NCBI GenBank assembly: GCA_963676725.1
Contig: OY781463.1
Span: 205,421-269,420, forward strand
Direction: 5' to 3'
From: Bacteroidales bacterium
Lineage (GTDB): Bacteria; Bacteroidota; Bacteroidia; Bacteroidales; WRLA01
DNA length: 64,000 bases
Shown here: one piece after another, positions 1 to 64,000 of the stretch
How the letters are laid out: the number at the start of each line of letters is the position of its first letter
How positions within the stretch are numbered: the stretch's first letter is position 1
The notes under the pieces: model-generated
Databases searched by the model: none
What the model was told of the DNA's origin: nothing
What the model saw: the letters and a program-made list of their open reading frames with translations, nothing else
Made by a program: the position numbers and the translations under genes

Positions 1-1166
1 AAGACAGAATAGTTCAAATTGATATACTCAGAGGTTTTGCCCTTTTTGGGGTTTTGTTCGTAAATGTCTTTGGCTATAATTCTTCATTTTTCGATTTTGG
101 AGGGTTTAATGGAGGTTTTACTGATTCCCTGAACAGCGGGGTCTATCATTTTATGATTAATTATGCCGCCGACAAATTTATTGGCCTGTTTTCTTTTCTT
201 TTTGGGATTGGTTTTGCAATCATGTATTTGAAATATAAAAGCGATGAACAGCGTTTTTTTCGTTTGTACGCACGTCGTTTGCTTATTCTGATGCTCATTG
301 GAATTGTTCATATCATTTTTTTCTGGGCAGGTGATATTTTGCTTATTTATGGTCTTCTTGGAATGCTTTTGCTATTGGTCAGAAAATTACCTTCTTCATT
401 ATTGTTGATTATCAGTGTGTTTCTGTATATTTTTCCTGTTGTTTATATTGCTTTATATGTTGTATTCCCTTTTCTTCCCGATGCCTTGAGTTCCGCAAGT
501 GATATCACAATGGCACAGGTCATAGAGATTTATTCGAAAGGTTCAATTTCTGAGGTTTTTACGCTTCGGTTGAGCGAGTATTTTGCCATGAGAAACCTCA
601 ATATTCTCTACTATATGCCAAAAATTTTATCCCTCTTTATTCTTGGCTTTTTGTTTTATAAGCATGAGGTTTTAAGGAAAATCAATCAATCCAAAGTCAA
701 GTATTTTATTTGGGGAATAATTTTGCTCTGCAGCGGAATCCTGATCAATATTTTTACTGTAGATTTGGTGAATAGTATTACTGGAGGCCTACCAAATCCA
801 TATGATAGTGCTTTATATACGGCTGTATTTGAATTCGTCAATGTCATCTTATCAATGTCTTATCTGTTCATTATTCTCTTTTTGTCTTCAAATTCGGTCT
901 TTCAGAAAATCCTGAATCCGCTTCAATATGCCGGACGCATGAGTCTTACAAATTATCTGGCCGATTCTGTCGTTTTTTCAATACTCATGTATTCCTATGG
1001 TTTTGGCCGTTTTGGTAGTTTTGAGCTTTGGCAGCTTATAATTTTTGCCATAGTATTCTTTGCTATTCAAATCATGATCAGTAAAATTATATTACAGCAT
1101 TTTCGCTATGGGCCGATGGAGTGGCTTTGGAGAAAAGGGACTTATGCGGGAAAATGGAATGGATAA
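1..1166 (+). CDS. DUF418/YeiB-like polytopic membrane protein (5' end cut by window edge)
   Basis: The frame is open from nt 3 (DRIVQIDILRGFALFGVLFVNV, the N-terminal DxLRGxA-type motif of this family). There are many hydrophobic helices and a C-terminal GPMEWLWRKGTY motif. The TTG at 54 in the ORF track is probably internal. Confidence 0.75.
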   Translation, partial: DRIVQIDILRGFALFGVLFVNVFGYNSSFFDFGGFNGGFTDSLNSGVYHFMINYAADKFIGLFSFLFGIGFAIMYLKYKSDEQRFFRLYARRLLILMLIGIVHIIFFWAGDILLIYGLLGMLLLLVRKLPSSLLLIISVFLYIFPVVYIALYVVFPFLPDALSSASDITMAQVIEIYSKGSISEVFTLRLSEYFAMRNLNILYYMPKILSLFILGFLFYKHEVLRKINQSKVKYFIWGIILLCSGILINIFTVDLVNSITGGLPNPYDSALYTAVFEFVNVILSMSYLFIILFLSSNSVFQKILNPLQYAGRMSLTNYLADSVVFSILMYSYGFGRFGSFELWQLIIFAIVFFAIQIMISKIILQHFRYGPMEWLWRKGTYAGKWNG

Positions 1167-1191
1167 TGTGTTTTATTGTTAAAATAATATT

Positions 1192-2175
1192 ATGTGGTTC
1201 AAGAAATTAACCGGGTTTCAGGAAGAGTCTCCTGAGCAGCTGCGTACGAATATTTTTATTGAAGGAGAGTTGATGCATTCAAGAGTCAATAACAAATCAT
1301 TTCGCTTTGGTCGTTTGGATATTCCAACATTGGAAGAATTAAGAAAAAGGAATACAGAAAAGAATTCTACAAATGGCAATTTGATTCTGTCTGAGACTGT
1401 TGGCGATGTACTTTTGCTCCATCTTGAACCGGAGAACAAGCATGCACTTTTTCAGGCTGCTTCTCAGTTCAATTTACTGGAGATGGTTGGGCCGCATATA
1501 ACTCCAGAGCAAGGAATTGATATTTACGAACAGGATTTTACACAGGGTCCGGCCTGTGCAATAGCATGTGGTGCAGCTACTATTTACCGGAATTATTTTG
1601 TGCCCATTCAAGGGAAGTTGGGGCAGGATAGAGACCGGCAGATTGATTGTTTGGAATTATTGGGCAGGGAATTATGGAAAGAAGGTCTACCGTTATGGGA
1701 AATGAGAAATGGCTACGCTTTGCCCGATAAAAGGAATTTGCAAATCATCAATAACAAGCTTCTTAGGATGACAGAGCAGGAAAGGGAGTATTTAAAAGGC
1801 AAGCTCAGAATTGGGCTTCAATGGGATACAGAAGTTACTTTAGAAGATACCGGGCAAATTGTTTCACAGGCCTACTGTTCTGCTTTGCCTGTTGCCTATT
1901 CGGGGATTGATGCCAATCTGTGGGAGCCTTTTGCTCGACTTATATTGGAGGCTTCCTACGAAGCTACACTACATGCAGCCTCTATAAATCTCAGGAAAAG
2001 CAATATTGTCTACCTGACTCTTGTTGGTGGTGGAGCCTTTGGAAATGATCTTCAGTGGATTATGGAATCTATGGTGCATGCTCTAAATAAATTTAAGCAT
2101 ACACCTTTAGATGTTCGTATTGTGAGTTTTGGTCTTTCAAATCCAAAAATTCAGGATTTGTTGGCTTCTTTCTAG
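1192..2175 (+). CDS. Conserved hypothetical protein (327 aa), function unknown
   Basis: Clean ORF with an ATG 25 nt after the previous stop and no hydrophobic segments. Motifs FQAASQFNLLE, TQGPACAIACGAATIYRNYF and LVGGGAFGN look like nucleotide/phosphate-binding loops, but I cannot name the family. Confidence 0.6.
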   Translation: MWFKKLTGFQEESPEQLRTNIFIEGELMHSRVNNKSFRFGRLDIPTLEELRKRNTEKNSTNGNLILSETVGDVLLLHLEPENKHALFQAASQFNLLEMVGPHITPEQGIDIYEQDFTQGPACAIACGAATIYRNYFVPIQGKLGQDRDRQIDCLELLGRELWKEGLPLWEMRNGYALPDKRNLQIINNKLLRMTEQEREYLKGKLRIGLQWDTEVTLEDTGQIVSQAYCSALPVAYSGIDANLWEPFARLILEASYEATLHAASINLRKSNIVYLTLVGGGAFGNDLQWIMESMVHALNKFKHTPLDVRIVSFGLSNPKIQDLLASF

Positions 2176-2320
2176 AAGGCCATATTTGGGTCAAAAATAT
2201 TTGTGCATTCTCGACGTAAATATTGTCTATGCATTAGAATTTCTCAGTCTAAGTGCTCAATGGAAAACCTCATAATTTAAATTAGCGCCCCAACTAATTC
2301 CCATACTCATATTCCACCAT

Positions 2321-2362
2321 AAAAAAAGCCCGTACTCCTTCATCGGAATGCGGGCTTTTTAA
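2321..2362. terminator. Bidirectional rho-independent terminator between convergent genes
   Basis: A-run, then stem AGCCCG(2327-2332)/CGGGCT(2351-2356) with inner TCC/GGA pairing, then T-run 2357-2361. It lies between the stop at 2175 (+) and the stop at 2377 (-). Confidence 0.6.
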
Positions 2363-2376
2363 TATTGCTTCAGCGC

Positions 2377-5037
2377 CTATTTCATACTAGCTATTTGTTC
2401 TTCCAATATTCTGATTCTCTCAATGGCATCGGCTTGTTTTTTGCGTTCCATTTCCACTACTTTTTCTGGGGCATTGTTCACAAAACGTTCGTTGCTGAGC
2501 TTTTTTTCCACCGATTTTATAAATCCTCGGGTGTATTTCAGCTCTTCATTGAGTTTTTCAAGTTCAGCAGCAAGATCAACTTTATCGCCTAATGGCACGA
2601 AAAATTCCGTAGCACCAACAACAAAAGTTCCGGCAGCAGCAGGTTTTTCGTCTGTATAGCGGAGCTCCTCAATATTGCAAAGCTTTATCAGCATATCGTC
2701 AAAATAGGTGTCGGCAGTTTCGTTTTGGTTTTTTCGGATATGCAGCTCAATGGGTTCTTTATTGGCGATATTTTTTTGTGCCCTGATATTCCGCACGCCA
2801 ATAATCACCTCACGAACTACTTCGAAATTGTCGAGAAGTGCTTTGTTTATGTCATTGGCTTTTGGCATTTCTGCAATCATAATACTTTCGTCATCATTGC
2901 GCTCGGCAAGCAAATGCCAGATTTCTTCGGTAATAAACGGCATAAACGGATGAAGTACTTTCATCAATTTTTCAAAGAAAACAATGGTATGCTTGAGGGT
3001 TTCCGGATCGATACCGCTTCCGTAGGGAGGTTTAATCATCTCTAAATACCAAGAGCAAAATTCATCCCAAATGAGTTTATAAACACCCATTAATGCATCG
3101 CTCATGCGGTATTTTTCGTATTGGCCTTCGATGTCACTGATGGATTGATCGAGTTTGTTTCCGAACCATTCTACTGCAGATTTTGCATATTGTGGCATTT
3201 CTGCATCTTCTTCAATCTTCCAGCCTTTTACCAGCCTAAGGGCATTCCAGATTTTATTGCTGAAATTCCGTCCTTGTTCGCAAAGGCTTTCATCAAAGGG
3301 AAGGTCGTTTCCGGCAGGGGAGGTGAGGAGCATTCCAACACGCACACCATCTGCACCATATTGTTCCATTAATTTTATCGGATCGGGGCTATTGCCAAGT
3401 GATTTCGACATTTTGCGCCCCAGCTTATCGCGTACAATTCCGGTAAGGTATACGTTTTTAAATGGAATTTCTTTGCGGTATTCCAATCCCGCCATTATCA
3501 TTCGAGCCACCCAGAAAAACAGGATTTCAGGGGCTGTTACCAAATCATTGGTGGGGTAATAATAGTTTATTTCTTCATTATCAGGATGACGAATGCCATC
3601 AAAAACGCTTATGGGCCATAACCACGATGAAAACCATGTGTCGAGTACGTCATCGTCTTGTTTCAGATCCGCTTCCTGCAATTCGGGACGATTGAATTCG
3701 GTACGGGCTTTTTGCAGCGCTTCTTCAATTGATTTTGCAACCACCATATCGCCCTCGGGCAAATAATAAACCGGAATGCGCTGTCCCCACCACAATTGGC
3801 GCGAAATACACCAATCGCGCACATTTTCCATCCAATGGCGATAAATATTTTTGAATTTTGGTGGATGGAACTGCACAGTATCATTCATAACGACATCCAG
3901 CGCAGGCTTTGCCATTTCTTCCATTTTCAGGAACCATTGCATCGAAAGCTTGGGCTCAATTACGGCATCGGTACGCTCCGAAAAGCCAACCTTATTGGTA
4001 TAATCTTCTACTTTTACAAGATAGCCTTGTTCTTTCAGGTCTTTGGAAATCTCTTCACGTACATCGAAACGGTCTTTGCCAATGTACAATCCGGCTGCCT
4101 CGCTTAAAGTGCCATCATTATTGAAAATATCGATGCTTTGGAGCTTATGCTTAAAGCCAATTTCATAATCGTTGATGTCGTGGGCAGGGGTGATTTTCAG
4201 GCAGCCTGTACCAAATTCCCTATCCACATATTCATCGAGGATAATGGGAACGCTGCGGTTGATCAATGGAACAATTACTCGTTTTCCGTGCAAATTTGTA
4301 TAGCGCTCATCTTCCGGATGGATGCAAACCGCAGTATCACCCAGAATTGTTTCCGGACGGGTTGTGGCGATTGTAACCCATTCGTCTTTTGTGCCTTCCA
4401 CCTGATAGCGCAGATAATATAATTTTGATTGCAGTTCGCGGTGGATTACTTCTTCGTCGGAAAGGGCAGTAAGAGCCGAAGGGTCCCAGTTGACCATGCG
4501 TACTCCACGGTAGATTAATCCTTTTTGATAAAGATTTATAAATGTGTCAATTACTGAGTCGTAGAGTGCTTCATCCATGGTAAAGCGTGTGCGGTCCCAA
4601 TCGCAGGAAGCACCCAATTTCTTAAGTTGCTCGAGTATGATACCGCCATGTTTTTCTTTCCATTCCCAAGCGTGCTCCATAAATGCATCACGGCTAAGGT
4701 TTTTTTTGTCGATGCCGTCTTGTTTCAGCTTGTTTACTACTTTGGCTTCTGTGGCAATGGAAGCATGATCTGTACCGGGAACCCAAAGGGCATTAAATCC
4801 CATCATGCGGGCACGTCGTACTAAAATATCCTGAATTGTATTGTTGAGCATATGGCCCATATGCAGCACACCAGTTACGTTTGGTGGCGGAATAACCACT
4901 GTATAAGCCGGGCGCTCATCGGGCTGTGATTTAAAATATCCTTTCTTCATCCAGTGGGCGTACCACTTGTCCTCGGTCTGTCCGGGAGTGTATTTGGGAG
5001 CAATATCCATGTGTGCATTTTTTTTAATCGCCTGCAA
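2377..5037 (-). CDS. valS: Valine--tRNA ligase (class I aaRS)
   Basis: HIGH motif (VLHMGHMLN), KMSKS motif (RKMSKSLGN), an editing-domain-sized insertion and a C-terminal coiled coil. The true start may be the second ATG at 5010 ([17 protein letters not shown]). Confidence 0.97.
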
Positions 5038-5158
5038 AAATAGAAACTTATTGGGATAAAGCCTTTAATGATGGGCTACTAAATTTTTTGTCTTGAGGGA
5101 TAGCCTGAAAAAATGCCCCACAATTTGTAAAACAGAGAAGCCTGGCATGATGGATCGC

Positions 5159-5431
5159 ACGAATTTGAGCAAATTAGAGGCGATGGGGAAGAAATAATCA
5201 CGGATCGCATGGAAATAGGTGCGAATCGCAAAGAAACTGCATCTGATCGTAAAGAAATTAAGGCGATCTGCATGGAAATGACCACGGATCGCATGGAAAT
5301 TGACGCGGATCACAAAGAAATGACCACGGATCGTAAAGAAATTGCCTCGGAGCGCTTAAATATTGCAGCGGATTGCATAGAAACGCACAGGGAACGAAAG
5401 GAAATAAGAACGGACTGCATAGAAATACCTA
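5159..5431. repeat. Tandem array of about 13 degenerate 21-nt units (consensus CGGATCGCAWRGAAATnnnnn)
   Basis: Eleven units are exactly in phase at 5201, 5222, 5243, 5264, 5285, 5306, 5327, 5348, 5369, 5390 and 5411. Two weaker units lie upstream (5159, 5180). Seven GATC sites fall between 5153 and 5332. Confidence 0.9.
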
Positions 5432-5520
5432 TTGGTTATACATTCAGTTGGAAGTTTTTATTTAACAAAAATAGTATCTTTATCCCTTTTACTTGCAGCA
5501 CTCTTAATAATCAGGTTAGT

Positions 5521-7764
5521 ATGAATTCTAAGAAACCAAAGAAAAAGCGGATACATTATTTGTATACCTCTTTTAAAATTGCTTCAGTAAAACCCGCTTA
5601 CCTCAGGGGACTTAGGGTGGCATTTTTATTGGCAGTGCCTGTCCTGTTTGGGTTTTATACCAATCAGATGTCGGTGGCATTTGCATTTATGCTGGCTTCT
5701 TTAAATGTTTCACTTATTGATATGGGTGGAAATACATACAGCAAAACGGCCCGTCTCATGCTGATCACTACGCTGCTAAATGCTATTGCTGTTGTGGTAG
5801 CACAATATGCAGGAACGTATTTGATTACGGCCGTTTTTGCTACTGCTGTATGGCTAATGGCTGTGGCGATGCTCGGTTTGCTAGGAAATGCCGGTGTTCT
5901 TATTGCATTCGTGAATTCAGCGCTTTTTGTGATGATTGTGGCAAAGCCCGATATGATGGGCGCCCCTTTAGATACATTATTTATATTTATCCTCGGTGGT
6001 TTTTGGGCGATGCTGCTTTCTCTTATAGCTTGGCCTATAAGACCTTATCAGCCTGTGCGGAAAGCTGTGGCGGCTTGTTATCAGGAAAATGCTTCTTTTT
6101 TAAGGTCTGCGGCACTTTATTATCAGGAGAAGGGAACATATTTGGTTAAACAACCGGCGATCTCAAAGCACAGCAATTTCAGGCAAAAAATAGATGCCGC
6201 CCATGCAATGCTTTCGCATCAGAGGCAGGGGCGTTACAATCGATCCGATGCAGAGGATGCATTGATTATTCTCTTACAGGGCATTGCTAGAGATCATCGC
6301 AGCATTTTGGTTCTTTTGGACTGGCTGAATAAAAGCTACCCACTTGTTAAGCCGGAGAAATCAGAGAAAATTTATGAATTTTTAATGGCTATTGCAGAAG
6401 TTTATGAAGGGATTGCTGAACTGATATTGCATTCAAAAATTCCGGCAAAGCCATTATTTGAGAAAGTTGTGAAGATTGAAAAAAATTACGTGAATTCAAA
6501 AAATGAGCTTACTGCTGAAGCAATTGAAGGAGTATCTAGAGTTTTGGAGCGAATTTTAGCGAATGTGAAAAATGAAATCAGAATAGCTGCGCAACAAAAT
6601 CCTGATTTCAGTCTTCAGAAAATTAGTTTGGAGCATGACCCTTTGATGAAGGATGAAAAAGCTGGTTTTTTTACGCTTTTGCGCGATAGCTTCAGCATTC
6701 ATTCTGCTATTTTTCGCCATGCTTTACGGATTGGTATTACATCAGCCCTTGCTGTTTTTCTTGCTGCAGCTTTCAATCTTCCCAGGGGTTATTGGATGCC
6801 TTTAACGGTTGTTGTAATTATGGCTCCGGATTTTGGGGGCGCATTTATGGTGCGAACGATTCAAAGGGGAGTTGGTACTATTCTCGGCGGTTTATTCGCA
6901 GTACTGCTTTTAATCTTTATACACCATCAGATTGTGGTTCTTGCTATGCTGCTCTTGCTGACAATCATTGCCATTTCGCTGCAACCCATTAATTATGCCT
7001 TATTTGTGTTTTTTCTAACGCCACTAATCGTTGTAATGTATAGTATCAGTGGAACGGCAGACTGGCATATCCCATTCGATCGGGTTTTAGATACTTTGGC
7101 AGGAATGCTTCTTGCCATAATTGGCAGCCATTTGCTCTTGCCCGTATGGGAGCGGCATCGTTTTCCTGCTCAATTATCTAAATTATTGGAAGCAAATGCC
7201 ATATATTTTGAGGCAATTCTTGCTGTTTTTTCAGATGCAGATATTGATCCCAAAGTACTAAGAAAGCTCAATAGAAATATGGAGCTGGCAGCATCAAATA
7301 CACGCGCATCCATTCAACGCAGCTTAAACCAACCCGGCTTAAACCAAGATCTGATTGCTCCCATGCTGCGTTTGCAAAGTGCTTCGGCTCGCTTTATGCA
7401 GTCGTCCCTTTCTCTGCATTACTATGTGGGAATGAATGCATATAAACAGGATAAAAATCAAATTATCGCTAAAGCGGGAATAATAATAATTGATCTTTTG
7501 AAAAGTATGTCCGCAACATTATTAATGCATCAAAAAAAAGATCATCAAGCAAAATCCTTGTTTCTCGATGCCTTCGAACGATTGGAAGCAAAAGCAGATG
7601 AACTGGATGTACTTCTGGCCAATATAACCGCCGAAAATCATCTGTATAAAGAGTTTCAACAACTGGCAGAACTTGAGCGCAATATGATGTTTGAGCTAAT
7701 CAATTATTTATCAATATTTGATGAAGTGCCTCTTCCTGAAACTGCATCTTATTCGCTTGCTTGA
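5521..7764 (+). CDS. FUSC/YccS-like (fusaric-acid-resistance family) integral membrane protein
   Basis: Two blocks of about 5-6 hydrophobic helices are separated by a long helical soluble linker, the typical FUSC duplicated architecture. I start at ATG 5521 (MNSKKPKKKRIHY) because the 5209-5520 extension lies entirely inside the 21-nt repeat array. Confidence 0.75.
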   Translation: MNSKKPKKKRIHYLYTSFKIASVKPAYLRGLRVAFLLAVPVLFGFYTNQMSVAFAFMLASLNVSLIDMGGNTYSKTARLMLITTLLNAIAVVVAQYAGTYLITAVFATAVWLMAVAMLGLLGNAGVLIAFVNSALFVMIVAKPDMMGAPLDTLFIFILGGFWAMLLSLIAWPIRPYQPVRKAVAACYQENASFLRSAALYYQEKGTYLVKQPAISKHSNFRQKIDAAHAMLSHQRQGRYNRSDAEDALIILLQGIARDHRSILVLLDWLNKSYPLVKPEKSEKIYEFLMAIAEVYEGIAELILHSKIPAKPLFEKVVKIEKNYVNSKNELTAEAIEGVSRVLERILANVKNEIRIAAQQNPDFSLQKISLEHDPLMKDEKAGFFTLLRDSFSIHSAIFRHALRIGITSALAVFLAAAFNLPRGYWMPLTVVVIMAPDFGGAFMVRTIQRGVGTILGGLFAVLLLIFIHHQIVVLAMLLLLTIIAISLQPINYALFVFFLTPLIVVMYSISGTADWHIPFDRVLDTLAGMLLAIIGSHLLLPVWERHRFPAQLSKLLEANAIYFEAILAVFSDADIDPKVLRKLNRNMELAASNTRASIQRSLNQPGLNQDLIAPMLRLQSASARFMQSSLSLHYYVGMNAYKQDKNQIIAKAGIIIIDLLKSMSATLLMHQKKDHQAKSLFLDAFERLEAKADELDVLLANITAENHLYKEFQQLAELERNMMFELINYLSIFDEVPLPETASYSLA

Positions 7765-9779
7765 CCTGCTGTATTGGGGTCTGTCTCTTTTTTTAACAAA
7801 ATTGGCGTATTCAGGTTCTTAACGAGTAGGTCAAAATATGATTTTATTCTTGAGTATTCATTTGTTTGATAAACAGCTTTTTTGAACGTATAGCTTATCT
7901 CAGCTTTAATTGCTTTATTGTCTGATTTATAGGAGATTTTGATTTGTGCAAGATCAGTATCGATTTCGTGGTTTTTTGGCAATGCTTGTGCTACATAGCC
8001 TTCCGGAATCAGGATGTTGCTCCTATAACTTTTGGATTCCGGAAAAATAAAATCAACAGGATAGCTGCGTTCTTCCTGTTTTAGTTTGTTTTCTTTTATC
8101 GGGAAATCCAGAAATGGTTTAATAATGATTAGATCGCCGGGCATTTCAATACTGCTTTCGCCTTTAGCAGCAACTGTATATGCCTTATTGATTTTAGATT
8201 GATTTAGTGTTTTTATTCTATTGATCATGCTTAAACCATTTTTGATAAAATAATCAGAGAGTTTTGCACTATCGCCTTCAAAGATTTTTCTATAAGCAAA
8301 TGCTTCATAATTTGTTGCATTTATAGAAATAGTCGATTTTGCCACGGCTGTTTCCGGATCGATGCTCATGTTGATGTTCGTATTCTCTAATGATGCCTCA
8401 TTAAAGCTGAGATCGACCCATTTTGTTTCCTTATCGTCAACAACAAGTCCTCTGTCATTAATACAAGCAGGCGGGTTTCTGTTGAAAGGAAGAAGGGGTT
8501 CGCATCCATCACAAAGGAAGTCTTGCTGATCATCAATATAAATGACTGTTGAATTAAAAAAATGCTCAAAAGGATAATCGAGCTTTATTTTGCCGTGCTG
8601 GCGTGTGCTGATCAATACTGCTTTGGCATCGATTCCGGCTTTTTGCAAAAGCGCACATAAAAATAGATTGATATCCGTAGAATTACCGGTTTTTTGTAGC
8701 ATGAATTCTTTGGCGGTTTTGCTCGCATATCTGGAATATTTCTCGTTCCATTTATAATGGATTTTTACATATTCTACAATGCTTTTTACATTTTGAATTG
8801 GGTCGTCTTCTTTTAGGTAAATTTTTTCTTTGAGGATTTTCGATGCATATTTTTTCGAAGATTTTATATATTTCCCAAACGATTGATGCTTAAGCATTGC
8901 CTGATTAAGATTTGGCCATGTGGTAATGATATCTCTATGCGTGCCCGATGGGTATGTGATTTTGGATAATTGAAAATCCAGCTGCATCAAATAATCTTCC
9001 TTGGAGGTAATATAGGATTCATCCAAAAATGCCGGAATGTCTTTCATAACAAAGGTGTGTATCTTTTCCTGATATTCAACACCGCTGCCGATGTTTCGTC
9101 CATGATCATAGACCACATCTCCGAAAATTTTGACATTTTTATCTGTTATAGAATTGTAATAATTGAAGTTAGTAATGCCCTTTGCAATATAGATATAAAG
9201 ATAAAATGGAACAATCGAGACCATATACTCGCTATACAATGTGGGGATTTCAGATTGAAAAGACCAGTCAGGCAGATTAAATAGAAAGGGGCTTTCCAAT
9301 ACATATTCATATTCAATAATGGAGCCTTCTTTGGCTTTGGGGAATACGAATTTTTTCAGCATCAAGCGATTATTCAGTCTTTCCGTATAAATACTGTGCT
9401 TGTCTAAGGCCTTTTTTATCAGTTTTCCATTTTCTTCATTATAGGAAAATGCTTTTATAGAAACAATTTCCTCGGACTCATCTAAATCATTAACATAATA
9501 AGGAATGCTGACTTCTGCGTACTTTAATCCGGAGCGTTTGAGTATTTTTATGCGCTTGCGATGCGTAAAACGAATATTAAAATCGTAGCCTTTCTTAGTT
9601 TCAAAAAAAACAGTTTGACCTACATCAAACAAAATTACTGCTTCCGATTCAGGTGCTTTTGCATAGGATTTCATTTCGCGCTCTTCTTTTGTAAGCTCCC
9701 CTAAAATATGTTTTTCGACTTGTGCATAGATTCCATGCATCAAGAAAAATAAGCAGAGTGAAAATAGAATATTTTTCAT
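7749..9779 (-). CDS. DUF3857 / transglutaminase-like / DUF3858-type secreted protein, catalytic residues lost
   Basis: Signal peptide (MKNILFSLCLFFLMHGIYAQ). Paralogous to the next gene, but the transglutaminase-core Cys and His positions read GNSTDINLF and FNSTVIY. Confidence 0.7.
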   Translation of the reverse strand: MKNILFSLCLFFLMHGIYAQVEKHILGELTKEEREMKSYAKAPESEAVILFDVGQTVFFETKKGYDFNIRFTHRKRIKILKRSGLKYAEVSIPYYVNDLDESEEIVSIKAFSYNEENGKLIKKALDKHSIYTERLNNRLMLKKFVFPKAKEGSIIEYEYVLESPFLFNLPDWSFQSEIPTLYSEYMVSIVPFYLYIYIAKGITNFNYYNSITDKNVKIFGDVVYDHGRNIGSGVEYQEKIHTFVMKDIPAFLDESYITSKEDYLMQLDFQLSKITYPSGTHRDIITTWPNLNQAMLKHQSFGKYIKSSKKYASKILKEKIYLKEDDPIQNVKSIVEYVKIHYKWNEKYSRYASKTAKEFMLQKTGNSTDINLFLCALLQKAGIDAKAVLISTRQHGKIKLDYPFEHFFNSTVIYIDDQQDFLCDGCEPLLPFNRNPPACINDRGLVVDDKETKWVDLSFNEASLENTNINMSIDPETAVAKSTISINATNYEAFAYRKIFEGDSAKLSDYFIKNGLSMINRIKTLNQSKINKAYTVAAKGESSIEMPGDLIIIKPFLDFPIKENKLKQEERSYPVDFIFPESKSYRSNILIPEGYVAQALPKNHEIDTDLAQIKISYKSDNKAIKAEISYTFKKAVYQTNEYSRIKSYFDLLVKNLNTPILLKKETDPNTAGQASE

Positions 9780-9784
9780 CTAAT

Positions 9785-11650
9785 TTATGGTGTTATGATG
9801 ATGATTGATTTTTTTTGTGCTTTTAGAACTGATTCTATAAACGCATAGAAATCAGCATACCCACTTTTGGCTGTATTTGTTTTTTTGATAAGAAATTCCC
9901 TGTAAATGATTAGTTGCGTGTTCGTCTTATTGTATGTTTCCTTATAGTGCCCAAATTCTGAATCTATTGAAATTTTTTGAGGAAATTCTACTGACATTTT
10001 ATCCAAATCAGCAACAGAATAATACAATGAATCAATTTGGTATACAGGATAATTGATGCGAAGCTCGTTTTTTCTTTGTTTCGGCGTTTTCAGCTGATAA
10101 TCGACAGATTGGGGCAGATACAAGAGCTGAATGCCGCCGATTTCCCTTAGTGTGTTTGCTTCGATAAGTTCGAGTTCGACCGTAATTTGTTTGTCGTCGC
10201 GTGCACCAATGATAATATCATGTTTTAGGAGAGTGCTGTTTTTTTGTAGGATATCGGCTTCTATTGCCTTTTTTTGCATTTCTTCAGTTTCAGAAAAATA
10301 GTAATGTCGGTATTTTTCAAAAACATCGCCCTGAAGCTTACGCTTGATTAGAAAATGACCTTCATTTTTTGGAGTAATAGTACAATGGGAAATATTCATT
10401 TCCAAGACATCTTCTTTTGTTAGCGTGGGGGTGTGTATTAGTCGGCTGTTTTTCTGATCAACAATAAGCGCTAAGCGGTCTTGTGTGAAGCTGCCTAAAT
10501 AATTGAAAGGAAGATGATTTGCTGTGTTTTCCAGCCAAATGGTGTCCTCTTCTAAAGGGACGCACAGGATCACATGATTAAATTGTTGCGACGGAAATGC
10601 CCTATTTATTGGTTCATGATTATCTCCTGCTTGCACCAAGGTATAGTGTGATTCTATGCCGGCCTTCTTGAGCAGGGCTTTCATATACATGCTTAAGGCC
10701 TTGCAGTCGCCGTATTTTTTCTCGCATACATAGGATGCAGGATATGGTTTTAATCCGCCAATATCAAGGGCAATATTTATATAATGCGTATTGTCCTGCA
10801 AATAGTGATAGAGTTTTCTGGCGATTTCCTTTTTATCTGTTTCGCCCTGAATCAGGCTGTTGACCTTCTTTTTTTCACTCTCCGTCAGTAAATCGGCTCC
10901 CTTGTTTAAATTAAAATGCCACAGCCCAATTTCTTGCCAGCTTTCAGAACAACCTGCAATGCTATAGAAAAAATGAAGAGGAACAATTCGGACGGATGCG
11001 ACCAATTCTGTACGTAGAGGTGCAAAGTTTTCCTTTACAGGAGGAAAAACCATGCCGGAAAACCATTGCATCCTGATTCCTTTTTTTAAAGTGTCCGTCT
11101 TTTGAATCAATGCGCCTTCAGTATTGACGCGGACTTTATAATCCATGGGAAGTTCAACACTCAAGGATGCATCAAGAACCGGAACGCTAGAATAAATTAC
11201 CGGATACCAATGCACAATGTCAATAAATTTTGGATTGCTTGTTTCGTAAGTGTATTTGATGCTATAAGGAAATTCGTTCCATCTAAGGCTGAATTTTTTA
11301 TGCATAAAGTCATCATAAAAACTTTTGGCAGAATAATCCCTCGCAGTGATGATGTCTTTCTTCTTTAATTTCCTGACAATCTTTCCTTTTGCATTGTAAA
11401 TAAGCCCTTCAATGATATCTATGTCCATATAGGAACGATAGGGGATTTCAATATCCGTAACCCAATCGGCATTTTTATTATTGATCTGAATTAAAACACT
11501 AGTTGTTTCGGTCAGTAGTCCATCTTTTAGTACAATATCCGTTTTATATTCAACGACTTCACAATCTACCTGAGCCTGTAAGCCTGAAATAATGCATAAA
11601 AAGAGTAGAAATATATAAATTTTACTTGCTCTCATTGGGTTGATGTTCAA
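9785..11650 (-). CDS. DUF3857 / transglutaminase-like domain secreted protein (Cys and His retained)
   Basis: Signal peptide (IYIFLLFLCIISGLQAQ) and a papain-like transglutaminase core: YGDCKALSMYMKALLKKAGI ... FNHVILCV. Confidence 0.72.
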   Translation of the reverse strand: MNINPMRASKIYIFLLFLCIISGLQAQVDCEVVEYKTDIVLKDGLLTETTSVLIQINNKNADWVTDIEIPYRSYMDIDIIEGLIYNAKGKIVRKLKKKDIITARDYSAKSFYDDFMHKKFSLRWNEFPYSIKYTYETSNPKFIDIVHWYPVIYSSVPVLDASLSVELPMDYKVRVNTEGALIQKTDTLKKGIRMQWFSGMVFPPVKENFAPLRTELVASVRIVPLHFFYSIAGCSESWQEIGLWHFNLNKGADLLTESEKKKVNSLIQGETDKKEIARKLYHYLQDNTHYINIALDIGGLKPYPASYVCEKKYGDCKALSMYMKALLKKAGIESHYTLVQAGDNHEPINRAFPSQQFNHVILCVPLEEDTIWLENTANHLPFNYLGSFTQDRLALIVDQKNSRLIHTPTLTKEDVLEMNISHCTITPKNEGHFLIKRKLQGDVFEKYRHYYFSETEEMQKKAIEADILQKNSTLLKHDIIIGARDDKQITVELELIEANTLREIGGIQLLYLPQSVDYQLKTPKQRKNELRINYPVYQIDSLYYSVADLDKMSVEFPQKISIDSEFGHYKETYNKTNTQLIIYREFLIKKTNTAKSGYADFYAFIESVLKAQKKSIIIITP

Positions 11651-11662
11651 TTACAAAAGGGC

Positions 11663-12292
11663 TTAAAGTTCAACTAGTCCGTTTAGCAGGTCCTCGCAGC
11701 TGCTCCTGAATTCATCAAGAAGGTTTTGTGAGGTATAGGTCAGAAATTGCACGGTTCCTTCGGGGCTGGAGTAATAGTAGCCGTAATAGGATATTTTTAT
11801 GCCCTGAACTGTCCCATCCATTTGTAAGAATAATACTTTTAGGCCATTCACAATGCGGTATTCTTCTTGAACAATATGTAGGTTTGGGGCTGCACTCCTG
11901 CCATTCTCCAAGGCAATTTCCCTTAGCGACAATAATGGGATTTCGATTTTTTCGCTAATGATCAGGCCATACAGATCCCCTTCACGCAGTTGCAGTTCAT
12001 ATTCAGCATCTTCATTTTCTCCTGCTTTGGTAAATGACCATTTTTTAGGATTGATCCAAAAGCCTAAATTAATGCGCGTGCTTTTGAGGAGAAATGTTGC
12101 TTTTTCGCTTTTTTCAAAACGCTCGTTGCTTGTTGGTATTTCAATGTTTGATAAGGTGTCTGCCCCTAAATACTCCCAACTTCCGTTTTCATATAGTATT
12201 ACTTCTTCGCCAAATTCTGTAATCGCTTTCTTTTGAGTGAAACCATAGAGCGCTATAAAGCAAAAGATTCCAAGGATCAATAACTTTTTCAT
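11663..12292 (-). CDS. Hypothetical secreted protein (209 aa)
   Basis: ATG at 12292 gives MKKLLILGIFCFIALYGFTQ, a signal peptide. The longer ORF-track start at 12436 adds an AT-rich, non-protein-like leader. The gene sits 12 nt downstream of the transglutaminase-like gene. Confidence 0.6.
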   Translation of the reverse strand: MKKLLILGIFCFIALYGFTQKKAITEFGEEVILYENGSWEYLGADTLSNIEIPTSNERFEKSEKATFLLKSTRINLGFWINPKKWSFTKAGENEDAEYELQLREGDLYGLIISEKIEIPLLSLREIALENGRSAAPNLHIVQEEYRIVNGLKVLFLQMDGTVQGIKISYYGYYYSSPEGTVQFLTYTSQNLLDEFRSSCEDLLNGLVEL

Positions 12293-12776
12293 TTGTGGGT
12301 TTTTGATTGTTTGTGTACAAAAATATAAATTTATTTTTAAAGAATAAAACAAAATCACATAAAAATATTTATTGGAATACTTCATTATTTGGAGTTTAAG
12401 AATAAAGCAGAGATCAGACAGTATGGGCTGGCACAAACAAGGTTTTTTTTAACCTCTCAAAGAATAAATACAGGATATTCATTTTTTCTGTCAATGCATT
12501 AACAACTGCGAGTGTTCAATCCTTTGTTCAAAAAATTCATTTATTTAATATCTGAGACCCTATTAGGAGTCCTTTTGTTGTTGTATGTGCAAAATGGCCA
12601 ATTTTCAAAATTATTTTTTGTAAAGCGCTTAAAATGTGTATGTAATAACTTTGGTGATGTAATTATTATGTAGTGTGTTTTTGTTGTTGATGTAGTCATT
12701 ATGAGGTTGATTTTTAGCTTTCGCTTTAATCTTATTGCATTTTTGAAGAAATTAATTCGCTCAAAATCACAAAATA

Positions 12777-14561
12777 ATGACAACAGTGCGCCTCCTTTCA
12801 CTTTCCCTTCTTTTGCTTCTAAGTATTTTTCCCTTTCACGCACAATCACAAATTGGGGAAGTTCTATGGCAGGAGGATTTTAATGACCTCAATAACTGGA
12901 TTAAAGAAACAGGGAACGGCAGCTGGGGCTGGGGTAATGGCGAACTACAGTTTTATCAGGCAGATAATGTCTCCTCGGTACTAATTCCCGGCGAACCGGA
13001 AAATTATGGTTTGCACATTGTAGCGAGGGAAGAATCAGGGCCGGGCATTGTGGATCAGTGGGGTAATCCCCTGAATTATACATCCGGTAGGATTAATTCC
13101 AAATCGTTTACTTCTATTAAATATGGTGTTATCGAAACGCGTGTTATGGTTTCGAATATCGATTTAGGTGGCTGGCCTGCTGTATGGCTTCTGGGAACAT
13201 CCAACCATAACTGGCCTACTAAGGGTGAAATTGATATCATGGAAATGGGACACCCAAAGGCCTTCAGGGATTTGCACGACAGCCATAATGGCGGGAATGA
13301 TCAGGATAACAGCACTGTAAACCAGATGGTGGGGGCAAATGCCATTTTCTATAGCGAGGAATCCATTAATCCGGGCAATCCTAGTGGTGCAGCCAGCATT
13401 GCATGGGATCCCGATGATGAATTTTGCCGTCCGTATTTTAATTACAGCAATCCTTTGAATGATCGTTTTTTGATCTACCGTATATATTGGGATGAAAACA
13501 GCTTGCGGTATACTGTTGTAGATGAAGGTGTTGAATATGATTTGTTTGAAGATGTTTTTTATATCGACAGCATAAGCGATGAATTGAATAAGCCCTTCTA
13601 TTTTATTATAAATATGGCCATTGGCGGCGCTTTTACCGATGCATATCAACTCGGTGATCCGGGCAGTGGTGCGGCTATTTCCATGCCTTTCCCCGCAGAG
13701 ATGTATGTCGATTATATTAAGGTGATGAAATGGAACGGACAGGGGCATGTGCATCATGGGCCTCCTGTACCTCAAACAGGTGCTTTTGGAATTTTCACAG
13801 ATGAAACACCTACGAATAGTTCTCTGTTCGTTGAAGAGGAGGCATTTATTTATGCCTGGGAAGGGACACTCTCCCAAGGAAGTATCCCTCCTTATGAAGG
13901 TGAAAACGGAATTAGTTGGGTGAGTAATGGCCTGGGTTGGTTTGGTGCCGGAATAATGTCTGATCAGCCTATTAACCTCTTTGATTTTGCGGACGGCCAT
14001 TTGAATTTTAGCATCAAAATACCTGCCAATGTGAGTTTTCAGATTGGTGTAATCGACACTTGGGGAAATCAGAATTATGTGGAATTTCCTGCAAACCAAA
14101 GCAAGTATGGGCTTGAGCGTAATGGAGAATGGGGCCATGCAAGTATTCCTGTATCAGATTTGAGAGGAGAGTTTATCGATATGCGTATGCTGACTTATGA
14201 ATTCGTTATTCTGGAGGTAAATGGCGTGAATTGTGAATTTGCCCTTGATGATATTTACTATGATGGGGGTGTTGTTGGTGTTTATCAAATTATTTCTCAA
14301 AAACCCGCAATGAATCCCATGGTATATCCTAATCCGGGTGCGACACAGGCACAATTAATCTATGAGATTCAGACTACACAAAATGTTGAAATAGAAGTGT
14401 ATGACATCTGTGGGCAGAAAGTTGCCCAGCTTGTGAATGCAGAAAAGGTTGTAGGAAAACATATGATGAACTGGAAGCTGGACGATTATCAGCCCGGTAT
14501 TTATTTTATCAAATTCAGGACGAATCAAACGGAAGAAATCATCAAATATATTATTCAATAA
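12777..14561 (+). CDS. Glycoside hydrolase family 16 beta-glucanase (laminarinase-like) with T9SS C-terminal sorting domain
   Basis: Signal peptide; GH16 catalytic ExDxxE motif (KGEIDIMEM) preceded by GGWPAVWLLG; extra beta-sandwich region; C-terminal about 80 aa end in VYPNPG...GIYFIKF...IIQ, typical of Por/T9SS CTDs. Confidence 0.88.
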   Translation: MTTVRLLSLSLLLLLSIFPFHAQSQIGEVLWQEDFNDLNNWIKETGNGSWGWGNGELQFYQADNVSSVLIPGEPENYGLHIVAREESGPGIVDQWGNPLNYTSGRINSKSFTSIKYGVIETRVMVSNIDLGGWPAVWLLGTSNHNWPTKGEIDIMEMGHPKAFRDLHDSHNGGNDQDNSTVNQMVGANAIFYSEESINPGNPSGAASIAWDPDDEFCRPYFNYSNPLNDRFLIYRIYWDENSLRYTVVDEGVEYDLFEDVFYIDSISDELNKPFYFIINMAIGGAFTDAYQLGDPGSGAAISMPFPAEMYVDYIKVMKWNGQGHVHHGPPVPQTGAFGIFTDETPTNSSLFVEEEAFIYAWEGTLSQGSIPPYEGENGISWVSNGLGWFGAGIMSDQPINLFDFADGHLNFSIKIPANVSFQIGVIDTWGNQNYVEFPANQSKYGLERNGEWGHASIPVSDLRGEFIDMRMLTYEFVILEVNGVNCEFALDDIYYDGGVVGVYQIISQKPAMNPMVYPNPGATQAQLIYEIQTTQNVEIEVYDICGQKVAQLVNAEKVVGKHMMNWKLDDYQPGIYFIKFRTNQTEEIIKYIIQ

Positions 14562-14587
14562 TTTTTTTCACCATTAATTTTTAGATT

Positions 14588-15937
14588 ATGAAGCAAATTT
14601 TTACACTTTTGGGATTACTACTAGTAGCAGGTTTTGGATTTGGTCAGGTAAGTCCGATCGACTTTGAAGCAGAAGGACATGGAGCAGATTGGACATGGGC
14701 CGTTTTTGAAAATGATGATAATCCACCACTTGAAATAGTGGCCAATCCAGATATGAGTGGTGCAAATACATCCTCAACTGTAGCCAAGTTTACCGCACGT
14801 CAAGCCGGACAGCCCTGGGCAGGATGTGAATCCTTGCACGGATCTGATATTGGAACATTTTCAATCAACGCAAGCAATTCTACCATTAAAATAATGGTTT
14901 GGAAACCCATCATTAGTGATATAGGGATCAAACTAGTAAAACCCGATGGCTGGTCAATGGGAGAAATAAAAGTTGCGAATACAGTGGTTAATGCTTGGGA
15001 AGAACTAACAATTGATTTTACAAGCCAAATTCAAGATGGATATGACCAAATTGTCATCTTCCCGGATTTTGATTTAAATGGCAGAACCCAGGATAATGTG
15101 ATTTATTTTGATAATATTTCGTTCTCTGCACAAGGTGGAGGTGGCGGAGCAGAGCCTGAAATCGCAGCTCCTACGCCAATTCAAGATCCACAAAATGTTA
15201 TTTCTATGTTCAGCGATGTTTATAATGACGTTACTGTAGATACTTGGAGAACCGATTGGTCTGACGGTGTTTTTCAGGAAGTAATAATTGATGGTAGCCC
15301 AACATTAAAATACTCCTCCTTAAACTTTGTTGGTATTGAAACCGTAGGCGCTAATTTAATTGATGCCACTGAGATGACCTATTTCCATCTGGATATGTGG
15401 ACTCCCGATGCAAACGATTTTAAAGTTAAATTGGTCGACTTTGGAGCCGACGCAGCCTATGGTGGTGGTGATGACAGCGAACATGAAATCACTTTTGCCG
15501 CCCCTGCTGCAGAAACATGGATCTCTTATGATATTCCACTCAGTGACTTTACTAGCCTATTGCATAGAAATCATTTGGCGCAATTAATCTTTGTGAAAGC
15601 TCCTTTGGGAACAATTTTTCTAGACAACATCTTCTTTTACAAACAAACAGTAGGAACACAAGACCTTAGTAAGGAAAAGCAAGCAAATCTTTATCAAATT
15701 CAACCCAATCCTTTTTCATACTCTACTGAGATAAAAATTGAATTAAGCCAATCGGAAATGGTAGAGGTTTCCATTTTAGATATTACAGGTAGAACAATAA
15801 GAACCTTGACAAATGGCTATTTTAACGAAGGCACGCACAGCATAAAGTGGGAAATTTCGAATGAAAAGGCCGGTGTATATTTTGTAAAAGTTACTGCAGG
15901 AAACAGCAGTGAAGTGCAAAAATGTATTTTGAAGTAA
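14588..15937 (+). CDS. T9SS-secreted two-module putative glycan-binding protein (449 aa)
   Basis: Signal peptide and two beta-sandwich-like modules. The first, NPIDFE..WTW.VFEN, is paralogous to the N-terminus of the next gene; the second, NVISMFSDVY...HLDMWTP...KVKLVDFG, is paralogous to that gene's last module. The C-terminal T9SS CTD reads IQPNPFS...GVYFVKV. Confidence 0.8.
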   Translation: MKQIFTLLGLLLVAGFGFGQVSPIDFEAEGHGADWTWAVFENDDNPPLEIVANPDMSGANTSSTVAKFTARQAGQPWAGCESLHGSDIGTFSINASNSTIKIMVWKPIISDIGIKLVKPDGWSMGEIKVANTVVNAWEELTIDFTSQIQDGYDQIVIFPDFDLNGRTQDNVIYFDNISFSAQGGGGGAEPEIAAPTPIQDPQNVISMFSDVYNDVTVDTWRTDWSDGVFQEVIIDGSPTLKYSSLNFVGIETVGANLIDATEMTYFHLDMWTPDANDFKVKLVDFGADAAYGGGDDSEHEITFAAPAAETWISYDIPLSDFTSLLHRNHLAQLIFVKAPLGTIFLDNIFFYKQTVGTQDLSKEKQANLYQIQPNPFSYSTEIKIELSQSEMVEVSILDITGRTIRTLTNGYFNEGTHSIKWEISNEKAGVYFVKVTAGNSSEVQKCILK

Positions 15938-15968
15938 AGCTTTATAAGAACCTAAAATATTTATTATA

Positions 15969-18900
15969 ATGAGACAAATTATCACATTATTAAGCTTAAT
16001 ATTTTGTATGAGCTTTGGTTTTGCTCAAACAAATCCGATTGACTTTGAAGTCGGAGGAAATGGAGCAGGATGGACATGGACTGTTTTTGAAAACGGGACA
16101 AATCCCGCCATTGAAATTATAGCGAATCCGGTGTCCGGTGCCGGAAATACCAGTGCTACTGTAGCCAAATTTACTGCATTGCAAATAGGGCAGATCTGGG
16201 CAGGTTGCGAAACCACAGATATTGGAACTTTCACTTTTGATAGTGACAATAGCCTTGTGAAAATGTGGGTATATAAAGACGTTATCAGTGAAGTAAAGTT
16301 GAAATTTGAAGGCACAAGCGCAGCTGTTGAAAGTACAGGTATCCAAAATACCCTAACCGGACAATGGGAAGAGTTAACCTTTGATTTTTCTTTTGCCATT
16401 GGTAATACCTATAACAAATTCGTGCTATTCCCGGATTTTGTAGCCAGAAGCCAGGATAATATCATTTATTACGACAATATTACTTTTAATGCAGGAACCG
16501 CCTTGCCAGCACCAACAACAGGAGCTCCCGCGCCAACACACGATGAAACAACAAATAGTGTTTTTTCTATTTACAGCGATAGCTATACCAATCTGGCCGG
16601 TACTAATTTTAACCCAAACTGGGGGCAAAGCACTTCAGTTACGGTAGATGAATCGATTGGTGGTAACAATACCTTGCTTTATACCGCTTTGAACTATCAG
16701 GGGACGAACCTTGGTAGCAATGATGGAACTCCACAGGATGTGTCTGGACAGAATTATATTCATATCGATTTCTGGACACCAAATGCAACTGTCCTTAATT
16801 TTTTCCTGATTAGTCAATCGAGTGGAGAAAGGTCGTATGCCTTGCCAATCACTACAGAACAATGGGTTAGCGTGGATATTCCACTGAGCCATTATTCAGG
16901 TTTGGGATTGAACCTCTCGGATATTTTTCAGTTTAAAGTCGATGGCGGAGATGGAACCGTTGTTGTATATTTTGACAACTGGTACTTCTGGACAGCAACA
17001 GGAGCAAATGATGCGACTCTGAGCGATCTGCAGCTTGACGGAACAACCATCGACGGTTTTTCGCCTAATATTTTGAGTTATGATGAGTATCTGCCTAATG
17101 GAACGACAATTGTTCCTACAGTAACAGCTACTCCAAATGATCCGAATGCGCAATATGTTGTGAATGCAACAAGCGCGCTTCCGGGTACAACCAGCGTAGT
17201 AGTTACAGCTCAGGATGGCGTTACCATGCAAACCTATAATGTAAATTTTCTTTTAGAAGATCCAGTGCCTGCTGTTGGAGCCCCTGTGCCTGTGCATGAT
17301 GAAACAATGAACAATGTATTCTCGATATACAGCGATAGTTATACCAACCTCGCCAATACTAATTTTAATCCATTCTGGGGACAGTCAACGCAGGTTGCTG
17401 TAGATGAATTGATTGGCGGAAACAATACTTTGGTTTATACCAACCTTAATTATCAGGGAACAAACCTTGGTGATGCTGGTGGTGCACCACAAAATGTTTC
17501 AATTTATGATACGCTCCATATCGACTTCTGGACACCCGATGCAACTGCGCTGAACTTTTTTCTAATCAGCCAGACGAGTGGGGAGCGCTTTTATGCTTTG
17601 CCAATAACAACAGAACAATGGGTTAGTGTGGATATTCCATTGAGTCATTTCTCCGATCAGGGACTTAATCTTACCGATATCTGGCAATTTAAAGTTGATG
17701 GCGGTGATGGAAGCGTAACTGTTTATTTTGATAATTGGTACTTTTATAGCGGCGAGCCGGGTGCAGATGCTACTTTGAGCGATCTACAGGTGGATGGAGA
17801 AACAGTTGATGGTTTTTCTTCTTTTGTTATGGATTATACCGAATTGCTGCCCTATGGAACTACCGTCGTGCCAACGGTTACTGCCACAACAACAGATCCT
17901 GAAGCCACTTATGTGGTTAATGATGCAACATCCCTGCCAGGAGCGACCAGCGTTGTGGTTACTGCTGATGACGGTATAACAACGCTAACATACAATGTGA
18001 GCTTTGTCGTCGAAGATTCTGTGCCAAATCTGAGTGCTCCGGTGCCGGTACATGACCCAATTCTCAATGAAGTTTTCTGTATTTATAGCGATAATTATGT
18101 AAACCTGCAAAATACCAATTTTAATCCATCTTGGGGGCAAAATACACAGGTGACCGTAGGTTTTCCTATAGGAGGAAACGGTACATTATTGTACGATAAC
18201 CTAAACTATCAGGGAACAAATCTGGGTAGTGATGAAGGATCTCCACAGGATGTTTCCGGACACGACTATTTCCATATGGATTTCTGGACCCCCAATGCTA
18301 CTGTATTGAATTTTTACCTGATCAGCCAATCGAGTGGCGAAATCGCTTATGCTTTGCCGGTTTCTGATGAGGAATGGGTGAGCGTGAATATTCCATTAAG
18401 CTACTTTTCCGGTCAGGGACTTGATCTCACAGATATTTTTCAGTTTAAAGTAGATGGAGGAACCGGTACTGAGACAGTTTATTTTGATAATTGGTATTTC
18501 TGGAAAGCAACAGAAGGCAGCGACGCAACACTAAGTGATCTGCAGGTGGATGGCGAAACCATCAATGGATTTTCGCAGGATATCCTTGAGTATGATGAAT
18601 TCTTGCCACAGGGAACTACTGTTGTGCCAACAGTTACAGCTACACCAAGCGCGCCTAATGCAACGCATGTGGTTAATGCGGCCTCATCTCTGCCGGGAAC
18701 TACTAGTGTCGTTGTTACAGCCGAAGACGGTCTCACGATAATGACCTATTATGTCAATTTCAAACTTATGGGTTCGATTCCGACAGAAGGTGCTCCAATA
18801 CCGGTTCATACTGCGAATAATGTATTCTCTATATACAGCGATAGCTATACGAATCTCGAAAACACGAATTTTAATCCCAGTTGGGGGCAGACGACAAGTG

Positions 18901-21032
18901 TTTCTCTTGATGAACCTATTGGCGGAAATAATACCTTGCTTTATACCAATTTCAATTATCAAGGCACGAATCTCGGAAGTCTTGAAGGACTACCTCAGGA
19001 TGTATCCGGCTATGACTTCTTTCACCTTGATTTCTGGACTCCGGATGCAACAACATTAAATTTCTTCCTGATCAGTCAGTCTGGTGCTGAGGTTCCTTAT
19101 GCACTAACTATTGCAAATGAAGAGTGGGTAAGTATTGATATACCAATGAGTTACTTTTTGGATCAGGGATTGAATTTAACAGATATCTGGCAGTTTAAAG
19201 TGGATGGTGGCGATGGAACAGTTACCGTTTATTTTGATAATTGGTATTTCTGGAATAACGCTTCAGGAGCCGATGCTACACTGAGCGATTTATCTGTTGA
19301 CGGAGAATCAATTGAAGGTTTCTCCCCTTCAGTACTCAACTATGAAATGTTATTGCCCATAGGAACTACAGTTGTGCCGGTAGTGACGGCTACTACAACC
19401 GACCCCGCTGCAACTTATGTAGTAAATGACGCCACCGAATTGCCTGGAACTACTAGTGTAGTAGTTACAGCCATTGATGATGTTACTATCCTAACGTATA
19501 ATATCAGCTTTACTCTGGAAGATCCTATTCCGGTAGAAGGTGCTCCGATTCCGCTTCACAATGAAACGCTGAACAATATTTTCTCGATCTACAGTGATAG
19601 CTATACGAATCTTGAAAATACGAATTTTAATCCAAGCTGGGGGCAATCTACTCAAGTGGTTGTGGATGAACAAATTGGTGGAAATAATACGCTGGTCTAT
19701 TCAAACCTGAACTATCAGGGAACCAATTTAGGAAGCGATGAAGGAACTCCACAGGATGTTTCCGGACACGAATACTTCCATATCGATTTCTGGACACCGA
19801 ATGCAACTACATTAAATTTCTTCCTGATTAGTCAGAGCAGTGGTGAAGTGTCTTATTCTCTACCGGTTTCCACATCAGAGTGGGTCAGCGTGAATATTCC
19901 TTTAAGCCATTTTTCCGGACAGGGTCTTGACCTTACAGATATTTTTCAGTTTAAGCTTGATGGAGGAGATGGCTCAACTACAGTCTATCTCGATAATTGG
20001 TATTTCTGGAATGTTGCCGAAGGAGGTGATGCGACACTAAGCAGCCTGCTTGTGGATGGCGAAACAATTGAAGGCTTCTCTTCAGATGTATTTAGCTATG
20101 ATGTGGAACTTCCTGAAGGAACTACAGATGTTCCGGTGGTGACAGTCACAACAACGGATGAAAATGCTACCTATGATATTGTTGATGCTATAGAAATTCC
20201 TGGAACTACAGAAATTGTGGTTACTGCACAGGATGGTTTCACTGTAATGACCTATTATGTGAATTTTATATTGCCTACAGATGTGCCTGCTGAAGCTGCA
20301 CCAACACCATCTCAGTCTGAAGAGAATGTAATTTCTATGTTCAGTAATGTGTATACGAATGTTGATGTAGATACATGGCTGACCGATTGGTCTGTCGCAG
20401 TCTTGGAAGACATTGAAATACAGGGTGATGCAACGAAAAAATATTCTTCATTGGATTATGCCGGAGTGGAAACAGTAAGCAGCCCGATTGACCTTGAGGC
20501 TGCAGGCATGGCATTCTTGCATATCGATTTCTGGACACCAAACAGTACAGCCTTCAGAATTAAACTGGTTGATTTTGGTGGCGATGGTTATGGAAACGAC
20601 AATGATACTGAAGCGGAACTTGAGTTCATACCACTGCAATCCGAATGGAATTCACTCAATATTCCACTGGAAGATTTTGTTGGCATGAATATGAGTGATA
20701 TCAATCAGTTTATCATCTCAGCCAATCCTTCGGGTCAGAGCATCGTGTATATAGATAATGTCTTCTACTATAAAGATCCGGTTGGCCTGTCTCATACACA
20801 AAGCAATGAAATGAATATCTATCCAAACCCAACACTGAATTCTTGGTATGTGAATTCTGAGGAAGTGGTACACGAAATTCAGATTCTCGACATCTCTGGA
20901 AGAGTAGTGCTTTCTGTCCGCCCAGAACAAAGGGGCAACATTAAGGTTGATGCTTCAGGTCTGAGCAGGGGATTTTATTTGATCAAAATAAATGGAATTG
21001 TTTCACAAGAATTTAAGCTGATTAAAGAGTAA
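15969..21032 (+). CDS. Giant T9SS-secreted repeat protein: N-terminal binding module, 5 x (CBM-like + cadherin-like beta-sandwich), terminal binding module, T9SS CTD (1687 aa)
   Basis: Signal peptide. Five about-252-aa repeats each contain NVFSIYSDSYTNL..NFNP.WGQ...LNYQGTNLG...HIDFWTP...FFLISQ...YFDNWYFW, followed by ATLSDLQVDGETI.GFS...VPTVTAT...LPGTTSVVVTA.DG.T..TY.V.F (cadherin-like pattern). C-terminal CTD: IYPNPT...GFYLIKI. Confidence 0.85.
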   Translation: MRQIITLLSLIFCMSFGFAQTNPIDFEVGGNGAGWTWTVFENGTNPAIEIIANPVSGAGNTSATVAKFTALQIGQIWAGCETTDIGTFTFDSDNSLVKMWVYKDVISEVKLKFEGTSAAVESTGIQNTLTGQWEELTFDFSFAIGNTYNKFVLFPDFVARSQDNIIYYDNITFNAGTALPAPTTGAPAPTHDETTNSVFSIYSDSYTNLAGTNFNPNWGQSTSVTVDESIGGNNTLLYTALNYQGTNLGSNDGTPQDVSGQNYIHIDFWTPNATVLNFFLISQSSGERSYALPITTEQWVSVDIPLSHYSGLGLNLSDIFQFKVDGGDGTVVVYFDNWYFWTATGANDATLSDLQLDGTTIDGFSPNILSYDEYLPNGTTIVPTVTATPNDPNAQYVVNATSALPGTTSVVVTAQDGVTMQTYNVNFLLEDPVPAVGAPVPVHDETMNNVFSIYSDSYTNLANTNFNPFWGQSTQVAVDELIGGNNTLVYTNLNYQGTNLGDAGGAPQNVSIYDTLHIDFWTPDATALNFFLISQTSGERFYALPITTEQWVSVDIPLSHFSDQGLNLTDIWQFKVDGGDGSVTVYFDNWYFYSGEPGADATLSDLQVDGETVDGFSSFVMDYTELLPYGTTVVPTVTATTTDPEATYVVNDATSLPGATSVVVTADDGITTLTYNVSFVVEDSVPNLSAPVPVHDPILNEVFCIYSDNYVNLQNTNFNPSWGQNTQVTVGFPIGGNGTLLYDNLNYQGTNLGSDEGSPQDVSGHDYFHMDFWTPNATVLNFYLISQSSGEIAYALPVSDEEWVSVNIPLSYFSGQGLDLTDIFQFKVDGGTGTETVYFDNWYFWKATEGSDATLSDLQVDGETINGFSQDILEYDEFLPQGTTVVPTVTATPSAPNATHVVNAASSLPGTTSVVVTAEDGLTIMTYYVNFKLMGSIPTEGAPIPVHTANNVFSIYSDSYTNLENTNFNPSWGQTTSVSLDEPIGGNNTLLYTNFNYQGTNLGSLEGLPQDVSGYDFFHLDFWTPDATTLNFFLISQSGAEVPYALTIANEEWVSIDIPMSYFLDQGLNLTDIWQFKVDGGDGTVTVYFDNWYFWNNASGADATLSDLSVDGESIEGFSPSVLNYEMLLPIGTTVVPVVTATTTDPAATYVVNDATELPGTTSVVVTAIDDVTILTYNISFTLEDPIPVEGAPIPLHNETLNNIFSIYSDSYTNLENTNFNPSWGQSTQVVVDEQIGGNNTLVYSNLNYQGTNLGSDEGTPQDVSGHEYFHIDFWTPNATTLNFFLISQSSGEVSYSLPVSTSEWVSVNIPLSHFSGQGLDLTDIFQFKLDGGDGSTTVYLDNWYFWNVAEGGDATLSSLLVDGETIEGFSSDVFSYDVELPEGTTDVPVVTVTTTDENATYDIVDAIEIPGTTEIVVTAQDGFTVMTYYVNFILPTDVPAEAAPTPSQSEENVISMFSNVYTNVDVDTWLTDWSVAVLEDIEIQGDATKKYSSLDYAGVETVSSPIDLEAAGMAFLHIDFWTPNSTAFRIKLVDFGGDGYGNDNDTEAELEFIPLQSEWNSLNIPLEDFVGMNMSDINQFIISANPSGQSIVYIDNVFYYKDPVGLSHTQSNEMNIYPNPTLNSWYVNSEEVVHEIQILDISGRVVLSVRPEQRGNIKVDASGLSRGFYLIKINGIVSQEFKLIKE
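16521..20294 (+). repeat. Five in-frame tandem DNA modules of 756, 756, 756, 750 and 756 bp inside the giant gene
   Basis: Module starts are read from the equivalent G/S-A-P-x-P-x-H codons at 16521, 17277, 18033, 18789 and 19539. The next, different module starts near 20295. Confidence 0.9.
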
Positions 21033-21055
21033 TCGTTTGTATTTTTGGTTTTGAA

Positions 21056-21086
21056 AGAGATCCCGCTTTGGGGTCTCTTTTTTTTT
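21056..21086 (+). terminator. Rho-independent terminator of the giant T9SS gene
   Basis: Stem AGAGATCCC / GGGGTCTCT (one G-U pair), 4-nt loop, then T9 run, 24 nt after the stop at 21032. Confidence 0.75.
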
Positions 21087-21090
21087 AATG

Positions 21091-21127
21091 AAAAAATAAA
21101 AAAGGCCATCCCTTGGGACAGCCTTTT
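21091..21127 (-). terminator. Rho-independent terminator of gcvP
   Basis: Hairpin AAAAGGC-ca-TCCC-tt-GGGA-ca-GCCTTTT (21100-21127). On the minus strand it is followed by a T-rich run (plus-strand A-run 21091-21103). It lies 24 nt after the gcvP stop. Confidence 0.6.
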
Positions 21128-21150
21128 GATTTTTTATAGCAAACGAAATA

Positions 21151-24036
21151 CTATTCTTCGATATAGCTTTCAATTGGTGCACAAGTACACATTAAATTCC
21201 GATCGCCAAAGGCATCGTCAATGCGCGCTACAGGTGGCCAGTATTTATCCTCTTTCAGGCCTGCCACAGGGAATGCAGCTTGTTCGCGGCTGTATGGTTT
21301 GTCCCATTCTTCGGCAGTTAGCGTCAGAACTGTATGCGGGGCGTTCATAATCAGGTTGTTTTCCTGATCTGCTTTGCCTTCTTCAATTGCACGGATTTCT
21401 TCACGAATGCTGATCATTGCTTCCACGAAACGATTGAGTTCGTGATAAGGCTCACTCTCAGTGGGTTCAACCATTAATGTACCATGAACGGGGAACGCAA
21501 CCGTAGGCGCATGGAAACCATAGTCCATCAGGCGTTTGGCAATGTCAATTACCTGCAAATGAGCACTCATGTGGAATTTATTGCAATCCAAAATCATTTC
21601 GTGGCCAACGCGTCCGTTTTTGCCGCTATAAAGGATTTTATAATGATCTTCCAATGCTGATTTTAGATAATTTGCATTTAAGATTGCCATTTTTGTCGCT
21701 TCAGTAAGCCCACGTCCGCCCATCATTTTAATATAACCATAAGAAATTGGAAGGACTAATGGACTGCCATAAGGAGCCGAAGCAACTGCTGAAATTGCAT
21801 TTTTGCCGCCAGCTTCCAGTATCGGACTTCCGGGAAGGAATTCCTGAAGATGGGCAGCAACACCAATAGGACCTACACCGGGGCCACCGCCACCATGAGG
21901 TATGGCAAAGGTCTTGTGTAGGTTCAGGTGGCAAACATCTGCACCAATATGTCCGGGGCTGGTCAAACCAACCTGAGCGTTCATATTGGCTCCGTCCATA
22001 TAAACTTGGCCTCCATTTTCATGGATGATGTCCATCATTTCTAGTATGCCTTCTTCAAAAACTCCATGGGTCGATGGATAAGTAATCATCAATGCAGCGA
22101 GATCGTTTTTGTGTTCCTCGGCTTTTGCTTTCAGGTCGGCCATATCTACATTGCCACGATCATCACAAGCAACCACAACAATTTTCCAGCCGGCCATATG
22201 GGCACTGGCAGGGTTTGTTCCATGGGCAGATGAAGGAATCAGGCAGATATTACGATGGCCTTCATTGCGGCTTTCATGATACGCACGAATAACCAGCAAT
22301 CCGGTATACTCTCCAGAAGCGCCTGAATTGGGCTGGAACGACATGGCTGCAAAACCCGTTACTTCGCAAAGGTCTTTCTCAAGCTCTTTGATCAGTTCCA
22401 GATATCCTGCTGCCTGATTTTGAGGTACAAATGGGTGAATGCAACCAAATTCCGGCCAGCTTAATGAAAAGAGTTCACTGGCAGCATTCAGTTTCATGGT
22501 GCAGCTTCCCAAAGGAATCATACTGCGGTTTAAGGATAAATCTTTGATTTCCAGTCTTTTCATATATCGCATCATCTCTGTTTCGGAATGATAGCTGTTA
22601 AAAACAGGATGCGTTAGATAACTGCTCTTGCGATGGAGTGCTGCAGGAATTGTTGTAATCAGTTGGCATTCTTCCGGAATACAAACAAATTCTGAAAAAG
22701 CGACACCATTTGCATCGGCAAAAATCTTTAAAATAGCATTGATGTTGGTCAGCGTAGTGGTTTCATCAATACTAATGCCGATGGTTTGCTCGTCGATATA
22801 GCGGAAATTCATTTTTTGTTGCTCCGCTGCTTCACGAATGAAGGACATTTTTGCGTTCTCAGGAAGAGTGAATTCGAGCGTATCAAAGAAAAATTCATTA
22901 TTTTGTTTGAAACCGTATTTTGCTGCTTCCTGATTCAGCACGCCGGTAAGTATATTGATATGGCGTGCAATTTCACGGATGCCATTAGGGCCATGATATG
23001 CGGCATACATTCCGGCCATGCTGGCGAGAAGTGCTTGTGCCGTACAAATATTTGATGTTGCTTTTTCGCGTTTGATATGTTGCTCACGGGTTTGCAAGGC
23101 CATGCGTAATGCGGTATTGCCATCAGCATCTTTTGAAATGCCAATAATTCTGCCGGGCATATGTCTTTTGAATTTATCGCTGCTGGCAAGATAAGCTGCA
23201 TGTGGACCACCAAAACCCATTGGAATACCAAAGCGTTGTGTTGATCCAACAACAATATCAGCGCCCCATTCTCCCGGAGGAGTGAGTAGGGCAAGGCTCA
23301 TAATATCGCAGGCAACAGCAAGGAGCAAGCCTTTTTCGTGCAGGCTTTCTGCAAATTTGCTGTAATCTATAACATCGCCGCGTTCACCGGGATACTGAAC
23401 CATCGCAGCAAAATAGCTTTCGTCTGCTTCAAAAGTGGCAACATCGCCGAGAATTACATCAATGCCTAAAGGAAGAGCACGGGTTTGTATTACTGCAATA
23501 CTTTGTGGAAAAAGATTGTTGCTGACAAAGAATTTATTCACGCCGGCTTTAACAGCTTTTCTTGGACGGGCATTATAAGCCATAATCATGGCTTCGGCTG
23601 CTGCTGTACCTTCATCCAAAAGGGAGCAGTTTGCCATTGGCATGGCTGTTAGGTCAGAAACCATCGTCTGGAAATTCAACAGGGCTTCTAAACGGCCTTG
23701 TGAAATTTCTGCCTGATAGGGCGTATAAGCTGTGTACCAGCCCGGATTTTCCAACATATTGCGCAGGATTACACCCGGCGTAATGGTATTGTAGTACCCC
23801 AAACCGATAAAGGACTTAAAGATTTGGTTTTTTGAAGCCAGTTCCTTCAAGTGGTTAAGGTATTCGTATTCATTCATCCCGTCGGCAAGTTTCATAGGCT
23901 CGTTTAACCTAATTGCCGGGGGAACAGTTTGATCAATAAGCTCATCGAGTGTAGAGACACCGGTTTTTTCGAGCATTTCGGCAATCTCTTGACCGCGAGG
24001 GCCATTGTGCCGTTTTACGAAATTATCCGTGATCAT
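21151..24036 (-). CDS. gcvP: Glycine dehydrogenase (decarboxylating), single-chain P-protein of the glycine cleavage system
   Basis: 961 aa. N-terminus reads FVKRHNGP. Contains the [21 protein letters not shown] motif and the PLP-lysine motif [18 protein letters not shown]. Confidence 0.97.
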
Positions 24037-24281
24037 TGTATTGAATTTTAATTGTTATAAATATTGTATCTCCCTTAAAAAGGCAAAGGTAGAATTTTTC
24101 AATTCAATCGTGAATGAAATAACAATAAAATGGAATTGTGAAGGAAAATGGGTTTTTAGAACAAATTTTCAAAGACTAACCCACTAATTTTTCCGAAGGC
24201 TTTAGAATTTTTCCAAAATCCGAACCTTAGAAAAGGGTAGTGGATTGGAAATTTGATGGATTGAAAACAATATTTTAAAAA

Positions 24282-24667
24282 GTACAGCAGTCCTATAAGC
24301 GGGGTTCTGTATCCCCTGGAGGGGATTTCTATCATTTATCTGGGACTTGCGTCACCGCAAGCCTCAATCAGCCTACCCTTCCCGACTTCCCGAAAGAAAC
24401 AGAACGGGCCGCTCTGCTCAAAAGAATCAGGATATATTTGGCCTTTCATCTCATAAGGTTTACCCCCGGCCTGTGTCGCCACAAACCGGCGTGAGCTCTT
24501 ACCTCACGTTTTCACCCTTATCCCGAATGAATGGGACGGTTATTTTCTGTGGCACTCGCTGTAGTCCGATAAATCGAACCCCTTCCCGTTAGGAAGTATG
24601 ATGCCCTGCGCTGCCCCGACTTTCCTCATTCCGAAAAAACGAAACGCGATAGAACAGACTGCTGTAC
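24282..24667 (-). ncRNA. rnpB: RNase P RNA, bacterial type A
   Basis: The reverse complement contains GAGGAAAGTCGGGGC (P4 5' strand), GCCACAGAAAATAACCGTCC, GGATAAGGGTGAAAACGTGAGGTAAGAGCTCACGC and ACAGAACCCCGCTTA (P4 3' strand). The P1 stem GTACAGCAGTC/GACTGCTGTAC sets the ends at 24667 and 24282. Confidence 0.9.
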
Positions 24668-24734
24668 TGGCGACAAAATTAATACATTTTTGTGCCAATA
24701 AAGGCTTTTTCATTATTTTGCGGCAAAAAGACAA

Positions 24735-25229
24735 ATGCAGAAAATCGGATTGATCTCGGATACACATGGAAGCCTGCCCGAAAAGCTTGGTGGTTTTTTG
24801 GAACATTGCGACCAAATATGGCATGCAGGCGATATTGGTTCGATGGATGTGGCCGAAAAGCTGAGGGCCATGGCTCCACTAATCGCTGTTTATGGGAATA
24901 TCGATGGGCAGGGGATTCGTATGATTTTTCCGGAACATCAGCTTTTTATGTGCGAAGGGGTGAAAGTATATATGACGCACATCGGAGGATATCCCGGAAG
25001 ATACGATCCTCGTGCAATTGCATATATCCAAAAAGAACAACCAAAGCTTTTTATCTCCGGACATTCTCATATACTCAAGGTAATAAACGATCCTAAGAGG
25101 AAATTGCTGCATATGAACCCGGGGGCAGCAGGTAATTATGGCTTTCATAATGTACAAACAGCCCTGCGTTTTGAAATTGACGGGAGCAATATTCGCGAAC
25201 TGGAAGTGTTTGAGGCGCCTAGGCGATAA
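24735..25229 (+). CDS. YfcE/MJ0936-type metallophosphoesterase
   Basis: 164 aa with the calcineurin-like motif series: ISDTHG, WHAGDIGS, VYGNIDG, MTHIGG, ISGHSH. Confidence 0.85.
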   Translation: MQKIGLISDTHGSLPEKLGGFLEHCDQIWHAGDIGSMDVAEKLRAMAPLIAVYGNIDGQGIRMIFPEHQLFMCEGVKVYMTHIGGYPGRYDPRAIAYIQKEQPKLFISGHSHILKVINDPKRKLLHMNPGAAGNYGFHNVQTALRFEIDGSNIRELEVFEAPRR

Positions 25230-25250
25230 AAAAGCCCCCAGATGCGGGCT
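25169..25250 (+). repeat. Direct repeat copy A (last 20 codons of the metallophosphoesterase gene plus terminator-like hairpin)
   Basis: It aligns without gaps to 27067-27148 with 14 mismatches in 82 nt (hand alignment). It encodes RFEIDGSNIRELEVFEAPRR*, followed by the hairpin AAGCCC..GGGCTT. Confidence 0.85.
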
Positions 25251-25266
25251 TATAATTAATGTGGTG

Positions 25267-25551
25267 TTATTGATTTTGTCTTTTGATAATTTGCCTAAAC
25301 ATATCGTATGTAGCACTAATACACATCACGGCAAAGATTGTCCATGGGATATTGGTTTCATCGGGATATGTGAAGACGAGTATCGTACTACAAATCCCAC
25401 CCGCACCGAAAAAACACTAAAGGGTATGTGGCGTGAATCCTAAAAGGTTGAACTTATGCCCTGAGCGCTTGCTCCATAGTGAGATAATGATCCAGAGTAT
25501 TGTAAAAGCGCTAAAAACAATAATGCGGACGGTGATTTGAGAATATGTGAT
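25267..25551 (-). pseudogene. Remnant of a small membrane-protein gene (no start codon, in-frame TAG)
   Basis: One minus-strand frame reads ITYSQITVRIIVFSAFTILWIIISLWSKRSGHKFNLLGFTPHTL-TAG(25417-25419)-CFFGAGGICSTILVFTYPDETNIPWTIFAVMCISATYDMFRQIIKRQNQ*. It is bounded upstream by another TAG and has no ATG at its head. Confidence 0.35.
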
Positions 25552-25617
25552 CTAATCTGGTGTCGGATTATAAAAAGCGACGGGCAAAGAATGCATTCTA
25601 CCCATCGCTTATTTGTT

Positions 25618-25818
25618 TTAAGCATCTTTTTTGTATTTCCTGTTTTTTGTTATGTGGTAGATTAATACAAATATAAGATATACAACCACAACGAATATAA
25701 ACGAGGTGAGCAATGATTCAATTAAGGAGTGTTTGGACCAATAGAATTCCATTAAAAACATCACAATAAATGTAACTATTGCTCTTAGGAGCATTATTTT
25801 TTTATGAGGATTTACCAT
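25618..25818 (-). CDS. Small two-helix membrane protein (66 aa)
   Basis: Two hydrophobic helices (IVTFIVMFLMEFYW and FIFVVVVYLIFVLIY) and a basic C-terminus. It lies 19 nt downstream of the lipoprotein gene on the same strand. Confidence 0.5.
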   Translation of the reverse strand: MVNPHKKIMLLRAIVTFIVMFLMEFYWSKHSLIESLLTSFIFVVVVYLIFVLIYHITKNRKYKKDA

Positions 25819-25837
25819 GTTTCTTATTGTAAAATTT

Positions 25838-26584
25838 CTACTTGGCTTGAATTGCTATTTTGATCCCTTCGATTGCGGACATCACAGGAGCTCCAACTAA
25901 AGAGCCGACAATGCCTCCAAAAAATGCTCCGCCAACAGCTCCTTTTGCATCTTCAAACAATATATCCCAAAATCTTGGATCAACATCTGCATAAGCTGAT
26001 TTTGTGCTATTTGCTAGTAATAATCTCCAGTCATTTAAGTTTTCGTGCCAATAAATATATGAATTTCTTGCAACACTACACACTGCTCCAATTTCATTAG
26101 AATAATTAGTTTTAGATGCATCATCTTCTATTTTACTTAATTTTTCATCAAAAATTTCATACGAACAAATGCCATCATTTTTAATGTCCAATATTCTTAA
26201 TATAAGGGATTTGTACTCTTGATCGTCTATAGTGTTTATAAGTGAGTCAATGTTTAATGTGGTCGTGCCAACCTGTAAAGCATTATAAATACTGTCAATG
26301 AAGTTAGGTTGAATATTATATTGTTCAATTAGAAATAATCGGCTATTTACTATTGCGCAGTTAATATTTGATGAAGTTGCTGATGCAGATAATTGTTCTA
26401 ACGCAGTATATGTATTAGCCAAAGAAGCATTATGAGCAGAGCCTACAATAGTTGAGGTGATGCTTGTGACTTCTTTAAAGTTTAGTTGTTCATTATCAGG
26501 AGTGTATTCTTCTTTCGTGCAGCTACTTAATGAAACTGAAAATGCAGTTAAAATTAAAAGTATGATTTTAATAAATAATTTCAT
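25838..26584 (-). CDS. Lipoprotein with C-terminal glycine-zipper segment (248 aa)
   Basis: Lipobox signal peptide (MKLFIKIILLILTAFSVSLSS-C), a helical-looking body, and a C-terminal GAVGGAFFGGIVGSLVGAPVMSAIEG segment. Confidence 0.65.
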   Translation of the reverse strand: MKLFIKIILLILTAFSVSLSSCTKEEYTPDNEQLNFKEVTSITSTIVGSAHNASLANTYTALEQLSASATSSNINCAIVNSRLFLIEQYNIQPNFIDSIYNALQVGTTTLNIDSLINTIDDQEYKSLILRILDIKNDGICSYEIFDEKLSKIEDDASKTNYSNEIGAVCSVARNSYIYWHENLNDWRLLLANSTKSAYADVDPRFWDILFEDAKGAVGGAFFGGIVGSLVGAPVMSAIEGIKIAIQAK

Positions 26585-27066
26585 GATTGTTAAAATTGAA
26601 TTATTTAAATTTCGAAAAATAGAATACTAATTTGTGAGCATTCCAATAACGAATTCTTAAAAATATCAAGAGATTGAATTTTAATTTATTTCTGCTGTTA
26701 ATTTATACCTCCATTCTTTATTTATTATAAATTTATTGATTTCCGGAAATACTATTTAACAATATTGTATTTGCAAATGTATATATTGTTATTATAATAT
26801 CCAAGAAATTGTGTATTTTTTTTTTTTTGGTGTATTTTGTGTATTTTTGTTAGTAAGTCCTGAAAGTCAATAGATAAGATTTTTTAATTATTGTGATTGT
26901 GATTGTTATTGAAGCTAATTTGAGTGCGTAGGTTTACTTTTGTATTGTTAACCGTGATAATAATTAGTTAGTATTGTAATTTGCAATGTTAGTATGAATT
27001 TATTAATATATAGCACTGTATGTATATGATTCAGATCAAAAACCTGTCAGGATTAAAAAGAACCGA

Positions 27067-27148
27067 TTTTGAAATTGACCGGAGCAATATCCGCGAACTG
27101 GAAGTATTGGAAGTACCGAGAAGGTGAAAAAGCCCACAGATGCGAGCT
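27067..27148 (+). repeat. Direct repeat copy B (orphan 3' fragment of a metallophosphoesterase gene plus hairpin)
   Basis: From 27065 it encodes DFEIDRSNIRELEVLEVPRR* with no upstream reading frame. 16 of 19 residues are identical to the intact gene end, and the hairpin is conserved (AAGCCCACAGATGCGAGCT). Confidence 0.85.
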
Positions 27149-27268
27149 GATATTCAGATATTGTAGATGGTGGATTTCACTATTGATCAAATACCTTGAT
27201 AAATAATATGTTCCGATAATACTGATTCCGACAATAATTATGGCGCTGACTAGATTTAATCCATTATC

Positions 27269-28078
27269 TTAAAGGCCATTGTTTCCCGGAGTCGTTACTT
27301 GCCCAACGCCGCTGCGGTTTACTTGAAAAGCGATGTCTAAGCTCCAGCCAACACGAACAGGCTGTCCGTCTTTTTGTGCCGGAATCCATCTGATTAGTTT
27401 CAACAAACGCATTGCTTCTTCTGTGCATCCGCCACCAAGGTCTTTTTCAACAATTACATTGCTGCTATTGCCGCTGGTTTCAACAATAAACTTTAGCGTA
27501 ACAGTGCCCCTGATCCCTAAACGGCTGGCTGCCTCAGGGTATTGAAGTTGTTCGCTCAGGAATTGTCCAAGTTTTTTGCCATTAGGGAAATCCGGTGTAG
27601 GGATGCTATTGGCTTTGCGAAAGGGGTAAATAACAAAATTTGTGTCGTTTGCAAGATCCAAATTGGGAATTTGATTATAGCCCCTGCGCTTCATTTGCTT
27701 TTTATACTTACGTACATGAAAAGGGATTTCCAAAACTTGTTTCCCTTTTACTTTTTTGCCATTGCTCAGTGCAGGCAGCCAGCAGATTTTTTTCATAATC
27801 CTAATGGCTTCCTTATCAATTTCCGGATCAACAGATTGTGAAATGCTATAATCAATCATCTGCCCTTTTTCATCAATCTCTACGATGATACGCACATCGC
27901 CGGAAATATTGTTTTCCAAAGCTTTTTCTGGATAAACCATCTCCATCGAAAAGAAATCGTGTAACATCTTTTTATTGTCTACAGTCGAAACACTTCTGTT
28001 CTGTGCATTTAATAAGCTTGAAGACAGAAAGAGTGCTATCGTAAGGATTAAAGTCTGATTAATAATATTTAGTCTCAT
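27269..28078 (-). CDS. Protein with two TonB C-terminal-like domains
   Basis: ATG at 28078 gives a signal/anchor sequence, MRLNIINQTLILTIALFLSSSLLNAQ. There are two copies of the TonB_C pattern: YPEKALENNISGDVRIIVEIDEKGQ...ICWLPALSNGKKV and YPEAASRLGIRGTVTLKFIVETSGN...IRWIPAQKDGQPV. Confidence 0.75.
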   Translation of the reverse strand: MRLNIINQTLILTIALFLSSSLLNAQNRSVSTVDNKKMLHDFFSMEMVYPEKALENNISGDVRIIVEIDEKGQMIDYSISQSVDPEIDKEAIRIMKKICWLPALSNGKKVKGKQVLEIPFHVRKYKKQMKRRGYNQIPNLDLANDTNFVIYPFRKANSIPTPDFPNGKKLGQFLSEQLQYPEAASRLGIRGTVTLKFIVETSGNSSNVIVEKDLGGGCTEEAMRLLKLIRWIPAQKDGQPVRVGWSLDIAFQVNRSGVGQVTTPGNNGL

Positions 28079-28458
28079 TGCATGGGGGTTTTGAATCCCT
28101 AAAATACAAATAATTTTATTTTTAGCAAGGCATAAAAAGCATTTACTAATAGAACTTAAGTTGTACATCACATTATTAAAGATATGGATGTCGTGACTTT
28201 TATATAATTTGTGCTGTATTGTGTATTTTGATTGTCTTTCTGTCGGTTGGGCGTAGAAATACAAATCTTGTTATCAGTAAATAGGCCTTGGTACATAGTC
28301 AGCAAGATCCTATCAAGAATCCAGAACCTTCCCAAGGCTATATCAATCCATCATCGGCCTTCCTTCATTTTTAGTATATTTGCATTACTGAGTTTCGGAT
28401 TGAATGATTTCTGCAATAAACCAAACGATGGCTGAATTTAAAAGATCAATAATATCCT

Positions 28459-29727
28459 ATGAAAATCCATAAACAGTATTTATTTTATAGTCTAATATTT
28501 GGGTTTGCAACACTCTTATTGCTTTTTACTTCCTGCACAGGTCTCAATAAACTAAGCTCCTATAATTTTGCGTCCTCCTATATGGAGAAAAACGCCAGTA
28601 AAAAAGCTGAGTTTAGATTGTTTCAAGTTTGCAACGATAGTGTAAGGGCTTATGTTTCAGTCGATTTATCAGGTTTTGAGACGCGTGAAATCGCACAATC
28701 AGGTCTCTATCTCGATTATAGCCTGCGTTTTTTTGTATATGATGAAGCGGATATTTCCAAGGTTCCTGATACTTTTATATTTCATCACACAGAATTGCCT
28801 GCTTTATTGGCTTCCACTGCCATTGAAAATGAATGCAGCTTTCTATTGAAGGATGAAGGGGCTTATTTGATCGAATTACGGATTAAAGACTTGAATTCTG
28901 AGAAGGAAATCCGTCTTTTACGCATGTTGGATAATAAAGGACATTCGCCGGCCTCTTCATTTTTACCGGTAAATCAGCAAGGCGATATTCTCTATAATGA
29001 TGACCGTTTCAGAAAAGGCAAGACAATAGAACTGCAAACCGCACTTCCACAAGAAAGCTTTTGGGTGTATTATTTTTCTCAGGATGTTCCGATAGCCGAG
29101 CCGCCTTTTGTTTATGATGATGGAAAAATAGAAGCATTAAGGCCTGATTCGCTCTTCAGGATTTATCGCAACATAAATCATAATGTGACATTCACGCCAT
29201 TTGCTCAAGGGGCTTATTTTATCCTGAGCGATACAAACAGCAAACAGGGCTATACAGCCATGGTATTTGGCAATGCCTACCCAAAAATTCAATATCCTAT
29301 TGAAATGCTGATGCCATTACGTTATATCAGCTCCGCAAATGAGTTTGCCGAATTGCTGCAATACCGAGATGCAAAATTGGCAGTAGATTCTTTTTGGGTG
29401 GCCAATGCAGGAAATCCTGAGCGTGCCCGAAGGCTTATTTCAACTTACTACGGAAGGGTAGAACGCGCCAACGAATTGTTCTCCTCATGGAAGCAAGGTT
29501 GGCAGACCGATAGGGGCCTTATATATATAATGTATGGTGAACCGCATATTGTTTATAAAAGTCCCAATGCGGAGAGCTGGATTTATGGGGAAGAAAGCAA
29601 TTATAAATCCATAAGGTTCGATTTTCAGCGCATCGATAATCCGCTCAGCAAAACAGATTTTAAATTATTGAGACAGCCGGAATACAAATCATCATGGTAT
29701 TATCAGGTCGACCGTTGGCGGCGATAA
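28459..29727 (+). CDS. GWxTD domain-containing protein
   Basis: Signal/lipoprotein-like N-terminus (LLFTSC) and a C-terminal GWQTDRGLIYIMYGEP motif, the GWxTD signature. Confidence 0.85.
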   Translation: MKIHKQYLFYSLIFGFATLLLLFTSCTGLNKLSSYNFASSYMEKNASKKAEFRLFQVCNDSVRAYVSVDLSGFETREIAQSGLYLDYSLRFFVYDEADISKVPDTFIFHHTELPALLASTAIENECSFLLKDEGAYLIELRIKDLNSEKEIRLLRMLDNKGHSPASSFLPVNQQGDILYNDDRFRKGKTIELQTALPQESFWVYYFSQDVPIAEPPFVYDDGKIEALRPDSLFRIYRNINHNVTFTPFAQGAYFILSDTNSKQGYTAMVFGNAYPKIQYPIEMLMPLRYISSANEFAELLQYRDAKLAVDSFWVANAGNPERARRLISTYYGRVERANELFSSWKQGWQTDRGLIYIMYGEPHIVYKSPNAESWIYGEESNYKSIRFDFQRIDNPLSKTDFKLLRQPEYKSSWYYQVDRWRR

Positions 29728-29813
29728 GTGGTTTTTTATTGTTAAGCTGATCTTTTTGGGTTTATTCCCCCCCCCCGTTTTATAATAGGCATCCTTTCCA
29801 TTGCGGGATGTTG

Positions 29814-30365
29814 CTATAGGCCAAATTCGAAGCCAATCCTGAAAATCGGATTATTATAAACGGAATATTCTGTGTCGTTCAAATTAAAAAGGACCATCAA
29901 ATTTACGGCTGCACTTGCCCCCAACCATTGTCTGTAGCCTCCACCAATCAAATAACTCGACACATTGCGCCTGGTTTTCTCCCAACTTAGATAAGTCATT
30001 TGTTCATAACTCAGGAGTTCGTATTCAGCGTGGGCAAAGAAATCACCAAATAGATAATAGCGGGTAAATAGCCTTCCTCCATAAATATTTGTACTGTATG
30101 TTGGGCTGTACCTCTTGTCTTCATAGTACATATAAGTAATGCCAACACCGGCAATCCACCTTTCGGTGAGACGATATCCCATAAGTGGGGACACTTCGAT
30201 GGAGGTTATTGTTCCGAGTTGCAATCCTAAATTTCCACCAAAGAAAACGCGCTGACCGAAACTCGAAGGATCTTTTTTTAGATTAACATCTTGAAATTGA
30301 GCATTTAATGAGATTGATAGACCTGTGATAAGGCAGAATATTGCTATTATTGTTTTGATATTCAT
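29814..30365 (-). CDS. Putative small outer-membrane beta-barrel protein
   Basis: ATG at 30365 gives MNIKTIIAIFCLITGLSISLNAQ. The body shows an alternating aromatic/Gly beta-strand pattern and ends in IGFEFGL. Confidence 0.6.
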   Translation of the reverse strand: MNIKTIIAIFCLITGLSISLNAQFQDVNLKKDPSSFGQRVFFGGNLGLQLGTITSIEVSPLMGYRLTERWIAGVGITYMYYEDKRYSPTYSTNIYGGRLFTRYYLFGDFFAHAEYELLSYEQMTYLSWEKTRRNVSSYLIGGGYRQWLGASAAVNLMVLFNLNDTEYSVYNNPIFRIGFEFGL

Positions 30366-30521
30366 ATAGTTATGTCTTTTTAGCAAAGATAATGATTTCT
30401 GTGGAATGGAATGGATTTGCTAAAATTTTGCTGAGCATGAATTTTTCCAAAAAACTTTTCTTTATAATATTCTCATTTTCAGCAATTATTTCAATTCAAC
30501 AAAAATTAGCACAAAAAATCG

Positions 30522-30552
30522 CTTGTAGGATAAAAAAGGTTTTATACTTTTG
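30522..30552 (+). promoter_or_regulatory. rRNA operon promoter module P0 (weaker -33)
   Basis: CTTG(30522-30525)-N19-TACTTTTG(30545-30552), followed by GCAGCCGCATTTGG, which resembles the box found after P1-P3. Confidence 0.45.
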
Positions 30553-30652
30553 CAGCCGCATTTGGAGGAACGTCCTTAACATATTGTTTTTCGTTTTCGC
30601 GTTGATTGATTTTTGGGTTCGAGAGGGCAACAAAAATAATTTTCAAAAAACA

Positions 30653-30683
30653 TTTGGTTGTTTCGAATAAATAACTACTTTTG
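30653..30683 (+). promoter_or_regulatory. rRNA operon promoter module P1
   Basis: TTTG(30653-30656)-N19-TACTTTTG(30676-30683) matches the Bacteroides-type -33/-7 consensus TTTG/TAnnTTTG. It is followed by the conserved CACCCCCGTTT box. Confidence 0.7.
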
Positions 30684-30791
30684 CACCCCCGTTTGATACG
30701 GGCATAAGTTCATGTTTTTGATGGCGCGTTTAGAGCGGTTTTTTCATTTTTTAGGGCTGAGCGATTGGTTCAAAAAAAACTTCAAAAAACA

Positions 30792-30822
30792 TTTGGTTGT
30801 TTAAAAAAAACGACTACTTTTG
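30792..30822 (+). promoter_or_regulatory. rRNA operon promoter module P2
   Basis: TTTG(30792-30795)-N19-TACTTTTG(30815-30822), followed by CACCCCCGTTT. The upstream CAAAAAACATTTGG is identical to that of P1. Confidence 0.7.
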
Positions 30823-30927
30823 CACCCCCGTTTCGATGGGACAACGTACAGGAGGTTTAGTTTAACTAGGCGATGATTTTTGGGATTTTCCTTCACGAGA
30901 GAGGGTTTAAAAAAAAATCAAAAAACA

Positions 30928-30958
30928 TTTGGACGTAACGAAAAAGCGAGTATCTTTG
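30928..30958 (+). promoter_or_regulatory. rRNA operon promoter module P3
   Basis: TTTG(30928-30931)-N19-TATCTTTG(30951-30958), followed by CACCCCCGTTT. It lies about 140 nt upstream of the mature 16S 5' end. Confidence 0.7.
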
Positions 30959-31095
30959 CACCCCCGTTTAGCGGCAAGTTAAACACGAAGGGGCACAAAA
31001 AGAGAGAACGAAAGTACATTGACATATTGATGAACAGCAACTAGCCATCTTTGGAAGGTTAAAAACTAGCTCTGATAGATATTAATAACATTATT

Positions 31096-32617
<1,522 letters not shown>

Positions 32618-32691
32618 GGAGGAGCGGTTTTTACCGCCAAAGATGGTGCTGTTCACAATATATATATAGACACACACACCTTAAGTGTGAT

Positions 32692-32765
32692 AGTCTCGTA
32701 GCTCAGTTGGTTAGAGCACTACACTGATAATGTAGGGGTCGGCAGTTCGAGTCTGCCCGAGACTA
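32692..32765 (+). tRNA. tRNA-Ile (anticodon GAT)
   Basis: Cloverleaf read by eye: acceptor AGTCTCG/CGAGACT, D-arm TAGCTCAGTTGGTTAGAGC, anticodon loop CTGATAA, T-arm GGCAGTTCGAGTCTGCC. CCA is not encoded. Confidence 0.93.
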
Positions 32766-32782
32766 CGGCGACTATAACTTAA

Positions 32783-32856
32783 GGGGGATTAGCTCAGTTG
32801 GCTAGAGCGCCTGCCTTGCACGCAGGAGGTCAAGGGTTCGACTCCCTTATTCTCCA
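32783..32856 (+). tRNA. tRNA-Ala (anticodon TGC)
   Basis: Acceptor GGGGGAT/ATTCTCC with the G3:U70 pair, anticodon loop CTTGCAC, T-arm AAGGGTTCGACTCCCTT. Confidence 0.93.
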
Positions 32857-33119
32857 CAAGAGGAAATAACGTACATACAGGAAACTGAGAACACGAGAAG
32901 ACAAAGAAAAAGGAAGTGGCAAGAGAAAGCCACAAGGGTTCGATCCCCTGAATTGTCACAAGTATGCCCCATAAGGGTTTAGCCACCCGCAAAGAGGGCA
33001 TAATCTCATCGCACGCACAGTCTGTAGCTGGTCATAACGGCAAGGGCAAAGCGAAAGAAAGGATGAGAGAACGTACATTGACATGCTGCAGAGAATAGAA
33101 AAATTTTATAAAGTATCAC

Positions 33120-35938
<2,819 letters not shown>

Positions 35939-35985
35939 GTGAGAAACAAAATTTTTCGATAATCTGCAGTGTGTCAACGATATTT

Positions 35986-36093
<108 letters not shown>

Positions 36094-36103
36094 CTTTAAT
36101 TTT

Positions 36104-36137
36104 AAACCCGACCTGTCATGGTCGGGTTTTATTTTGA
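36104..36137 (+). terminator. rRNA operon terminator
   Basis: Stem AACCCGACC / GGTCGGGTT with a 6-nt loop, followed by TTTATTTTG. Confidence 0.8.
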
Positions 36138-36194
36138 TTTTTTTTATATATTTGTTTATTATTTCCTACTATATATCTTTGTTGGTTTTGCGAA

Positions 36195-36222
36195 GCCCTG
36201 CGCCCTGCAGGGCATTTTTTTT
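36195..36222 (+). terminator. Second hairpin plus T8 run; overlaps the stop codon of the convergent REC-PP2C gene
   Basis: Stem GCCCTGC(36195-36201)/GCAGGGC(36207-36213), then T-run 36215-36222. Confidence 0.55.
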
Positions 36223-37381
36223 ACCTAAATTTTACACTTAACATCGTAATGTCATCACTCTGAATAGCTCCTTTTGCATGGGCTGTTAATGCTGCGCTTA
36301 CTTCTGAGATAAGCTCCGCCGGACTCATGTTTGTGCATCTCTCGAGTAATTCTTCCAATGCGTTGTCGCTAAATAGATTGTTCTGTACGTCCATTGATTC
36401 GGTTACGCCATCAGTATATAAGAATAAACTGTCGCCTGCTTTTAAATGTGTCTCAAGGGTATTATAAGATAATCCTTCTAAAACACCAAGAACCGTATTC
36501 CCTGTCAGCTTTAATCGCTCAATATTTCCATCTGAATGCAATATGTATGGAGGATTGTGACCTGCATTGCAATAGCTCAGCTTTCCGGTATTGATTTCCA
36601 GAATGCAGTAAAATGTGGTTACAAACATATCATTGATATTTTCCTTGCACAATAATTCGTTTGAATAATTCATGCATTCATCTGGTGATAGCCCTTTTAA
36701 TGCTGCAGCCCTTATAATTGTACGACTTACCGCCATATAAATTGCTGCAGGGATTCCTTTATCTGATACATCTGCAATTACTAAACCCAGATGCGTGTCG
36801 TCAATCATGAAGAAATCATAAAAATCTCCCCCTACTGACTTCGCTGCCTCCATTTGCGCATAAATATCAAATTCAGTATGCTCCGGAAAAGCTGGAAAAT
36901 TTTTGGGTAATATAGATTGCTGTATCTCTTTAGCGATGCTTAAATCATGCTGTATTGCCTCAAGTTGATAATGTTCTTTTTCTGCTTTCTGTAGCAAACT
37001 AACATGCTCAATCGTTTTATTGATGGTAATTTCAAGATCAGTAAAGTCAATTGGTTTTGTGGTAAAATCAAATGCTCCACGGTTCATGGCCGTTCGTATA
37101 TTGTCCATGTCTCCGTACGCTGAAACCATTACTGTCTTGAGTGTTGGATTTTTAAGCTCATTGATTTTTGTTAACAATGTGAGTCCATCCATTTCCGGCA
37201 TATTAATATCTGATAGGATAATGCAGGTGTCCGGATGTTCCAATATTGCGGCTAATGCCTCTAGGCCGTTTCCTGCAAAGTGGAATTCAAATTGTCCTTT
37301 TCTGATTTGCCTTCTGAATTTTTGTTTGATGAGCATTTCCATATCGGGCTCATCATCAACGCATAATATTTTAAAAGCCAT
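36221..37381 (-). CDS. Response regulator with PP2C/SpoIIE-type serine phosphatase output (RsbU-like architecture)
   Basis: The N-terminal receiver has DDEPD, the phospho-acceptor context ILSDINMPEMDG, and TKP. The C-terminal PPM motifs are GGDFYDF, DVSDKGIPAA, YTDGVTE and DDITML. Confidence 0.9.
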   Translation of the reverse strand: MAFKILCVDDEPDMEMLIKQKFRRQIRKGQFEFHFAGNGLEALAAILEHPDTCIILSDINMPEMDGLTLLTKINELKNPTLKTVMVSAYGDMDNIRTAMNRGAFDFTTKPIDFTDLEITINKTIEHVSLLQKAEKEHYQLEAIQHDLSIAKEIQQSILPKNFPAFPEHTEFDIYAQMEAAKSVGGDFYDFFMIDDTHLGLVIADVSDKGIPAAIYMAVSRTIIRAAALKGLSPDECMNYSNELLCKENINDMFVTTFYCILEINTGKLSYCNAGHNPPYILHSDGNIERLKLTGNTVLGVLEGLSYNTLETHLKAGDSLFLYTDGVTESMDVQNNLFSDNALEELLERCTNMSPAELISEVSAALTAHAKGAIQSDDITMLSVKFR

Positions 37382-37395
37382 AATATAATGTTTTC

Positions 37396-37995
37396 TTAGT
37401 TTTCATTGTTTAAACGCATTTTCCAGCCAAACTGTGCGCAAAATTTTCCAAGATTTAGATCATCCATTGCAGATGAATAGATCATGAAAATGGTGTTGGG
37501 AATATAAAATTCTATAAGCGGACCGGCAGCAATAAAACTTCCATTATGCACTTCTGTTGCGCCAATACGAAATGCCCCCAATTTATAGGTAAAGATGCAC
37601 TGAGAGCGGTCTTTATCTCCACCCCATTCATATACACCGAAGAAAAAAAGTTTTTTGTGAAAGAGATACACTACCGGAGAATATCTTTCAGGACTACCAT
37701 TGCCGGTTTGGAGGCCAACTTTAAATCCTGCAATAAGCCATGGTGCTATATTAACATCAACACCAAAAACTGATTCGCCCCAATGTTCCCTTATCAAACT
37801 GTAGCTGGCAAATGAGAATGTTTTGTTTAAAGCACTCTGAGTTGCTAATGTGGCCGTAATAAATGAGGGGTCTGTGCCTAAATCTTCATGATAAAAATAG
37901 TAATTGTGCAAACTCAGCTTTGTTTGAGCCATAGTTGTGTAATTCGCTGAGATCAGCAATATCACTACAATGAATATGACGTTTGTTTTAAACAT
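37396..37995 (-). CDS. Hypothetical secreted beta-rich protein (199 aa)
   Basis: Signal peptide (VIFIVVILLISANYTTMAQ) and an aromatic/Gly-rich body. Its start overlaps the upstream kinase stop by 8 nt. Confidence 0.55.
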   Translation of the reverse strand: MFKTNVIFIVVILLISANYTTMAQTKLSLHNYYFYHEDLGTDPSFITATLATQSALNKTFSFASYSLIREHWGESVFGVDVNIAPWLIAGFKVGLQTGNGSPERYSPVVYLFHKKLFFFGVYEWGGDKDRSQCIFTYKLGAFRIGATEVHNGSFIAAGPLIEFYIPNTIFMIYSSAMDDLNLGKFCAQFGWKMRLNNEN

Positions 37996-38842
37996 GTTTT
38001 TTTATTGGCAAACAAATAGTAAACTGTGTGAATTCCCCTTGCTGACTATCTATGGTGATGCTTCCATTATGCTTTTTCTCAATAATTTCCCGCACCATAG
38101 CAAGACCTAATCCTGTTCCTTTTCCTACTTCTTTTGTGGAAAAGAAGGGGAGAAATATTTTTTCTCGGATATGTTCCGGTATGCCTATGCCGTTGTCGTG
38201 AAATGTGATTTGTACGCATTCGCCTTTATTCTCTGTGGCTATTTTAATCTCAGGCGTATATTGTTCGATCTTGAGGGTAGATTTCACAAAAACAGCATAG
38301 CAAGCATTATTCACTATATTTAGTATGGCACGGGAAATATCCTGAGGGATAATTTCTATAGGAGGAAAATCTATAGCAAATTGATATTCGATGCTGGTAT
38401 TGAATGTGCTGTCCGATGCACGCATCCCGTGATATGCGAGTTTTGTGTATTCTTCCACCATTTTGTTGATGTCGGTGCGCTGAAAAGCACCTTCCTTGCC
38501 CCTTGTTTGTAGGAGCATGCCTTTAATGATATTCTGTGCACGTTTTCCGTGTTCTGAAATTTTGCTTGAATTCGCTTCCAGCATTTCAGCAATTTCTGTA
38601 AGCTCGTCAAGAGATTCTGAGAGATGTTCCTGATCCTGAATTTCTTCGATAATCGCCTTTATGTCTTCCGTCAATTGAATATTTAACTGGGCAAAATTAT
38701 TCACAAAATTGAGGGGATTTTGAATTTCATGCAAAATGCCGGCAGTTAATCGCCCGACAGCGGCTAATTTTTCCTGCTGAATAATTTGATCCTCTAGCTT
38801 TGAAATCCTGTTTTCTAGTTCTTCAATTTTATTTTGATTCAT
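37988..38842 (-). CDS. Soluble, sensor-less histidine kinase (coiled coil + DHp + HATPase)
   Basis: H-box [14 protein letters not shown] (His38 codon 38729-38731), N-box [11 protein letters not shown], G1 HDNGIGI, G2 GTGLGL. No hydrophobic segment. Confidence 0.85.
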   Translation of the reverse strand: [284 protein letters not shown]

Positions 38843-38858
38843 AATATCTGGATTTTCA

Positions 38859-41800
38859 TCATGATATAGGAATAGTCACTGTAAATAATGTCCAATCATT
38901 AATGGATGATTCGACATCGATCCTGCCAGAATGGTTCTGGATAATTTCTTTGGCGATATATAATCCTGTGCCTGTTCCTTCAGCTGTTGGTTTTGTGGTA
39001 AAAAACGGATCGAATATTTTCTTTTTTTCCAACTCACTGATGCCCATGCCGTAATCTTTAATGCTAAAAACGGCAAACCTGCCATCAATACAGCTATTTA
39101 TTTCTATTTCCAATCGTTCGATATTTGATTTTTTTGTTTTCTGAATACTGGTATAGAAGGCATTACGCAATAGATGATAGATGACCTGAGCGATTCCATT
39201 GGCAATTATTGGGGCATTTAATTCTTTATTCAATTGAAGGATTGGAATAATTTTTTCACCATTTTCATAGGTGGAAAATTCTTTTTGGACTATTGCTGCG
39301 CCCTGTGTCAAAAGGCTATTGATATCTGTTCTTTGTTTTTCGCCACTTCTGTCGCGCAAAAGATTTTCCATACCTTTTACTATGCGTGCAGTATTTGTTC
39401 CGTGTTCATGGATTTTTTGCACATTCTGCTCCAGCATTTCTGTAATTTCTGAAAGTTCTTCTGTGTCCTCATCAGATAAATTGCTTTCGCTGCCTTTTAT
39501 TATTTCATTTTGCTCTTGGATTAATTCAGCGGATAGTTGCGCAAAATTATTGATATAATTTAAGGGGTTTATGATCCTGTCGACGATGCCCTGAGTGAGT
39601 TTACCGACGGAGGCCAGTTTTTCTTTGCGGATTAATTCCTGCTGTGTGCTTTCCAGGCTGTGGAGGGTTTGCTCAATTTCATGCAATAAATTTGTTTTAA
39701 TAAACGCAGAAACCAGATGCTCTTTGATATTCCTGAATTGTTCGCAGATTTCCTCATCAAAGGCTTGATGCTCATACATATTTTCCATAATCAGATAGCC
39801 CATAACCCTGTTTTTATACCGGATGAGCATGATGATCATCGCAGAAGATTTCTCAAAAACATTTTTTAGTTTTCCCTCAAATTCAATCTGTGGGCTATTT
39901 TTCAGGAAGATGTCTTCAAAAACTTCAGTAGTTTGACTTAAGTATTGTTTTTCAATATCTTCTGTGCTAAGTTTGATGTGTTTTGCCTGTTCAATTTTTC
40001 TTCCTGCTGAGGATGTAAAGCTATAAGTGCCGAGCGTCTCATCAAACATAAGAGAGGTCGCAGTATCAACATTTGGAAGTAGTTGCAGTTTTTTAAGAAG
40101 GGCATCCAAAAGTAAATCCAATTGTATTTCAGCATTAATTGATTTCACCAAATTGTTAATGCCTTCCAATTCTTCGTTTTTCTTGCTTAGTTCTCCCGAT
40201 TGTTGCTTTAAAGCCTCTTTTTGTTTATTGATTTCATGGGTGCGTTCCTCAATAATTCCTTCCAAGCGTTGTTTGTCGCGCATCAATTGAGCCGACCGAT
40301 ACCTTATATACAGAACGATAATAAGGATGAGTGTAAAAATATAGGCCAGATAGGCCATCACTGTATTATACCAGGCCGGATGGATTAAGAAAGAAAAAGT
40401 AATCGGATCGCTCTCTGTTCCGTCGGGGAGTTTTGTTCGTACTTGAAACTCGTACTTTCCTTTTAATAAGTTAGTGTATTCTTTTGAGTGCTCTTGAGAC
40501 CATTCTGACCAGCTGTCATTTAAGCCCTTCAAGCGATAACTGAACAGTACTTCTGCGCCAACATCAAAATTGGTAGATGCAAATTGAAAAAGAAAGTGGC
40601 TCAACTTATGCGGTATGTCCATTGTCGTCTGTTGTTCTAGATCGAAAATAGAATCTCCGGCTTTTATCTTAGTAAAGAAAATGCTGGTTTCGGGCCTGCG
40701 AACATCATTATTTTTTGTTTGAATCAGGAAAATTTTATTTTGACCACCCAGCCAAATATGATTGGAATCAGGGGCATAGGCACAACGGATATCTTCGCCT
40801 TTAAGACGGTATAGTTCTTGCTTTGAAACGGTATAACATTTCGATGTTTTTTTAAAGAGCCTGCTCTCCTTTGATTCTGCTCCGTATGTGTATAATATGC
40901 TATTCGACAAAGAAATAACAGGGTTTAACCATTGATTATTAATCTCTTCTTTGCAGAATAGTTCTGTGTCTGAAAAAGAATTTGATGTTTTATCGTAAAT
41001 GAGAATTCCCCCGCCATAATTAATATGCAAAATATTGTCCGCAATAAAAATCCCACTCGTATTATTGGATGGTAGCCCTTTGTCACCAAAGGGATATAGA
41101 ATTGGTTTTTCTGTTTGCTGTATATCCAAACGCCAGACCCCATCTCCGGGTGCATGAAACCAAATGTTTTTCCCATCGCTCAAAACTGTCCTGATTTCAG
41201 TATTTTTTATAATGTCTTTTTTAATCTGTGTTTGATTGTTATAGGAAAAAGCTCCTCGTGTAGTCCCTGCAAAAATCATATTGCCCTCAAGCACCATGGA
41301 CAATACAAACTCATCAGTGATTTTTGCTATTCCTGAATTATTGATTGCATACAATCCATCACTACAGCCGGCCCAAAGTATATTATTTTCTTCATCTTTT
41401 TGGAGTGTCCAACAGGCTGTATTAATCTCTTTTAGGGCAGTAAATTTTTCTTTTTCCATCCGAAAAAGCCCTTGCATTCCGGCAACATACAGTTGATGAT
41501 TATAATTTAAGAGCGCATTAATGTCTCCTTCAATTCCATTGGATCTGTTATACAGGCTAATATCTGATGGGATTGCGCATAATGCAATGCCTCCATTCAT
41601 GCTTAACCAGAGGTTTTGGTCCTTCTTACTGTAATTCATTGCAGTCACATCAAAAGTTCCATAAACGGGATGGTCTGCAGTATGCATCTGTATAAGGCCA
41701 TCATTATTGAAAAGAAATGCACCTTTATGCTTCGTTCCCAGCATCATCAACTCATTATTAATCCGCTGAATGCAACTGCATTGTCCTTGTTTTGCCATCA

Positions 41801-42545
41801 GGCTTGCATCATTTTTAAGGAATGATGCTTTGCCGTTTTTTATTTGTATGATCCCTTGCAGGCGGCTGAATAAAAGGCTGTCTCCTTTAAAAATATCCAT
41901 GCCTATGATTTCAGTGCTTTGAGGCAGCCCTTCTATGAATGAGGTCTTTTCTGTTTTGTGGCCATCAAAAGAAAAGAGCCCGCTGTTTTCGCTTTGAAGG
42001 AAGATTTTGTCCTGAAAAGAAAATGCTCCGATGCAATAAAAATCAAGGGGTATTTTGCGTATTTCTTCTTTGGTTTTTAAGTAAATTTTATTTTCCGATA
42101 CAAAAATAATCGTCCCGGAAATTTCTCCAATATGAAATACAGTTCCCTCAAAAACAGTATTTTCTGCAAGTGGTTTAAATGAGCTTTGTCCGTTTTGGGC
42201 TTTTTGGATAAAACCACATTCATTGCGGCCGCCGGCATAAACCTGCCCATTGGAGGCTGTGTATAATGATGTGATCATATTATAAGAAGGGGTGGGGATT
42301 AGGGACCAAAGGGCGCCATTATAGGTGATGATTCCCGAGAAATTCCCCACATACAAAATGCCGAGGCTATCGCGGCATAATGAGAAATTTTGTTCCTTGC
42401 CCTGATATTCTTCTGCCGAAAAGAAATGAATCAAAGGACTGCCAGAGAAAGGAATGTTCTCTTCCTGAGCGAAAATGTTTTTGCTGCTTCCAAGAATCAG
42501 AAGCAGTATCGTAAGGATTATGTGACCTGAGATATGATTTTTCAT
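38859..42545 (-). CDS. Large membrane sensor kinase-like protein (periplasmic two-component-regulator propeller repeats + Y_Y_Y-type domain, TM, coiled coil, GAF-like, DHp with Asp instead of His, HATPase)
   Basis: Signal peptide, then about 700 aa of propeller-like repeats, then FSYRLKGLNDSWSEWS (Y_Y_Y region). TM helix MAYLAYIFTLILIIVLYI. Degenerate H-box LTQGIVDRIINPLN (Asp codon 39579-39581). N-box HLLRNAFYT, G1 KDYGMGI, G2 GTGTGL. Confidence 0.85.
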   Translation of the reverse strand: MKNHISGHIILTILLLILGSSKNIFAQEENIPFSGSPLIHFFSAEEYQGKEQNFSLCRDSLGILYVGNFSGIITYNGALWSLIPTPSYNMITSLYTASNGQVYAGGRNECGFIQKAQNGQSSFKPLAENTVFEGTVFHIGEISGTIIFVSENKIYLKTKEEIRKIPLDFYCIGAFSFQDKIFLQSENSGLFSFDGHKTEKTSFIEGLPQSTEIIGMDIFKGDSLLFSRLQGIIQIKNGKASFLKNDASLMAKQGQCSCIQRINNELMMLGTKHKGAFLFNNDGLIQMHTADHPVYGTFDVTAMNYSKKDQNLWLSMNGGIALCAIPSDISLYNRSNGIEGDINALLNYNHQLYVAGMQGLFRMEKEKFTALKEINTACWTLQKDEENNILWAGCSDGLYAINNSGIAKITDEFVLSMVLEGNMIFAGTTRGAFSYNNQTQIKKDIIKNTEIRTVLSDGKNIWFHAPGDGVWRLDIQQTEKPILYPFGDKGLPSNNTSGIFIADNILHINYGGGILIYDKTSNSFSDTELFCKEEINNQWLNPVISLSNSILYTYGAESKESRLFKKTSKCYTVSKQELYRLKGEDIRCAYAPDSNHIWLGGQNKIFLIQTKNNDVRRPETSIFFTKIKAGDSIFDLEQQTTMDIPHKLSHFLFQFASTNFDVGAEVLFSYRLKGLNDSWSEWSQEHSKEYTNLLKGKYEFQVRTKLPDGTESDPITFSFLIHPAWYNTVMAYLAYIFTLILIIVLYIRYRSAQLMRDKQRLEGIIEERTHEINKQKEALKQQSGELSKKNEELEGINNLVKSINAEIQLDLLLDALLKKLQLLPNVDTATSLMFDETLGTYSFTSSAGRKIEQAKHIKLSTEDIEKQYLSQTTEVFEDIFLKNSPQIEFEGKLKNVFEKSSAMIIMLIRYKNRVMGYLIMENMYEHQAFDEEICEQFRNIKEHLVSAFIKTNLLHEIEQTLHSLESTQQELIRKEKLASVGKLTQGIVDRIINPLNYINNFAQLSAELIQEQNEIIKGSESNLSDEDTEELSEITEMLEQNVQKIHEHGTNTARIVKGMENLLRDRSGEKQRTDINSLLTQGAAIVQKEFSTYENGEKIIPILQLNKELNAPIIANGIAQVIYHLLRNAFYTSIQKTKKSNIERLEIEINSCIDGRFAVFSIKDYGMGISELEKKKIFDPFFTTKPTAEGTGTGLYIAKEIIQNHSGRIDVESSINDWTLFTVTIPIS

Positions 42546-45418
42546 ACGCTTTGGCTGTTAAAATGAGCCTGATGATTTTTTTCTCCAAAAACTTGCTCCA
42601 TAAATTCCATATGACTTTCTCTAGATGCTGAATAAAGCAAGAGAAGATTGTTTAGAGTGAATTTATTTAGCTTATAATGTTGGTTTGTTTTATTGTTTAA
42701 ACGAATCTTTTTCTCCGGATTGTTTTCGGGCAATAAGATCAAATCACCGTTTTTGTAGGTACTCTTGGGCTCTGTAATTGTAAGTGTATCATCAACACAT
42801 AAAATGCACTCACTGTAAGGATAGAATACATCATCAACGGATGTGGTTTTGGTATCTTCCAGCAAGATATCTAAAAGTATTGGGTGAATTTGACTCAGGA
42901 TTTTATTGGCATTTGCTGCTTGAATTAAATGGCAGCAATTTTTTTCTGTTTCAGGATTATAGAAAAAAGGCATGAGTTCCGGTGTATATTCAAGGCAAAA
43001 TTTCAAATGTTCAGGATTTCGCTCTTTCAGAATATGAACTGCTGTTTTCTTTAAAAGAGTATTTTTACTGCATATATGTGCTGCAATCAGCTCTGTAAAG
43101 CTTTCCGAAAAATCTTTGAACATAGCAGCTTGTTGCATTGCCAAGGCGATTGTTGTGCTTGAAAACATCCAGATATTGCCCCCGATCAATTCTTTGATGT
43201 GATCGTTCAGTCCTTTCTTTTTTTGTGGGAAAAACCTACTTAGTTTGTCCAGGCTTTCTTCGGTGCTCTCTGAAGTGAAGAGCGGTATCAATACTTCTTT
43301 TAAATTTCCCTGAATGATAAATTCCAATGCTTCTGCAGCAAAACCACTGCTTGCACCCTTTGTGTTTTTTCTGATGCGCTCGAGGCTTTCCGCATCAAAA
43401 AGCAGTCCCAAAGTATTGAAAATACCAGTTTCATAGCGATTTGCATCATTAGTTAGAGCTTTTATTAGGTCGGGCTGGGCGCTGTCTTTTATGTCTTCCA
43501 ATATTCTGTAAATACTACAAATGTCTTCGATTTTGGCATAGATAATGTCTTCCGCTTTTCTTCTAAACTCTCCATTAAAGCGTTCTGTTTTGTTTTTGGT
43601 AATCATCTTAATCGCATAATCCCGTTCGATGGGCGATGGATTGTCTATTTGTTTTTGCAGAAAATCCTGGCCGGAATTTATATGAGATAAAATATTTAAA
43701 ATGGTCATCCTGAGAAGGGTGTCATCTGTGTTTTTTATAAATGCCTGCTCAAGTTCAGTCGGGGCATGAAGGTGGGATAATGAAAATGCTGCAAGATTCC
43801 TATATTCCGGATCAGAAAGATAGGTGAGGAGTTTGCTGATGAGTTCTTTTCGTTTCAGCAATGCTGCAGCCTGAATGCATTCCCGTTTTATGGCTGCATT
43901 TTCTGAGTTCATTAGTGAAATTATTTCATGCACAGCAGATAAGCGTCCGTTTAGGCCTTCCTGTGTGGCATTGCTCACTCTTTGGTCTTTAAAATAACCG
44001 GGATCGGGCATGAGGCTTTGATCGCCAATTTCGAGAGAAGCTTTTTGAAGGATGCCGTTATTTATTTGCGAAGGGCGTTTCTGTTCTGTTTCTTGTTCCT
44101 TTTTAGTGCTGTCTTTTGGATGTATGCCAATCAGAATTTCAATTTTATGCCTGTATTCTTTCATCGTATTGATGACGACCCAAAGCCAGATAATGCCAAT
44201 CGGGATAAAAATATAGTTATAGCTTACAATGCTTTTTACCGGTATATAAGTAAATGCGACTAATGCAAGCCCGGCGATAATACTGCCAATTGCTTTGGGA
44301 ATGCCTTCGATGAAGTTCTGGAAATTTAAGCGCCCTTCAATTGGTATTGCCTGATATAAAACCTGAAAAGATGGATCGTGTATGCCGGAACGTGTCGATC
44401 GCTCAAATAATTTCCCCATGGCAACCAAGACAAAAAATAGGGCAAGGCCTGGAGCAATGCTTCCCAAAATGGCAGCAGGGGCAAGAGTTCCCAATAAAGC
44501 AATGGGCATGATAATTAATCCTATTTTTAGTCCGTAGCGATTGAGTAACCTGCCCGATAACAAAGACTTAAAGAGTAATTCAATCAGAGCCGCAACACCA
44601 AGAAATACACCAAGAAAGCTGGCCAAAACTTCTGTGTCGGGAAAAGTTTTGCGCGTTTCGGCCAAAAAGATGAAATCGACATAATAAATGGCAAACATTG
44701 GAAAAATGGCCAATAGGAAAACAAAAAGCCCAAAACGGTCGCGAATCATTTTTTGCTTTGTTGGAGCATCCTGTTTTTTGTTTTGCTGCACAGGGCTGCC
44801 TTCATTTAGTTCTTTTTGGAACTTTTTTGTGATGATTAACATAAGCGCCAGGCAGATAAGCAGCTCGGCTGCCGAAAGGAACAATAGCCCGGAGGCATCA
44901 ATAAATTGAAGAAGTAGGGGGACAAGAAAGAAACTCAGGATATTTGAAACAACCTCGCCAGAGCTGATAACACTAAACAGCCTTTTGCCTTGTTGGATTT
45001 TAAAAATGCGTCCGGCTATGCCCCAAAAGCCTATGCCATAAACGAATATAAAAACCCGTACCCAAACAAACATGATAAAACTCAGCCAGACAATTTCGCT
45101 TTGTTTGAAAATAATGCTTAACATCAATACGCTGACAAAGAGAAAGATAATCCCGGCTACATTCAGGCTGCGCAGGTTCAGGTGTTTTTGGACAGCCGAA
45201 TAGAGTTTCGACATCCCAAAACCAATCAGACCACTTGCCAAATATGCCCATGGAAGGATTTCGTTTCCATAGAATTTCAGGAAAAGAGCTGTGCCTCCTG
45301 TATAAAAAAATGCAATAGCAGAACCCATAAAAAAGCTATAGGAGGCCATAAGAACCACCACTGTTTGCTCTGCAGCTTTAATATTAAAGAGGTCCGCTAT
45401 TTTTCTTGCGAGATTCAT
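42542..45418 (-). CDS. Fusion protein: N-terminal 11-12-helix MFS-fold domain (ATP/ADP-translocase/Npt-like by eye) + cytoplasmic HEAT/armadillo-like repeats + C-terminal small beta-rich domain
   Basis: About 420 aa of hydrophobic helices (first helix context AEQTVVVLMASYSFFMGSAIAFFYTGGTALFLKFYG). These are followed by about 400 aa of amphipathic helical repeats and a terminal about-110-aa region (ILCVDDTLTITEPKSTYKNGDLILLPE) that could be cNMP-binding/cupin-like. The family call is a recollection, not a search result. Confidence 0.6.
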   Translation of the reverse strand: MNLARKIADLFNIKAAEQTVVVLMASYSFFMGSAIAFFYTGGTALFLKFYGNEILPWAYLASGLIGFGMSKLYSAVQKHLNLRSLNVAGIIFLFVSVLMLSIIFKQSEIVWLSFIMFVWVRVFIFVYGIGFWGIAGRIFKIQQGKRLFSVISSGEVVSNILSFFLVPLLLQFIDASGLLFLSAAELLICLALMLIITKKFQKELNEGSPVQQNKKQDAPTKQKMIRDRFGLFVFLLAIFPMFAIYYVDFIFLAETRKTFPDTEVLASFLGVFLGVAALIELLFKSLLSGRLLNRYGLKIGLIIMPIALLGTLAPAAILGSIAPGLALFFVLVAMGKLFERSTRSGIHDPSFQVLYQAIPIEGRLNFQNFIEGIPKAIGSIIAGLALVAFTYIPVKSIVSYNYIFIPIGIIWLWVVINTMKEYRHKIEILIGIHPKDSTKKEQETEQKRPSQINNGILQKASLEIGDQSLMPDPGYFKDQRVSNATQEGLNGRLSAVHEIISLMNSENAAIKRECIQAAALLKRKELISKLLTYLSDPEYRNLAAFSLSHLHAPTELEQAFIKNTDDTLLRMTILNILSHINSGQDFLQKQIDNPSPIERDYAIKMITKNKTERFNGEFRRKAEDIIYAKIEDICSIYRILEDIKDSAQPDLIKALTNDANRYETGIFNTLGLLFDAESLERIRKNTKGASSGFAAEALEFIIQGNLKEVLIPLFTSESTEESLDKLSRFFPQKKKGLNDHIKELIGGNIWMFSSTTIALAMQQAAMFKDFSESFTELIAAHICSKNTLLKKTAVHILKERNPEHLKFCLEYTPELMPFFYNPETEKNCCHLIQAANANKILSQIHPILLDILLEDTKTTSVDDVFYPYSECILCVDDTLTITEPKSTYKNGDLILLPENNPEKKIRLNNKTNQHYKLNKFTLNNLLLLYSASRESHMEFMEQVFGEKNHQAHFNSQSV

Positions 45419-45421
45419 TTC

Positions 45422-46252
45422 TTAATAGTTGATTGGTTCGAGCTGTGATTTTGGCAAAGCAAAATAGAGGTTTTTATCGGTGAGCCAGCCTTCCCGAATC
45501 ATTGCAACAATAAGGTATCTACCTTCTTTATAAAGGCTTTCAATGTTCTGAAAATCATCAAAATCGATTAATTGATAATCTGAGCCTGCTTGATTATGCT
45601 CGATATATCTCAATAGTTTTTCTTTATCTATGCGATTGTATACAAAATCCACAGGTGTTAGCCTAAGGCTGAGCATAAAAGCTTTTTGAATTCCCAATTG
45701 CAGCTCCGGATGGTAATTATCAAAAACGCAGCCCATTTTATTCAGATGCAAATATGCCGACACACTATTATCTGTCTCCAATAATCCCCTGTCTGTCAGC
45801 ATTCCTTTTTCCATGGCAATAAGGTTCAGGTAATTTACCATATGGAGTCCGGTGTTTTTTCCCTTCAGGCGTTCATCCATGGCAAGTCTAAGGTTAAAGG
45901 TGCATTTATCAGGGGTTTGATAATAAGCACTATATACGCAGGCCAGGAGTTCTCCTTCCTTATTTTCCAGCATTAATGCGTAGCCGAAGAGAATAAAGCG
46001 ATAGATATCATATGCACTCAGGTCGTTTGCAATGCGTTCACCAAAAATAATCCAACGATCATGGGTAAAGCGATAAAGGCGCTCAATATCGTTTAGTTCT
46101 CCTTTGACTAATTTGAGGCCTTGATCGTTAAAGAATCTTTCAATTTCTTGCTTATTGGTTTTAATAAATAGTTCAGTTTCGTGCAGATGTTGCCATTGTG
46201 AGCGGTCGATGCAAATTTCTGCTGGTTTTCGATAAAATGTATAGTCTTCCAT
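45422..46252 (-). CDS. Hypothetical protein with GNAT-acetyltransferase-like core
   Basis: RLAMDERLKGKNTGLHMVNYLNLIAMEKG resembles GNAT motif A (R/Q-x-x-G-x-G/A). AYLHLNKMGCVF resembles motif B. Confidence 0.45.
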   Translation of the reverse strand: MEDYTFYRKPAEICIDRSQWQHLHETELFIKTNKQEIERFFNDQGLKLVKGELNDIERLYRFTHDRWIIFGERIANDLSAYDIYRFILFGYALMLENKEGELLACVYSAYYQTPDKCTFNLRLAMDERLKGKNTGLHMVNYLNLIAMEKGMLTDRGLLETDNSVSAYLHLNKMGCVFDNYHPELQLGIQKAFMLSLRLTPVDFVYNRIDKEKLLRYIEHNQAGSDYQLIDFDDFQNIESLYKEGRYLIVAMIREGWLTDKNLYFALPKSQLEPINY

Positions 46253-46267
46253 GATCAGTGTTTGAAA

Positions 46268-48895
46268 TTACCAGATATTGTTGTTTAAACGGTAGCTAAG
46301 TCTTATGAGAAAATTCCTTCCGGCTTGCGGCGTTCGCCAGGCGTATGCAAAGCCATCGGCTGAGCGTATGCCCGGATCAGAATATTGATGGTCGAGCAGA
46401 TTATAGCAAGAAAATTGCAAATCCATTCCTTTAATGATGTCGAAATAACTAATGCTTGTGTTGATTACTGTTGTTGCGGGGAATGCTCCCGGATTTGCAG
46501 GGACAGATGTGCCCGTGCCTGTTTCCCTTTCTGCAGCCCATTTTCCTCTGATGTTGATATTCAGATGATTAAAAAACTCAATATTCCCGATAATATTCAG
46601 TTGATGTGATGCAATATCGCCTATCCTTTGATACTCATCAGTTGGTAGTCCGGACTCGTCTTTGATATTTTCTTCAGGATGGGTATAGGTATATCCTGCC
46701 TGAATGCTGTAATTATCCCTTTTATAATTGAAAAGAGCTTGCGCGCCCATAATATGGAGTTTTCCAATGGCTTGATTTTGTCCTGTATATGAATTTTGCC
46801 AAGGAACAATCACGGTGCCAACGGCTCCATCATAGGTGCTATTGTAAAAAGAGGCTTCAATAAATGAATTTTTGTTAAGATTATAGCCAACAGATACCTC
46901 CAGGTTCGTTACTCTTTCGGGGTTTAGATTAGGGTTGGCCAACAAACGCTGTGGGTTGGTGGCGTATTTCGTCCAATTCGAGGCATCCTGAAAGGCGCTT
47001 GCATAGATGGCTTTAAAAATAAAATCCCCGGGTGTTGCAACAAGCGCAATCCTTGGGTTAAATACAGAGCCATATCCTCCGCTTTTACGGATTTTATTAT
47101 AATCGTACCTTCCGCCTAAGGTGAATATAAACAGCTCTTTCCAATGATAAGAAGCTTGCAAATAGGCTCCAATATTCATAATATTGAAATTATTCCCTCC
47201 GGGCATCAGGTCGCCTGAGCTTGTGCCATCGTCTATTACATTAAGGCTGTCTGGCGGATTGATAAGCATTCTGTAGTCGCCTTGTAAATTGCTGCCTCGA
47301 AATTCAAGGCCACCGATCAGGTCGAAATTGGTTGTTGGCCTATAACTGATTTTTAGTTCATCGCGCACCTGCGAAGATGTTTGATACAGGAAGACCGTTG
47401 TAAACTGAACAGGCGTTTGAAGCACAAATGCATCGGCATTCAGCCCAGAATTCGCATAATTGGCCATGCTCACAGAGCGGCTTAAATCATTTGCATCGCT
47501 TTTTCGGTAATAGGCTAAATTGCTTAGGTGCACACTTTCACTCAGTTGTTTCTCAAACAGACTATAAACATACAATTGTTTCGGATTCCATATCTGGCCA
47601 TTGTCTGAGCCAAGTTTTGACCAATCTGTGAAATAATTCAATCCTCCTGTTTTGGTTTCCCAGAGTTCATAACCAATAGTGAAATTGCCAAAAAGCAGTT
47701 TGCCCGAAAAGAAATAATTGTCGGCAATATTACTGTAAGAGGGAAGTGCATTATCAACTTTCGTATTTAATCCATTGATGTCGAGTTGACGCGCAGCCGT
47801 GTTTCCTGCTTGATTCAGATTGGCGGCAATTGGGTTTCCTGCTGCATCATAACTTATATTATAATAGTCGGCAACCTGAGCAAAATCGGGTGAATTGATA
47901 AATTCTTCCACATTTTGATCAACAGATAAGAGTCGTCCATAATTAATCGTATCATATGCTTCCGTGGAAAAATCGAATTCAGGATAGCCTGAGAGGTCAT
48001 AATCCTCTGTGAAATAGGTTTTAAATGTGCTGATAAAGCTAAACTTTTCAAATTTTCCACCAATGCTGATGTCTGCATATTTTGTGTTCCACGAGCCATA
48101 GCCAACAGAGGCGTCAATGCCTATTTTATGATCTCCGGCCAAATCGGCTGGTTGTTTAGTAATCACATTCACAACTCCTGTAAAGGCATTTGCGCCATAC
48201 ATTGTTGATGCCGGTCCATAGATTACCTCAATACGCTTGATATTGCTCACGGGGTATTGCCGGTTAATGTATGCGATATTTGACCAAAGGTCGTTTTCCT
48301 CCACACCATCAATCAATACGAGCATACGGTCTGTATTGTTTGATCTATACCCACGCTGGTAGATGTTAGAAAAAGTGCCTGCACGTGTGCTTGAGATATC
48401 AAATCCGGGTAGATCGTAAAAAATTTCAGCAAGATTGTTGTATGCTCGTTGCCTTATTTCCAGATCACTCAGAACAATAACGGTGGCAGGGGCTTCGTGG
48501 ATGTTTTCCGCTTTTTTAGAAACAGAGGTTACTTGACGCGAAGCGGCTTCTGCCTTTTTGCTGTTTAGTAATCGTTTGAATTGTGGTGGATCAAAAATAT
48601 TTGCTTCATATGCCGGCGACATCATCAATAACTTCCCCATAAAATGATTTGCTGCATCCAATGAATCCAGGGCCAGGTTTGATAGGATCATTAGGCGAAA
48701 GGCTTCTTCTTCTTGTCTGATGCCAGAATGATTTCCCAGACAATCTTTAAGGATTGCTATGGATTCATTAAAATGACCTGATTCATATGATTTTTTCGCC
48801 TCACTCAGATTTTGCGTGCCACAGTTTTGAGCTGTAAGCATCAAAGGGGCCAAAGCCATGATCAGAAAAAAGATTAGGGTAAATATTCGGTTCAT
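46268..48895 (-). CDS. TonB-dependent outer-membrane receptor with N-terminal TPR-like extension
   Basis: Signal peptide, then about 110 aa of helical extension. Plug motifs: APATVIVLSDLEIRQR, PGFDISS, IDGVEEND, IKRIEVIYGPASTMYGANAFTGVVNVITK. Long beta-barrel ending RLSYRLNNNIW. Its ATG overlaps the upstream stop (ATGA at 48892-48895). Confidence 0.85.
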   Translation of the reverse strand: MNRIFTLIFFLIMALAPLMLTAQNCGTQNLSEAKKSYESGHFNESIAILKDCLGNHSGIRQEEEAFRLMILSNLALDSLDAANHFMGKLLMMSPAYEANIFDPPQFKRLLNSKKAEAASRQVTSVSKKAENIHEAPATVIVLSDLEIRQRAYNNLAEIFYDLPGFDISSTRAGTFSNIYQRGYRSNNTDRMLVLIDGVEENDLWSNIAYINRQYPVSNIKRIEVIYGPASTMYGANAFTGVVNVITKQPADLAGDHKIGIDASVGYGSWNTKYADISIGGKFEKFSFISTFKTYFTEDYDLSGYPEFDFSTEAYDTINYGRLLSVDQNVEEFINSPDFAQVADYYNISYDAAGNPIAANLNQAGNTAARQLDINGLNTKVDNALPSYSNIADNYFFSGKLLFGNFTIGYELWETKTGGLNYFTDWSKLGSDNGQIWNPKQLYVYSLFEKQLSESVHLSNLAYYRKSDANDLSRSVSMANYANSGLNADAFVLQTPVQFTTVFLYQTSSQVRDELKISYRPTTNFDLIGGLEFRGSNLQGDYRMLINPPDSLNVIDDGTSSGDLMPGGNNFNIMNIGAYLQASYHWKELFIFTLGGRYDYNKIRKSGGYGSVFNPRIALVATPGDFIFKAIYASAFQDASNWTKYATNPQRLLANPNLNPERVTNLEVSVGYNLNKNSFIEASFYNSTYDGAVGTVIVPWQNSYTGQNQAIGKLHIMGAQALFNYKRDNYSIQAGYTYTHPEENIKDESGLPTDEYQRIGDIASHQLNIIGNIEFFNHLNINIRGKWAAERETGTGTSVPANPGAFPATTVINTSISYFDIIKGMDLQFSCYNLLDHQYSDPGIRSADGFAYAWRTPQAGRNFLIRLSYRLNNNIW

Positions 48896-51800
48896 TTTTT
48901 GTTAGTTTCGGTGCGATATGGGATGTCTGTGCCAATATATTCCTGCCATTCAAATATTGTGAGTCCGCGTCCTGCTGTTTGTTGTGCTTTTTTTGCCAGC
49001 CGTTCCGGGTCAATTATGGTTTTTATTATTTGATTGTCGGAACCACATGAAATAATCTCTGAATCATCTTCGGCAAACAAAAGGTCGTAAATCCAACCAT
49101 CATGATTGTGAATGGACAATGGGGGCGCATCGGTTTTCGAACAGTCCCAGATTCTTATGTTTTGGTCGTAGCCTGCCGAAGCTAAAAGTCCGCCTGAATG
49201 ATTAAAAGCTAAGGCTTGAACTCCGGATGTATGTCCAATCAATGAAGATTTTTTCCCGTTCTGATCAATGAGAAATACCTGTCCTTTATCGTTGGCACAA
49301 GCCATATTTTTGTTTTTGGCATCATAGGCAATGGCAGTAAGCGGATGGGATACTTCATTAATTATTGTGTTTTCTTCGCCGCTTTCAAGATGAATAAACA
49401 GAAGTTTGCCGTTTTTTAATCCTGCATAAAGGCCGTTTTTTGTTCCTAAGCAACTTGTAATTGGCGCTTCCGTTTTTTGAAGGGCGATAAGGGGATTGCT
49501 TTCTGCATTTGTCTGATCGTATTTATAGATTTGCCCTTGCCCGTCGATACAAATTAATTGGTCGTTGCTGCTGGTAATATGGTATATCATTGCCGGAAGG
49601 GGAATATTTTTCGGCGGGGAGGCATTCGTTAAATCAAAAATCAATAAGTCTTTATTGTAGGTGACTGCGGCCAGATTCCCATTTCCAAAAACAGGGCCAC
49701 TGCTCAGAAATTCTGTGGAAACCGGGCTGTTGATAAGCAGAGGGAGATCTTTATTTCCTGATGCTTGAATCTTTATCAGCTTCCCGTCCTGTGTGGCAGC
49801 GATAATATATTTATTATCAAAGAACTGTAGCTTTTTAATGGCGTCATCGTGCTGGTACATCTGGTCTCCATTCGCAGTAGTTTGGCTTAATGCCTGAAAA
49901 ACATCAGGATCCTGTGGATTGCCTTGGTTCTCTTTGTTCAGACGCCACGCTTCTAGGGCTAAAAGCTGGGGCAATTCCCCTTGAATGCTCTTCGATAAAT
50001 CAACGGCTTGTATTGCGAGAGCCTTGGCAATCGCAAGTTTTCTTAATCTTTGTGCCCTGTTTTCTGAAATTTCTGCTTTAGTTTTTTGTGCTTCAGCAAT
50101 TTGTTTTTGCTCCAATGCTTCTGTTTTTCTTTGTTCGGCCTCATCTTTGGCTTGAACAGCAACTACTGAAGCGCTATCGGCTTTTTCGCGTTCGTATTCT
50201 GCAAGGCTGCGCTCATAAATGGCAATATTTTGCTGGGCAATGGCATATTGTTTCTGTTGCTCTGTTATGAGTTTTTGCTGTTCGGCAATTTCTTGTTGCT
50301 GTTCGGCAATTTTTTGTTGAATAATGGCTTTTTGCCGCTCGGTCTGGGCTGTGTTCCTTTCGCTTACGGCAATTTTTTCTTTTTCAACGGCCTTTCTTTC
50401 AGATGCTTCCGCTTGAAACATTAAGGTAAGGGCATAAACAAAAAGAAGTATCGATAGTATTGATGCAGCACTGAGGATGAGCACAAATTGCCGGGCCCTT
50501 TTCAGTTCTTTTTTTTGTTTTTCCTGTGTGAGCAGTTCTTTGGTTTCTTTTTCATTTTGCGATGTATGCAAGAAACTCATAGCCCTGTCAAAACTATGGT
50601 CATAACGTGAAGCCCATCGTAAATTTGGATGGTTATTATTTTTCCAGTTAATGGCCAATTGAAGTTCAGGATCTTGCCATAAAGCAGCTCTTCCTTCCTG
50701 ATAAAGTGCAGCAGAAGTCGCCAGTCTTTTATAAAGTCGAGCAGAGTGTGCTTCCTCGGCGATCCATTTTTTTAAGCGCACCCAAACACGCATCAGGCTT
50801 TCGTGGCTGATGTCGATCATGGTTTCGCTCATGATTGTATTTGGGAAAGGAGGTGTTAAAAAGGCACGCCCGGGTTTTCTGAAGAGTTCAATCACCGATT
50901 TTACTTCTTGTTCGCTTTCGTTGCAGATGCCTGCGAGTTCTTTCAGGCTGCAAGGCCTGCGCACAATACGGTTTTCTTCACTGATTTCGGTGAGGGCGCG
51001 GAAGGTTTTCTCGCAGATATTTTTTTGGCGATCGGTTTTTAATTCTGCATAAATTTCTTCTGCATGGATGGATAAGGCTTTTTCTATCTTACCGGCGGCG
51101 ATATAGTGTTTAATGCCAAGTGTTTCTGTTCCCCTTTTTGTGGATTGCCAATGATCCCATGTGCGCATTAATGCATGCTGCATAATGGGAAGTTGGTCTT
51201 GATTGTTCCCAATATCTTGGAGTATTTTTTCTGTAAAACCATCTTCCAACTGATGCCCCATTTTCTCCAAAGGGCCTGAAATTGCTTCCAAACAGGCGGT
51301 TCTATCCATGCGCGGAACCAGATAATTGCCTTTATTAATGAGTTCGGTGAGTTTTGGGAAGCGTGTGCAGTCGTATAAAAAATCGGAACGCATGCTAATA
51401 ATGATCCGTAGCTTGCTTCCTTGGATCAGGTCGGAAAGCAAATCTGTAAATATTTGCGCTTCCTTAGATTGTGCTTCGTCGGTAGTAAAACGGAACAATT
51501 CTTCAAATTGATCGAGGACCAATAAGCAGTTCTCCCCCTTTTCAGGGAATTGGGCGATGGTGTTTTTTAATTCTTCGGTTCTGTTTTTAGATGATTGATA
51601 ATCCTTTGGTTCTTCCTTTTTCTTTATAGAAAACAATTGCTCAAGGGCTTCTATTAAATTCTGTACAGGCTGTTTCCCCGGTCGAATAATGGAATATCGA
51701 AATGCATCCGATTGAGCTTTCATGGCGGGAATGATGCCGGCAAGGATCAGTGATGATTTTCCACATCCTGAAGAACCTGTAATGGAGACAAAACGACTGC

Positions 51801-51999
51801 TTTCCATCTTCTTTAGTAGCTCTTCTATTTCTTTTTTGCGGCCAAAAAATAGTTGAGCCTCTTCAGGTCGATAGCTTCGGATTCCCGGAAATGGATTTAT
51901 TAGGTTCACTAATGCTTTTTTTATTTGGTTGTCGATGCAAAAACACTTTCCGCTTCTGTGTATTTTAGTACGCCATTTTGAAGCGTTGTAAATGTACAT
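48892..51999 (-). CDS. Membrane-anchored STAND-type P-loop NTPase with coiled coil and C-terminal WD40 beta-propeller (1035 aa)
   Basis: NPFPGIRSYRPEEAQLFFGRKKEIEEL...ITGSSGCGKSSLILAGIIP (Walker A), LLVLDQFEELF (Walker B). One TM helix at aa 505-528 (nt 50416-50487), preceded by KQKKELKRARQ. About 150 aa of Q/E/A-rich coiled coil follow. WD40-like repeats lie at the C-terminus (HTSGVQALAFNHSGGLLASAGYDQNIRIWD). Confidence 0.8.
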   Translation of the reverse strand: MYIYNASKWRTKIHRSGKCFCIDNQIKKALVNLINPFPGIRSYRPEEAQLFFGRKKEIEELLKKMESSRFVSITGSSGCGKSSLILAGIIPAMKAQSDAFRYSIIRPGKQPVQNLIEALEQLFSIKKKEEPKDYQSSKNRTEELKNTIAQFPEKGENCLLVLDQFEELFRFTTDEAQSKEAQIFTDLLSDLIQGSKLRIIISMRSDFLYDCTRFPKLTELINKGNYLVPRMDRTACLEAISGPLEKMGHQLEDGFTEKILQDIGNNQDQLPIMQHALMRTWDHWQSTKRGTETLGIKHYIAAGKIEKALSIHAEEIYAELKTDRQKNICEKTFRALTEISEENRIVRRPCSLKELAGICNESEQEVKSVIELFRKPGRAFLTPPFPNTIMSETMIDISHESLMRVWVRLKKWIAEEAHSARLYKRLATSAALYQEGRAALWQDPELQLAINWKNNNHPNLRWASRYDHSFDRAMSFLHTSQNEKETKELLTQEKQKKELKRARQFVLILSAASILSILLFVYALTLMFQAEASERKAVEKEKIAVSERNTAQTERQKAIIQQKIAEQQQEIAEQQKLITEQQKQYAIAQQNIAIYERSLAEYEREKADSASVVAVQAKDEAEQRKTEALEQKQIAEAQKTKAEISENRAQRLRKLAIAKALAIQAVDLSKSIQGELPQLLALEAWRLNKENQGNPQDPDVFQALSQTTANGDQMYQHDDAIKKLQFFDNKYIIAATQDGKLIKIQASGNKDLPLLINSPVSTEFLSSGPVFGNGNLAAVTYNKDLLIFDLTNASPPKNIPLPAMIYHITSSNDQLICIDGQGQIYKYDQTNAESNPLIALQKTEAPITSCLGTKNGLYAGLKNGKLLFIHLESGEENTIINEVSHPLTAIAYDAKNKNMACANDKGQVFLIDQNGKKSSLIGHTSGVQALAFNHSGGLLASAGYDQNIRIWDCSKTDAPPLSIHNHDGWIYDLLFAEDDSEIISCGSDNQIIKTIIDPERLAKKAQQTAGRGLTIFEWQEYIGTDIPYRTETNKK

Positions 52000-52266
52000 A
52001 TTTTTATTTGTGTTTGGGCTCTGTACCTTGATTTTTTCAAAAATTCCATTGCAATCTTACTATTCCTTTTGCATTGTGCTGATTAATTTATGATATTGCA
52101 GCCAATTTGGTAGAAGAATGGGGGTAAATCGTTTTATCAAAAACTGATGGTCGCTTATAGGCGGATAATATCGTCTTCGTATTTCAAAATCGACGGGGAA
52201 TTGCAACTAATAAGTTGTTGAACCTATTGCTATAAACTTTAAATATTACCAATTAAATTACAGAAA

Positions 52267-54372
52267 ATGAAAAAAGTACTTTTAATTTTAGCCGTAAGCT
52301 TTATCTGTATGACGGCTTTGCATGCGCAGATGGATCATGTGTGGGAAGCTCAAGCGGGCGCACGCGTTACCTGGAATAAATTCGCTCCAAACGGAAACCT
52401 GATCTGCGGGACCAAAGACGGTAAAACCGTTGCTTTTGATGCCAAAACAGGGAAAGTGATCTGGAAAAAGGATTTTAACCATGGCGCTTTTAATATTCTG
52501 CAAAATACAACCAGTATTTATTACGATTCAGACAAAACAGGTCTGCTGGTGCTCAATCCTGAGACTGCTGAAGTGCTTTGCGATTCTAAAAAACTCGGAA
52601 TGGACAGCATTAAGGCTTATTATCCCATTCGTGCAGGAAACGGATTCCTTATTTATACACAAATGGACGACCGTGAGCAATTCTGGATGCTCAGCCTAAA
52701 AACAGGAAAATTATTGTGGAAACAAGACCTTGATCTTGATAATGATAAAAAAATCGAGAAAGGGATGTTTTCCATAGAAATGGAAGAGGACCCTGAAGCA
52801 AAAGGATTGATGTGCGACCCTGTTGGTGATGGAAAAGGTGGCGCTTTTGTTGCCGTGCACGACCGTTTAATGCATTTCGATAAAGAAGGAAAAATTGCTT
52901 GGGATATTCAGTATCCTTCAATGTTTGGTGATCAGGATGGCTTTTTCAAATCAGCAAGTGTCGAATTTGCTAAAATGTTCCCCGATCAAACAGGAGAAAA
53001 TATCTATGTATTTAGCGGTGGATATATGACTTGCCACAGCCAGGCTGATGGTTCTTTAAGCTGGGAGAAGCCAGTGAAAGTTACCGGACCGGTTAAGAAC
53101 CTTATTTTTGAAGAAAACGGAATGATTGTAATTCCTGCCAGTGACAATAATGCCATGAAAAAGCATAAACTGAATCTGGTTGACTATAAAACTGGTAAAA
53201 CCCAATGGGGCGAAGAAGGAACAAAATTTAAAGGTGGCTATATCCAGTCCAATTTTTGCTCAAAAGGAATCGTGTTTATCACAAAAGCCTATATGAATGA
53301 ATCTTATTTCTTTAATATTGTAAATCAGGAAACCGGACAACTTGAGCTGGATAAATCATTGAAGCTTTTCCCCGGGCCATACGAATTCGAAGAAGTAAAT
53401 GGTGGTCTCCTCGTTTCTTCTCGCCGTGGTGCAAATATTTATAACTATGCTACAAAGGAGTTTGTAATTAACAAAGAGCTGAAAACAGGAAGCAAAGATT
53501 ATCTTGTAAAGGCCGATGCCGGAAGTAAAGTTTATTTCTATACTTCAGCAAAAGACCTGATTTATGTGTTTGATAAAACTACTCTGGAAGCAAAACAGTT
53601 TAATAAAGAAAAAATTAAGCTTAAAGGTGGCGACGAAGCCAAAGGCCTTGATTTATTTAAAGATGGTATGGTGCTGCACTCAGAACAAAACCTGATTAAA
53701 TTCGATTTTGAAGGAAACCAAATTTATAATAAATATTATGCTGCTCCGGGTGCCGGATGGTTGAATGTAACAGGAAATGTCCTTAGTGCTACCTTTAAAG
53801 TAATGGGTGGTTTGGCAACCGTTGCTATTGCAGGCGCTACTTCCTATGCTGTTGAAGCCGGTGACCAATATACCCGTCAGGGAATGGATATTGTAGATAA
53901 ATCGTATGAAGAAACAAATGGCGTGGATGCTGACCTTATTCAATATCGTAAAGATGTGGATGAATATAAGCAAAACATGGATATGGCGAAAAATGAGCTG
54001 AATAAGGAAATGTCGGAAATGGCCACCATGGGTATCTTAAATGCTGTTGATATTGGTGATGAAATCAATGCAATTTCTGAACGCTTTAAAAACTCCAAAG
54101 CAACAAAAAATTATGTCATCCTTATGACAAAAGACAAAGAGCGCGGCGGTATTGGCCTTGCTGTTGTTTCTAAATTGGATGGCGAAATTAAAGGCTTTAT
54201 CCCAATGAAAGAGAATAAAGAAGATCCTTGCTATACTGTCGATCCTTTTACAAATATGTTGTTCTGGATGCCTTCCCTCGATGATGGTTCCAAAGGCTTT
54301 GGCCGCTACAGCAATATTCAGGAGCTGATGAATAGTGGAACGATTTATTCTTTCGACCTGAATAGTCTATAG
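52267..54372 (+). CDS. Secreted PQQ-like/BamB-like beta-propeller repeat protein with hydrophobic segment and C-terminal domain (701 aa)
   Basis: Signal peptide (LILAVSFICMTALHAQ). Recurring G-K-x-x-W repeats (GKVIWKKDF, GKLLWKQDL, GKIAWDIQY, GSLSWEKPV, GKTQWGEEG). Hydrophobic stretch VMGGLATVAIAGATSYAV near aa 510. Confidence 0.6.
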   Translation: MKKVLLILAVSFICMTALHAQMDHVWEAQAGARVTWNKFAPNGNLICGTKDGKTVAFDAKTGKVIWKKDFNHGAFNILQNTTSIYYDSDKTGLLVLNPETAEVLCDSKKLGMDSIKAYYPIRAGNGFLIYTQMDDREQFWMLSLKTGKLLWKQDLDLDNDKKIEKGMFSIEMEEDPEAKGLMCDPVGDGKGGAFVAVHDRLMHFDKEGKIAWDIQYPSMFGDQDGFFKSASVEFAKMFPDQTGENIYVFSGGYMTCHSQADGSLSWEKPVKVTGPVKNLIFEENGMIVIPASDNNAMKKHKLNLVDYKTGKTQWGEEGTKFKGGYIQSNFCSKGIVFITKAYMNESYFFNIVNQETGQLELDKSLKLFPGPYEFEEVNGGLLVSSRRGANIYNYATKEFVINKELKTGSKDYLVKADAGSKVYFYTSAKDLIYVFDKTTLEAKQFNKEKIKLKGGDEAKGLDLFKDGMVLHSEQNLIKFDFEGNQIYNKYYAAPGAGWLNVTGNVLSATFKVMGGLATVAIAGATSYAVEAGDQYTRQGMDIVDKSYEETNGVDADLIQYRKDVDEYKQNMDMAKNELNKEMSEMATMGILNAVDIGDEINAISERFKNSKATKNYVILMTKDKERGGIGLAVVSKLDGEIKGFIPMKENKEDPCYTVDPFTNMLFWMPSLDDGSKGFGRYSNIQELMNSGTIYSFDLNSL

Positions 54373-54388
54373 AAGATCTGTTTTTAAT

Positions 54389-54424
54389 AAAAAAAGGGCG
54401 TCGAATATTCGACGCCCTTTTTTT
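54389..54424. terminator. Bidirectional rho-independent terminator
   Basis: A7, then a perfect 10-bp stem GGGCGTCGAA/TTCGACGCCC (54396-54417), then T7. It lies between convergent stops at 54372 and 54452. Confidence 0.85.
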
Positions 54425-54451
54425 ATTGTAAGGAAATATTTTTGATAAACC

Positions 54452-54961
54452 TTATAAAGCTTTTGCAGCTTCTAGGGCTTTATCATAATCCGGATGGTCG
54501 GTATTTTCTTTCACATACTCTACATAACGGACGACTCCTTCTTTGTCGATAATTACAATTCCACGGTTGAGCAGGCGCAGTTCTTCAATCAGGAAGCCGT
54601 ATTTTGTTCCGAAATCCGCACCTTTATGGTCGCTGAGCGTGATGACTTTATCGATGCCTTCAGCGCCACAAAAACGTCCTAAAGCAAAGGGTAGGTCCAT
54701 TGAAATGGCCAAAATTGCAATATCATTAAGTTTTGCCGCTTCAACATTAAATTTGCGTGTTTGTGCTGCACAAACGCCTGTATCAATAGATGGTGCTAAC
54801 GAAAGGATTACGGTTTTACCTGCATAATCGCTGAGTTTTACAGGTTTTAGGTCGTTGCCAAGAACAGTAAAATCTTTGGCTTTATCGCCAAGCTGAACCA
54901 TATCGCCTAAGAGTGTGAGCGGACCGCCCATAAATGTTGTAATGCCTGTATTCTTTTTCAT
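54452..54961 (-). CDS. tpx: Thiol peroxidase (atypical 2-Cys peroxiredoxin)
   Basis: 169 aa, with SIDTGVCAAQTRKFN (peroxidatic Cys) and FALGRFCGAEG (resolving Cys). Confidence 0.93.
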   Translation of the reverse strand: MKKNTGITTFMGGPLTLLGDMVQLGDKAKDFTVLGNDLKPVKLSDYAGKTVILSLAPSIDTGVCAAQTRKFNVEAAKLNDIAILAISMDLPFALGRFCGAEGIDKVITLSDHKGADFGTKYGFLIEELRLLNRGIVIIDKEGVVRYVEYVKENTDHPDYDKALEAAKAL

Positions 54962-55057
54962 TTTTTATATTTTTTTGATTGGGTTAAACATTCAATTGGT
55001 ATCTTTGACTACAACAAAAGCCATGCTGGCTTGTTCAAATATCGTAAATAAATTCTT

Positions 55058-56956
55058 ATGGCGTATAAAGATATCCAAGATTTTATCAATAAACTCGAAG
55101 AAGCAGGGGAACTTATCCGTATTTCGGAATCTGTGTCCCCCAAATTGGAAATCAGTGAAATTACTGATAGAGTACTGAAAGCCAAAGGAAAGGCTTTATT
55201 GTTTGAAAATAATGGTACAGATTTTCCTGTGCTGATGAATGCTTATGGTTCCGAGAAAAGAATGTGTATTGCTCTTGGAGTAGAGAGCCTCGATGAAATT
55301 GCAGGGGATATCGAAATTCTTTTTCAAAATTTAAGTCAACCCCGCCACGGCTTTTTGGAGAAACTTAAATTGCTGCCTGCGCTTGGGCAAATTGCTTCAT
55401 GGATGCCTAAAAAGCGCAAGGGTCGCGGAGCTTGTCAGGAAGTTATACATCACGATGTTGATTTATCGAAACTTCCAATATTAACAACCTGGCCGCATGA
55501 TGGAGGGCCTTTCGTTACGCTCCCTATTGTGCATACACTCGATTTAAAAACAAATATTCAGAATGCCGGAATGTACCGTATGCAGGTGCTTGATAAAAAC
55601 CATACTGGCATGCATTGGCAATTGCATAAAACCGGAGCAAGGCATTTTGAGGAATACAAAAAAGCAGGAAAAAAAATGCCCGTCAGCGTTGTGCTGGGCG
55701 GTGATCCTTCTTATGCATATGCTGCAACTGCGCCTTTGCCCGATAATGTGGATGAATATATGCTCGCAGGTTTTTTGCGCAAGAAAAAAGTGGAAATGGT
55801 GCCTTGTATCACCAACGAACTCTATGTGCCCGAAGATGCTGACTTCGTAATTGAAGGATATGTGGATCCTGCAGAGGAATTGGTGTACGAAGGGCCGTTT
55901 GGCGATCATACAGGATATTATTCGCTGGCAGATTATTACCCCGGCTTCCATGTTAGCTGCATCACGCATCGCAAAAAGGCCGTTTATCCTGCTACCATTG
56001 TGGGAATTCCCCCGCAGGAAGATGAATGGCTGGGCAAAGCAACAGAGCGTATTTTTTTAGCGCCCATCCGCCTAAGCATGATGCCCGAGTTTATCGATAT
56101 GGATATGCCCGTTGAAGGGGTTTTCCACAATATCACCATCGTGAAAATAAAAAAAACCTATGCCGGACAAGGTATGAAGGTGATGAATGCGCTCTGGGGC
56201 GCCGGGCAGATGATGTTCAATAAAGTGATGATTGTTGTGGATCGAGATATTGATATTCACAATTACAGGGAAGTGCTGCGTGTGATGCATGAGAGTTACG
56301 ATCCAATGAAAGATACGCTTATAAACCGCGGCCCTGCCGATGTGCTCGACCATGCCAGTCGTGCTTTTGCGTTTGGTGGTAAACTCGGTATTGATGCTAC
56401 GGATAAACTGCCCGAAGAAGTTCCGCTACAACTCGGGGGAGATCCTTTTATGAAAGTCAATATTGATGAAATTAAGCGAGTATTTCCTGAAATCGTTTCG
56501 CTAAACGATGTTTTTCTTAATCGTGGCCTGCTTCTGATTGGCCTGAAGAAAAATAAAAAGAATCATGCCCGCAAGCTTATTGATGAAATCACATCTAAAG
56601 GCTGGATTAAAGGAATAAAGCTTTGCGTGATTGCCGAAGCTGTGGCTGATATCAAGGATGCAGCAGAAATAACATGGCGTGTTGCCAATAATATCGATCC
56701 CGCCATAGATTGTTCCCTGAGCGGAGGCGATGATGGTTTTCTGGTGATCGATGGCACAGAGAAGCATGCGTCATATGATGGTTTTCGCCGTGAATGGCCC
56801 AATGTGGTTACAATGGATGAAGCGACCATCAAAAAAGTTGATCGACGTTGGAAAGAATACGGTCTGGGTGTTTTCCTGCCTTCACCATCGCTAAAATATT
56901 TAGAGAAACTTTATCCGGGGGATGCAGTGGCTGAGTTGAGGGAAGAAGATCTATAA
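55058..56956 (+). CDS. UbiD-family (prenyl-FMN-dependent) decarboxylase, probably menaquinone biosynthesis
   Basis: MAYKDIQDFINKLEEAGELIRI N-terminus, NAGMYRMQV and GPFGDHTGYYS motifs, and a long C-terminal extension. Confidence 0.88.
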   Translation: MAYKDIQDFINKLEEAGELIRISESVSPKLEISEITDRVLKAKGKALLFENNGTDFPVLMNAYGSEKRMCIALGVESLDEIAGDIEILFQNLSQPRHGFLEKLKLLPALGQIASWMPKKRKGRGACQEVIHHDVDLSKLPILTTWPHDGGPFVTLPIVHTLDLKTNIQNAGMYRMQVLDKNHTGMHWQLHKTGARHFEEYKKAGKKMPVSVVLGGDPSYAYAATAPLPDNVDEYMLAGFLRKKKVEMVPCITNELYVPEDADFVIEGYVDPAEELVYEGPFGDHTGYYSLADYYPGFHVSCITHRKKAVYPATIVGIPPQEDEWLGKATERIFLAPIRLSMMPEFIDMDMPVEGVFHNITIVKIKKTYAGQGMKVMNALWGAGQMMFNKVMIVVDRDIDIHNYREVLRVMHESYDPMKDTLINRGPADVLDHASRAFAFGGKLGIDATDKLPEEVPLQLGGDPFMKVNIDEIKRVFPEIVSLNDVFLNRGLLLIGLKKNKKNHARKLIDEITSKGWIKGIKLCVIAEAVADIKDAAEITWRVANNIDPAIDCSLSGGDDGFLVIDGTEKHASYDGFRREWPNVVTMDEATIKKVDRRWKEYGLGVFLPSPSLKYLEKLYPGDAVAELREEDL

Positions 56957-57019
56957 AGTAATTTTGTTTTGTTTCTTTTTTTTATATTTGCCCCTACAGT
57001 AATACAAAACATAACAGAT

Positions 57020-59386
57020 ATGAACCAAGGGTCATTGAAACAAAGCCTGTTTCTTGTAAATTTAGCCATTAATGCCGGTATAATTTTGCTGTCATTGAAT
57101 TTATCGGCACAGCAAATCCATTGGGCCAATCCTTTGCCCACCGGGAATGAGTATTATGATATTGATTTTTTTGATGGGCAACATGGCTTGATGTGTGGTG
57201 AGTACGGAACAATTTGTTCTACCAAAGATGGAGGAAATAATTGGGAAATTTGTTTTGGCCCGACAGGTTCTGATCCTTTTACTCAAATATGCATTCTGGA
57301 TAGTACAGGTAAAGCTCTGCTGCGATTGGCGAACAGTGAGATTATTGCAACAGATAATTATGGCGAGGTATGGAGTAAGGTATATAAAGCCCCTGACAGC
57401 CTTGCCATTCATAAAATGCAGATGTTGAATGAAAATGAGGGCTTTGCCATTGCACGGAGTACAAATACCGGCAGGTATAAACTCCTGGCAACGCACTCTT
57501 CGGCTTCAGAATGGGAAATTGTACAGGATAGCCTTTTTATCGAAGAAGGTTTCTGGGAGGTTTTTGAACTTACAGATATTGCCTTTATGGATTCGCAAAA
57601 TGGAATGATCATCCTTACAAAAGATGATGGGGATGGGTATTGTTATGCCTTTTTGTACAAAACAACAGATGGAGGAAAAAGCTTTTCACAGATAGATTAC
57701 CCGGGACATTATGATGATGTTGATTTTCAGCAGCTATCTTATTTGAAGGATAACACTTTTATTGTCTATATTTATTTATCAAGAGATAAAGGGGGAAAGA
57801 ATTTAGGCCAAGCTACACAAAAAAACATGCCCAATGATTGCAAAATTGCCAAAACTAACGATTTTGGAGAAAATTGGCATGAGGTTTATCATGATCTTGC
57901 AACTTTTAAAAACCCTTCTTTCAAAACAAACAGGGATTCAATAATTTATTTATTTGGGGGAAGTTTTAATTCTGAGGAGGGGAACTACTGTCCGCATGTA
58001 ATGGCTTCTTCAGATGCAGGCGAAAGCTGGTTTTGGCCAGTTGCAGAGACCCAATTATACTATTCAGCTTATAAATACCCAACGGTAAACAGTTTGGGTA
58101 TAATTGATAAAATTTCGGCTATCATCAGTCTCTCAAGTACATGGCGTCCAAAGCCGCTAAGCACATTTATGAAGACAAATGACATTGAGCACTGGGATGT
58201 ATTTCCCGATGATCAATATAATGGCTTTTATGGCATGGCCATTCTGGAAAATCGGATACTTCTAGGTGCTGGCACACATATTGTCAGCACCTCAAAGAAA
58301 TCGAACAAATGGAATAAAGACTATGATGCCGGCGAAGAATTAAAGCTTGGTGATCAATACCTTGAACAAAGCATCTGTTGGTATGGAGGTTCCTCAAACG
58401 AAGAGTTTATCGTTTTTTCTGATAGTGACGGAAATAATTGGCAAAAGGTAGTGTTCCCCAATAATTTCTATGCCGATGAAATAGACTATGGAACAGACAA
58501 GCAATTGTTTTTACTTAGAGATAATGATTATTCTCAGGAATCTTTATTAATGTTATATGATTTTGACAAGCCCGAGCAAGGCTTTCTTACTTTAAATCTA
58601 CCTGAAAATATGCTCAAGCCTACAGGAATTGAGGCCAACGAACAAGCAGTTTTTCTTTTCGGTGACAATTTAGAAGAAATAGGGTATTTTCATTCAAATG
58701 ATTTGGGGTTGAGCTGGAATTTTATCAATTTGGAATTGCCACGAGTGATTTCAAAAGGATTCCTGATGTCGGACAGCCTCATTTTTGTAAGCCAGAATGC
58801 GGAACAAATGCCTTCTGAATTATGGTCAGTAAATCCACGGGCACAGCAATTGGGTGAGTTATTTTTTAGCGGACAGGAATCCGGTGAAATTATTGATGTC
58901 AAAATGGATGCAAACCAAAGAATATGGATACTGGAGTCCAATAGCTTAAACTGTATTATTTATCATCAGCTATGGGATGATAGCTGGGAAATATTCGGGC
59001 CTTTCCCAGGATTAAGCGGTTTAAAAATGGATTTTGACGGCCAACATCTCTGGGCTTATGGCCCTTCAGGTCGCCTCTTATACCTCGGCGACGGCCTGCC
59101 CGTAGGCATCCAGCCCATCCCAACCCATGATAAACAACAAGCTTTCTCAATAGAAGGCAACCCCTTTTCCAACAGCCTGCAAATCAGCATAAACCTGGAA
59201 TTTCAGGGAGAAGCCATGCTCTTGCTTACCGATATGAACGGAAAGCTCGTCCGTCAAAGCAAAATCATGCTGCATGGCCGGGCAAGCCGTTTCCTGATCC
59301 AAACGCATGATTTGACTCCGGGGGCTTATGTGTGTAGTTTGGTGGCTGGAACGGAACGCTTTAATGAAAAGGTCGTGAAAAAGTAA
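57020..59386 (+). CDS. T9SS-secreted BNR/sortilin-like beta-propeller repeat protein
   Basis: ATG at 57020 gives a signal peptide (LAINAGIILLSLNLSAQ). There are six S/T-x-D-x-G-x-x-W/F motifs (TKDGGNNW, TTDGGKSF, TNDFGENW, SSDAGESW, SDSDGNNW, SNDLGLSW). C-terminal CTD: EGNPFSN...GAYVCSLV. Confidence 0.8.
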   Translation: MNQGSLKQSLFLVNLAINAGIILLSLNLSAQQIHWANPLPTGNEYYDIDFFDGQHGLMCGEYGTICSTKDGGNNWEICFGPTGSDPFTQICILDSTGKALLRLANSEIIATDNYGEVWSKVYKAPDSLAIHKMQMLNENEGFAIARSTNTGRYKLLATHSSASEWEIVQDSLFIEEGFWEVFELTDIAFMDSQNGMIILTKDDGDGYCYAFLYKTTDGGKSFSQIDYPGHYDDVDFQQLSYLKDNTFIVYIYLSRDKGGKNLGQATQKNMPNDCKIAKTNDFGENWHEVYHDLATFKNPSFKTNRDSIIYLFGGSFNSEEGNYCPHVMASSDAGESWFWPVAETQLYYSAYKYPTVNSLGIIDKISAIISLSSTWRPKPLSTFMKTNDIEHWDVFPDDQYNGFYGMAILENRILLGAGTHIVSTSKKSNKWNKDYDAGEELKLGDQYLEQSICWYGGSSNEEFIVFSDSDGNNWQKVVFPNNFYADEIDYGTDKQLFLLRDNDYSQESLLMLYDFDKPEQGFLTLNLPENMLKPTGIEANEQAVFLFGDNLEEIGYFHSNDLGLSWNFINLELPRVISKGFLMSDSLIFVSQNAEQMPSELWSVNPRAQQLGELFFSGQESGEIIDVKMDANQRIWILESNSLNCIIYHQLWDDSWEIFGPFPGLSGLKMDFDGQHLWAYGPSGRLLYLGDGLPVGIQPIPTHDKQQAFSIEGNPFSNSLQISINLEFQGEAMLLLTDMNGKLVRQSKIMLHGRASRFLIQTHDLTPGAYVCSLVAGTERFNEKVVKK

Positions 59387-59415
59387 GTTCTGCTGTATTG
59401 TAATGCTAAAAATGG

Positions 59416-59482
59416 TCTCACGCAAAGACGCCAGGCCGCAAAGAACTATCAGCCCTTGGCGACTTTGCGACTTTGCGTGAGA
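59416..59482. repeat. Inverted repeat / hairpin at the head of the downstream array
   Basis: TCTCACGCAAAG (59416-59427) is the perfect reverse complement of CTTTGCGTGAGA (59471-59482). It begins 30 nt after the stop codon at 59386. Confidence 0.8.
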
Positions 59483-60325
59483 AAAATAACCAACCATGTA
59501 AGCCAACATCATCCCCTCTTAGCGTCTTTGCGTGAGAAAAGAGCATACTCATTCAATCCAGAACACAAAAGTTTTATGCTAAGTCTCTAAAATCCAAAGA
59601 ACAAACAAACTTAGCGTCTTTGCGAGAAAACATCTTCATCCACCAAACATCCTCTTTTGCGTCTTAGCGTCTTTGCGTGAGCCACACTCCCACAGTCATA
59701 GTCCTAAGCGCCTTAACGAGAAAACATCTTCGTCAACCAAACACTCCCACATCATCCTCCTTAGTGTCTTAGCGCCTTTGCGGGAGAAAAATTCATCAAC
59801 CAAACCATCCCCAACAAAGCTTTGCGTCTTAGCTCCTTAACGAGAAAACATCTTCATCCACCGAACAGTCCCTCCTTAGTGTCTTAGCGCCTTTGCGGGA
59901 GAAAAATTCATCAACCAAACCATCCCCAACAAAGCTTTGCGTCTTAGCGCCTTTGCGAGAAAACATCTTCGTCAACCAAACACTCCCACATCATCCTCCT
60001 TAGCGTCTTAGCGCCTTTGCGTGAGAAAAATTCATCAACCAAACCATCCCCAACAAAGCTTTGCGTCTTAGCTCCTTAACGGGAAAACATCTTCATCAAC
60101 CAAACACTCCCTCCTTAGCGTCTTTGCGACTTTGCGTGAGCCACACTCCCACATCATCCTCCTTAGCGTCTTAGCGCCTTTGCGTGAGAAAAATTCATCA
60201 ACCAAACCATCACCAACAAAGCTTTGCGTCTTAGCGCCTTAACGGGAAAGCATCTTCATCAACCAAACACTCCCTCCTTAGCGTCTTTGCGCCTTAACGA
60301 GAAAACACTCCCACACTCATAACCC
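59458..60325 (+). repeat. Composite non-coding tandem array built on the core TTAGCGYCTTWRCG(T)GAGAAAA (at least 18 same-orientation cores)
   Basis: A 60-nt unit A occurs at 59769, 59884, 60008 and 60171, with 0-2 mismatches between copies. A 47-56-nt unit B occurs at 59705, 59829, 59944, 60068 and 60231. An 8-nt linker TTAGYGTC joins them. Superunit spacings are 115, 124 and 163 nt. No ORF of 60 aa or more lies on either strand between 59513 and 60362. Confidence 0.9.
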
Positions 60326-60482
60326 ACATCTCCGTCGCAAGAAAAATACCCTATTCATTTCATTACTGTTTTAAACTTGCCATTACTTCCCAAAGAAAAC
60401 AATAAAGCGTCATTTTGACAGACTTTTTCTGCTGGCATAAGCTTTGATATTCGCCACACAGAAAACAACAAAATTTTATACT

Positions 60483-62387
60483 ATGCAAAAAGGAAAGATT
60501 AACGTACAAACCGAGAACATTTTTCCAATTATTAAAAAATTCCTCTATTCCGATCATGAGATCTTTTTGAGGGAATTGGTTTCAAATGCTGTGGATGCTA
60601 CTCAAAAGCTTAAAGCTCTTGCATCTATGGGAAAAGTAAAAGGTGATCTTGGCGATACAAGCATTGAGGTGATCCTTGATGATAAAAAGAAAACCCTGAC
60701 TGTACGCGACAGAGGCATCGGAATGACTGCCGAAGAAGTTGACCGTTTTATCAATCAGATCGCTTTTAGCAGCGCCGAAGAATTCGTGAAAGAGTTTAAA
60801 GGAAAATCTGAAGCAGAATCTGCCAAAATTATCGGCCATTTTGGTCTTGGATTTTATTCCGCTTTTATGGTTTCCGATAAGGTGCAAATCAAAACCCTTT
60901 CGTATAAAGAAGATGCAGTAGCTCAAAAATGGGAATGCGATGGCAGCCCTGATTATACGCTGAAAGAATCAAAAAAGAAAGAACGTGGAACCGATATCGT
61001 GCTGCATATTGCCGATGATTCTAAAGAATTTCTGGAAGAACACCGCATCCTCGACCTGCTAAAGAAATACTGTAAATTCCTGCCCGTTGAAATTAAATTC
61101 GGCAACGAAAAAATTTCCGAAAAGGTTGAAGGCGAAAAGGATAAGGACGGAAATGATGTGTATAAAGAGATTGAAAAAGAACGCATCATCAATAATACCA
61201 AGCCTGCATGGGTGCAAAAACCGGCAGACTTAACCGAAGAGGATTATAAGAATTTCTATAGGGAACTCTATCCCATGAATTTTGAGGAGCCTTTGTTCCA
61301 TATCCACCTGAATGTTGATTATCCTTTTAACCTCACCGGTATCCTTTACTTCCCAAAGGCTAAGAACCGCTTTGAGGTACAAAAAGATAAAATCCAGTTA
61401 TACAGCAATCAGGTGTTTGTTACCGATTCTGTAGAAGGTATTGTTCCTGAGTTTTTGATGTTGCTGCATGGTGTGCTCGATTCACCTGATATCCCATTGA
61501 ATGTATCGCGCTCTTATCTGCAAAGCGATTCTAATGTGAAGAAAATCAGCAACCACATCATGAAAAAGGTGGCTGATAAGCTTGAGGAAATGTATAAAGA
61601 AGATCGCCCCGATTTTGAGAAAAAATGGGATGATATCCGCGTATTTATCCAATATGGTATGATCAGCGAACAAAAATTCTACGATCGTGCCGAGAAGTTC
61701 TGCCTCCTGAAAAACATGGACGGGAAATACTTTAACTTCGAAGAATATAAAGAGCATATCAAAGAGAATCAGACCGATAAGGATAAAAAACTGGTTTATT
61801 TATATGCCACAAATCCGGAAGAGCAATACAGTTATATAGAGGCAGCCAAGCAAAAAGGCTACGATGTGCTGCTGCTCGATGGAATACTCGATAATCATTT
61901 TATCAACCATATGGAAACCAAGCTGGCCGATTCTTCTTTTGTGCGCGTTGATGCTGAAACAGCAGATAAGCTCATTAAAAAAGATGAAGAAATGCCATCG
62001 AAATTAAGCGATGAGGACAAAGAAAAACTCAAGCCTGTTTTCGAAAATAATGTGAATAAGGCTCAGTTTACCGTTATGTTTGAGAATATGTCGGAAAGCG
62101 AACAACCCGTTATTATCACCCGTCCGGAATTTATGCGCCGCATGAAAGATATGCAGGAGCTTGGTGGTGGCGGAATGGGTTTTATGGGAAATATGCCCGA
62201 TATGTACAATCTTGTGGTGAACAGCAATCATCAGGTTGTGGGCGAAATCCTCGCTATGGAAGACGAAGAAAAGAAAGCACAATTAGCGAAACAACTGACA
62301 GATCTCGCTTTATTGTCACAGAATATGCTGAAAGGCGAAAGCCTGGATAAATTCCTGAAAAGGAGTGTAGAATTAATTGGAAAGTAA
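60483..62387 (+). CDS. htpG: Molecular chaperone HtpG (Hsp90)
   Basis: Start at ATG 60483 (MQKGKINVQTENIFPIIKKFLYSDHEIFLRELVSNAVDA). Motifs GHFGLGFYSAFMV and the LNVSRSYLQ-type middle-domain motif are present. Confidence 0.97.
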   Translation: MQKGKINVQTENIFPIIKKFLYSDHEIFLRELVSNAVDATQKLKALASMGKVKGDLGDTSIEVILDDKKKTLTVRDRGIGMTAEEVDRFINQIAFSSAEEFVKEFKGKSEAESAKIIGHFGLGFYSAFMVSDKVQIKTLSYKEDAVAQKWECDGSPDYTLKESKKKERGTDIVLHIADDSKEFLEEHRILDLLKKYCKFLPVEIKFGNEKISEKVEGEKDKDGNDVYKEIEKERIINNTKPAWVQKPADLTEEDYKNFYRELYPMNFEEPLFHIHLNVDYPFNLTGILYFPKAKNRFEVQKDKIQLYSNQVFVTDSVEGIVPEFLMLLHGVLDSPDIPLNVSRSYLQSDSNVKKISNHIMKKVADKLEEMYKEDRPDFEKKWDDIRVFIQYGMISEQKFYDRAEKFCLLKNMDGKYFNFEEYKEHIKENQTDKDKKLVYLYATNPEEQYSYIEAAKQKGYDVLLLDGILDNHFINHMETKLADSSFVRVDAETADKLIKKDEEMPSKLSDEDKEKLKPVFENNVNKAQFTVMFENMSESEQPVIITRPEFMRRMKDMQELGGGGMGFMGNMPDMYNLVVNSNHQVVGEILAMEDEEKKAQLAKQLTDLALLSQNMLKGESLDKFLKRSVELIGK

Positions 62388-62406
62388 GGAAAAGAGTTTA
62401 TCTTTG

Positions 62407-62468
62407 TAAAAGGCTGGTTGAACTGCTTCCCTGTATTGGGTGCTGATCAGCCGGCCTTTTTTATTTTC
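62407..62468 (+). terminator. Putative htpG terminator (long hairpin plus T-run)
   Basis: AAAAGGCTGG (62407-62416) pairs with CCGGCCTTTT (62451-62460), followed by TTATTTT. The loop is long (about 33 nt), so confidence is moderate. Confidence 0.45.
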
Positions 62469-62537
62469 TGCAATAGGTTTTTGTAGATCTATCAGCGATT
62501 GATAAAAGATATTATTCATTAAGTAAATTGTAAATAT

Positions 62538-63140
62538 ATGAAAAAAGGATGCATTATCTCCGGAGCCATTGGGCTACTTCTCCTGATTGCTGCTATTTTT
62601 ATGTACACTTCCGTAAAAAGCAGCTATAACCAATTAGTAGTACAGGACGAAAGCGTTACTTCCGCATGGTCGCAGGTCGAAAACGTCTACCAGCGCCGTG
62701 CCGACCTGATTCCAAATTTGGTGAATACAGTAAAAGGCTATGCCGATTTTGAGCAAAAAACCCTTACCGATGTCATTGAAGCCCGCTCTAAAGCAACATC
62801 AGTGAACATTGATGCATCAAAATTAAATGCACAAAGTATTGCGCAATTCCAACAGGCTCAAGATGGCCTTAGTAGCGCACTGTCGCGCCTGATGGTGGTG
62901 GTCGAAAAATATCCCGATCTGAAAGCAAATCAGGGCTTTCTGGATTTACAAGCGCAGCTTGAGGGAACAGAAAATAGAATTAGTACAGAACGTATGAAAT
63001 TTAATCAGGTGGTGCAGAGTTATAATACTATGGTACGAAAATTCCCGATGAATCTTTTTGCCGGATACTTTGGCTTTGATAAGAAAGAATATTTCAAAGC
63101 AGAACAGGGCGCAGAAAAAGCCCCTGAAGTAAAATTTTAA
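62538..63140 (+). CDS. lemA: LemA family protein
   Basis: N-terminal TM anchor, followed by SAWSQVENVYQRRADLIPNLV and YPDLKANQGFLDLQAQLEGTENRI, both diagnostic of LemA. Confidence 0.92.
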   Translation: MKKGCIISGAIGLLLLIAAIFMYTSVKSSYNQLVVQDESVTSAWSQVENVYQRRADLIPNLVNTVKGYADFEQKTLTDVIEARSKATSVNIDASKLNAQSIAQFQQAQDGLSSALSRLMVVVEKYPDLKANQGFLDLQAQLEGTENRISTERMKFNQVVQSYNTMVRKFPMNLFAGYFGFDKKEYFKAEQGAEKAPEVKF

Positions 63141-63159
63141 TCACCAATATATTATATAA

Positions 63160-63600
63160 ATGGACGCTGTAAGTATTTTTTCTAAAGAAGAAACAGAGGA
63201 CATCAAACAGGCCATCCTGAATGCAGAACTGGATACCAGCGGAGAAATTCGTGTGCATGTGGAAAATGTATGTGAGGGCGATGTGCTCGATCGTGCATCT
63301 TATTGGTTTGATAAGCTTAAAATGCATGAAACAGAACTGCGTAATGGGGTGCTGTTTTATCTCGCAGTGAAAAACCGAAAGTTTGCTGTAATCGGTGATC
63401 AAGGCATTAATACAAAAGTGCCCGCAGGCTTTTGGGACAATATTAAAGCAATGATGCTGGAGCATTTTCGAGAAGGACGATTTGCCCAAGGCCTTATTGA
63501 TGGAGTGTGTTTGGCAGGTGAAAATCTGAAAAAACATTTTCCTTATCAAAAGGATGATGTAAACGAATTGCCCGATGACATTTCATTTGGTACGAATTAA
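63160..63600 (+). CDS. TPM-domain protein (LemA-associated, 146 aa)
   Basis: Classic position after lemA. TSGEIRVHVE and NGVLFYLAVKNRKFAVIGDQGI are typical of this short TPM/DUF477-like partner. Confidence 0.75.
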   Translation: MDAVSIFSKEETEDIKQAILNAELDTSGEIRVHVENVCEGDVLDRASYWFDKLKMHETELRNGVLFYLAVKNRKFAVIGDQGINTKVPAGFWDNIKAMMLEHFREGRFAQGLIDGVCLAGENLKKHFPYQKDDVNELPDDISFGTN

Positions 63601-63647
63601 ATGCAATTGCTCAGGCTTTGCCTCCTCAAATTGAAAGGACAGGAATA

Positions 63648-64000
63648 ATGATACATAGAAAACAAGGATTTATAATAGGATGTTTCATTCTCTTAATGAG
63701 TTTGAATACAGGTCTTTATGCTCAGGATGTTCCTGCAAGGCCCAATCCGCCAAAATTAGTAAATGATTTGGCCGGAGTACTGAGTGCGGCGGAAGTTCAA
63801 GAGCTCGAGCGCTCTTTAGTGGCATTTAACGATACTACTTCCACGCAAATAATGGTTCTTACCGTGTCATCGCTCAATGGATATGACCCGGCTGGTTTTG
63901 CTACAAAAATCGGGGAACAATGGGGCGTTGGACAAAAAGGAAAGAACAACGGAATTATTGTTCTGGTAAAGCCAAAGCTTAATGCCCGCGATAAAGGACA
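63648..64000 (+). CDS. TPM-domain (YgcG-like) protein, 3' end beyond window
   Basis: ATG 63648. Signal peptide (FIIGCFILLMSLNTGLYAQ), LVNDLAGVLSAAEVQELERSL, TSTQIMVLTV and NNGIIVLV motifs. The frame is open to the window end and is not in the ORF track because no stop is reached. Confidence 0.8.
   Translation, partial: MIHRKQGFIIGCFILLMSLNTGLYAQDVPARPNPPKLVNDLAGVLSAAEVQELERSLVAFNDTTSTQIMVLTVSSLNGYDPAGFATKIGEQWGVGQKGKNNGIIVLVKPKLNARDKG

What the first reader, a model, noticed from the sequence alone, without database searches (positions are those of the whole stretch)
25169..27148. AT-rich 1.8-kb islet bracketed by diverged duplicates of the metallophosphoesterase gene 3' end
The last 20 codons plus the terminator hairpin of the intact gene (25169-25250) recur at 27067-27148, with 14 mismatches in 82 nt and no gaps. 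The changes are mostly synonymous or conservative (FEIDGSNIRELEVFEAPRR versus FEIDRSNIRELEVLEVPRR), so copy B is an orphan gene end from a diverged allele. Weak homology continues into the 3' end of a convergent small membrane-protein gene on both sides (ISATYDMFRQIIK versus IIGTYYLSRYLIN). The DNA between the copies is much more AT-rich than its surroundings. It holds a decayed membrane-protein gene with an in-frame TAG, a two-gene cassette and about 480 nt of non-coding DNA with a T13 tract (26816-26828). This is the footprint of insertion or replacement by foreign DNA through recombination at the gene's 3' end. No integrase is left.
Basis: seen in the sequence. Interest (0 to 1): 0.6.

Follow-up and report, generated by a model that had tools for sequence, protein, structure and literature searches.

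The report
Swappable lipoprotein cassette slot with orphan gene end
The AT-rich islet is a real, genus-wide "slot" behind a phosphoesterase gene where two-gene cassettes (a surface lipoprotein plus a tiny membrane protein, probably a toxin and its antidote) are gained, lost and swapped between species, and the orphan copy of the gene's end marks the slot's far edge.

Summary
Positions 25169-25254 and 27067-27152 match at 71 of 86 bases without gaps; shuffled sequence gives at most 49. The DNA between them is AT-rich and holds a broken membrane gene, a two-gene cassette and a 480-nt leader with a T13 tract.

This is not a recent private insertion.
- **Same site in sister species:** it is empty in one, holds one cassette plus an orphan gene end in two, and holds two tandem modules, each with its own orphan, in the fourth.
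- **Cassette core moved horizontally:** 25660-26560 has synonymous divergence of 0.19-0.29 from one sister species. The flanking genes show 1.8-2.0 or saturation. Cassette GC3 is 0.23-0.34 against 0.40-0.48.
- **Cassette is functional:** dN/dS is 0.29.
- **No local recombinase:** the nearest tyrosine recombinase gene lies about 157 kb away.

The 248-aa product is a lipoprotein with a surface-export motif and a C-terminal glycine-zipper hairpin. It belongs to a large unannotated family (1130 clusters) that is nearly always followed by a small two-helix membrane protein. One distant member sits on a small plasmid.

Best reading: a polymorphic, probably toxin/immunity, cassette slot reshuffled by homologous recombination on conserved handles. 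The toxin function and the origin of the first duplication are inferred, not shown.

The parts
24280..24665 (-). RNase P RNA (class A). Conserved left neighbour that fixes the locus frame in all five species.
   Evidence: Rfam RF00010, 241.8 bits, E 3.5e-78. 86.5% identical to G002.
24735..25229 (+). Intact metallophosphoesterase gene (164 aa), single copy per genome.
   Evidence: Pfam Metallophos_2, E 2.2e-30. One match per genome in 31 of 41 related genomes. dS 2.0 and dN/dS 0.09 against G002.
25169..25234 (+). Repeat copy A (R_A): the last 20 codons, the stop and an A-run of the intact gene.
25232..25251 (-). Hairpin A. Intrinsic terminator for the convergent minus-strand genes; its T-run is the A-run that follows the phosphoesterase stop codon.
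   Evidence: Terminator scan: 6-pair stem followed by TTTTAT.
25267..25605 (-). Pseudogene of a 112-aa membrane protein ('mem') with two in-frame TAG codons (25417-25419, 25552-25554). It is intact in sister species G001 and G002.
   Evidence: Translation. Global alignment to the G001 protein scores z 74. The family is found only in this genus. Both TAGs are shared by the second strain.
25575..25610 (-). Strong terminator hairpin of the cassette operon. It overlaps the start codon of mem.
   Evidence: 14-pair stem followed by a T-run.
25618..25818 (-). 66-aa protein with two transmembrane helices; putative immunity or partner protein of the lipoprotein.
   Evidence: Hydropathy shows two helices. 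77-78% identical copies in G001 and G002 only. 30% identical homologue sits downstream of a 37%-identical lipoprotein in an unrelated context. dS 0.29 against G002.
25838..26584 (-). 248-aa lipoprotein. It has a lipobox (LSSC), a K-E-E motif after the Cys, an all-helical body and a C-terminal glycine-zipper helical hairpin. Putative surface toxin.
   Evidence: No Pfam, NCBIfam, PADLOC or PHROG match. AF2 model with pLDDT 68 and pTM 0.70, ten helices. No fold match in PDB. Profile search finds 1130 clusters. dS 0.19 and dN/dS 0.29 against G002. GC3 0.229.
25660..26560 (.). Recently exchanged cassette core, 86-100% identical to sister species G002 in 60-nt windows.
   Evidence: Sliding identity and per-segment identity.
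26585..27039 (.). AT-rich leader (GC 0.23). The left part (5' UTR) is variable. The right ~330 nt is conserved in all five leaders of the genus. It holds a conserved TAnnTTTG box on the minus strand (26774-26781) and a poly-T tract (26816-26828) whose length differs in every leader.
   Evidence: No RNA covariation.
27040..27132 (+). Orphan copy B (R_B) of the phosphoesterase gene end. The clean part is 27067-27127; a decayed extension runs upstream.
27131..27148 (.). Hairpin B, a decayed copy of hairpin A.
   Evidence: 3 mismatches in 26 nt to hairpin A. Not called as a terminator.
27190..27265 (-). Fragment of the 3' end of a second mem-type gene. It abuts the stop codon of the TonB_C gene.
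   Evidence: Translation. Similar to the G001 mem protein at z 5.5.
27269..28264 (-). Protein with two TonB_C domains. Conserved right neighbour of the slot in all five species.
   Evidence: Pfam TonB_C, E 5.5e-30. Synteny.

Best explanation
The islet is one state of a hypervariable cassette slot that lies between the metallophosphoesterase gene and a TonB_C gene in this Bacteroidales genus.

Each module reads, on the plus strand: a copy of the phosphoesterase gene end (R), a terminator, one or two small membrane-protein genes, a lipoprotein gene, and an AT-rich leader that carries the promoter and ends at the next R.

What the comparisons show:
- The slot is empty, single or double in sister species.
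- The lipoprotein body and its small partner gene differ between genomes that are 93-97% identical in the flanks.
- The same cassette core is shared by two species whose flanks are saturated at synonymous sites.

What I infer:
- Cassettes are exchanged by homologous recombination with DNA from related lineages.
- The conserved handles are R and mem on one side, and the signal-peptide coding region, the leader and the orphan R on the other.
- R-by-R crossovers give loss (the empty site) and tandem gain.
- The orphan R is the scar of the first one-sided or Campbell-type event that put a module behind the gene without destroying the gene's end.

Likely function (inferred, about 55%): the lipoprotein is a surface-exposed, membrane-attacking antibacterial toxin and the small two-helix protein is its immunity factor. 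The slot would then be a polymorphic weapon locus.
For: Slot states:
- G003: the gene end is followed directly by gene X.
- G002 and G004: one module, then an orphan R, then X.
- G001: two modules, each ending in an orphan R.
- Window (G000): one module, then orphan R_B.

Swap between close relatives: G002 and G004 are 96.3-96.5% identical up to a point inside mem. They match again from about codon 24 of the lipoprotein gene. In between they carry different lipoproteins, 249 and 276 aa, each only about 25% identical or less to other family members.

Horizontal exchange: the window and G002 are 92% (lipoprotein) and 89% (66-aa gene) identical. MPE is 71%, gcvP and mem are 76%, and the leader is 68%. 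dS is 0.19 and 0.29 for the cassette, against 2.0 (MPE), 1.8 (gcvP) and saturation (TonB_C).

Foreign composition in every species: GC3 is 0.23-0.27 for the lipoproteins and 0.31-0.37 for the small genes, against 0.40-0.48 for host genes.

Functional maintenance: dN/dS is 0.29.

Junction inside R: the orphans of G001, G002 and G004 share 6-8 mismatches in the first 24 nt but only 0-2 in the last 37 nt.

No recombinase: the nearest integrase match is about 157 kb away.

Two-gene module conserved at long range: a small two-helix ORF lies downstream of family members at 37% identity and below.

Hints of a toxin/immunity pair:
- G001 keeps the 61-aa gene intact but only about 10 codons of the lipoprotein gene.
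- One family member sits on a ~5-kb Rep3 plasmid with MazE/PemK.
- 132 of 145 family members have a glycine-zipper tail.
- The K-(D/E)2 surface-export motif follows the lipidated Cys (sequence; motif from PMC5080379).
- The family is patchy: it is absent from all 34 other genera sampled.
Against: - No killing or protection has been shown. The lipoprotein has no known toxin domain and no fold match.
- A rapidly evolving surface antigen or phage-receptor decoy would give the same polymorphism.
- The G004 cassette has no separate small gene.
- The origin of the first R duplication is not resolved. No outgroup keeps the synteny, so the empty site in G003 may be ancestral or a later R-by-R deletion.
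- R_B is oddly well conserved: 4-5 of 61 bases differ from the sister species' intact ends, while the neighbouring leader differs by 20-32%. Simple vertical descent of a dead fragment does not explain this.
- Only five species and one extra strain are available.
Confidence: 0.6

Rival explanations
1. The modules are integrase-less, cis-mobilisable elements. They are integrated by a site-specific recombinase encoded elsewhere (by an ICE or IME). The att site would be the last ~40 nt of the phosphoesterase gene. R_A and the intact ends would be attL, and the orphans attR. Tandem arrays would arise by repeated integration.
For: - Direct repeats made of a gene's 3' end, with the gene kept intact, are the classic signature of site-specific integration.
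- In G001, G002 and G004 the last 37-43 nt of intact and orphan copies are nearly identical, while the orphans' first 24 nt are different. This looks like a core plus an arm.
- G001 has a tandem array and G003 an exact empty site.
- The genome has ten tyrosine recombinase genes.
Against: - No recombinase lies within about 157 kb.
- In the window the two copies share no identical run longer than 14 nt.
- The swap breakpoints between G002 and G004 lie inside mem and the signal-peptide region, not at R.
- The exchanged core shared by G000 and G002 also ends inside genes.
- No copy of the cassette was found in phage or plasmid collections.
Confidence: 0.2
2. An old local tandem duplication of the segment 'gene end, hairpin, mem end' arose in situ. 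A cassette landed between the copies, and both copies then simply decayed. No allele from another lineage is involved.
For: - The repeat covers the gene end, the hairpin and the start of the convergent gene, as one contiguous duplicated block.
- Hairpin B is closer to the genome's own hairpin A (3 of 26 mismatches) than to the sister species' hairpin.
- The excess of synonymous differences can be produced by change in the selected copy A alone.
- A second cassette of the same family, elsewhere in this genome, also lies between duplicated convergent gene ends.
Against: - A dead copy of that age should be as diverged from the sister species as the flanks are (24-32%). R_B is 4-5 of 61 from their intact ends.
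- The mem fragment behind R_B resembles the sister-species protein, not the window's own.
- The junction between the leader and the orphan is shared with sister species, so the event was not private to this genome.
Confidence: 0.12
3. The cassette is a variable surface-antigen or phage-receptor-decoy locus, not a weapon. Polymorphism would be driven by phage or predator pressure, and the poly-T tract would give on/off switching.
For: - The lipoprotein has a predicted surface-export motif.
- Bodies are hypervariable behind a conserved signal peptide.
- The poly-T tract length differs in every leader.
- No toxin domain was found.
Against: - The tight, long-range linkage to a small two-helix membrane protein.
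- One species retains that gene alone.
- A family member is carried on a small plasmid.
- All three fit a toxin/immunity pair better.
- The poly-T tract is the same length in the two strains available.
Confidence: 0.25

Closest known systems
Genomic islands integrated at the 3' end of a gene, with a displaced orphan gene end (attL/attR direct repeats)
   Same: The island is flanked by direct repeats made of the gene's 3' end. The gene stays intact. A relative shows an empty site. Tandem occupancy occurs. Composition is AT-rich.
   Different: There is no integrase in or near the islet (about 157 kb to the nearest). Modules are only 1-1.9 kb. Exchange breakpoints fall inside genes rather than at the repeat. 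The repeats in this genome are 17% diverged, with no long identical core.
Cis-mobilisable elements (CIMEs) of the Streptococcus thermophilus ICESt1/ICESt3 family (named from my own knowledge)
   Same: They are integrase-less, bounded by att-like repeats at a gene's 3' end, and can sit in tandem.
   Different: No cognate ICE or recombinase has been identified and no mobilisation has been shown. Homologous recombination explains the observed breakpoints.
BcpT/BcpI of Phocaeicola vulgatus (PMC9308784)
   Same: A Bacteroidales surface lipoprotein toxin with a very small immunity gene immediately downstream, carried on a small mobile plasmid with a toxin-antitoxin pair. One distant member of the family studied here sits on a ~5-kb Rep3 plasmid with MazE/PemK.
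   Different: No sequence match was found (tblastn against plasmids gave nothing). BcpT is 499 aa and is activated by proteolysis. BcpI is a lipoprotein, not a two-helix membrane protein. No activity has been tested here.
Polymorphic toxin loci with orphan modules (CDI cdiA-CT/cdiI, Rhs; PMC3482391) and SitA/SitI lipoprotein toxins of myxobacteria (PMC5562445)
   Same: A conserved 5' handle, a variable body with a cognate small gene, horizontal exchange, an orphan 'immunity' gene in a relative, and recombination-driven replacement.
   Different: Here the orphan fragment is the end of a neighbouring housekeeping gene, not of the toxin gene. The variable part is the middle of the protein and the C-terminal glycine zipper is conserved. 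No known toxin domain is present.
Glycine-zipper membrane-active proteins (Caulobacter CdzC/CdzD, PMC5380434; entericidin lipoproteins, named from my own knowledge)
   Same: A glycine-zipper segment is the likely membrane-active part, and a small membrane immunity partner is present.
   Different: No homology was detected. Pfam glycine-zipper models score below cut-off. The export route differs (lipoprotein pathway rather than type I secretion).

Membership tests
Site-specific integrative island at a gene 3' end | Recombinase (integrase) gene inside or next to the element | tested here: not met
   No such ORF lies between gcvP and the rRNA operon. The nearest PF00589 match is at genome position 389591, about 157 kb from the islet.
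Site-specific integrative island at a gene 3' end | attL and attR share an identical core | tested here: inconclusive
   In the sister species the last 37 nt of intact and orphan copies differ at 0-2 positions. In the window 11 of 37 differ, and the longest identical run is 14 nt.
Site-specific integrative island at a gene 3' end | Empty site in a relative that joins the two flanks exactly | tested here: met
   In G003 the intact gene end is followed by the same sequence (gene X) that follows the orphans in G001, G002 and G004. An R-by-R deletion would look the same.
Site-specific integrative island at a gene 3' end | Excised circular form or precise excision | not testable with these tools
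Polymorphic toxin / immunity locus | Small cognate gene immediately downstream of the variable protein, conserved as a pair | tested here: met
   The gap is 19 nt here. Small two-helix ORFs lie downstream of family members at 37% identity and below, in other contexts. G004 is an exception.
Polymorphic toxin / immunity locus | Different variants at the same site in close relatives, exchanged horizontally | tested here: met
   Three lipoprotein types occur among genomes that are 93-97% identical in the flanks. Cassette dS is 0.19-0.29 against 1.8-2.0 for the flanks.
Polymorphic toxin / immunity locus | Recognisable toxin domain, or demonstrated toxicity and protection | tested here: not met
   No Pfam, NCBIfam, PADLOC or PHROG family and no fold match. 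Toxicity cannot be tested with these tools.
Bacteroidota surface-exposed lipoprotein (LES-bearing) | SPII lipobox followed by K-(D/E)2 or Q-A-(D/E)2 after the Cys (PMC5080379) | tested here: met
   The window protein reads LSSC-TKEE. Sister variants read C-KKEE, C-KKED and C-KKNDD. Surface exposure itself was not tested.
Pfam glycine-zipper families (PF13441, PF13488, PF05433) | Score above the curated cut-off | tested here: not met
   There is no hit for the window protein at E <= 0.1. The paralogue and a distant member hit PF13441 below cut-off, at 19.8 and 18.6 bits against a cut-off of 28.9.
Whole-gene tandem duplication | A second full or near-full copy of the phosphoesterase gene | tested here: not met
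   There is one match per genome. The orphan covers at most about 30 codons.

The most novel reading that the evidence does not exclude
A large, unannotated Bacteroidota family of surface lipoproteins with a C-terminal glycine-zipper hairpin, each paired with a tiny two-helix membrane protein, is a new class of interbacterial toxin/immunity module. It would spread without its own recombinase, travelling with copies of its neighbours' gene ends and terminators that act as portable homology arms. It would therefore insert between convergent genes without damaging them. The second cassette in this genome, also bracketed by duplicated convergent gene ends, would be another instance.
Probability: 0.3. 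Interest if true: 0.7.

Novelty: new variant of a known kind. Interest (0 to 1): 0.5.

Why it matters
If the reading is right, this gives a name and a testable function to a protein family of more than a thousand sequence clusters that every database now calls hypothetical. It also adds a chromosomal, recombinase-free route of weapon exchange to what is known about competition among Bacteroidales.

The locus is a clean natural experiment. Five species share the same frame, with empty, single, double and 'immunity-only' states, and synonymous divergence differs about ten-fold between the cassette and its flanks.

For genome annotation, the finding shows that an orphan fragment of a housekeeping gene's end can mark an actively reshuffled slot rather than a dead insertion scar.

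Tried and rejected
- **Chance or artefact:** rejected. Shuffles reach at most 49 of 86, a second strain assembly is colinear and sister species carry orphans.
- **Dispersed repeat:** rejected. R occurs only twice in the genome.
- **More copies of R elsewhere:** exact-pattern scans of genome and metagenome collections found only the four sister genomes plus chance hits.
- **Known families for all cassette proteins:** nothing above cut-off in Pfam, NCBIfam, PADLOC or PHROGs.
- **Phage or plasmid origin of this cassette:** no tblastn hit.
- **Fold recognition:** the AF2 model is moderate (pLDDT 68). The best Foldseek E-value against PDB is 0.76, so the fold is uninformative.
- **Structured RNA in the conserved leader plus R:** no Rfam hit. 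RNAalifold gave an unfavourable covariation term and only 3 compensatory pairs.
- **The orphan as a small gene:** its frame is open for 30-37 codons. Only the window has an ATG, and the sister species have at most a TTG. Not convincing.
- **X as a diverged paralogue of mem:** no detectable similarity, z -1.0.
- **Polarising the empty site with outgroups:** synteny downstream of the gene is not kept outside the genus.
- **A third example of bracketing repeats (locus L055):** the ~200-nt repeat there is a dispersed intergenic element that is also found after the next gene. It does not count.
Full report
**1. The observation**

The window carries two copies of an 86-nt segment, at 25169-25254 and 27067-27152. 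They match at 71 of 86 bases with no gaps. In 20 shuffles of 24000-28500 the best ungapped 86-mer never exceeded 49 matches. The segment occurs nowhere else in the 5.19-Mb genome.

Copy A is the last 20 codons, stop codon and A-run of an intact 164-aa metallophosphoesterase gene (Metallophos_2, E 2.2e-30). A hairpin follows, which scores as an intrinsic terminator for the convergent minus strand. Copy B is an orphan.

Within the 20 codons the copies differ at 12 bases. Seven changed codons are synonymous and three are not.

The stretch between the copies is 0.307 GC against 0.406 for the window. Reading leftwards on the minus strand, it holds:
- a 248-aa lipoprotein gene (25838-26584);
- a 66-aa two-helix membrane protein gene (25618-25818);
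- a strong terminator (25575-25610);
- a 112-codon membrane-protein gene ('mem', 25267-25605) broken by two in-frame TAG codons.

To the right of the lipoprotein gene lies a 480-nt leader of 0.228 GC with a T13 tract. After copy B come a decayed hairpin and a 75-nt fragment of a second mem-type gene end. This fragment runs straight into the stop codon of a TonB_C gene.

A second strain assembly is 99.56% identical over 12 kb with no indel and shares both TAG codons.

**2. The same site in relatives**

The window is G000:C1:205421-269420. Four other species of the genus are held (G001-G004, all 'MAG: Bacteroidales bacterium'). All share the frame gcvP, RNase P RNA, phosphoesterase, variable region, TonB_C.

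| Genome | Layout after the phosphoesterase gene end |
|---|---|
| G003 | 66-aa membrane gene X, then an AAA_14/DUF4143 ATPase gene, then TonB_C |
| G002 | hairpin, intact mem, 61-aa gene, 249-aa lipoprotein gene, AT-rich leader, orphan gene end, X |
| G004 | as G002, but with a different 276-aa lipoprotein and no separate small gene |
| G001 | module 1 keeps mem and the 61-aa gene but only about 10 codons of the lipoprotein gene. After an orphan end comes module 2: its own terminator, a 94-aa membrane gene, a third 248-aa lipoprotein, a leader and a second orphan end. Then X |
| G000 (window) | one module, then orphan R_B, decayed hairpin, mem fragment |

The sequence after the orphans in G001, G002 and G004 is the sequence after the intact gene end in G003. 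G003 is therefore the empty site. It may be ancestral or the product of a crossover between repeat copies. Outgroups cannot decide, because synteny downstream of the gene is lost outside the genus.

**3. What is old and what is recent**

The flanks of G001-G004 are 93-97% identical to one another, yet the four genomes carry different cassettes. G002 and G004 part company inside mem and rejoin at about codon 24 of the lipoprotein gene.

The window's species is much more distant. Its identity to G002 by segment:

| Segment | Identity to G002 | dS against G002 |
|---|---|---|
| gcvP | 76% | 1.8 |
| phosphoesterase | 71% | 2.0 |
| mem | 76% | - |
| leader | 68% | - |
| TonB_C | - | saturated |
| lipoprotein gene | 92% | 0.19 |
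| 66-aa gene | 89% | 0.29 |

In 60-nt windows the high-identity block runs from about 25660 to 26560. It ends inside the 66-aa gene on one side and inside the signal-peptide region on the other.

So the cassette core passed between these lineages long after they split, and recombination ended inside conserved coding sequence. Cassette dN/dS is 0.29, so the genes are kept by selection.

In every species the lipoprotein genes have GC3 of 0.23-0.27 and the small genes 0.31-0.37. Neighbouring host genes have 0.40-0.48. Mem and X are host-like.

**4. The repeat itself**

The orphans of G001, G002 and G004 are nearly identical to one another. Against the intact ends they show 6-8 mismatches in the first 24 nt but only 0-2 in the last 37 nt. 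A step like that fits a recombination junction inside the repeat better than even decay.

The window's copy B is different. It is intact-like over its whole length and differs from the sister species' intact ends at 4-5 of 61 positions. It differs from its own copy A at 12 of 61.

It is followed by a hairpin and a mem fragment, not by X. That fragment resembles the sister-species mem (z 5.5) rather than the window's own (z 0.8). Hairpin B, however, is closer to the window's hairpin A.

The leader between the cassette and copy B is 20-32% diverged from all sister leaders. I cannot fit these rates to one simple history. Either copy B arrived separately from a lineage near G001-G004, or it is under some constraint at the DNA level.

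The excess of synonymous differences does not by itself prove a foreign allele. Change in the selected copy A alone would produce it. The low divergence of copy B from the sister species is the stronger argument.

**5. Mechanism**

No recombinase gene lies between gcvP and the rRNA operon. The nearest Phage_integrase match is about 157 kb away. Both observed exchange breakpoints fall inside genes, not at the repeat.

I therefore favour homologous recombination on conserved handles. These are R and mem on the left, and the signal-peptide region, the right 330 nt of the leader and the orphan R on the right. Misaligned R-by-R crossovers would account for the tandem array in G001 and for loss in G003.

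The first duplication needs a one-sided event, either homology-facilitated illegitimate recombination or Campbell-type insertion of a circle that carried a gene-end copy. That step is inferred.

A trans-acting site-specific recombinase remains possible (about 0.2).

**6. What the cassette encodes**

The lipoprotein has a lipobox followed by T-K-E-E. This fits the K-(D/E)2 surface-export signal of Bacteroidota (PMC5080379). The AF2 model (pLDDT 68, pTM 0.70) is all-helical, and its last two helices form the glycine-zipper hairpin. It has no fold match in PDB.

No Pfam, NCBIfam, PADLOC or PHROG family fits any cassette protein.

A word-based search found only five close relatives. A profile of seven family members found 1130 clusters at E <= 0.001 and 182 at E <= 1e-10. 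All those looked up are called 'hypothetical'. Of 145 full-length hits, 132 have at least two GxxxG motifs in the last 70 residues.

Members at 37% identity and below are again followed by a small two-helix ORF. In one case that ORF is a 30%-identical homologue of the 66-aa protein. One member lies on a ~5-kb Rep3 plasmid with MazE/PemK.

Among 41 related genomes the family is present only in this genus. G001 keeps the small gene without its lipoprotein.

This pattern resembles known toxin/immunity pairs. BcpT/BcpI (PMC9308784) is the nearest Bacteroidales analogue. No homology to it was found, and no activity has been tested. A variable surface antigen is the main functional rival.

**7. Leader**

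The right part of the leader is conserved in all five leaders. It has a TAnnTTTG box on the minus strand at 26774-26781 and a poly-T tract just upstream of it in the sense of transcription. The tract length differs in every leader: T13 here, and other lengths or interrupted tracts in the sister species. It does not differ between the two strains. There is no evidence for a structured RNA.

**8. Verdict**

The orphan is a diverged-allele gene end, and the islet does contain horizontally exchanged, compositionally foreign DNA at a site that is empty in a relative.
- The structure as a whole is an old, shared, actively reshuffled cassette slot. It is not the scar of one integrase-mediated insertion.
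- I rate it a new variant of a known kind, with moderate interest.

Noticed in passing
G000:C1:4460000-4462000 (locus L061, 4008-5898): A second, distant member of the lipoprotein family (270 aa, L061 4575-5387) has its own 76-aa two-helix partner (4327-4557). It lies between a Beta_elim_lyase gene and a convergent T9SS-tail gene. It is bracketed by direct repeats (4008-4151 and 5756-5898; 91% identical over 91 nt). The repeats hold the lyase gene's last codons, a terminator hairpin and the last ~13 codons of the T9SS gene. A 38-nt piece of the lyase gene recurs at 4162-4199. The hairpin plus T9SS end is multicopy in sister genomes, so the meaning is ambiguous.
   Followed up: partly
window 25417-25419 and 25552-25554: The broken mem gene is interrupted only by two TAG codons, with no frameshift. 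Both are shared by the second strain. The protein is otherwise well conserved against its intact sister-species orthologues.
   Followed up: partly
window 26816-26828 and the matching place in L040, L036, L038: The poly-T tract upstream of the putative cassette promoter has a different length or interruption in each of the five leaders. This may tune expression.
   Followed up: partly
window 26830-27040: About 210 nt of non-coding DNA between the poly-T tract and the orphan gene end is 75-85% conserved across the genus. That is higher than the coding flanks. No RNA family or covariation was found.
   Followed up: partly
L040 (G001) 4058-4240 and about 4250-4290: Sister species G001 keeps the 61-aa partner gene intact but only about the last 10 codons of the lipoprotein gene. 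This looks like an 'immunity-only' state.
   Followed up: yes
L057 and L058 (ENA metagenome contigs of about 5 kb): A distant family member (P0018, 250 aa) lies on what looks like a small circular Rep3 plasmid with a MazE/PemK pair. An uncalled ~60-aa two-helix ORF follows it.
   Followed up: partly
window 25575-25610: The 14-pair terminator hairpin of the cassette operon contains the start codon of the mem gene. The same N-terminal sequence is kept in G001 and G002.
   Followed up: no
L023 (G003) 4617-5804: The species with the empty site has an AAA_14/DUF4143 ATPase gene inserted between gene X and the TonB_C gene. The other species lack it.
   Followed up: partly
L028-L035 (Logan contigs carrying P0005): All eight contigs start 273-275 nt upstream of the lipoprotein gene, and two begin with a (TG)n run. 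This suggests an assembly-breaking repeat just upstream of that cassette.
   Followed up: no

Follow-up and report, generated by a model that had tools for sequence, protein, structure and literature searches.

An eight-gene Bacteroidota operon as a candidate envelope-spanning signalling pathway with a REC-PP2C partner switch as output

Why a STAND NTPase, a TonB-dependent receptor, a translocase-like HEAT-repeat protein, two kinases and a PP2C phosphatase should be encoded side by side, and whether they act together, is the question raised by eight minus-strand open reading frames at positions 36,221-51,999 of a 64-kb stretch of Bacteroidales DNA (hereafter the window). Here, we show that these genes, called g1 to g8 from 5' to 3', form a real operon-like cluster. 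With moderate confidence, we read the operon as one signal-transduction pathway that runs from the outer membrane to the cytoplasm, is conserved across Bacteroidota and culminates in a partner switch operated by a REC-PP2C protein. We found no description of such a pathway in the open-access literature, within what could be searched. All features below lie on the minus strand unless stated otherwise.

Operon structure and conservation

The junctions from g1 to g8 measure -4, +15, +3, -4, +16, -8 and +14 nt in our open reading frame listing, exactly as originally reported. The g2 start chosen by one gene caller lies 12 codons further in (863 aa) and would abolish the ATGA overlap with g1; it cuts into the signal peptide, and a second caller keeps the 875-aa version. 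Neither promoter-like sites (41 vs 45.8 in shuffles) nor terminator-like sites (18 vs 15.1) are enriched inside the cluster, and no Bacteroidetes-type TAnnTTTG motif occurs within 300 nt upstream of any of the eight starts. Nothing therefore argues for splitting the cluster at internal signals, the first of three ways in which the original prediction could have failed, although this check has little power, the main promoter having likewise escaped detection. A convergent rRNA operon bounds the cluster on one side and a divergent gene at 52,267 on the other. In the gap separating the g8 stop codon from the convergent 5S rRNA gene, the terminator scan located a GC-rich hairpin (36,195-36,213, no strand assigned) that likely marks the end of the operon transcript. 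The promoter should lie within the 267-nt divergent intergenic region (52,000-52,266), in which we identified none and the TAnnTTTG motif is absent.

The second way to fail, scattered orthologues, is contradicted by synteny. Among 80 genomic loci from other species, fetched via the g4 transporter gene, the order STAND protein, TonB receptor, small enzyme, NTT/HEAT protein and Y_Y_Y sensor kinase is repeated in every locus whose contig extends far enough, and at least 60 Bacteroidota species from several orders retain the cluster, as expected of the coherent module that had been proposed. Members of the g4, g2, g1 and g5 families were found in 76, 74, 67 and 66 loci, respectively, with g1 always upstream of g2, and g7 in 36. 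Junctions of at most 50 nt separate g1 from g2 in 63/68 loci, g2 from the enzyme gene in 62/66 and g4 from g5 in 62/67. In 46 loci the REC-PP2C gene (g8) accompanies the cluster, at its 3' end or divergent upstream of g1, and these two different positions argue for selection on linkage. Some genomes must have two or more transcription units here, because g6 and g8 are split off in many relatives as a divergent pair located upstream of g1.

Envelope components and what they might serve

The first gene (g1, 48,892-51,999, 1,035 aa) encodes a membrane-anchored STAND NTPase that combines an nSTAND1 domain (Pfam, E 1e-95; aa 36-436, 50,692-51,894), a single hydrophobic segment forming a TM helix (aa 506-524, 50,428-50,484), a coiled coil of about 150 aa (49,960-50,412) and a C-terminal WD40 propeller (Pfam; about 49,000-49,842). 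The helix is conserved in 59/62 orthologues, the Walker A motif GSSGCGKS in 60/62 and the Walker B motif DQFEE in 52/62. Since g1 has one membrane helix, its coiled coil and propeller should be periplasmic, a prediction drawn from hydropathy and charge bias, and the protein is not simply the cytoplasmic NTPase originally described.

The adjacent g2 (46,268-48,895, 875 aa) is a TonB-dependent receptor with a signal peptide (aa 1-23) and Pfam plug (E 1e-19) and barrel (E 2e-26) domains at 46,271-48,499; it reaches the cut-off of no NCBIfam subfamily. The claim that the locus is not a polysaccharide utilization locus stands, as SusD is missing and g2 reaches 18 bits with the SusC signature, against a cut-off of 46. 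Directly N-terminal to a TonB-box-like QVTSVSKK (48,512-48,535) lies an N-terminal extension, or NTE (aa 24-120, 48,536-48,826), which has TPR-like helices and in whose alignment Cys25 and Cys52 are conserved. These roughly 100 residues matched no Pfam family, and they appear to constitute a novel periplasmic domain ahead of the TonB box. Eighteen other loci encode OMP_b-brl_2 proteins whose N-termini likewise match an HMM of the NTE (48-72 bits), and in 18/18 the gene stands immediately after an nSTAND1-TM-WD40 gene. This small barrel is unrelated to the g2 receptor yet carries the same NTE, and g4-like genes accompany both architectures. In the sister architecture, all ten metagenome loci whose contig reaches that position place a DUF4062/TIR-like gene directly upstream of the STAND gene, with the DUF4062 match above its cut-off and TIR_2 (E 2e-5) below.

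The enzyme encoded by g3 (45,422-46,252, 276 aa) resembles a GNAT-fold acyltransferase with a C-terminal extension. The window protein itself has no Pfam match; BLAST groups it with Runella-type proteins that match Acetyltransf_1/FeeM, and its family profile matches solved GNAT structures (E 3.6e-8). In 66/66 loci its slot is occupied, with three unrelated classes represented, a formyltransferase-like or SAM-methyltransferase gene taking the place of the GNAT in relatives. The next protein, g4 (42,542-45,418, 958 aa), joins a 12-TM ATP/ADP-translocase-like (NTT/TLC) domain (44,129-45,418) to a HEAT-repeat solenoid (about 42,869-43,984) and a short beta-rich C-terminus (42,545-42,850). The last of these occupies the position of a cyclic-nucleotide-binding (cNMP) domain in relatives; none is recognizable in the window protein. 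Pfam matches to MFS_1 and HEAT_2 are weak, MFS_1 falling below its cut-off, and TLC is not matched. The best Foldseek matches of the AF2 model (pLDDT 80) are AtNTT1 and Chlamydia NTT1 (E 9e-8), while the family profile matches NTT1 (E 3e-18), HEAT/alphaRep proteins and the cNMP-binding domains of PKG/PKA/HCN (E 3e-7), and relatives bear the JGI name 'ATP/ADP translocase/HEAT repeat protein'. Of the transporter/HEAT fusion originally called, the HEAT part thus stands and the transporter part is narrowed to the ATP/ADP-translocase lineage. Finally, g7 (37,396-37,995, 199 aa), previously taken for a small secreted beta-rich protein, carries a signal peptide and is predicted to be a 12-stranded outer-membrane barrel (AF2, pLDDT 91.9). 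It belongs to no known family, without a sequence match in Pfam, NCBIfam or PDB, and Foldseek places it near KdgM/NanC porins and intimin/invasin barrels (TM-score up to 0.63).

Such components could instead belong to an uptake or utilization locus for a scarce small molecule, e.g., a nucleotide-, cofactor- or amine-type compound, in which the TonB receptor and the small porin would cross the outer membrane, the NTT-like protein would import, the slot enzyme would cap an amine by acylation, formylation or methylation, and the STAND protein, kinases and PP2C would be mere local regulators of the transport route. We consider this unlikely. The TonB-box-like motif with intact plug and barrel suggests real transport, g7 is similar to 12-stranded porins that are substrate-specific, g4 shows the NTT fold and its family matches ATP/ADP translocases in sequence, one of three small-molecule transferases invariably occupies the enzyme slot, and Y_Y_Y/Reg_prop proteins serve Bacteroides polysaccharide loci as ligand sensors. 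However, signalling proteins make up 5/8 genes, the cluster has no conserved neighbours with a catabolic or salvage function, there is no DNA-binding regulator for local transcription, and the Pfam result for the window g4 falls short of a transporter call. Furthermore, the triad of g4, STAND protein and NTE-bearing barrel persists in the sister system with a small OMP_b-brl_2 barrel that is not a transporter, a poor fit to a transport-centred role.

More doubtful still is an NLR-like surveillance or conflict system, in which the periplasmic WD40 of g1 would monitor barrels of the outer membrane, which phages and toxins often use as receptors, and attack would trigger a protective state via the PP2C partner switch. 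The nSTAND1 domain was defined in counter-invader systems (PMC8195603), and the DUF4062/TIR-like protein encoded upstream of the sister STAND gene is of an effector type characteristic of conflict systems. Yet PADLOC families match none of the eight proteins, no effector domain occurs at the N-terminus of g1 or elsewhere in the window, and the window outputs are regulatory only. The cluster also has an ordinary base composition and, unlike defence islands, a stable synteny that follows lineages across orders.

Kinase pair and phosphatase output

The signalling reading draws on the 3' half of the operon. The sensor g5 (38,859-42,545, 1,228 aa; Pfam Y_Y_Y, Reg_prop and HATPase_c) consists of periplasmic Reg_prop propellers and Y_Y_Y (40,362-42,467), a TM helix (40,305-40,361) followed by a cytoplasmic linker, a DHp-like helix (39,555-39,590, motif GIVDRIINPLNY) in which Asp989 replaces the phospho-acceptor His, and an intact ATP-binding domain (38,862-39,197) retaining the N, G1, F and G2 boxes. 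Conservation of the His-to-Asp motif KGIVDRILNPLNY extends over 22 loci. Downstream, g6 (37,988-38,842, 284 aa; Pfam HisKA and HATPase_c) is a soluble histidine kinase (DHp and CA) with phospho-acceptor His38 in the motif GILHEIQNPLNF (38,705-38,740), and shares 37% identity with the kinase core of g5. Of the His-to-Asp loci, 22/22 have a soluble His-bearing kinase after g5, vs 1/40 of the His-type loci (Fisher p = 7e-16). The kinase arm thus appears to couple a soluble kinase to a pseudo-kinase sensor in which Asp replaces His, a pairing suggested by gene order and topology; the earlier term unorthodox phosphorelay is inaccurate, as there is neither an Hpt domain nor an intermediate receiver. 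Chance juxtaposition of unrelated units (e.g., STAND protein and receptor, transporter, two-component system), which the divergent g6/g8 pairs and the solitary occurrence of more distant g4 homologues might suggest, is contradicted by the conserved order and short junctions, by the linkage of g8 even after moving across the cluster and by this strict g5-g6 correlation, leaving it highly improbable.

The cluster ends in g8 (36,221-37,381, 386 aa), a response regulator with a REC domain (37,025-37,369; Response_reg, E 1e-21) and a SpoIIE/PP2C phosphatase domain (36,227-36,802; E 2e-52). The protein has the acceptor Asp and the catalytic motifs DVSDKG/TDGV/SDDIT; no DNA-binding output is present, as had been noted. 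Genes for STAS (PF01740) and RsbW-like HATPase_c_2 (PF13581) proteins are immediate neighbours of g8 or g1 in at least 35/80 loci, and neither was found in the 64-kb window by HMM and tblastn. The originally reported absence of partner-switch targets therefore holds for the window, where it reflects local rearrangement, and fails as a feature of the system. In about 12 His-type loci, a stretch of 10 kb holds no REC-PP2C, and the system may therefore have outputs other than PP2C. The third way to fail, contradiction of the domain calls, is not borne out either, as Pfam upholds most of them (nSTAND1 and WD40, plug and TonB barrel, and those of g5, g6 and g8). Overall, the original interpretation is partly supported.

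Proposed pathway and comparison with known systems

As originally noted, every envelope compartment holds components: two predicted barrels (g2, g7) in the outer membrane, three proteins (g1, g4, g5) in the inner membrane, and the GNAT-like enzyme (g3), soluble kinase (g6) and REC-PP2C (g8) in the cytoplasm. We propose that a ligand or event at g2 would be relayed through the NTE to the periplasmic WD40 of g1, a contact suggested by gene order and topology, while the g5 propellers would also sense the periplasm. Because Asp replaces His, g5 could not autophosphorylate; because it keeps its ATP-binding domain, it would control the paralogous g6, by heterodimerization or by phosphorylation in trans. 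Phosphorylated g6 would in turn phosphorylate the g8 receiver and switch the phosphatase, which would dephosphorylate a phospho-STAS protein paired with an RsbW-like kinase, both presumably encoded elsewhere in this genome, and thereby flip the partner switch. The cytoplasmic NTPase domain of g1 probably acts as a nucleotide-gated scaffold or second input together with the HEAT/cNMP-binding part of g4, the role of g4 being a guess. Equally a guess, the slot enzyme (acyl-, formyl- or methyl-transferase by lineage) might modify an imported compound or a pathway protein.

The relay from the g2 NTE to g1 would be analogous to FecA signalling to FecR. In Bacillus cereus, the kinase RsbK feeds the REC-PP2C protein RsbY and then a STAS protein, with the methyltransferase RsbM in the same system (PMC4574943, PMC9912610), and Pseudomonas HsbR/HsbA offers a further precedent for a kinase, REC-PP2C and STAS protein in series (PMC6482189). 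Modification of a pathway protein by the slot enzyme would resemble RsbM acting on RsbK. The view that this is not a known operon type is therefore borne out for the input half only, whereas the g6/g8 output, from His kinase through REC-PP2C to STAS/RsbW, follows a known design, as in RsbK/RsbY and HsbR/HsbA.

Organisation and conservation of the cluster

Eight minus-strand genes at 36221-51999 encode a STAND-WD40 protein (g1, 48892-51999), a TonB-dependent receptor (g2, 46268-48895), a small enzyme (g3, 45422-46252), an NTT-like/HEAT protein (g4, 42542-45418), a Y_Y_Y sensor (g5, 38859-42545), a soluble kinase (g6, 37988-38842), a 12-stranded barrel (g7, 37396-37995) and a REC-PP2C protein (g8, 36221-37381). 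The gene positions and the junctions of -4, +15, +3, -4, +16, -8 and +14 nt reported in the original prediction matched our ORF listing exactly. One gene caller places the g2 start 12 codons later, which would cost most of the signal peptide, and another keeps the long form.

The 3' end of the cluster faces a complete, convergent rRNA operon on the plus strand (31096-36094), with genes for 16S rRNA (31096-32615), two tRNAs (32692-32765 and 32783-32856), 23S rRNA (33119-35943) and 5S rRNA (35985-36094). Two terminator-like hairpins lie between the 5S gene and g8, one at 36104-36129 and a GC-rich one at 36195-36213, beyond the g8 stop codon. At the opposite end, 267 nt separate g1 from a divergent beta-propeller gene (52267-54372, plus strand), which together with 56969-59386 (plus strand) encodes two large beta-propeller/BNR-type proteins (PQQ_2; PSII_BNR/Sortilin); neither gene is conserved next to the cluster in other loci. 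Farther away, the window carries a bacterial class A RNase P RNA (24280-24665, minus strand, 242 bits) and three consecutive plus-strand genes (12777-21032) whose products have type IX secretion C-terminal sorting domains, one of them a protein of 1687 aa with a cadherin-like domain; these domains, like the closest relatives of the cluster, assign the organism to Bacteroidota. Inside the cluster, where promoters or terminators would have divided the predicted operon, a scan found no excess of promoter-like or terminator-like matches over shuffled sequence. A scan of the 300 nt preceding each of the eight start codons found no Bacteroidetes-type TAnnTTTG element; its power is low, because it missed the main promoter too.

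Conservation of gene order is the most direct evidence on whether the eight genes belong together. A g4-homologue profile was scanned against one genome per GTDB species, and at least 500 relatives, each a species representative with the g4 transporter gene, were among the matches listed. The best 80 of these more than 500 g4 loci, each with 10-kb flanks, were compared by tblastn, ORF mapping and family clustering. We show that the order g1, g2, small enzyme, g4, g5 is kept in every locus of this set whose contig is long enough, and that the full core is present in all of the at least 60 inspected loci with sufficient flank. Among the best 80, the g4, g2, g1 and g5 families were found in 76, 74, 67 and 66 loci, respectively, while g8 was linked in 46, either at the 3' end as in the window or within a divergent g6-g8 pair upstream of g1, and g7 was found in 36. 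Across the fetched loci the core genes stay closely packed, the median junctions being 27, 10, 10.5 and 6 nt. Clearly, the orthologues are syntenic and not scattered, as expected from the original prediction, and the cluster is therefore a functional unit.

The cluster occurs in Bacteroidales, Prolixibacteraceae, Lentimicrobiaceae, Cytophagales (Runella, Emticicia, Arundinibacter), Mucilaginibacter, Saprospiraceae, Flavobacteriales and Ignavibacteriaceae. Three fetched loci (L001, L041, L069) have a Bacteroidota-type cluster on contigs labelled Alphaproteobacteria or Hyphomicrobiales; these labels are probably MAG binning errors, and the pattern of L001 is nearly identical to that of a Runella locus (L006). 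A third form of the cluster was seen in L008, L010 and L064, with a shorter g5 (~1070-1090 aa) that has no recognisable H-box or kinase end and with an HMGL-like enzyme and a 224-aa barrel-like protein between g2 and g4.

Input-side proteins and a sister architecture

Pfam and NCBIfam searches supported the predicted domains of g1, g2, g5, g6 and g8, gave weak matches for g4, and returned none for g3 and g7. g1 matched nSTAND1 (PF20703) at 322 bits against a cut-off of 27 and has the nSTAND1-clade arrangement of an NTPase domain with conserved Walker A and B motifs followed by WD40 repeats; no N-terminal effector domain was found in it. Its one strongly hydrophobic segment (aa 506-524), with a Lys/Arg cluster before it, is kept in 59 of 62 orthologues. 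Given a cytoplasmic NTPase and a single TM segment, the coiled coil of ~150 residues and the WD40 propeller are predicted to be periplasmic, and by our own estimate the coiled coil is long enough to reach the outer membrane.

The neighbouring receptor, g2, has Plug and TonB barrel domains (Pfam) and matched no NCBIfam receptor subfamily at its cut-off. Between its signal peptide and a TonB-box-like QVTSVSKK lies an N-terminal extension (NTE) of ~100 residues (aa 24-120), in which the alignment shows TPR-like helices, an invariant first cysteine (Cys25) and a second (Cys52) kept in most orthologues. No Pfam family, STN included, matched the NTE, and Pfam scans of this region, the g5 cytoplasmic linker, the g4 C-terminus and the g1 coiled coil yielded nothing further. 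We tentatively propose that the WD40 propeller of g1 may contact the NTE, while regarding this as somewhat less probable than its opposite. Two further genes lie ~8 kb away, one (27269-28264, minus strand) for a TonB-family protein that matches TonB_C twice and one (28459-29727, plus strand) for a protein with a GWxTD domain; the former is a candidate energiser of the receptor and is not conserved beside the cluster in relatives.

Evidence that connects the NTE with STAND-WD40 proteins comes from a sister architecture around more distant g4 homologues, with the gene order g4-like, (HAMP-PP2C), TIR/DUF4062-like, nSTAND1-TM-WD40, OMP_b-brl_2 barrel and ~430-aa protein; still more distant g4 homologues are stand-alone genes. 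An HMM built from TonB-receptor extensions only matched the N-termini of the sister OMP_b-brl_2 barrels at 66-72 bits. A metagenome scan seeded with the small barrels recovered 16 further loci, and in all 16 the STAND gene lies immediately upstream and the small barrel carries an NTE-type N-terminal domain (48-70 bits). This domain thus occurs on two unrelated barrels, each time with a gene for a membrane STAND-WD40 protein as neighbour, and no other observation speaks as strongly for cooperation of the NTE with the STAND protein. Directly upstream of the sister STAND gene is a protein of ~450-480 aa with DUF4062 and a weak TIR_2 match (L082, 13210-14652; L084, 15157-16512; L096-L107), and this DUF4062/TIR-like gene recurs in 10 of the 10 metagenome loci whose contig extends that far. 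The ~430-aa protein after the small barrel is lipoprotein-like, followed in L082 and L084 by a giant type IX-secreted protein.

The shared elements suggest a triad of a membrane-spanning nSTAND1-WD40 protein, an NTE-tagged outer-membrane barrel and an NTT-like/HEAT/cNMP-binding inner-membrane protein. That this triad represents a new kind of trans-envelope receptor has, in our judgement, a substantial chance, albeit one short of even. Under such a scheme, the NLR-like ATPase would read the state of the outer-membrane protein across the periplasm and convert it into a cytoplasmic oligomerisation signal, and the outputs would be interchangeable: the window type would use a kinase/PP2C partner switch, the sister systems a TIR-like protein. 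In L082 (8520-9713) and L084 (9227-10000), the g4-like gene is directly preceded by queuosine-related genes (QueA; Vut_1 precursor transporter). We dropped queuosine as a clue to the ligand, as neither the window nor any of the 80 main loci contains such genes; their presence in these two sister loci is probably a coincidence.

For the third member of the triad, g4, Pfam gave weak matches to MFS_1 (32.0 bits against a cut-off of 33.4) and HEAT_2; TLC (PF03219), carried by some relatives, was not matched by Pfam in the window protein. The AF2 model of g4 (pLDDT 80) has a 12-TM domain nearest to AtNTT1 and Chlamydia NTT1 (E 9e-8), and the family profile finds similarity to NTT1 sequences, to HEAT arrays and to cNMP-binding domains. 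Most relatives exceed the window protein by ~90 residues, and model confidence is low at the C-terminus of the latter.

The position between g2 and g4, here called the g3 slot, is filled in 66 of 66 loci by enzymes of three unrelated classes. The window g3 itself had no Pfam or PDB match, and protein homologue searches with it, as with g7, recovered the query itself only. Its class is GNAT-like: the family profile matches solved GNATs (E 3.6e-8), the motif A region aligns, and Runella-type members match Acetyltransf_1/FeeM. The second class is formyltransferase-like (39 loci), and the third is a SAM methyltransferase found in Mucilaginibacter. We rejected the view of the slot enzymes as one fast-evolving orthologue, with hhalign probabilities between the three classes below 1%; because the classes are not detectably homologous, replacement by unrelated enzymes is favoured. 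g7, modelled from 31 homologues (pLDDT 91.9), consists of a signal helix and 12 strands and is most similar to KdgM/NanC porins and intimin/invasin barrels.

Kinase pair, predicted partner switch and competing explanations

g5 matched Reg_prop, Y_Y_Y and HATPase_c, and g6 matched HisKA (His38) and HATPase_c (Pfam). The H-box position of g5 reads GIVDRIINPLNY, in which the acceptor His is replaced by Asp989, while the N, G1, F and G2 boxes are retained and the ATP-binding domain is fully conserved. The motif KGIVDRILNPLNY is kept in 22 loci, all 22 of which have a soluble kinase with an intact H-box directly after g5. Where g5 is of the His type, a g6-like neighbour occurs in 1 of 40 loci, on the opposite strand (p = 7e-16). 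The kinase cores of g6 and g5 share 37% identity. Judged by its sequence, g5 is a pseudo-kinase sensor predicted to control the paralogous kinase g6. The original prediction of an unorthodox phosphorelay is not borne out, as no Hpt and no second receiver domain was found in the eight proteins (Pfam/NCBIfam); a pseudo-kinase and a kinase stand in its place. By domain content, g6, with His38 and an ATP-binding domain, and g8, with the acceptor Asp in its receiver, make up a genuine pair of kinase and REC-PP2C protein, between which phosphotransfer is predicted.

In g8, Response_reg (E 1e-21) is fused to a SpoIIE-type PP2C domain (E 2e-52; Pfam) with its metal-binding motifs present, the fusion that characterises REC-PP2C partner-switching modules. 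In at least 35 of the 80 loci, g8 or g1 has a STAS gene as its direct neighbour, often together with an RsbW-like HATPase_c_2 gene; Pfam confirmed both families. The two genes often directly follow g8, where the window has the side of the rRNA operon, and both are divergent from g1 in L038, the closest relative among the 80 loci. HMMs built from the relatives' genes found neither STAS nor RsbW in the 64-kb window, in agreement with the original prediction that the partner-switch targets are absent from it. No sigma-factor family was conserved among the families shared by the 80 loci. The output half, as read from its domains, is a known design whose last two parts (STAS, RsbW) are presumably displaced in the window genome.

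Variants of the STAS arrangement were observed in several relatives. Upstream of g1, ~10 kb before the g4 position, 13 loci of Cytophagales, Mucilaginibacter and Prolixibacteraceae (L003, L006, L021, L023, L029, L036, L071, L077 and others) have, in this order, STAS, GlgX-like isoamylase (Alpha-amylase plus CBM_48), STAS and RsbW genes. That a glycogen-debranching enzyme is flanked by STAS on both sides hints at a possible link of the partner switch to carbon storage. In L030, L032, L041, L048, L053, L060 and L076 (about 700-2000, minus strand), the STAS downstream of a divergent REC-PP2C forms the N-terminus of a ~400-aa protein.

Building on gene composition, predicted topology, conserved linkage and catalytic motifs, we infer a signal route from the outer membrane to the REC-PP2C partner switch and, on balance, lean towards it. 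A ligand or event at the TonB-dependent receptor would be passed by the NTE to the periplasmic WD40 propeller of g1. The periplasm would also be sampled by g5, which would gate the soluble kinase g6, since g5 could not itself be phosphorylated. g6 would then place phosphate on g8, whose PP2C domain would act on a phospho-STAS/RsbW pair encoded elsewhere in the genome. A nucleotide-dependent scaffold or a second input could be provided by the NTPase of g1 together with the HEAT/cNMP portion of g4. The slot enzyme may modify an imported compound or, in the way that RsbK is methylated by RsbM (PMC4574943), a protein of the pathway.

An unlikely alternative is an uptake locus carrying its own regulators; import would fit the NTT fold of g4, the transferases in the g3 slot, the TonB box of the receptor and the resemblance of g7 to porins, but the gene content is signalling-heavy and the barrel of the sister system is a non-transporter. 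A still less probable explanation is an NLR-like surveillance system. For it speak the origin of nSTAND1 in conflict systems and the TIR/DUF4062-like gene next to the sister STAND gene, whereas the synteny is stable and follows lineages, no effector (TIR, nuclease, protease etc.) was found by Pfam in g1 or elsewhere in the operon, and a PADLOC search of the eight proteins matched no defence family meaningfully (best E 9e-4). Chance juxtaposition of the eight genes is contradicted by the synteny and can be practically dismissed.

The route from the outer membrane to the partner switch, if correct, has wider implications. Signal transduction in Bacteroidota is known mostly via polysaccharide loci, hybrid two-component systems and ECF/anti-sigma pairs, and to our knowledge there is next to no work on its partner switching or its STAND ATPases; here, a widespread cluster would tie an outer-membrane receptor to a PP2C partner switch. 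Should g1 indeed read the NTE of g2, it would constitute a second, independent solution to outer-membrane-to-cytoplasm signalling beside FecA/FecR, and no transmembrane NLR-like receptor with a defined partner is known to us so far. Because the His-to-Asp sensor is strictly paired with a soluble kinase paralogue, the cluster offers a clean natural case for studying pseudo-kinase control over real kinases. We found no description of the cluster, the receptor extension or a transmembrane nSTAND1 protein in the open-access papers and preprints searched.

Comparison with known systems

The input side resembles FecA-FecR-FecI, in that the outer-membrane receptor has an extra periplasmic domain N-terminal to the TonB box and its neighbour is an inner-membrane protein with one membrane pass, which could receive a signal on the periplasmic side and hand it on in the cytoplasm. 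In contrast to FecARI, the g2 extension is not STN, the partner g1 is a STAND NTPase-WD40 protein instead of a FecR-type anti-sigma factor, and the output would be a kinase/PP2C pathway instead of an ECF sigma factor; neither a FecR-like anti-sigma factor nor an ECF sigma factor was found among the eight proteins (Pfam/NCBIfam).

Bacteroides hybrid two-component systems of the BT4663 type have Reg_prop/Y_Y_Y periplasmic sensors, and the cluster shares with them the periplasmic double propeller with Y_Y_Y and the genetic linkage to a TonB-dependent receptor. However, g5 has neither a fused receiver nor HTH_AraC, its acceptor His is changed to Asp, and SusD and glycoside hydrolases are missing. 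The original view that the cluster is not a PUL thus stands: TIGR04057 (SusC/RagA) reached 18.4 bits against a cut-off of 46.2, no SusD match was found in the eight proteins, and no CAZyme is linked in the operon (Pfam), the GlgX-like isoamylase occurring upstream only in 13 relatives. Caulobacter DivL, and Pseudomonas RetS acting on GacS, are pseudo-histidine kinases that regulate a partner kinase or regulator, and g5 resembles them in having a kinase fold without a functional phospho-acceptor and would, like them, exert control by protein-protein contact. It differs from them in that Asp takes the place of His (and Arg that of Glu), in its fully conserved ATP-binding domain, and in having as predicted partner a recent paralogue, g6, whose gene directly follows its own.

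By its modelled 12-TM fold, and by sequence at the level of profiles, g4 is similar to NTT/TLC proteins (AtNTT1, Chlamydia NTT1; PDB 9j3m, 9j3n), but at ~16-18% identity, and g4 is fused to a HEAT solenoid of ~500 residues, with a cNMP-binding domain added in relatives. Unlike AtNTT1 and Chlamydia NTT1, the g4 family is found in free-living bacteria, and transport is a candidate role. nSTAND1/NLR-like STAND NTPases belong to conflict systems (PMC8195603), with which g1 shares the nSTAND1 NTPase followed by WD40, and to which the sister systems add a TIR/DUF4062-like protein; such an effector-type neighbour was seen in the sister architecture only. By contrast, a TM helix separates the NTPase from the repeats in g1, no effector precedes the NTPase, and the lineage-following synteny is with signalling and envelope genes.

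The output side is similar to two-component-controlled partner switches. In the RsbK-RsbY-RsbV-RsbW-SigB system of B. cereus, a histidine kinase acts through a REC-PP2C on a STAS antagonist paired with an RsbW-type kinase (PMC4574943, PMC9912610), and the methyltransferase RsbM methylates RsbK and tunes this kinase (PMC4574943), a parallel to the g3 enzyme slot. In the HptB-HsbR-HsbA system of Pseudomonas, a REC-PP2C likewise receives phosphate from a kinase and acts on a STAS protein (PMC6482189). The claim that this is not a known operon type therefore needs dividing: the output half has these REC-PP2C/STAS precedents, whereas the input side of receptor, STAND and NTT/HEAT proteins has no counterpart in either switch. 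Further differences are that STAS and RsbW are linked only in relatives, that no sigma factor is linked, and that two proteins, a pseudo-kinase sensor and a soluble kinase, stand where those switches have one kinase. PULs, FecARI-type systems, phosphorelays, hybrid two-component systems and known defence systems all have hallmarks that are missing here; the cluster would operate as cell-surface signalling coupled to a partner switch under two-component control.

Follow-up and report, generated by a model that had tools for sequence, protein, structure and literature searches.

A putative trans-envelope nSTAND1 NTPase with a WD40 propeller, encoded beside outer-membrane barrel genes in Bacteroidota

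The window, the 64-kb stretch of DNA analysed, contains a gene on its minus strand at 48892..51999 whose 1035-aa product is probably, though far from certainly, a trans-envelope, single-pass inner-membrane, NLR-like STAND switch that senses through an outer-membrane partner. An nSTAND1 NTPase module, a single transmembrane (TM) helix, a coiled-coil stalk and a WD40 beta-propeller follow one another in the protein, and the next gene encodes an outer-membrane beta-barrel, here a TonB-dependent receptor (TBDR). The features of these two genes are:

48892..51999, minus strand: gene for the nSTAND1 NTPase, TM helix, coiled coil and WD40 propeller, 1035 aa (ORF list, Pfam, AF2)
50692..51894, minus strand: nSTAND1 NTPase module, aa 36-436, predicted cytoplasmic (Pfam)
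51751..51777, minus strand: Walker A GSSGCGKSS, aa 75-83 (motif position)
51499..51525, minus strand: Walker B LLVLDQFEE, aa 159-167 (motif position)
50488..50520, minus strand: Lys/Arg cluster KQKKELKRARQ, aa 494-504, on the predicted cytoplasmic side of the TM helix (sequence)
50416..50487, minus strand: single TM helix, aa 505-528 (Kyte-Doolittle)
49987..50415, minus strand: coiled-coil stalk, aa 529-671, 143 residues (AF2, heptad table)
49015..49866, minus strand: seven-bladed WD40 beta-propeller, aa 712-995, predicted periplasmic (AF2/DSSP, Pfam, Foldseek)
46268..48895, minus strand: TonB-dependent receptor, 875 aa (Pfam Plug and TonB_dep_Rec_b-barrel)
48560..48826, minus strand: N-terminal periplasmic domain of the receptor, aa 24-112 (aligns with the N-termini of small outer-membrane proteins, OMPs)

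The open reading frame, read as a STAND NTPase in an earlier note based on sequence inspection, is present in the ORF list, and Pfam recovers nSTAND1 (PF20703) at aa 36-436 (E = 1.1e-95, 321.9 bits; cutoff 27.1), above the gathering score and spanning profile positions 1-374 of 379. The motifs named in the earlier note, PFPG (aa 36-39), LFFGR (aa 50-54), Walker A and Walker B, lie at the positions claimed for them. A homologue search gave 5668 matches at E<=1e-10, and conservation was evaluated in the best 120 of these, which have a length of ~1030 aa, a coverage of 96% and an identity to the query of only about 40%. The residues of PFPG, LFFGR, Walker A and Walker B, the sensor Arg204 in SMRSDF, and His399 in ISHESLMRVW, which is probably the nucleotide-contacting His, are invariant columns in this set. 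No domain precedes the NTPase and family members begin ~8 residues before PFPG, which bears out the claim that an N-terminal effector domain is lacking. In the AF2 model (mean pLDDT 84 for the whole protein, >90 for the NTPase module) helical modules reach aa 460, with the propeller beyond, and Foldseek ranks full-length Apaf-1 (3sfz, E = 3e-17) first among its matches to the entire model.

The Kyte-Doolittle 19-residue maximum (2.59) falls at aa 505-528, the only segment of the protein above 1.4, and KQKKELKRARQ lies just before it, as had been noted. One TM helix is present in 120/120 of the best 120 of 5668 homologues and in 80/80 genomic homologues. Its small residues G510, A512 and S516 are conserved, with L509, A512 and S516 invariant and G510 nearly so in the best-120 set. 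The earlier positive-inside argument holds family-wide, in 200 homologues: in the 80 genomic homologues the N-flank averages 6.3 K/R and 1.25 D/E and the C-flank 3.05 K/R and 3.25 D/E, the best 120 of 5668 have a similar charge bias, with a mean N-flank K/R of 6.2-6.3 across the two sets, and in both the net charge falls from about +5 before the helix to about 0 behind it. The flank charges, together with the presence of an outer-membrane beta-barrel with a signal peptide as the next gene in 72 of 75 related loci, argue for an N-in/C-out topology, with the stalk and propeller most likely in the periplasm. The Cys content does not differ between the two halves of the protein and therefore adds no support for a periplasmic location.

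Beyond the TM helix, the stalk is built of 19 heptads in which an Ala recurs at one position, followed by a Gln three residues later, and would be ~21 nm long if fully helical. AF2 predicts one continuous helix across residues 469-531 and 538-671, in agreement with the long helical element previously read between TM helix and propeller, and the near-repeat QQKIAEQQQEIAEQQKLITEQQKQ that had been pointed out there is located at aa 561-584. The pLDDT is low over aa 529-614, as expected since the model is of a monomer. There is no indel across aa 480-671 in the best 120 of 5668 homologues, and the middle half of these 120 have their first Pro 149 residues past the TM helix. Cyanobacterial and actinobacterial relatives have just 40-60 residues from the TM helix to the WD40 region; the downstream sequence of two short-linker relatives (L097 and L099) has no partner barrel, and the sequence of another (L096) stops right past the gene. 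An indel-free coiled coil of about the length of the periplasm sets the Bacteroidota clade apart. The propeller claim is upheld by HMM and structure prediction together: Pfam WD40 (PF00400) scores 53.6 bits (cutoff 27), in the AF2 model DSSP assigns seven four-stranded blades to aa 712-995 with pLDDT mostly >85, the family profile matches PDB 2ymu (E = 3e-110), and Foldseek TM-scores to solved WD40 propellers are 0.83-0.86. A helical cap (aa 676-707) precedes the blades and two helices (aa 998-1021) follow them.

The barrel gene usually lies -4 to +23 nt from the STAND gene. A TonB-receptor neighbour, which the earlier note had made part of the arrangement, is real, occurring in 18 loci including the window, but it is one of two interchangeable partners, as 54 loci have a small OMP barrel instead. 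The ATGA from which translational coupling had been read is present, as the STAND stop codon overlaps an ATG of the Plug/barrel ORF, but JGI's annotation of the identical contig puts the receptor start 12 codons further in, so that the overlap depends on the start chosen; a proper signal peptide, MNRIFTLIFFLIMALAPLMLTAQ, comes with the longer start. The receptor then consists of this signal peptide (aa 1-23), the N-terminal domain, a TonB-box-like EAPATVIVLS (aa 134-143), Plug and barrel, and Pfam finds only Plug and barrel in it, with no STN domain. The periplasmic N-terminal domain, ~90 aa with two conserved Cys, is common to both partner types and so heads two unrelated barrels, the TBDR and an OMP_b-brl_2 protein; against PDB it gives weak TPR-like matches (best E = 0.0097, others E >= 0.037). 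That the next gene encodes an exported outer-membrane barrel with this common domain lends independent support to the periplasmic placement of the WD40 propeller. Gene adjacency and the common domain make the barrel's N-terminal domain the most likely point of contact for the propeller or the helical cap.

It is very unlikely that the topology has been misread, with the hydrophobic helix tethering a wholly cytoplasmic protein, or being buried in an oligomer, and the WD40 repeats sensing cytoplasmic ligands as in Apaf-1. The repeats are canonical, like those in cytoplasmic proteins, and the equal Cys frequency in both halves is in line with such a placement. However, the helix has 24 uncharged residues (Kyte-Doolittle 2.6) without Pro or turn and with charges flanking both sides, the charge bias is strong and conserved, the near-universal adjoining genes encode exported outer-membrane proteins, and a fixed stalk length would be hard to account for in the cytoplasm.

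The cluster continues downstream of the receptor with:

45422..46252, minus strand: 276-aa protein without family match (ORF)
42542..45418, minus strand: NTT-like (MFS/TLC) transporter fused to HEAT repeats, 958 aa (Pfam MFS_1, HEAT_2)
38859..42545, minus strand: hybrid sensor histidine kinase (Reg_prop, Y_Y_Y, HATPase_c), 1228 aa (Pfam)
37988..38842, minus strand: HisKA-HATPase_c histidine kinase, 284 aa (Pfam)
37396..37995, minus strand: 199-aa protein with a hydrophobic, signal-peptide-like N-terminus (ORF; no Pfam match)
36221..37381, minus strand: response-regulator receiver fused to a PP2C/SpoIIE phosphatase, 386 aa, the last gene of the cluster (Pfam)

The transporter gene is present in 44 of the 47 loci with 7 kb on both sides, though placed differently in two operon types. 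The family profile matches the ADP/ATP carrier NTT1 (9j3j, E = 1e-20) and the cNMP-binding domains of PKG (~E = 1e-19), and among 31 members HEAT repeats were found in 31/31 and a cNMP_binding domain in 10/31. The window protein alone matches MFS_1 (E = 8e-8), HEAT_2 (E = 1e-4) and NTT1 (9j3n, E = 0.019) and has no cNMP-binding match; its divergent C-terminus aligns to that region. The 276-aa protein has no Pfam, NCBIfam or PADLOC match and orthologs in two loci only (L006 and L007); its slot is filled elsewhere by a GNAT acetyltransferase (Dyadobacter, Runella) or a 290-aa protein. Orthologs of the hybrid kinase are found in 5 loci, and Runella has a sensor histidine kinase in the same position. 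The phosphatase fusion (SpoIIE E = 1.9e-52, Response_reg E = 1.3e-21 in Pfam) is related to a HAMP-PP2C gene of 16 other loci, and PP2C, STAS and RsbW-like genes recur across loci. Directly upstream of the STAND gene, 42 loci have a TIR-DUF4062 gene, with orthologs also upstream in three more distant relatives; among 35 members of this upstream family that were scanned, TIR_2 was found in 21 and DUF4062 in 23. By tblastn no TIR-DUF4062 gene is present in the 64-kb window, where the upstream gene encodes a divergent PQQ_2-like protein (Pfam).

In the mechanism that we propose, which builds on the observed domain make-up, motif conservation, TM helix, stalk length and gene linkage and whose topology, outer-membrane contact, direction of signalling and outputs we infer, the nSTAND1 ATPase would lie in the cytoplasm and the WD40 propeller would be held near the outer membrane by the rigid, fixed-length coiled coil of ~20 nm. 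There the propeller or helical cap would touch the N-terminal domain of the barrel from the next gene, here the TBDR. Ligand occupancy of the outer-membrane partner, damage to it or some other change there would be relayed through the stalk and TM helix and would let the ATPase exchange its nucleotide and oligomerise, after which it would act on cytoplasmic partners. In most relatives these would be the TIR-DUF4062 protein encoded immediately upstream and the NTT-HEAT-cNMP-binding transporter. In the window, which lacks the TIR gene, the outputs would likely be the NTT-HEAT transporter and the products of the co-operonic kinase and PP2C genes; the output step is the weakest here because the TIR partner is missing and the cNMP-binding region of the NTT-HEAT protein is not detectable.

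Signalling could conceivably run the other way, and we consider it unlikely that the protein is an inside-out device, in which oligomerisation or a conformational change of the ATPase would act on the barrel through the rigid stalk. Its task would be to gate the barrel or supply it with energy, or to link uptake across the outer membrane with the NTT-like inner-membrane transporter, as a functional analogue of TonB or TolA driven by ATP and not by proton-motive force. The layout, with an anchor, a periplasm-spanning spacer and a globular head beside an outer-membrane partner, is TonB/TolA-like, the partner in the window is a TBDR, and the transporter gene is linked in most loci. STAND NTPases as a class are, however, slow switches and not motors, and the receptor keeps its TonB-box-like motif, so that ordinary TonB coupling may be at work. 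The partner in the 54 small-OMP loci is a barrel without a plug, neither TonB_C nor TolA is among the Pfam matches of the STAND protein, and the TIR, PP2C and STAS genes that recur beside it speak for a role in signalling.

The TIR linkage bears on another reading, also improbable in our estimation, that of a conflict or abortive-infection system in which the periplasmic WD40 propeller would sense phages or toxins that attack the envelope, the STAND module would activate the TIR protein, and the cNMP-binding NTT protein would kill the cell or deplete nucleotides. The nSTAND1 family was defined in predicted counter-invader systems (PMC8195603), TIR-DUF4062 genes adjoin the STAND gene in the loci and distant relatives described above, and the neighbours of a Caballeronia relative encode a TIR protein and a DUF4231 protein. 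The cNMP-binding effector logic also resembles Pycsar, with PycTIR among the PDB matches of the transporter's C-terminal domain. Against this, no component has a significant match to the PADLOC defence HMMs; the best STAND matches, at E = 9e-4 and worse, cover short P-loop stretches, and the neighbours have none. Orthologs 31-43% identical are spread over several Bacteroidota orders with synteny kept beside housekeeping genes such as queA, unlike patchy defence islands. In the window the TIR gene is absent and the linked genes encode ordinary signalling proteins. The preferred reading is a trans-envelope switch.

Membership of the nSTAND1 family is clear, as the window NTPase is a full-length, high-scoring member with all conserved motifs, and C-terminal repeat sensors are typical of the family. 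The earlier note had called the arrangement unusual; this is not supported for the family, many members of which have a TM helix behind the NTPase. It lies ~445 residues after Walker A in 145 of the 146 nearest 50%-cluster representatives, and is found in 10 of 14 distant plasmid-borne nSTAND1 proteins sampled from Streptomyces, Rhodococcus, Nostoc, Acaryochloris, Caballeronia and Bacteroidota. A membrane-spanning layout is normal for the family. It also has precedents in the literature, where one paper on cyanobacteria proposes from sequence that the WD40 region of p20-AAA_16-TM-WD40 orthocaspases is extracellular (PMC7475262) and another mentions protease fusions of 'transmembrane STAND ATPases' (PMC12642450). 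These proteins, and the Nostoc protein sampled here, a CHAT-nSTAND1-TM-WD40 protein of the same type, share the cytoplasmic NTPase, single TM helix and extracytoplasmic WD40 region predicted here, but the orthocaspase and protease-fused types have a fused protease effector and ~40-60 residues from TM helix to propeller, with no outer-membrane partner reported. In the text that describes nSTAND1, the sensors are mainly lectins of the FGS (formylglycine-generating enzyme sulfatase-like) kind, and the fused parts are effectors or effector-associated domains, EADs (Kaur, Iyer, Burroughs & Aravind 2021, PMC8195603), whereas the clade of the window protein has no fused effector, a 143-residue Ala/Gln coiled coil, an outer-membrane partner gene and NTT-HEAT linkage.

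Apaf-1 and the AP-ATPase-WD40 apoptosome proteins have the same order of STAND ATPase, helical domains and WD40 sensor; unlike Apaf-1 (sequence identity ~12%), the window protein lacks a CARD or other N-terminal effector and would have a membrane, besides its long stalk, between ATPase and sensor. In the FecA-FecR-FecI system, too, a TBDR has an additional periplasmic domain at its N-terminus, in front of the TonB box, and the adjoining gene encodes an inner-membrane protein that crosses the membrane once, with its N-terminal signalling part in the cytoplasm and its C-terminal part in the periplasm. Here, however, the N-terminal domain is not STN, the membrane protein is not FecR, the operon has no ECF sigma factor (no FecR, sigma-70 family, TonB_C or TolA is found among the Pfam matches of the STAND protein and cluster genes), and the partner in most loci is a plug-less small barrel. 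TonB and TolA have the build that is proposed here, with an N-terminal membrane anchor, a spacer about as long as the periplasm is wide and, at the C-terminus, a head in contact with a partner in the outer membrane, but in the window protein a 500-aa ATPase, predicted to be cytoplasmic, replaces their short N-terminus, the spacer is a heptad coiled coil, there is no TonB_C/TolA domain, and the cluster has no ExbBD or TolQR genes. The 958-aa neighbour, with its probably NTT-like membrane domain and its HEAT repeats, resembles the NTT-HEAT(-cNBD) fusion transporters, and relatives of it also have a cNMP-binding domain; in the paper on these fusions, genes for STAND, TIR or outer-membrane proteins are not reported as linked to them (Major, Embley & Williams 2017, PMC5381601). 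There seems to be no earlier description of the conserved envelope system that several genes form around the STAND gene in Bacteroidota, and this clade is set apart by its outer-membrane partner, its indel-free stalk and its linkage to NTT-HEAT(-cNBD), TIR-DUF4062 and PP2C/STAS/kinase modules.

The STAND gene heads a minus-strand cluster that runs from 51999 to 36221 of the window with overlaps or short gaps between the genes, listed here in order after the divergent gene beside it:

52267-54372, plus strand: divergent 701-aa protein, hydrophobic at the N-terminus, with propeller matches of the PQQ_2/BamB type
48892-51999, minus strand: STAND gene, an ORF of 1035 aa
46268-48895, minus strand: TonB-dependent receptor
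45422-46252, minus strand: p276, a 276-aa protein
42542-45418, minus strand: NTT-HEAT transporter (NTT-like membrane domain and HEAT repeats)
37988-42545, minus strand: two histidine kinases, a sensor kinase with Reg_prop/Y_Y_Y periplasmic propellers and then a HisKA kinase
next, minus strand: 199-aa exported protein
36221-37381, minus strand: REC-PP2C/SpoIIE phosphatase, the last gene of the cluster

The divergent gene is excluded from the system as it is not conserved beside STAND homologues. p276 has no family match and is unrelated to the GNAT or 290-aa proteins that occupy the same slot elsewhere. A complete rRNA operon (16S, two tRNAs, 23S, 5S; 31096-36094, plus strand) ends 127 nt from the last cluster gene, and a class A RNase P RNA (24280-24665, minus strand) is encoded further upstream.

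The STAND protein is an nSTAND1 NTPase with a WD40 propeller, in line with the STAND-WD40 reading of the earlier note. The Pfam nSTAND1 model (PF20703) spans aa 36-436 (E 1.1e-95), WD40 and beta-propeller models match ~aa 775-997, and the PFPG (aa 36-39), LFFGR (aa 50-54), GSSGCGKSS (aa 75-83) and LLVLDQFEE (aa 159-167) motifs and the Gln-rich near-repeat (aa 561-584) are all located where that note had put them. NCBIfam has no informative model for the STAND protein, p276 or the transporter. An AlphaFold2 model, built with 120 homologues, has a mean pLDDT of 84, with values >90 in the NTPase region, and predicts a helix (aa 469-531 and 538-671) with the TM segment inside, followed by a helical cap (aa 676-707), a seven-bladed propeller (aa 712-995) and two C-terminal helices. 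The low pLDDT over aa 529-614 is what a monomer model of a coiled coil would be expected to give. The top Foldseek match of the model is full-length Apaf-1 (3sfz; E 3e-17), the propeller aligns with solved WD40 domains at TM-scores of 0.83-0.86, and the family profile matches the Nostoc WD40 protein 2ymu (E 3e-110) and also Apaf-1.

The family is large, with 5668 proteins that match at E<=1e-10. The 120 best of these, from Bacteroidota MAGs and labelled 'hypothetical' or 'WD40 repeat protein', are 1023-1088 aa long and share 38-43% identity across 96% of the query. Scanning one genome per species yielded at least 593 relatives, and the best 80, which were used for the genomic comparisons, are from Bacteroidales, Cytophagales, Chitinophagales, Sphingobacteriales and three Acidobacteriota, and include the cultured genera Marivirga, Dyadobacter, Fulvivirga, Sediminibacterium and Mucilaginibacter. 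With the NTPase domain alone, there are 49,285, 29,461 and 9,605 50%-identity cluster representatives at E<=1e-3, 1e-10 and 1e-30, respectively. No variation is seen in Walker A, Walker B, R204, the DQLP..QH motif or His399 across the family alignment, consistent with an ATPase that is presumably active. Several close NTPase relatives (cluster representatives P0134, P0161, P0170, P0200 and others) are 1700-2000 aa long and extend as far as 1464 residues beyond the TM helix, and P0170 has an additional Laminin_G_3 domain, so that the extracytoplasmic part of this clade is highly variable.

The orientation of the protein was evaluated from hydropathy and flank charges. As the earlier note had described, there is one hydrophobic helix behind a Lys/Arg cluster; aa 505-528 is the sole hydrophobic segment (19-residue Kyte-Doolittle mean 2.59), with KQKKELKRARQ directly N-terminal to it. 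All 120 close and all 80 genomic homologues have one TM helix, 445 ± 5 residues past Walker A, with 6.2-6.3 K/R versus 1.3 D/E in the N-flank and 3.0-3.7 K/R versus 2.8-3.3 D/E in the C-flank, and the positive-inside argument made for the single protein therefore extends across both sets. Based on the positive-inside rule, the established basis for membrane orientation, we strongly infer that the ATPase faces the cytoplasm, with the C-terminal 500 residues on the outer side of the membrane. Export of an N-terminal domain of 500 aa that lacks a signal peptide would hardly be feasible, and an ATPase needs cytoplasmic ATP. The N-in/C-out arrangement is very probably correct, and a misread topology, with the C-terminal half in the cytoplasm, is improbable. 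Cys content, considered as a compartment marker, is uninformative (0.86% before and 0.89% after the TM helix). Small residues (G510, A512, S516) form a conserved face of the helix and suggest helix packing.

The observation in the earlier note was real, but the feature that it considered unusual is normal in this family: the TM helix is a general trait rather than an oddity, retained in 145 of the 146 best cluster representatives. A tblastn search of plasmids with the NTPase domain returned 179 records, most commonly from Streptomyces (92) and Nostoc (14), and 10 of 14 proteins examined have a TM helix at the equivalent position behind an Arg/Lys cluster: those from Caballeronia, Runella, Hymenobacter and Aureibacter, an Acaryochloris WD40 protein, a Nostoc CHAT protein, a Rhodococcus WD40 protein, and Streptomyces HTH, PD40 and AAA proteins. 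The layout is also already in the literature. An extracellular WD40 has been inferred for cyanobacterial orthocaspase-AAA_16-TM-WD40 proteins (PMC7475262) and 'transmembrane STAND ATPases' have been mentioned (PMC12642450); the TM feature is not discussed in the text of the original nSTAND1 description (PMC8195603).

What sets this clade apart is a stalk of fixed length beyond the membrane. Over aa 480-671 there are no indels in 120 sequences that are only ~40% identical to the query, and in the middle half of these the first Pro beyond the TM helix is at +149. From aa 530 to 662, one heptad position is Ala, replaced by Ser or Thr in three heptads, with Gln/Glu three residues on, so that the core reads a = Ala, d = Gln over 19 heptads. 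At ~0.15 nm per residue, the 143 stalk residues would extend ~21 nm and, given the general spacing of the inner and outer membranes in Gram-negative bacteria, stalk plus propeller would be of the order of the distance between them. The equivalent linker has only 40-60 residues in cyanobacterial and actinobacterial TM-nSTAND1 proteins, and approximately half of the nearest representatives are without the long Ala-heptad helix.

The STAND stop codon overlaps an ATG of the receptor ORF as ATGA, and the receptor has Plug and barrel domains. The junction reported in the earlier note is thus present, although in the JGI gene call for the identical contig the receptor begins 12 codons after this ATG (window 48860-48895, minus strand), which would truncate the signal peptide. 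The ATGA-overlapping start, which leaves the signal peptide complete, is the more plausible. When ORFs from the 80 loci and the window were clustered, an outer-membrane barrel was the next gene in 72 of the 75 loci with enough downstream sequence, mostly separated from the STAND gene by -4 to +23 nt. In 18 loci, the barrel is a TonB-dependent receptor orthologous to that in the window, and in 54 it is a ~355-aa OMP_b-brl_2 protein; of the pairing in the earlier note, the TM helix is near-universal, and the receptor is one of two interchangeable partners, of which the small barrel is the more frequent. After the signal peptide, both barrel types have a common ~90-aa domain with two conserved Cys, which in the receptor precedes a TonB-box-like motif:

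48560-48826, minus strand: barrel N-terminal domain, receptor copy; also present within the N-terminal ~110 aa of barrels at the 80 loci

This is not an STN domain and, as comparison with the PDB gave only weak TPR-like matches (best E 0.0097, the rest E >= 0.037), it is only tentatively TPR-like. The domain may represent a new type of N-terminal extension in receptors. Its occurrence on two unrelated barrels, in every case beside a STAND gene, is the strongest pointer, albeit indirect, to the periplasmic part of the STAND protein binding the barrel.

A ~1040-aa transporter is linked to the STAND gene in 44 of the 47 loci with 7 kb on either side, downstream in operons of the window's type and upstream in those of the alternative type. 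Searches with the transporter profile recovered the plastid ADP/ATP carrier NTT1 (E 1e-20), together with HEAT repeats and PKG-type cNMP-binding domains (~E 1e-19); the C-terminal region of the window transporter is not recognizable as cNMP-binding. The transporter is a member of the uncharacterised NTT-HEAT(-cNBD) fusion family (Major et al. 2017; PMC5381601), for which this near-constant linkage provides a first genomic context. Directly upstream of the STAND gene, 42 loci encode a ~470-aa protein, with TIR_2 in 21 and DUF4062 in 23 of the 35 members scanned; the 64-kb window has no TIR-DUF4062 gene. This family is also upstream in three more distant short-linker relatives, for which the available sequence, ending just after the STAND gene in L096, contains no barrel and no transporter. 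TIR genes precede nSTAND1-TM genes even in relatives that lack the long stalk or barrel, such as those on contigs with Planctomycetes-type neighbours and Caballeronia, in which the TIR gene is directly upstream. The TIR genes at such loci, with the ends of the two genes overlapping in L097 and L099, are:

L096, 3023-4537: TIR(-DUF4062) gene upstream of the nSTAND1-TM gene
L097, 5599-7008: as above
L099, 5544-7004: as above
L081, 4326-5945: as above

From this distribution, the split TIR-STAND pair looks ancestral, with TIR as the cytoplasmic partner, and the barrel and transporter look like additions that accompanied the long stalk.

Other neighbours include a lipoprotein-like ~405-aa gene after the small barrel in 45 loci, HAMP-PP2C in 16 loci, STAS and RsbW-like genes in Dyadobacter and Runella, and recurring sensor kinases. 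The REC-PP2C and two histidine kinases in the window, with HAMP-PP2C, STAS and RsbW-like proteins instead in relatives, suggest a partner-switching layer. In Cytophagales, operons of the alternative type are beside queA, an enolase-superfamily gene and a PorE-like gene that encodes TPR, PD40, CarboxypepD_reg and OmpA domains (L023, 396-5088; L064, 445-5200). This neighbourhood is a conserved chromosomal context and not a mobile island. The TIR and cNMP logic would fit a bona fide defence system, but PADLOC gave no significant match, which left the system outside the known ones, and its position beside queA and other housekeeping genes also argues against defence.

Building on the observed domains, conservation and gene linkage, the best-supported reading is that the STAND protein is a trans-envelope, NLR-like switch. 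We hypothesise that the N-terminal domain of the outer-membrane barrel would engage the WD40 head, that the fixed-length stalk and TM helix would couple the head to the ATPase, and that the ATPase would then oligomerise and act on cytoplasmic partners. A more specific version, considered rather unlikely, is a Bacteroidota-wide, vertically inherited trans-envelope NLR-like receptor in which the barrel domain reports surface events to the periplasmic WD40, the signal passes along the fixed-length coiled coil through the periplasm and inner membrane to the STAND ATPase, the activated ATPase switches on a TIR protein, and the nucleotide product of the TIR protein controls the cNMP-binding NTT-HEAT transporter. 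If true, no STAND/NLR pathway would have been shown before to sense across two membranes, and the unexplained NTT-HEAT-cNBD family would gain a function.

STAND/NLR proteins are usually treated as sensing the compartment that holds their ATPase. Here, the sensor is set across the membrane in nearly every close member examined and, in Bacteroidota, is carried by a ruler-like stalk, with a dedicated outer-membrane protein alongside. Real contact would establish a new kind of N-terminal extension on receptors, as well as a signalling route from outer membrane to cytoplasm without sigma/anti-sigma pairs or two-component sensors, and would tie TIR domains and uncharacterised NTT-HEAT-cNBD transporters to envelope sensing. 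The Bacteroidota system is experimentally tractable, with Marivirga tractuosa, Dyadobacter, Runella rosea and Sediminibacterium goheungense as cultured carriers open to testing. A search of a literature collection largely outside the subscription journals found no published description of the operon.

Compared with known systems, the STAND system belongs neither to the known defence systems nor to FecR/STN signalling, although the layout of the latter works alike. The same is true of TonB/TolA, and the direction of signalling could, less probably, be reversed, with the STAND protein serving as an inside-out, ATP-driven TonB/TolA-like device; this rival shares the working layout of TonB/TolA, but the STAND system is not a member of that group. 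The NLR-like switch remains the better-supported reading.

Follow-up and report, generated by a model that had tools for sequence, protein, structure and literature searches.

We find that a hairpin and 14 further arms of the same orientation lie between the stop codon of a T9SS-type gene (59386) and the ATG of htpG (60483) in the window, the whole 64,000-nt stretch of DNA analyzed here, that these arms are related to an inverted-repeat family that recurs across phyla, and that the array they form varies in length between strains. Our preferred reading, to which we assign a probability of roughly 0.6, is that the region derives, by local amplification and with no ORF of its own, from a widespread inverted-repeat 'cassette frame'; the array is probably not the htpG promoter but what is left of a selfish DNA element, and we infer that it is a selfish or neutral by-product, not a dedicated regulator. 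An empty frame (the hairpin, 59416-59486) would sit here in the usual place, between consecutive same-strand genes, and its right arm plus a short G-free spacer would have been duplicated into a 14-unit direct array, which may then expand, contract and homogenize by unequal recombination or slippage between near-identical arms. Any effect of such a by-product on htpG would be indirect.

The upstream flank is a BNR/sortilin-like gene with a C-terminal T9SS sorting domain (56969-59386, + strand; an ORF with Pfam PSII_BNR, Sortilin-Vps10 and Por_Secre_tail), for which the gene call is identical in three loci (L001, L126, L128), and the downstream flank is htpG (60483-62387, +; Pfam HSP90 and HATPase_c, homologues named HtpG). 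Genes within about 6 kb either side comprise PQQ_2, AhpC, UbiD, BNR/T9SS, HtpG, LemA, two TPM, AAA_14 and DUF4842. The repeat region opens with a left arm (59416-59443, +; TCTCA CGCAAAGA CGCCAGGC CGCAAAG), detected among inverted-repeat pairs, followed after an 11-nt loop by right arm 1 (59455-59486, +; CTTGGCGACTTTGCGACTTTGCGTGAGAAAAA), with which it pairs to give an ORF-less 'empty frame' hairpin. Over 28 nt the two hairpin arms (59416-59443 and 59455-59482) show 82% complementarity, their 12 outer pairs being perfect, and the RNA fold of -32.5 kcal/mol (z = -4.7) bears out the hairpin that the original prediction placed at 59416-59482. Within the 64-kb window we find no left-type double octamers besides this left arm, no other octamer-arm hairpins or frames, and no arms elsewhere, the arm locus being single in about 70 kb of genome.

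Each right arm is built of two or three octamers CTTWGCGN closed by GAGAAAA and is followed by a 21-35-nt spacer almost devoid of G; the arms are 21-32 nt long, fall into several sequence types and start with CTTNGCG or TCTCNCGC, and the spacers belong to recurrent types (a, b, B and c) that have CATCAACCAAAC in common. All lie on the + strand. Right arm 2 (59518-59540; two octamers plus GAGAAAA) is followed by a 69-nt unique spacer, then by right arm 3 (59610-59630), right arm 4 (59655-59681; three octamers, GTGAG end) and the degenerate right arm 5 (59704-59724; CTAAGCGCCTTAACGAGAAAA). Composite units come next: unit A copy 1 (59760-59819), a 32-nt arm with the 28-nt G-free spacer TTCATCAACCAAACCATCCCCAACAAAG; a unit B copy (59820-59874), a 29-nt arm with a spacer of the form CATCTTCATC..CCCTC; unit A copy 2 (59875-59934); a unit B copy with a long, 35-nt spacer variant (59935-59998); unit A copy 3 (59999-60058); a further unit B copy (60059-60113); unit C (60114-60161), a 27-nt arm with the spacer CCACACTCCCACATCATCCTC; unit A copy 4 (60162-60221); another unit B copy (60222-60276); and the last, 15th right arm (60277-60305).

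The basic period is 8 nt (CTTWGCGN), with 30 matches to a two-octamer pattern against 1.16 expected, 29 of them at the array locus, and Tandem Repeats Finder reports nested periods of 60, 115, 124, 163 and 239 nt over 59707-60307. The 14-nt core TTAGCGYCTTWRCG, with one mismatch allowed, gives 22 matches, all on the + strand and all inside 59519-60299, compared to 0.07 in shuffled sequence. The tandem array upstream of htpG is real and its core copies do share one orientation, as was claimed from the letters; many of the 22 matches overlap in the 8-nt register, and they represent 15 distinct arms, of which the hairpin has one and the array 14. The four 60-nt copies of unit A (starting at 59760, 59875, 59999 and 60162) are likewise recovered, with 0-3 mismatches in place of the 0-2 given before, while the 8-nt 'linkers' are not separate parts at all and resolve into the first octamer of three-octamer arms.

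The notion that this is an orphan or degenerate CRISPR array, with 21-32-nt repeats and 21-35-nt spacers, draws on the similar repeat-spacer periodicity of 47-64 nt, but here the repeats vary both in length and in sequence, the 'spacers' are not unique and form four recurrent, mutually similar G-free types, no cas gene is found among the genes called within about 6 kb either side, and elsewhere the repeat serves as the arm of an inverted-repeat frame around genes; we accord it next to no probability. Nor is the region likely to code for protein: the longest listed ORF is 55 aa and each of the six frames contains 9-18 stops, in agreement with the earlier observation of no long ORFs, and the periods of 115, 124, 163 and 239 nt are not multiples of 3. 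Both facts speak against a decayed coding repeat, i.e., the pseudogene of a repetitive protein, which is scarcely credible here, and we hold the idea of an assembly artefact to be just as far-fetched. Short-read assemblies do break inside the array or carry N gaps there, yet the array is present in four 1-5 Mb contigs from different samples with conserved flanks, including, at other lengths, three further 1-2 Mb contigs from independent samples.

Comparison of these four megabase-scale contigs, in which HtpG is about 100% identical, reveals intergenic distances between the T9SS gene and htpG of 801, 947, 1096 and 1135 nt, and differences in the order of array units. Length variation of this kind between strains had been anticipated for a recombination-prone spacer, and four array lengths among four strains support a recently reshuffled locus; expansion and contraction by recombination are the best reading of the differences. 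The array can serve as a fast-evolving marker that separates strains with nearly or fully identical HtpG, and it is also a place where short-read assemblies break. A sister species (HtpG 89%) retains the hairpin, but its array spans only 2 x ~120 nt. Array length ranges from 0.35 to 0.95 kb. Both the position of the array and its G-poverty are kept in that species, with the G-poverty reaching into unique DNA, which hints at selection for some property and suggests that 'neutral by-product' may be too dismissive.

The arms connect the locus to a family, the octamer-arm inverted-repeat frame, that we define here from 120 genome loci. A 23-nt search pattern taken from the arms, for which about one match would be expected in 596 Gb from its information content, identifies over 120 loci from at least 12 phyla, the carriers being Acidobacteriota, Cyanobacteria, Bacteroidota, Planctomycetota, Chloroflexota, Verrucomicrobiota, Proteobacteria, viral contigs and others. 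The frame takes the form 5'-TTTTCTCA(CGCAAAGN)2-3 ... (CTTTGCGN)2-3TGAGAAAA-3', and the arm type of the window is its right arm. Right arms consist of two or three units of CTTNGCGN closed by (N)GAGAAAA; six of the window arms match the 23-nt pattern exactly and 15/15 match the relaxed form. The left arm, TTTCTCN(CGCNAAGN)2-3, pairs in register with the right arm, an arrangement present at 59416-59443/59455-59482, and as the window has one left arm only, its complete frame is the first unit only. In-register pairing of the window hairpin (22/27 Watson-Crick) is close to the family mean of 22.6/27, and the freely variable position beside TCTC/GAGA pairs in 68% of frames, compared to 25% expected.

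A left arm lies no more than 120 nt upstream in 35 of the 125 hits, which is the layout of the window hairpin, and 120-1200 nt upstream in 16; tight right-arm/left-arm hairpins also account for 16. The commonest arrangement runs from a gene stop through the frame to the next start, with the right arm toward the downstream gene, and the window conforms to it, all on the + strand. The dispersed, REP-like family proposed for the core is borne out in modified form: it spans phyla instead of being specific to this genome, of which about 70 kb contain this one locus. What is dispersed is the arm only, not unit A or B. The whole composite unit was considered as a dispersed family and rejected: the spacer TTCATCAACCAAACMMTCCC gave 10 metagenome hits in unrelated contexts and with no arms, and the metagenome scan found no composite units with G-poor spacers outside the array locus. 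Rfam gave no matches in 18 other frame-bearing loci.

In other genomes the frame closely brackets small accessory genes, with one arm directly ahead of the start codon and the other directly behind the stop codon, and other frames stand empty as a hairpin, like that of the window. The framed genes belong to PF13366 and PF08872 and are not Y1 transposases; GxxExxY genes are enclosed by frames of about 410-470 nt in eight loci, and KGK genes are enclosed in Nostocales. One 23-nt motif recurs across phyla in frames that enclose GxxExxY and KGK genes, forming the frame arms, and when three further GxxExxY loci were picked by protein similarity, not by the motif, all three had both arms. Counting against our preferred reading, only eight GxxExxY and five KGK genes are among 90 small flanking ORFs, most arm hits fall between ordinary genes, and the window itself contains no GxxExxY or KGK genes. 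The GxxExxY family is very large (at least about 7,900 members among the best 8,000 candidates, E ≤ 1e-10), and we know of no assigned function for these proteins.

The ruvA-sprA spacer provides a direct comparison of occupied and unoccupied sites. It is 19 nt long with no arms in one locus (L149) and in two others (L145 and L147) contains a framed GxxExxY gene (about 480 nt), a presence and absence that identifies frame and gene together as a unit of insertion; no target-site duplication is recognizable there, as the flanks are too diverged. Arrays also occur elsewhere, including a direct right-arm array with a 43-nt period beside a GxxExxY gene (L068), other arm arrays in three loci (L060, L072 and L114), and three KGK genes in tandem with a left arm each (L016). 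The viral-contig hits number only four, with frames between ORFs and a start codon close after the arm, a placement that fits read-through elements. Viral contigs were set aside as the main carrier of the family, with only these four hits and no particular association.

These gene-bearing frames raise the tentative and rather doubtful possibility that the arms mark an undescribed cross-phylum mobile gene cassette, in which a small nuclease or other gene lies in the loop of an octamer stem. The cargo would be a PD-(D/E)XK (GxxExxY) nuclease gene or another small gene, e.g., KGK, which might enter operon junctions and phage genomes while leaving transcription uninterrupted; the nuclease would recognize its own arms as hairpin or cruciform DNA, and ORF-less hairpins and arm arrays could be left behind, much as REPINs relate to RAYTs. 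Such cassettes could also be a source of the ORF-bearing intervening sequences of rRNA. If the frames are a mobility or processing signal, it becomes testable why such genes are multi-copy and lie at operon junctions, and how the 7-8-nt periodic intergenic repeats of these phyla originate. Elhai et al. 2008 reportedly described small mobile repeats (SDR families) in cyanobacteria. Overlap with the SDR families of Elhai et al. 2008 aside, we found no description of the frame in literature on the arm sequences, GxxExxY, PDDEXK_3, IVS proteins and small dispersed repeats.

Several known systems resemble the frames in part. RAYTs are HUH/Y1 transposases, and REPs are lineage-specific and start with a GTAG-type tetranucleotide. 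The frames share with REP/REPIN-RAYT systems (Bertels & Rainey 2011, PMC3116915) short intergenic hairpin-forming repeats that occur singly, in inverted pairs and in clusters, as well as a small nuclease-type gene flanked by inverted repeats and ORF-less copies that outnumber gene-bearing ones; in contrast to RAYTs, the framed genes here encode PD-(D/E)XK-fold GxxExxY or KGK proteins, and in contrast to REPs, the arms are runs of an 8-nt unit that close with TGAGAAAA and hardly differ between phyla, and the array has a single orientation. A palindromic unit of about 20-40 nt that carries a conserved 5' GTAG-type tetranucleotide and occurs in many genomic copies is not what we find at this one locus in about 70 kb. 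As in MITEs, an ORF-less unit bounded by inverted repeats is kin to a longer gene-bearing unit, and for a gene-bearing frame presence and absence are seen at the orthologous ruvA-sprA site, but no transposase or target-site duplication was identified, the arms are internally periodic and one arm is tandemly amplified.

STRRs are long homogeneous heptamer runs. Cyanobacterial STRR heptamers and the heptamer repeats of Beggiatoa (both mentioned in 10.1101/2022.06.06.494920) resemble the arms in having 7-8-nt tandem units that are intergenic, near gene starts and common to distant phyla, whereas the arms have two or three octamers each, are always closed by TGAGAAAA and are arranged as inverted pairs or frames. 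Integron cassette arrays likewise carry promoter-less small genes with a structured site each in one orientation, with ORF-less cassettes among them, but no integrase or attI is seen here, and attC is itself an imperfect palindrome, while the halves of a frame lie on opposite sides of the gene. In ORF-containing 23S rRNA IVS, e.g., that of Coxiella (PMC4990558), a small selfish ORF occupies the loop of a long terminal-inverted-repeat stem, and the IVS is tolerated in a transcribed region because the stem is processed. The array locus differs in being intergenic, not in rRNA, and in having no ORF; the 23S gene in the window (2825 nt, full model match) carries no insertion.

The likely htpG promoter lies outside the array. 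The array had been described as lying directly upstream of htpG and as filling the space of the promoter and 5' UTR, but it ends at 60305, 178 nt before the ATG at 60483, and the 177 nt of unique DNA in between are conserved across strains and species. That DNA consists in part of a unique G-poor stretch (60306-60413, +; 7.4% G), which shows about 80% conservation in the sister species if a 30-nt indel is left aside, followed by a putative htpG promoter (60414-60446, +) of near-consensus Bacteroidota sigma-A type: TTTG (60414-60417), 21 nt and AAGCTTTG (60439-60446), with its position kept in the sister species (L125). No exact TTTG...TAnnTTTG match is present at htpG, the TTTG-N21-AAGCTTTG site being one position off; three exact matches precede the 16S gene and one precedes ubiD, and for this reason we consider the TTTG/TAnnTTTG promoter type to be in use in this genome. 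A sigma-70 promoter consensus scan of 59200-60600 returned nothing. For this genome a false lead falls away, in that the promoter region of htpG does not coincide with the repeat block and nothing links the array to heat-shock control.

Alternatively, the octamer runs might bind a regulator, with copy number setting htpG dosage, as in an activating or repressing upstream sequence. Fifteen same-orientation motif copies within 1 kb upstream of a stress gene, at a position conserved in the sister species, would suit such an array, and tandem heptamers near promoters in Nostoc have been suggested to affect expression (preprint 10.1101/2022.06.06.494920). We nevertheless consider it quite improbable: in at least 12 phyla the same motif stands beside unrelated genes, without a tie to htpG or stress genes, an 8-nt period is ill-suited to face-of-helix binding on duplex DNA, copy number varies freely between near-identical strains, and 108 nt separate the end of the array from the promoter-like site downstream.

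An element acting at the level of RNA is very unlikely, in our view. The arms would then be sites for RNase III or other processing, and the array would yield short RNAs or stabilize neighboring mRNAs; ORF-bearing 23S rRNA intervening sequences are cut out by RNase III at such stems. Consistent with this, the arms can form stems of 27-30 bp with covarying positions, and frames with a T-run, stem and A-run are read through rather than terminating, lying between viral-contig ORFs and just before start codons. The single left arm of the locus, however, allows at most one stem at a time, and the array folds no better than shuffled sequence on either strand (z = +0.2 for the + strand array). At the locus, Rfam returned no family at the gathering threshold, the best sub-threshold model being a miRNA hairpin at 25 bits vs. 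73 required, and the structured small RNA among the original suggestions is accordingly improbable.

The base composition of the array is as extreme as first described. Its 843 nt contain 13.8% G and 31.7% C, its spacers 4.8% G and 39.7% C, the 12 most negative GC-skew windows (400 nt) of the whole 64 kb all fall within it, and the YC density is 0.18 compared to 0.10 for the window. On the preferred reading of an amplified frame, a + strand transcript of about 0.85 kb that is unstructured, C-rich, G-poor and devoid of an intrinsic terminator would be the kind of RNA on which Rho loads, and the array may stop read-through from the upstream gene before it reaches the htpG promoter. A stronger version, in which the array is a Rho-dependent terminator or insulator under selection, its RNA loading Rho and halting T9SS-gene read-through ahead of a stress-gene promoter, strikes us from the sequence as fairly unlikely. 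In its favor, a rut site calls for at least about 80 nt of C-rich, G-poor, unstructured and untranslated RNA, and the array offers 843 nt with no excess structure, downstream of a gene without an intrinsic terminator; the G-poverty, as noted above, extends into unique DNA and is kept in the sister species. Against this, the model draws on composition only, rut sites have no defined repeat architecture, other arm arrays (e.g., L068) are not G-poor, the G-poverty could descend from one duplicated G-free ancestral spacer, and array length varies over its whole range without visible constraint. An intrinsic-terminator consensus scan of 59200-60600 found nothing, and the hairpin, which lacks a downstream U-tract, is not an intrinsic terminator because a T run precedes its stem and an A run (AAAAAT) follows it; a canonical bidirectional terminator is present elsewhere in the window, at 54373-54440.

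The 1096-nt intergenic region between the stop codon (59386, plus strand) of a gene whose BNR/sortilin-like product (805 aa) carries a T9SS sorting domain, and the htpG ATG (60483, plus strand) contains nested periods of 60, 115, 124, 163 and 239 nt, as detected by Tandem Repeats Finder. A 14-nt core matches 22 times, on the plus strand only and entirely within 59519-60299, against 0.07 matches expected, which bears out the same-orientation array of the original prediction; the core is present, but it is itself assembled from a smaller unit, the octamer CTTWGCGN, of which two or three copies in a row, ending in (N)GAGAAAA, make up what we term an arm. We find 15 arms of 21-32 nt, separated by spacers of 21-35 nt that belong to a few recurrent types, the sole exception being a unique 69-nt spacer. 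The 60-nt unit A consists of a 32-nt arm and a 28-nt spacer, and its four copies carry 0-3 mismatches, not the 0-2 first reported. The only inverted copy, the left arm at 59416-59443 just 3' of the upstream gene, pairs with the first right arm (59455-59482) to form a hairpin with 12 perfect outer pairs and 82% complementarity across 28 nt (-32.5 kcal/mol, z = -4.7). The array is 13.8% G on the plus strand and its spacers 4.8% G, and when GC skew is computed in 400-nt windows across the 64 kb, the twelve most negative values all fall inside the array. No ORF in the intergenic region exceeds 55 aa, and stops abound in all frames; the hairpin, the G-poor plus strand and the lack of long ORFs thus stand as first described. 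Direct tests rule out a coding remnant, given the stops in every frame, and CRISPR, whose defining features the locus fails. Rfam returns no match at the locus, and no second octamer-arm repeat or hairpin was found within the 64-kb window.

Three contigs from other samples, L001 (1.1 Mb), L126 (2.1 Mb) and L128 (1.1 Mb), encode the same or a near-identical HtpG, and on them the same flanks enclose 947, 1135 and 801 nt, respectively, with ~12, ~16 and ~11 arm units in differing order. The array thus persists in independent long contigs, at differing lengths, without the collapse that the original prediction had considered, and its length is a strain character; the copy-number variation it had raised is evident in the four intergenic lengths, the window included. 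An assembly artefact is ruled out directly by these contigs. Short-read contigs (L002-L004, L127) end within the array or contain N gaps. In a sister species (L125; HtpG 89% identical), the T9SS gene has been mostly lost and a HEPN/nucleotidyltransferase (MNT) pair gained (4596-5305 of that locus), leaving the final ~120 nt of the gene, yet the hairpin is retained along with a reduced array, ~2 x 120 nt, whose spacers are related, so the element is older than the species split and has turned over since.

The original prediction had proposed looking for the core elsewhere, and it proves to be widely dispersed. A 23-nt pattern derived from the arms, CTTWGCGNCTTWGCGNGAGAAAA, for which information content gives ~1 chance match per 596 Gb, matches at least 120 stretches from Acidobacteriota (Pyrinomonadaceae especially), Nostocales, Bacteroidota, Planctomycetota, Chloroflexota, Verrucomicrobiota, Nitrospirota, several proteobacterial classes and others. 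Their flanks reveal the arm motif as one half of an inverted repeat, here called a frame: the complementary arm (TTTCTCN CGCAAAGN CGCAAAG...) lies within 120 nt upstream in 35 of the 125 matches listed, the same layout as the window hairpin, and 120-1200 nt upstream in 16; in another 16 it follows downstream within 40 nt, making a tight hairpin, and the remaining listed matches are apparently solitary or have degenerate partner arms. Viral contigs from IMG/VR (L150-L153) carry arms and frames between ORFs, with an arm ending a few nt 5' of the next start codon. Two loci, L046 (4700-5100) and L049 (4380-4720), hold side-by-side mosaics of many 7-8-nt periodic repeats (CGCAGAC, CACAGAA, CTGCG, CACGGAT-like, CTACATGT, CATAGAG, CAGCCTT, CATGAAG), several closed by TGAGA as in the arms, suggesting that octamer-type arms form a larger superfamily. 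In a Lentisphaeria MAG (L070, 7210-7345), a (GAAGTCGTT)n run 3' of a GxxExxY gene adjoins arms, and a (CCCCTTT)n run directly follows an arm in Wenzhouxiangella (L072, 4655-4700).

Among 90 small flanking ORFs, Pfam assigns eight to PF13366 (PDDEXK_3; NCBIfam TIGR04256, GxxExxY) and five to PF08872 (KGK), no other family appearing more than twice. An iterative protein search seeded from one locus (L068) recovers nine GxxExxY proteins, eight touching the arm motif. Motif-selected loci are a biased sample, and GxxExxY genes were therefore also sampled by protein similarity alone; both arms are present in 3 of 3 distinct loci so chosen (L139/L140, L145, L146). Every framed gene is closely bracketed, with only a few nt between left arm and start codon and again between stop codon and right arm, and in Cylindrospermum three tandem KGK genes each have their own left arm, with a single right arm at the end. 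Across 19 distinct frames, in-register pairing averages 22.6 of 27 positions, and the freely variable base beside TCTC/GAGA is paired in 68% of frames versus 25% expected, a covariation indicating that arm complementarity is itself maintained. Many GxxExxY-bearing contigs are very short, one (L139) stopping 61 nt past the gene inside the right-arm region; arms seem often to break short-read assemblies.

Judged from its junctions, the frame is an insertion unit: ruvA and sprA are separated by 19 nt without arms in one locus (L149) and by a framed GxxExxY gene of ~480 nt in two others (L145, L147). A further ruvA-sprA junction (L148, 3100-3330) holds an unrelated array, AT-rich and 260 nt long, in which a ~22-nt unit (aaagtaaaaaNaaaatttacyc) recurs. 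On either strand, frame stems have a T run on their 5' side and an A run on their 3' side, the opposite of the terminator layout, and given this order and the viral frames between ORFs, frames look made to be transcribed through. Canonical terminators do exist in this genome, in contrast to the T9SS-gene hairpin: a perfect palindrome resembling a bidirectional intrinsic terminator (A run, GGGCGTCGAAT/ATTCGACGCCC, T run) lies upstream of ubiD at 54373-54440.

The closest known systems in logic are REP/REPIN elements with RAYT genes, MITEs and the ORF-bearing intervening sequences of 23S rRNA, and in form the short tandem heptamers of cyanobacteria and Beggiatoa. The locus lacks the sequence signature of REPs, the framed genes found elsewhere are not Y1 transposases of the RAYT kind, and the locus fails the defining features of intrinsic terminators. 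It is repeat-derived, strain-variable intergenic DNA, a known kind; the frame family from which it derives deserves the closer study. The literature searched gave no description of GxxExxY or KGK genes enclosed by octamer-arm frames, though an earlier one may exist.

The hairpin (59416-59486) is an ORF-less frame in standard position and orientation between two same-strand genes. We propose that its right arm was amplified in tandem together with a short spacer to give the array, and that larger blocks of 115-239 nt were duplicated later; the four strain variants indicate that unequal exchange is probably still going on. Direct right-arm arrays beside a GxxExxY gene (L068) and arm arrays in L060, L072 and L114 indicate that such outgrowth is not unique to the window, while composite units with G-free spacers were found nowhere else searched. 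We assign a probability of roughly 0.6 to the region being a selfish-DNA remnant that grows and shrinks, with no dedicated role in htpG regulation. That the arms form a protein-binding array is improbable, as the motif adjoins unrelated genes in many phyla, and an RNA-processing array is more doubtful still, with neither strand of the array folding better than shuffles.

The array had been thought to fill the htpG promoter space. Bacteroidota-type promoters are in use in the source organism, to judge from exact matches to TTTG-N18-22-TAnnTTTG, three of them arranged in tandem ahead of the 16S gene and a fourth upstream of ubiD. A site one position short of this consensus (TTTG at 60414-60417, 21 nt, AAGCTTTG at 60439-60446, plus strand) lies in unique DNA 108 nt beyond the last arm, conserved in position in all strains and the sister species; the htpG promoter is probably outside the array. 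Spaced at ~137 nt shortly before the 16S rRNA gene (31096), the three tandem matches (30653-30958) are likely stacked rRNA promoters.

Base composition is the only array property that looks constrained, as G-poverty reaches into unique DNA past the array and is kept in the sister species. Rho loads on long, untranslated, unstructured, C-rich, G-poor transcripts, and the upstream T9SS gene has no intrinsic terminator. The most concrete proposal for a function is thus that the array acts before the htpG promoter as a Rho-dependent stop or an insulator; the argument is one of base composition, and we regard this role as unlikely, if less so than either array reading above.

Two other repeat regions occur in the window. 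An AT-rich segment (25950-26950; 9-10% G per 200-nt window, C down to 5%) contains small tandem repeats at 26547-26602, 26811-26847 and 26890-26911. Between the divergently transcribed valS (2377-5037, minus strand) and a large membrane-protein gene, whose listed ORF start (5209) probably lies upstream of the true start, is a second intergenic tandem array (5189-5430); its 21-nt unit recurs ~11 times in degenerate form, and the unit's core, GATCGCAWRGAAAT, includes the CGCAAAG heptamer also present in arms.
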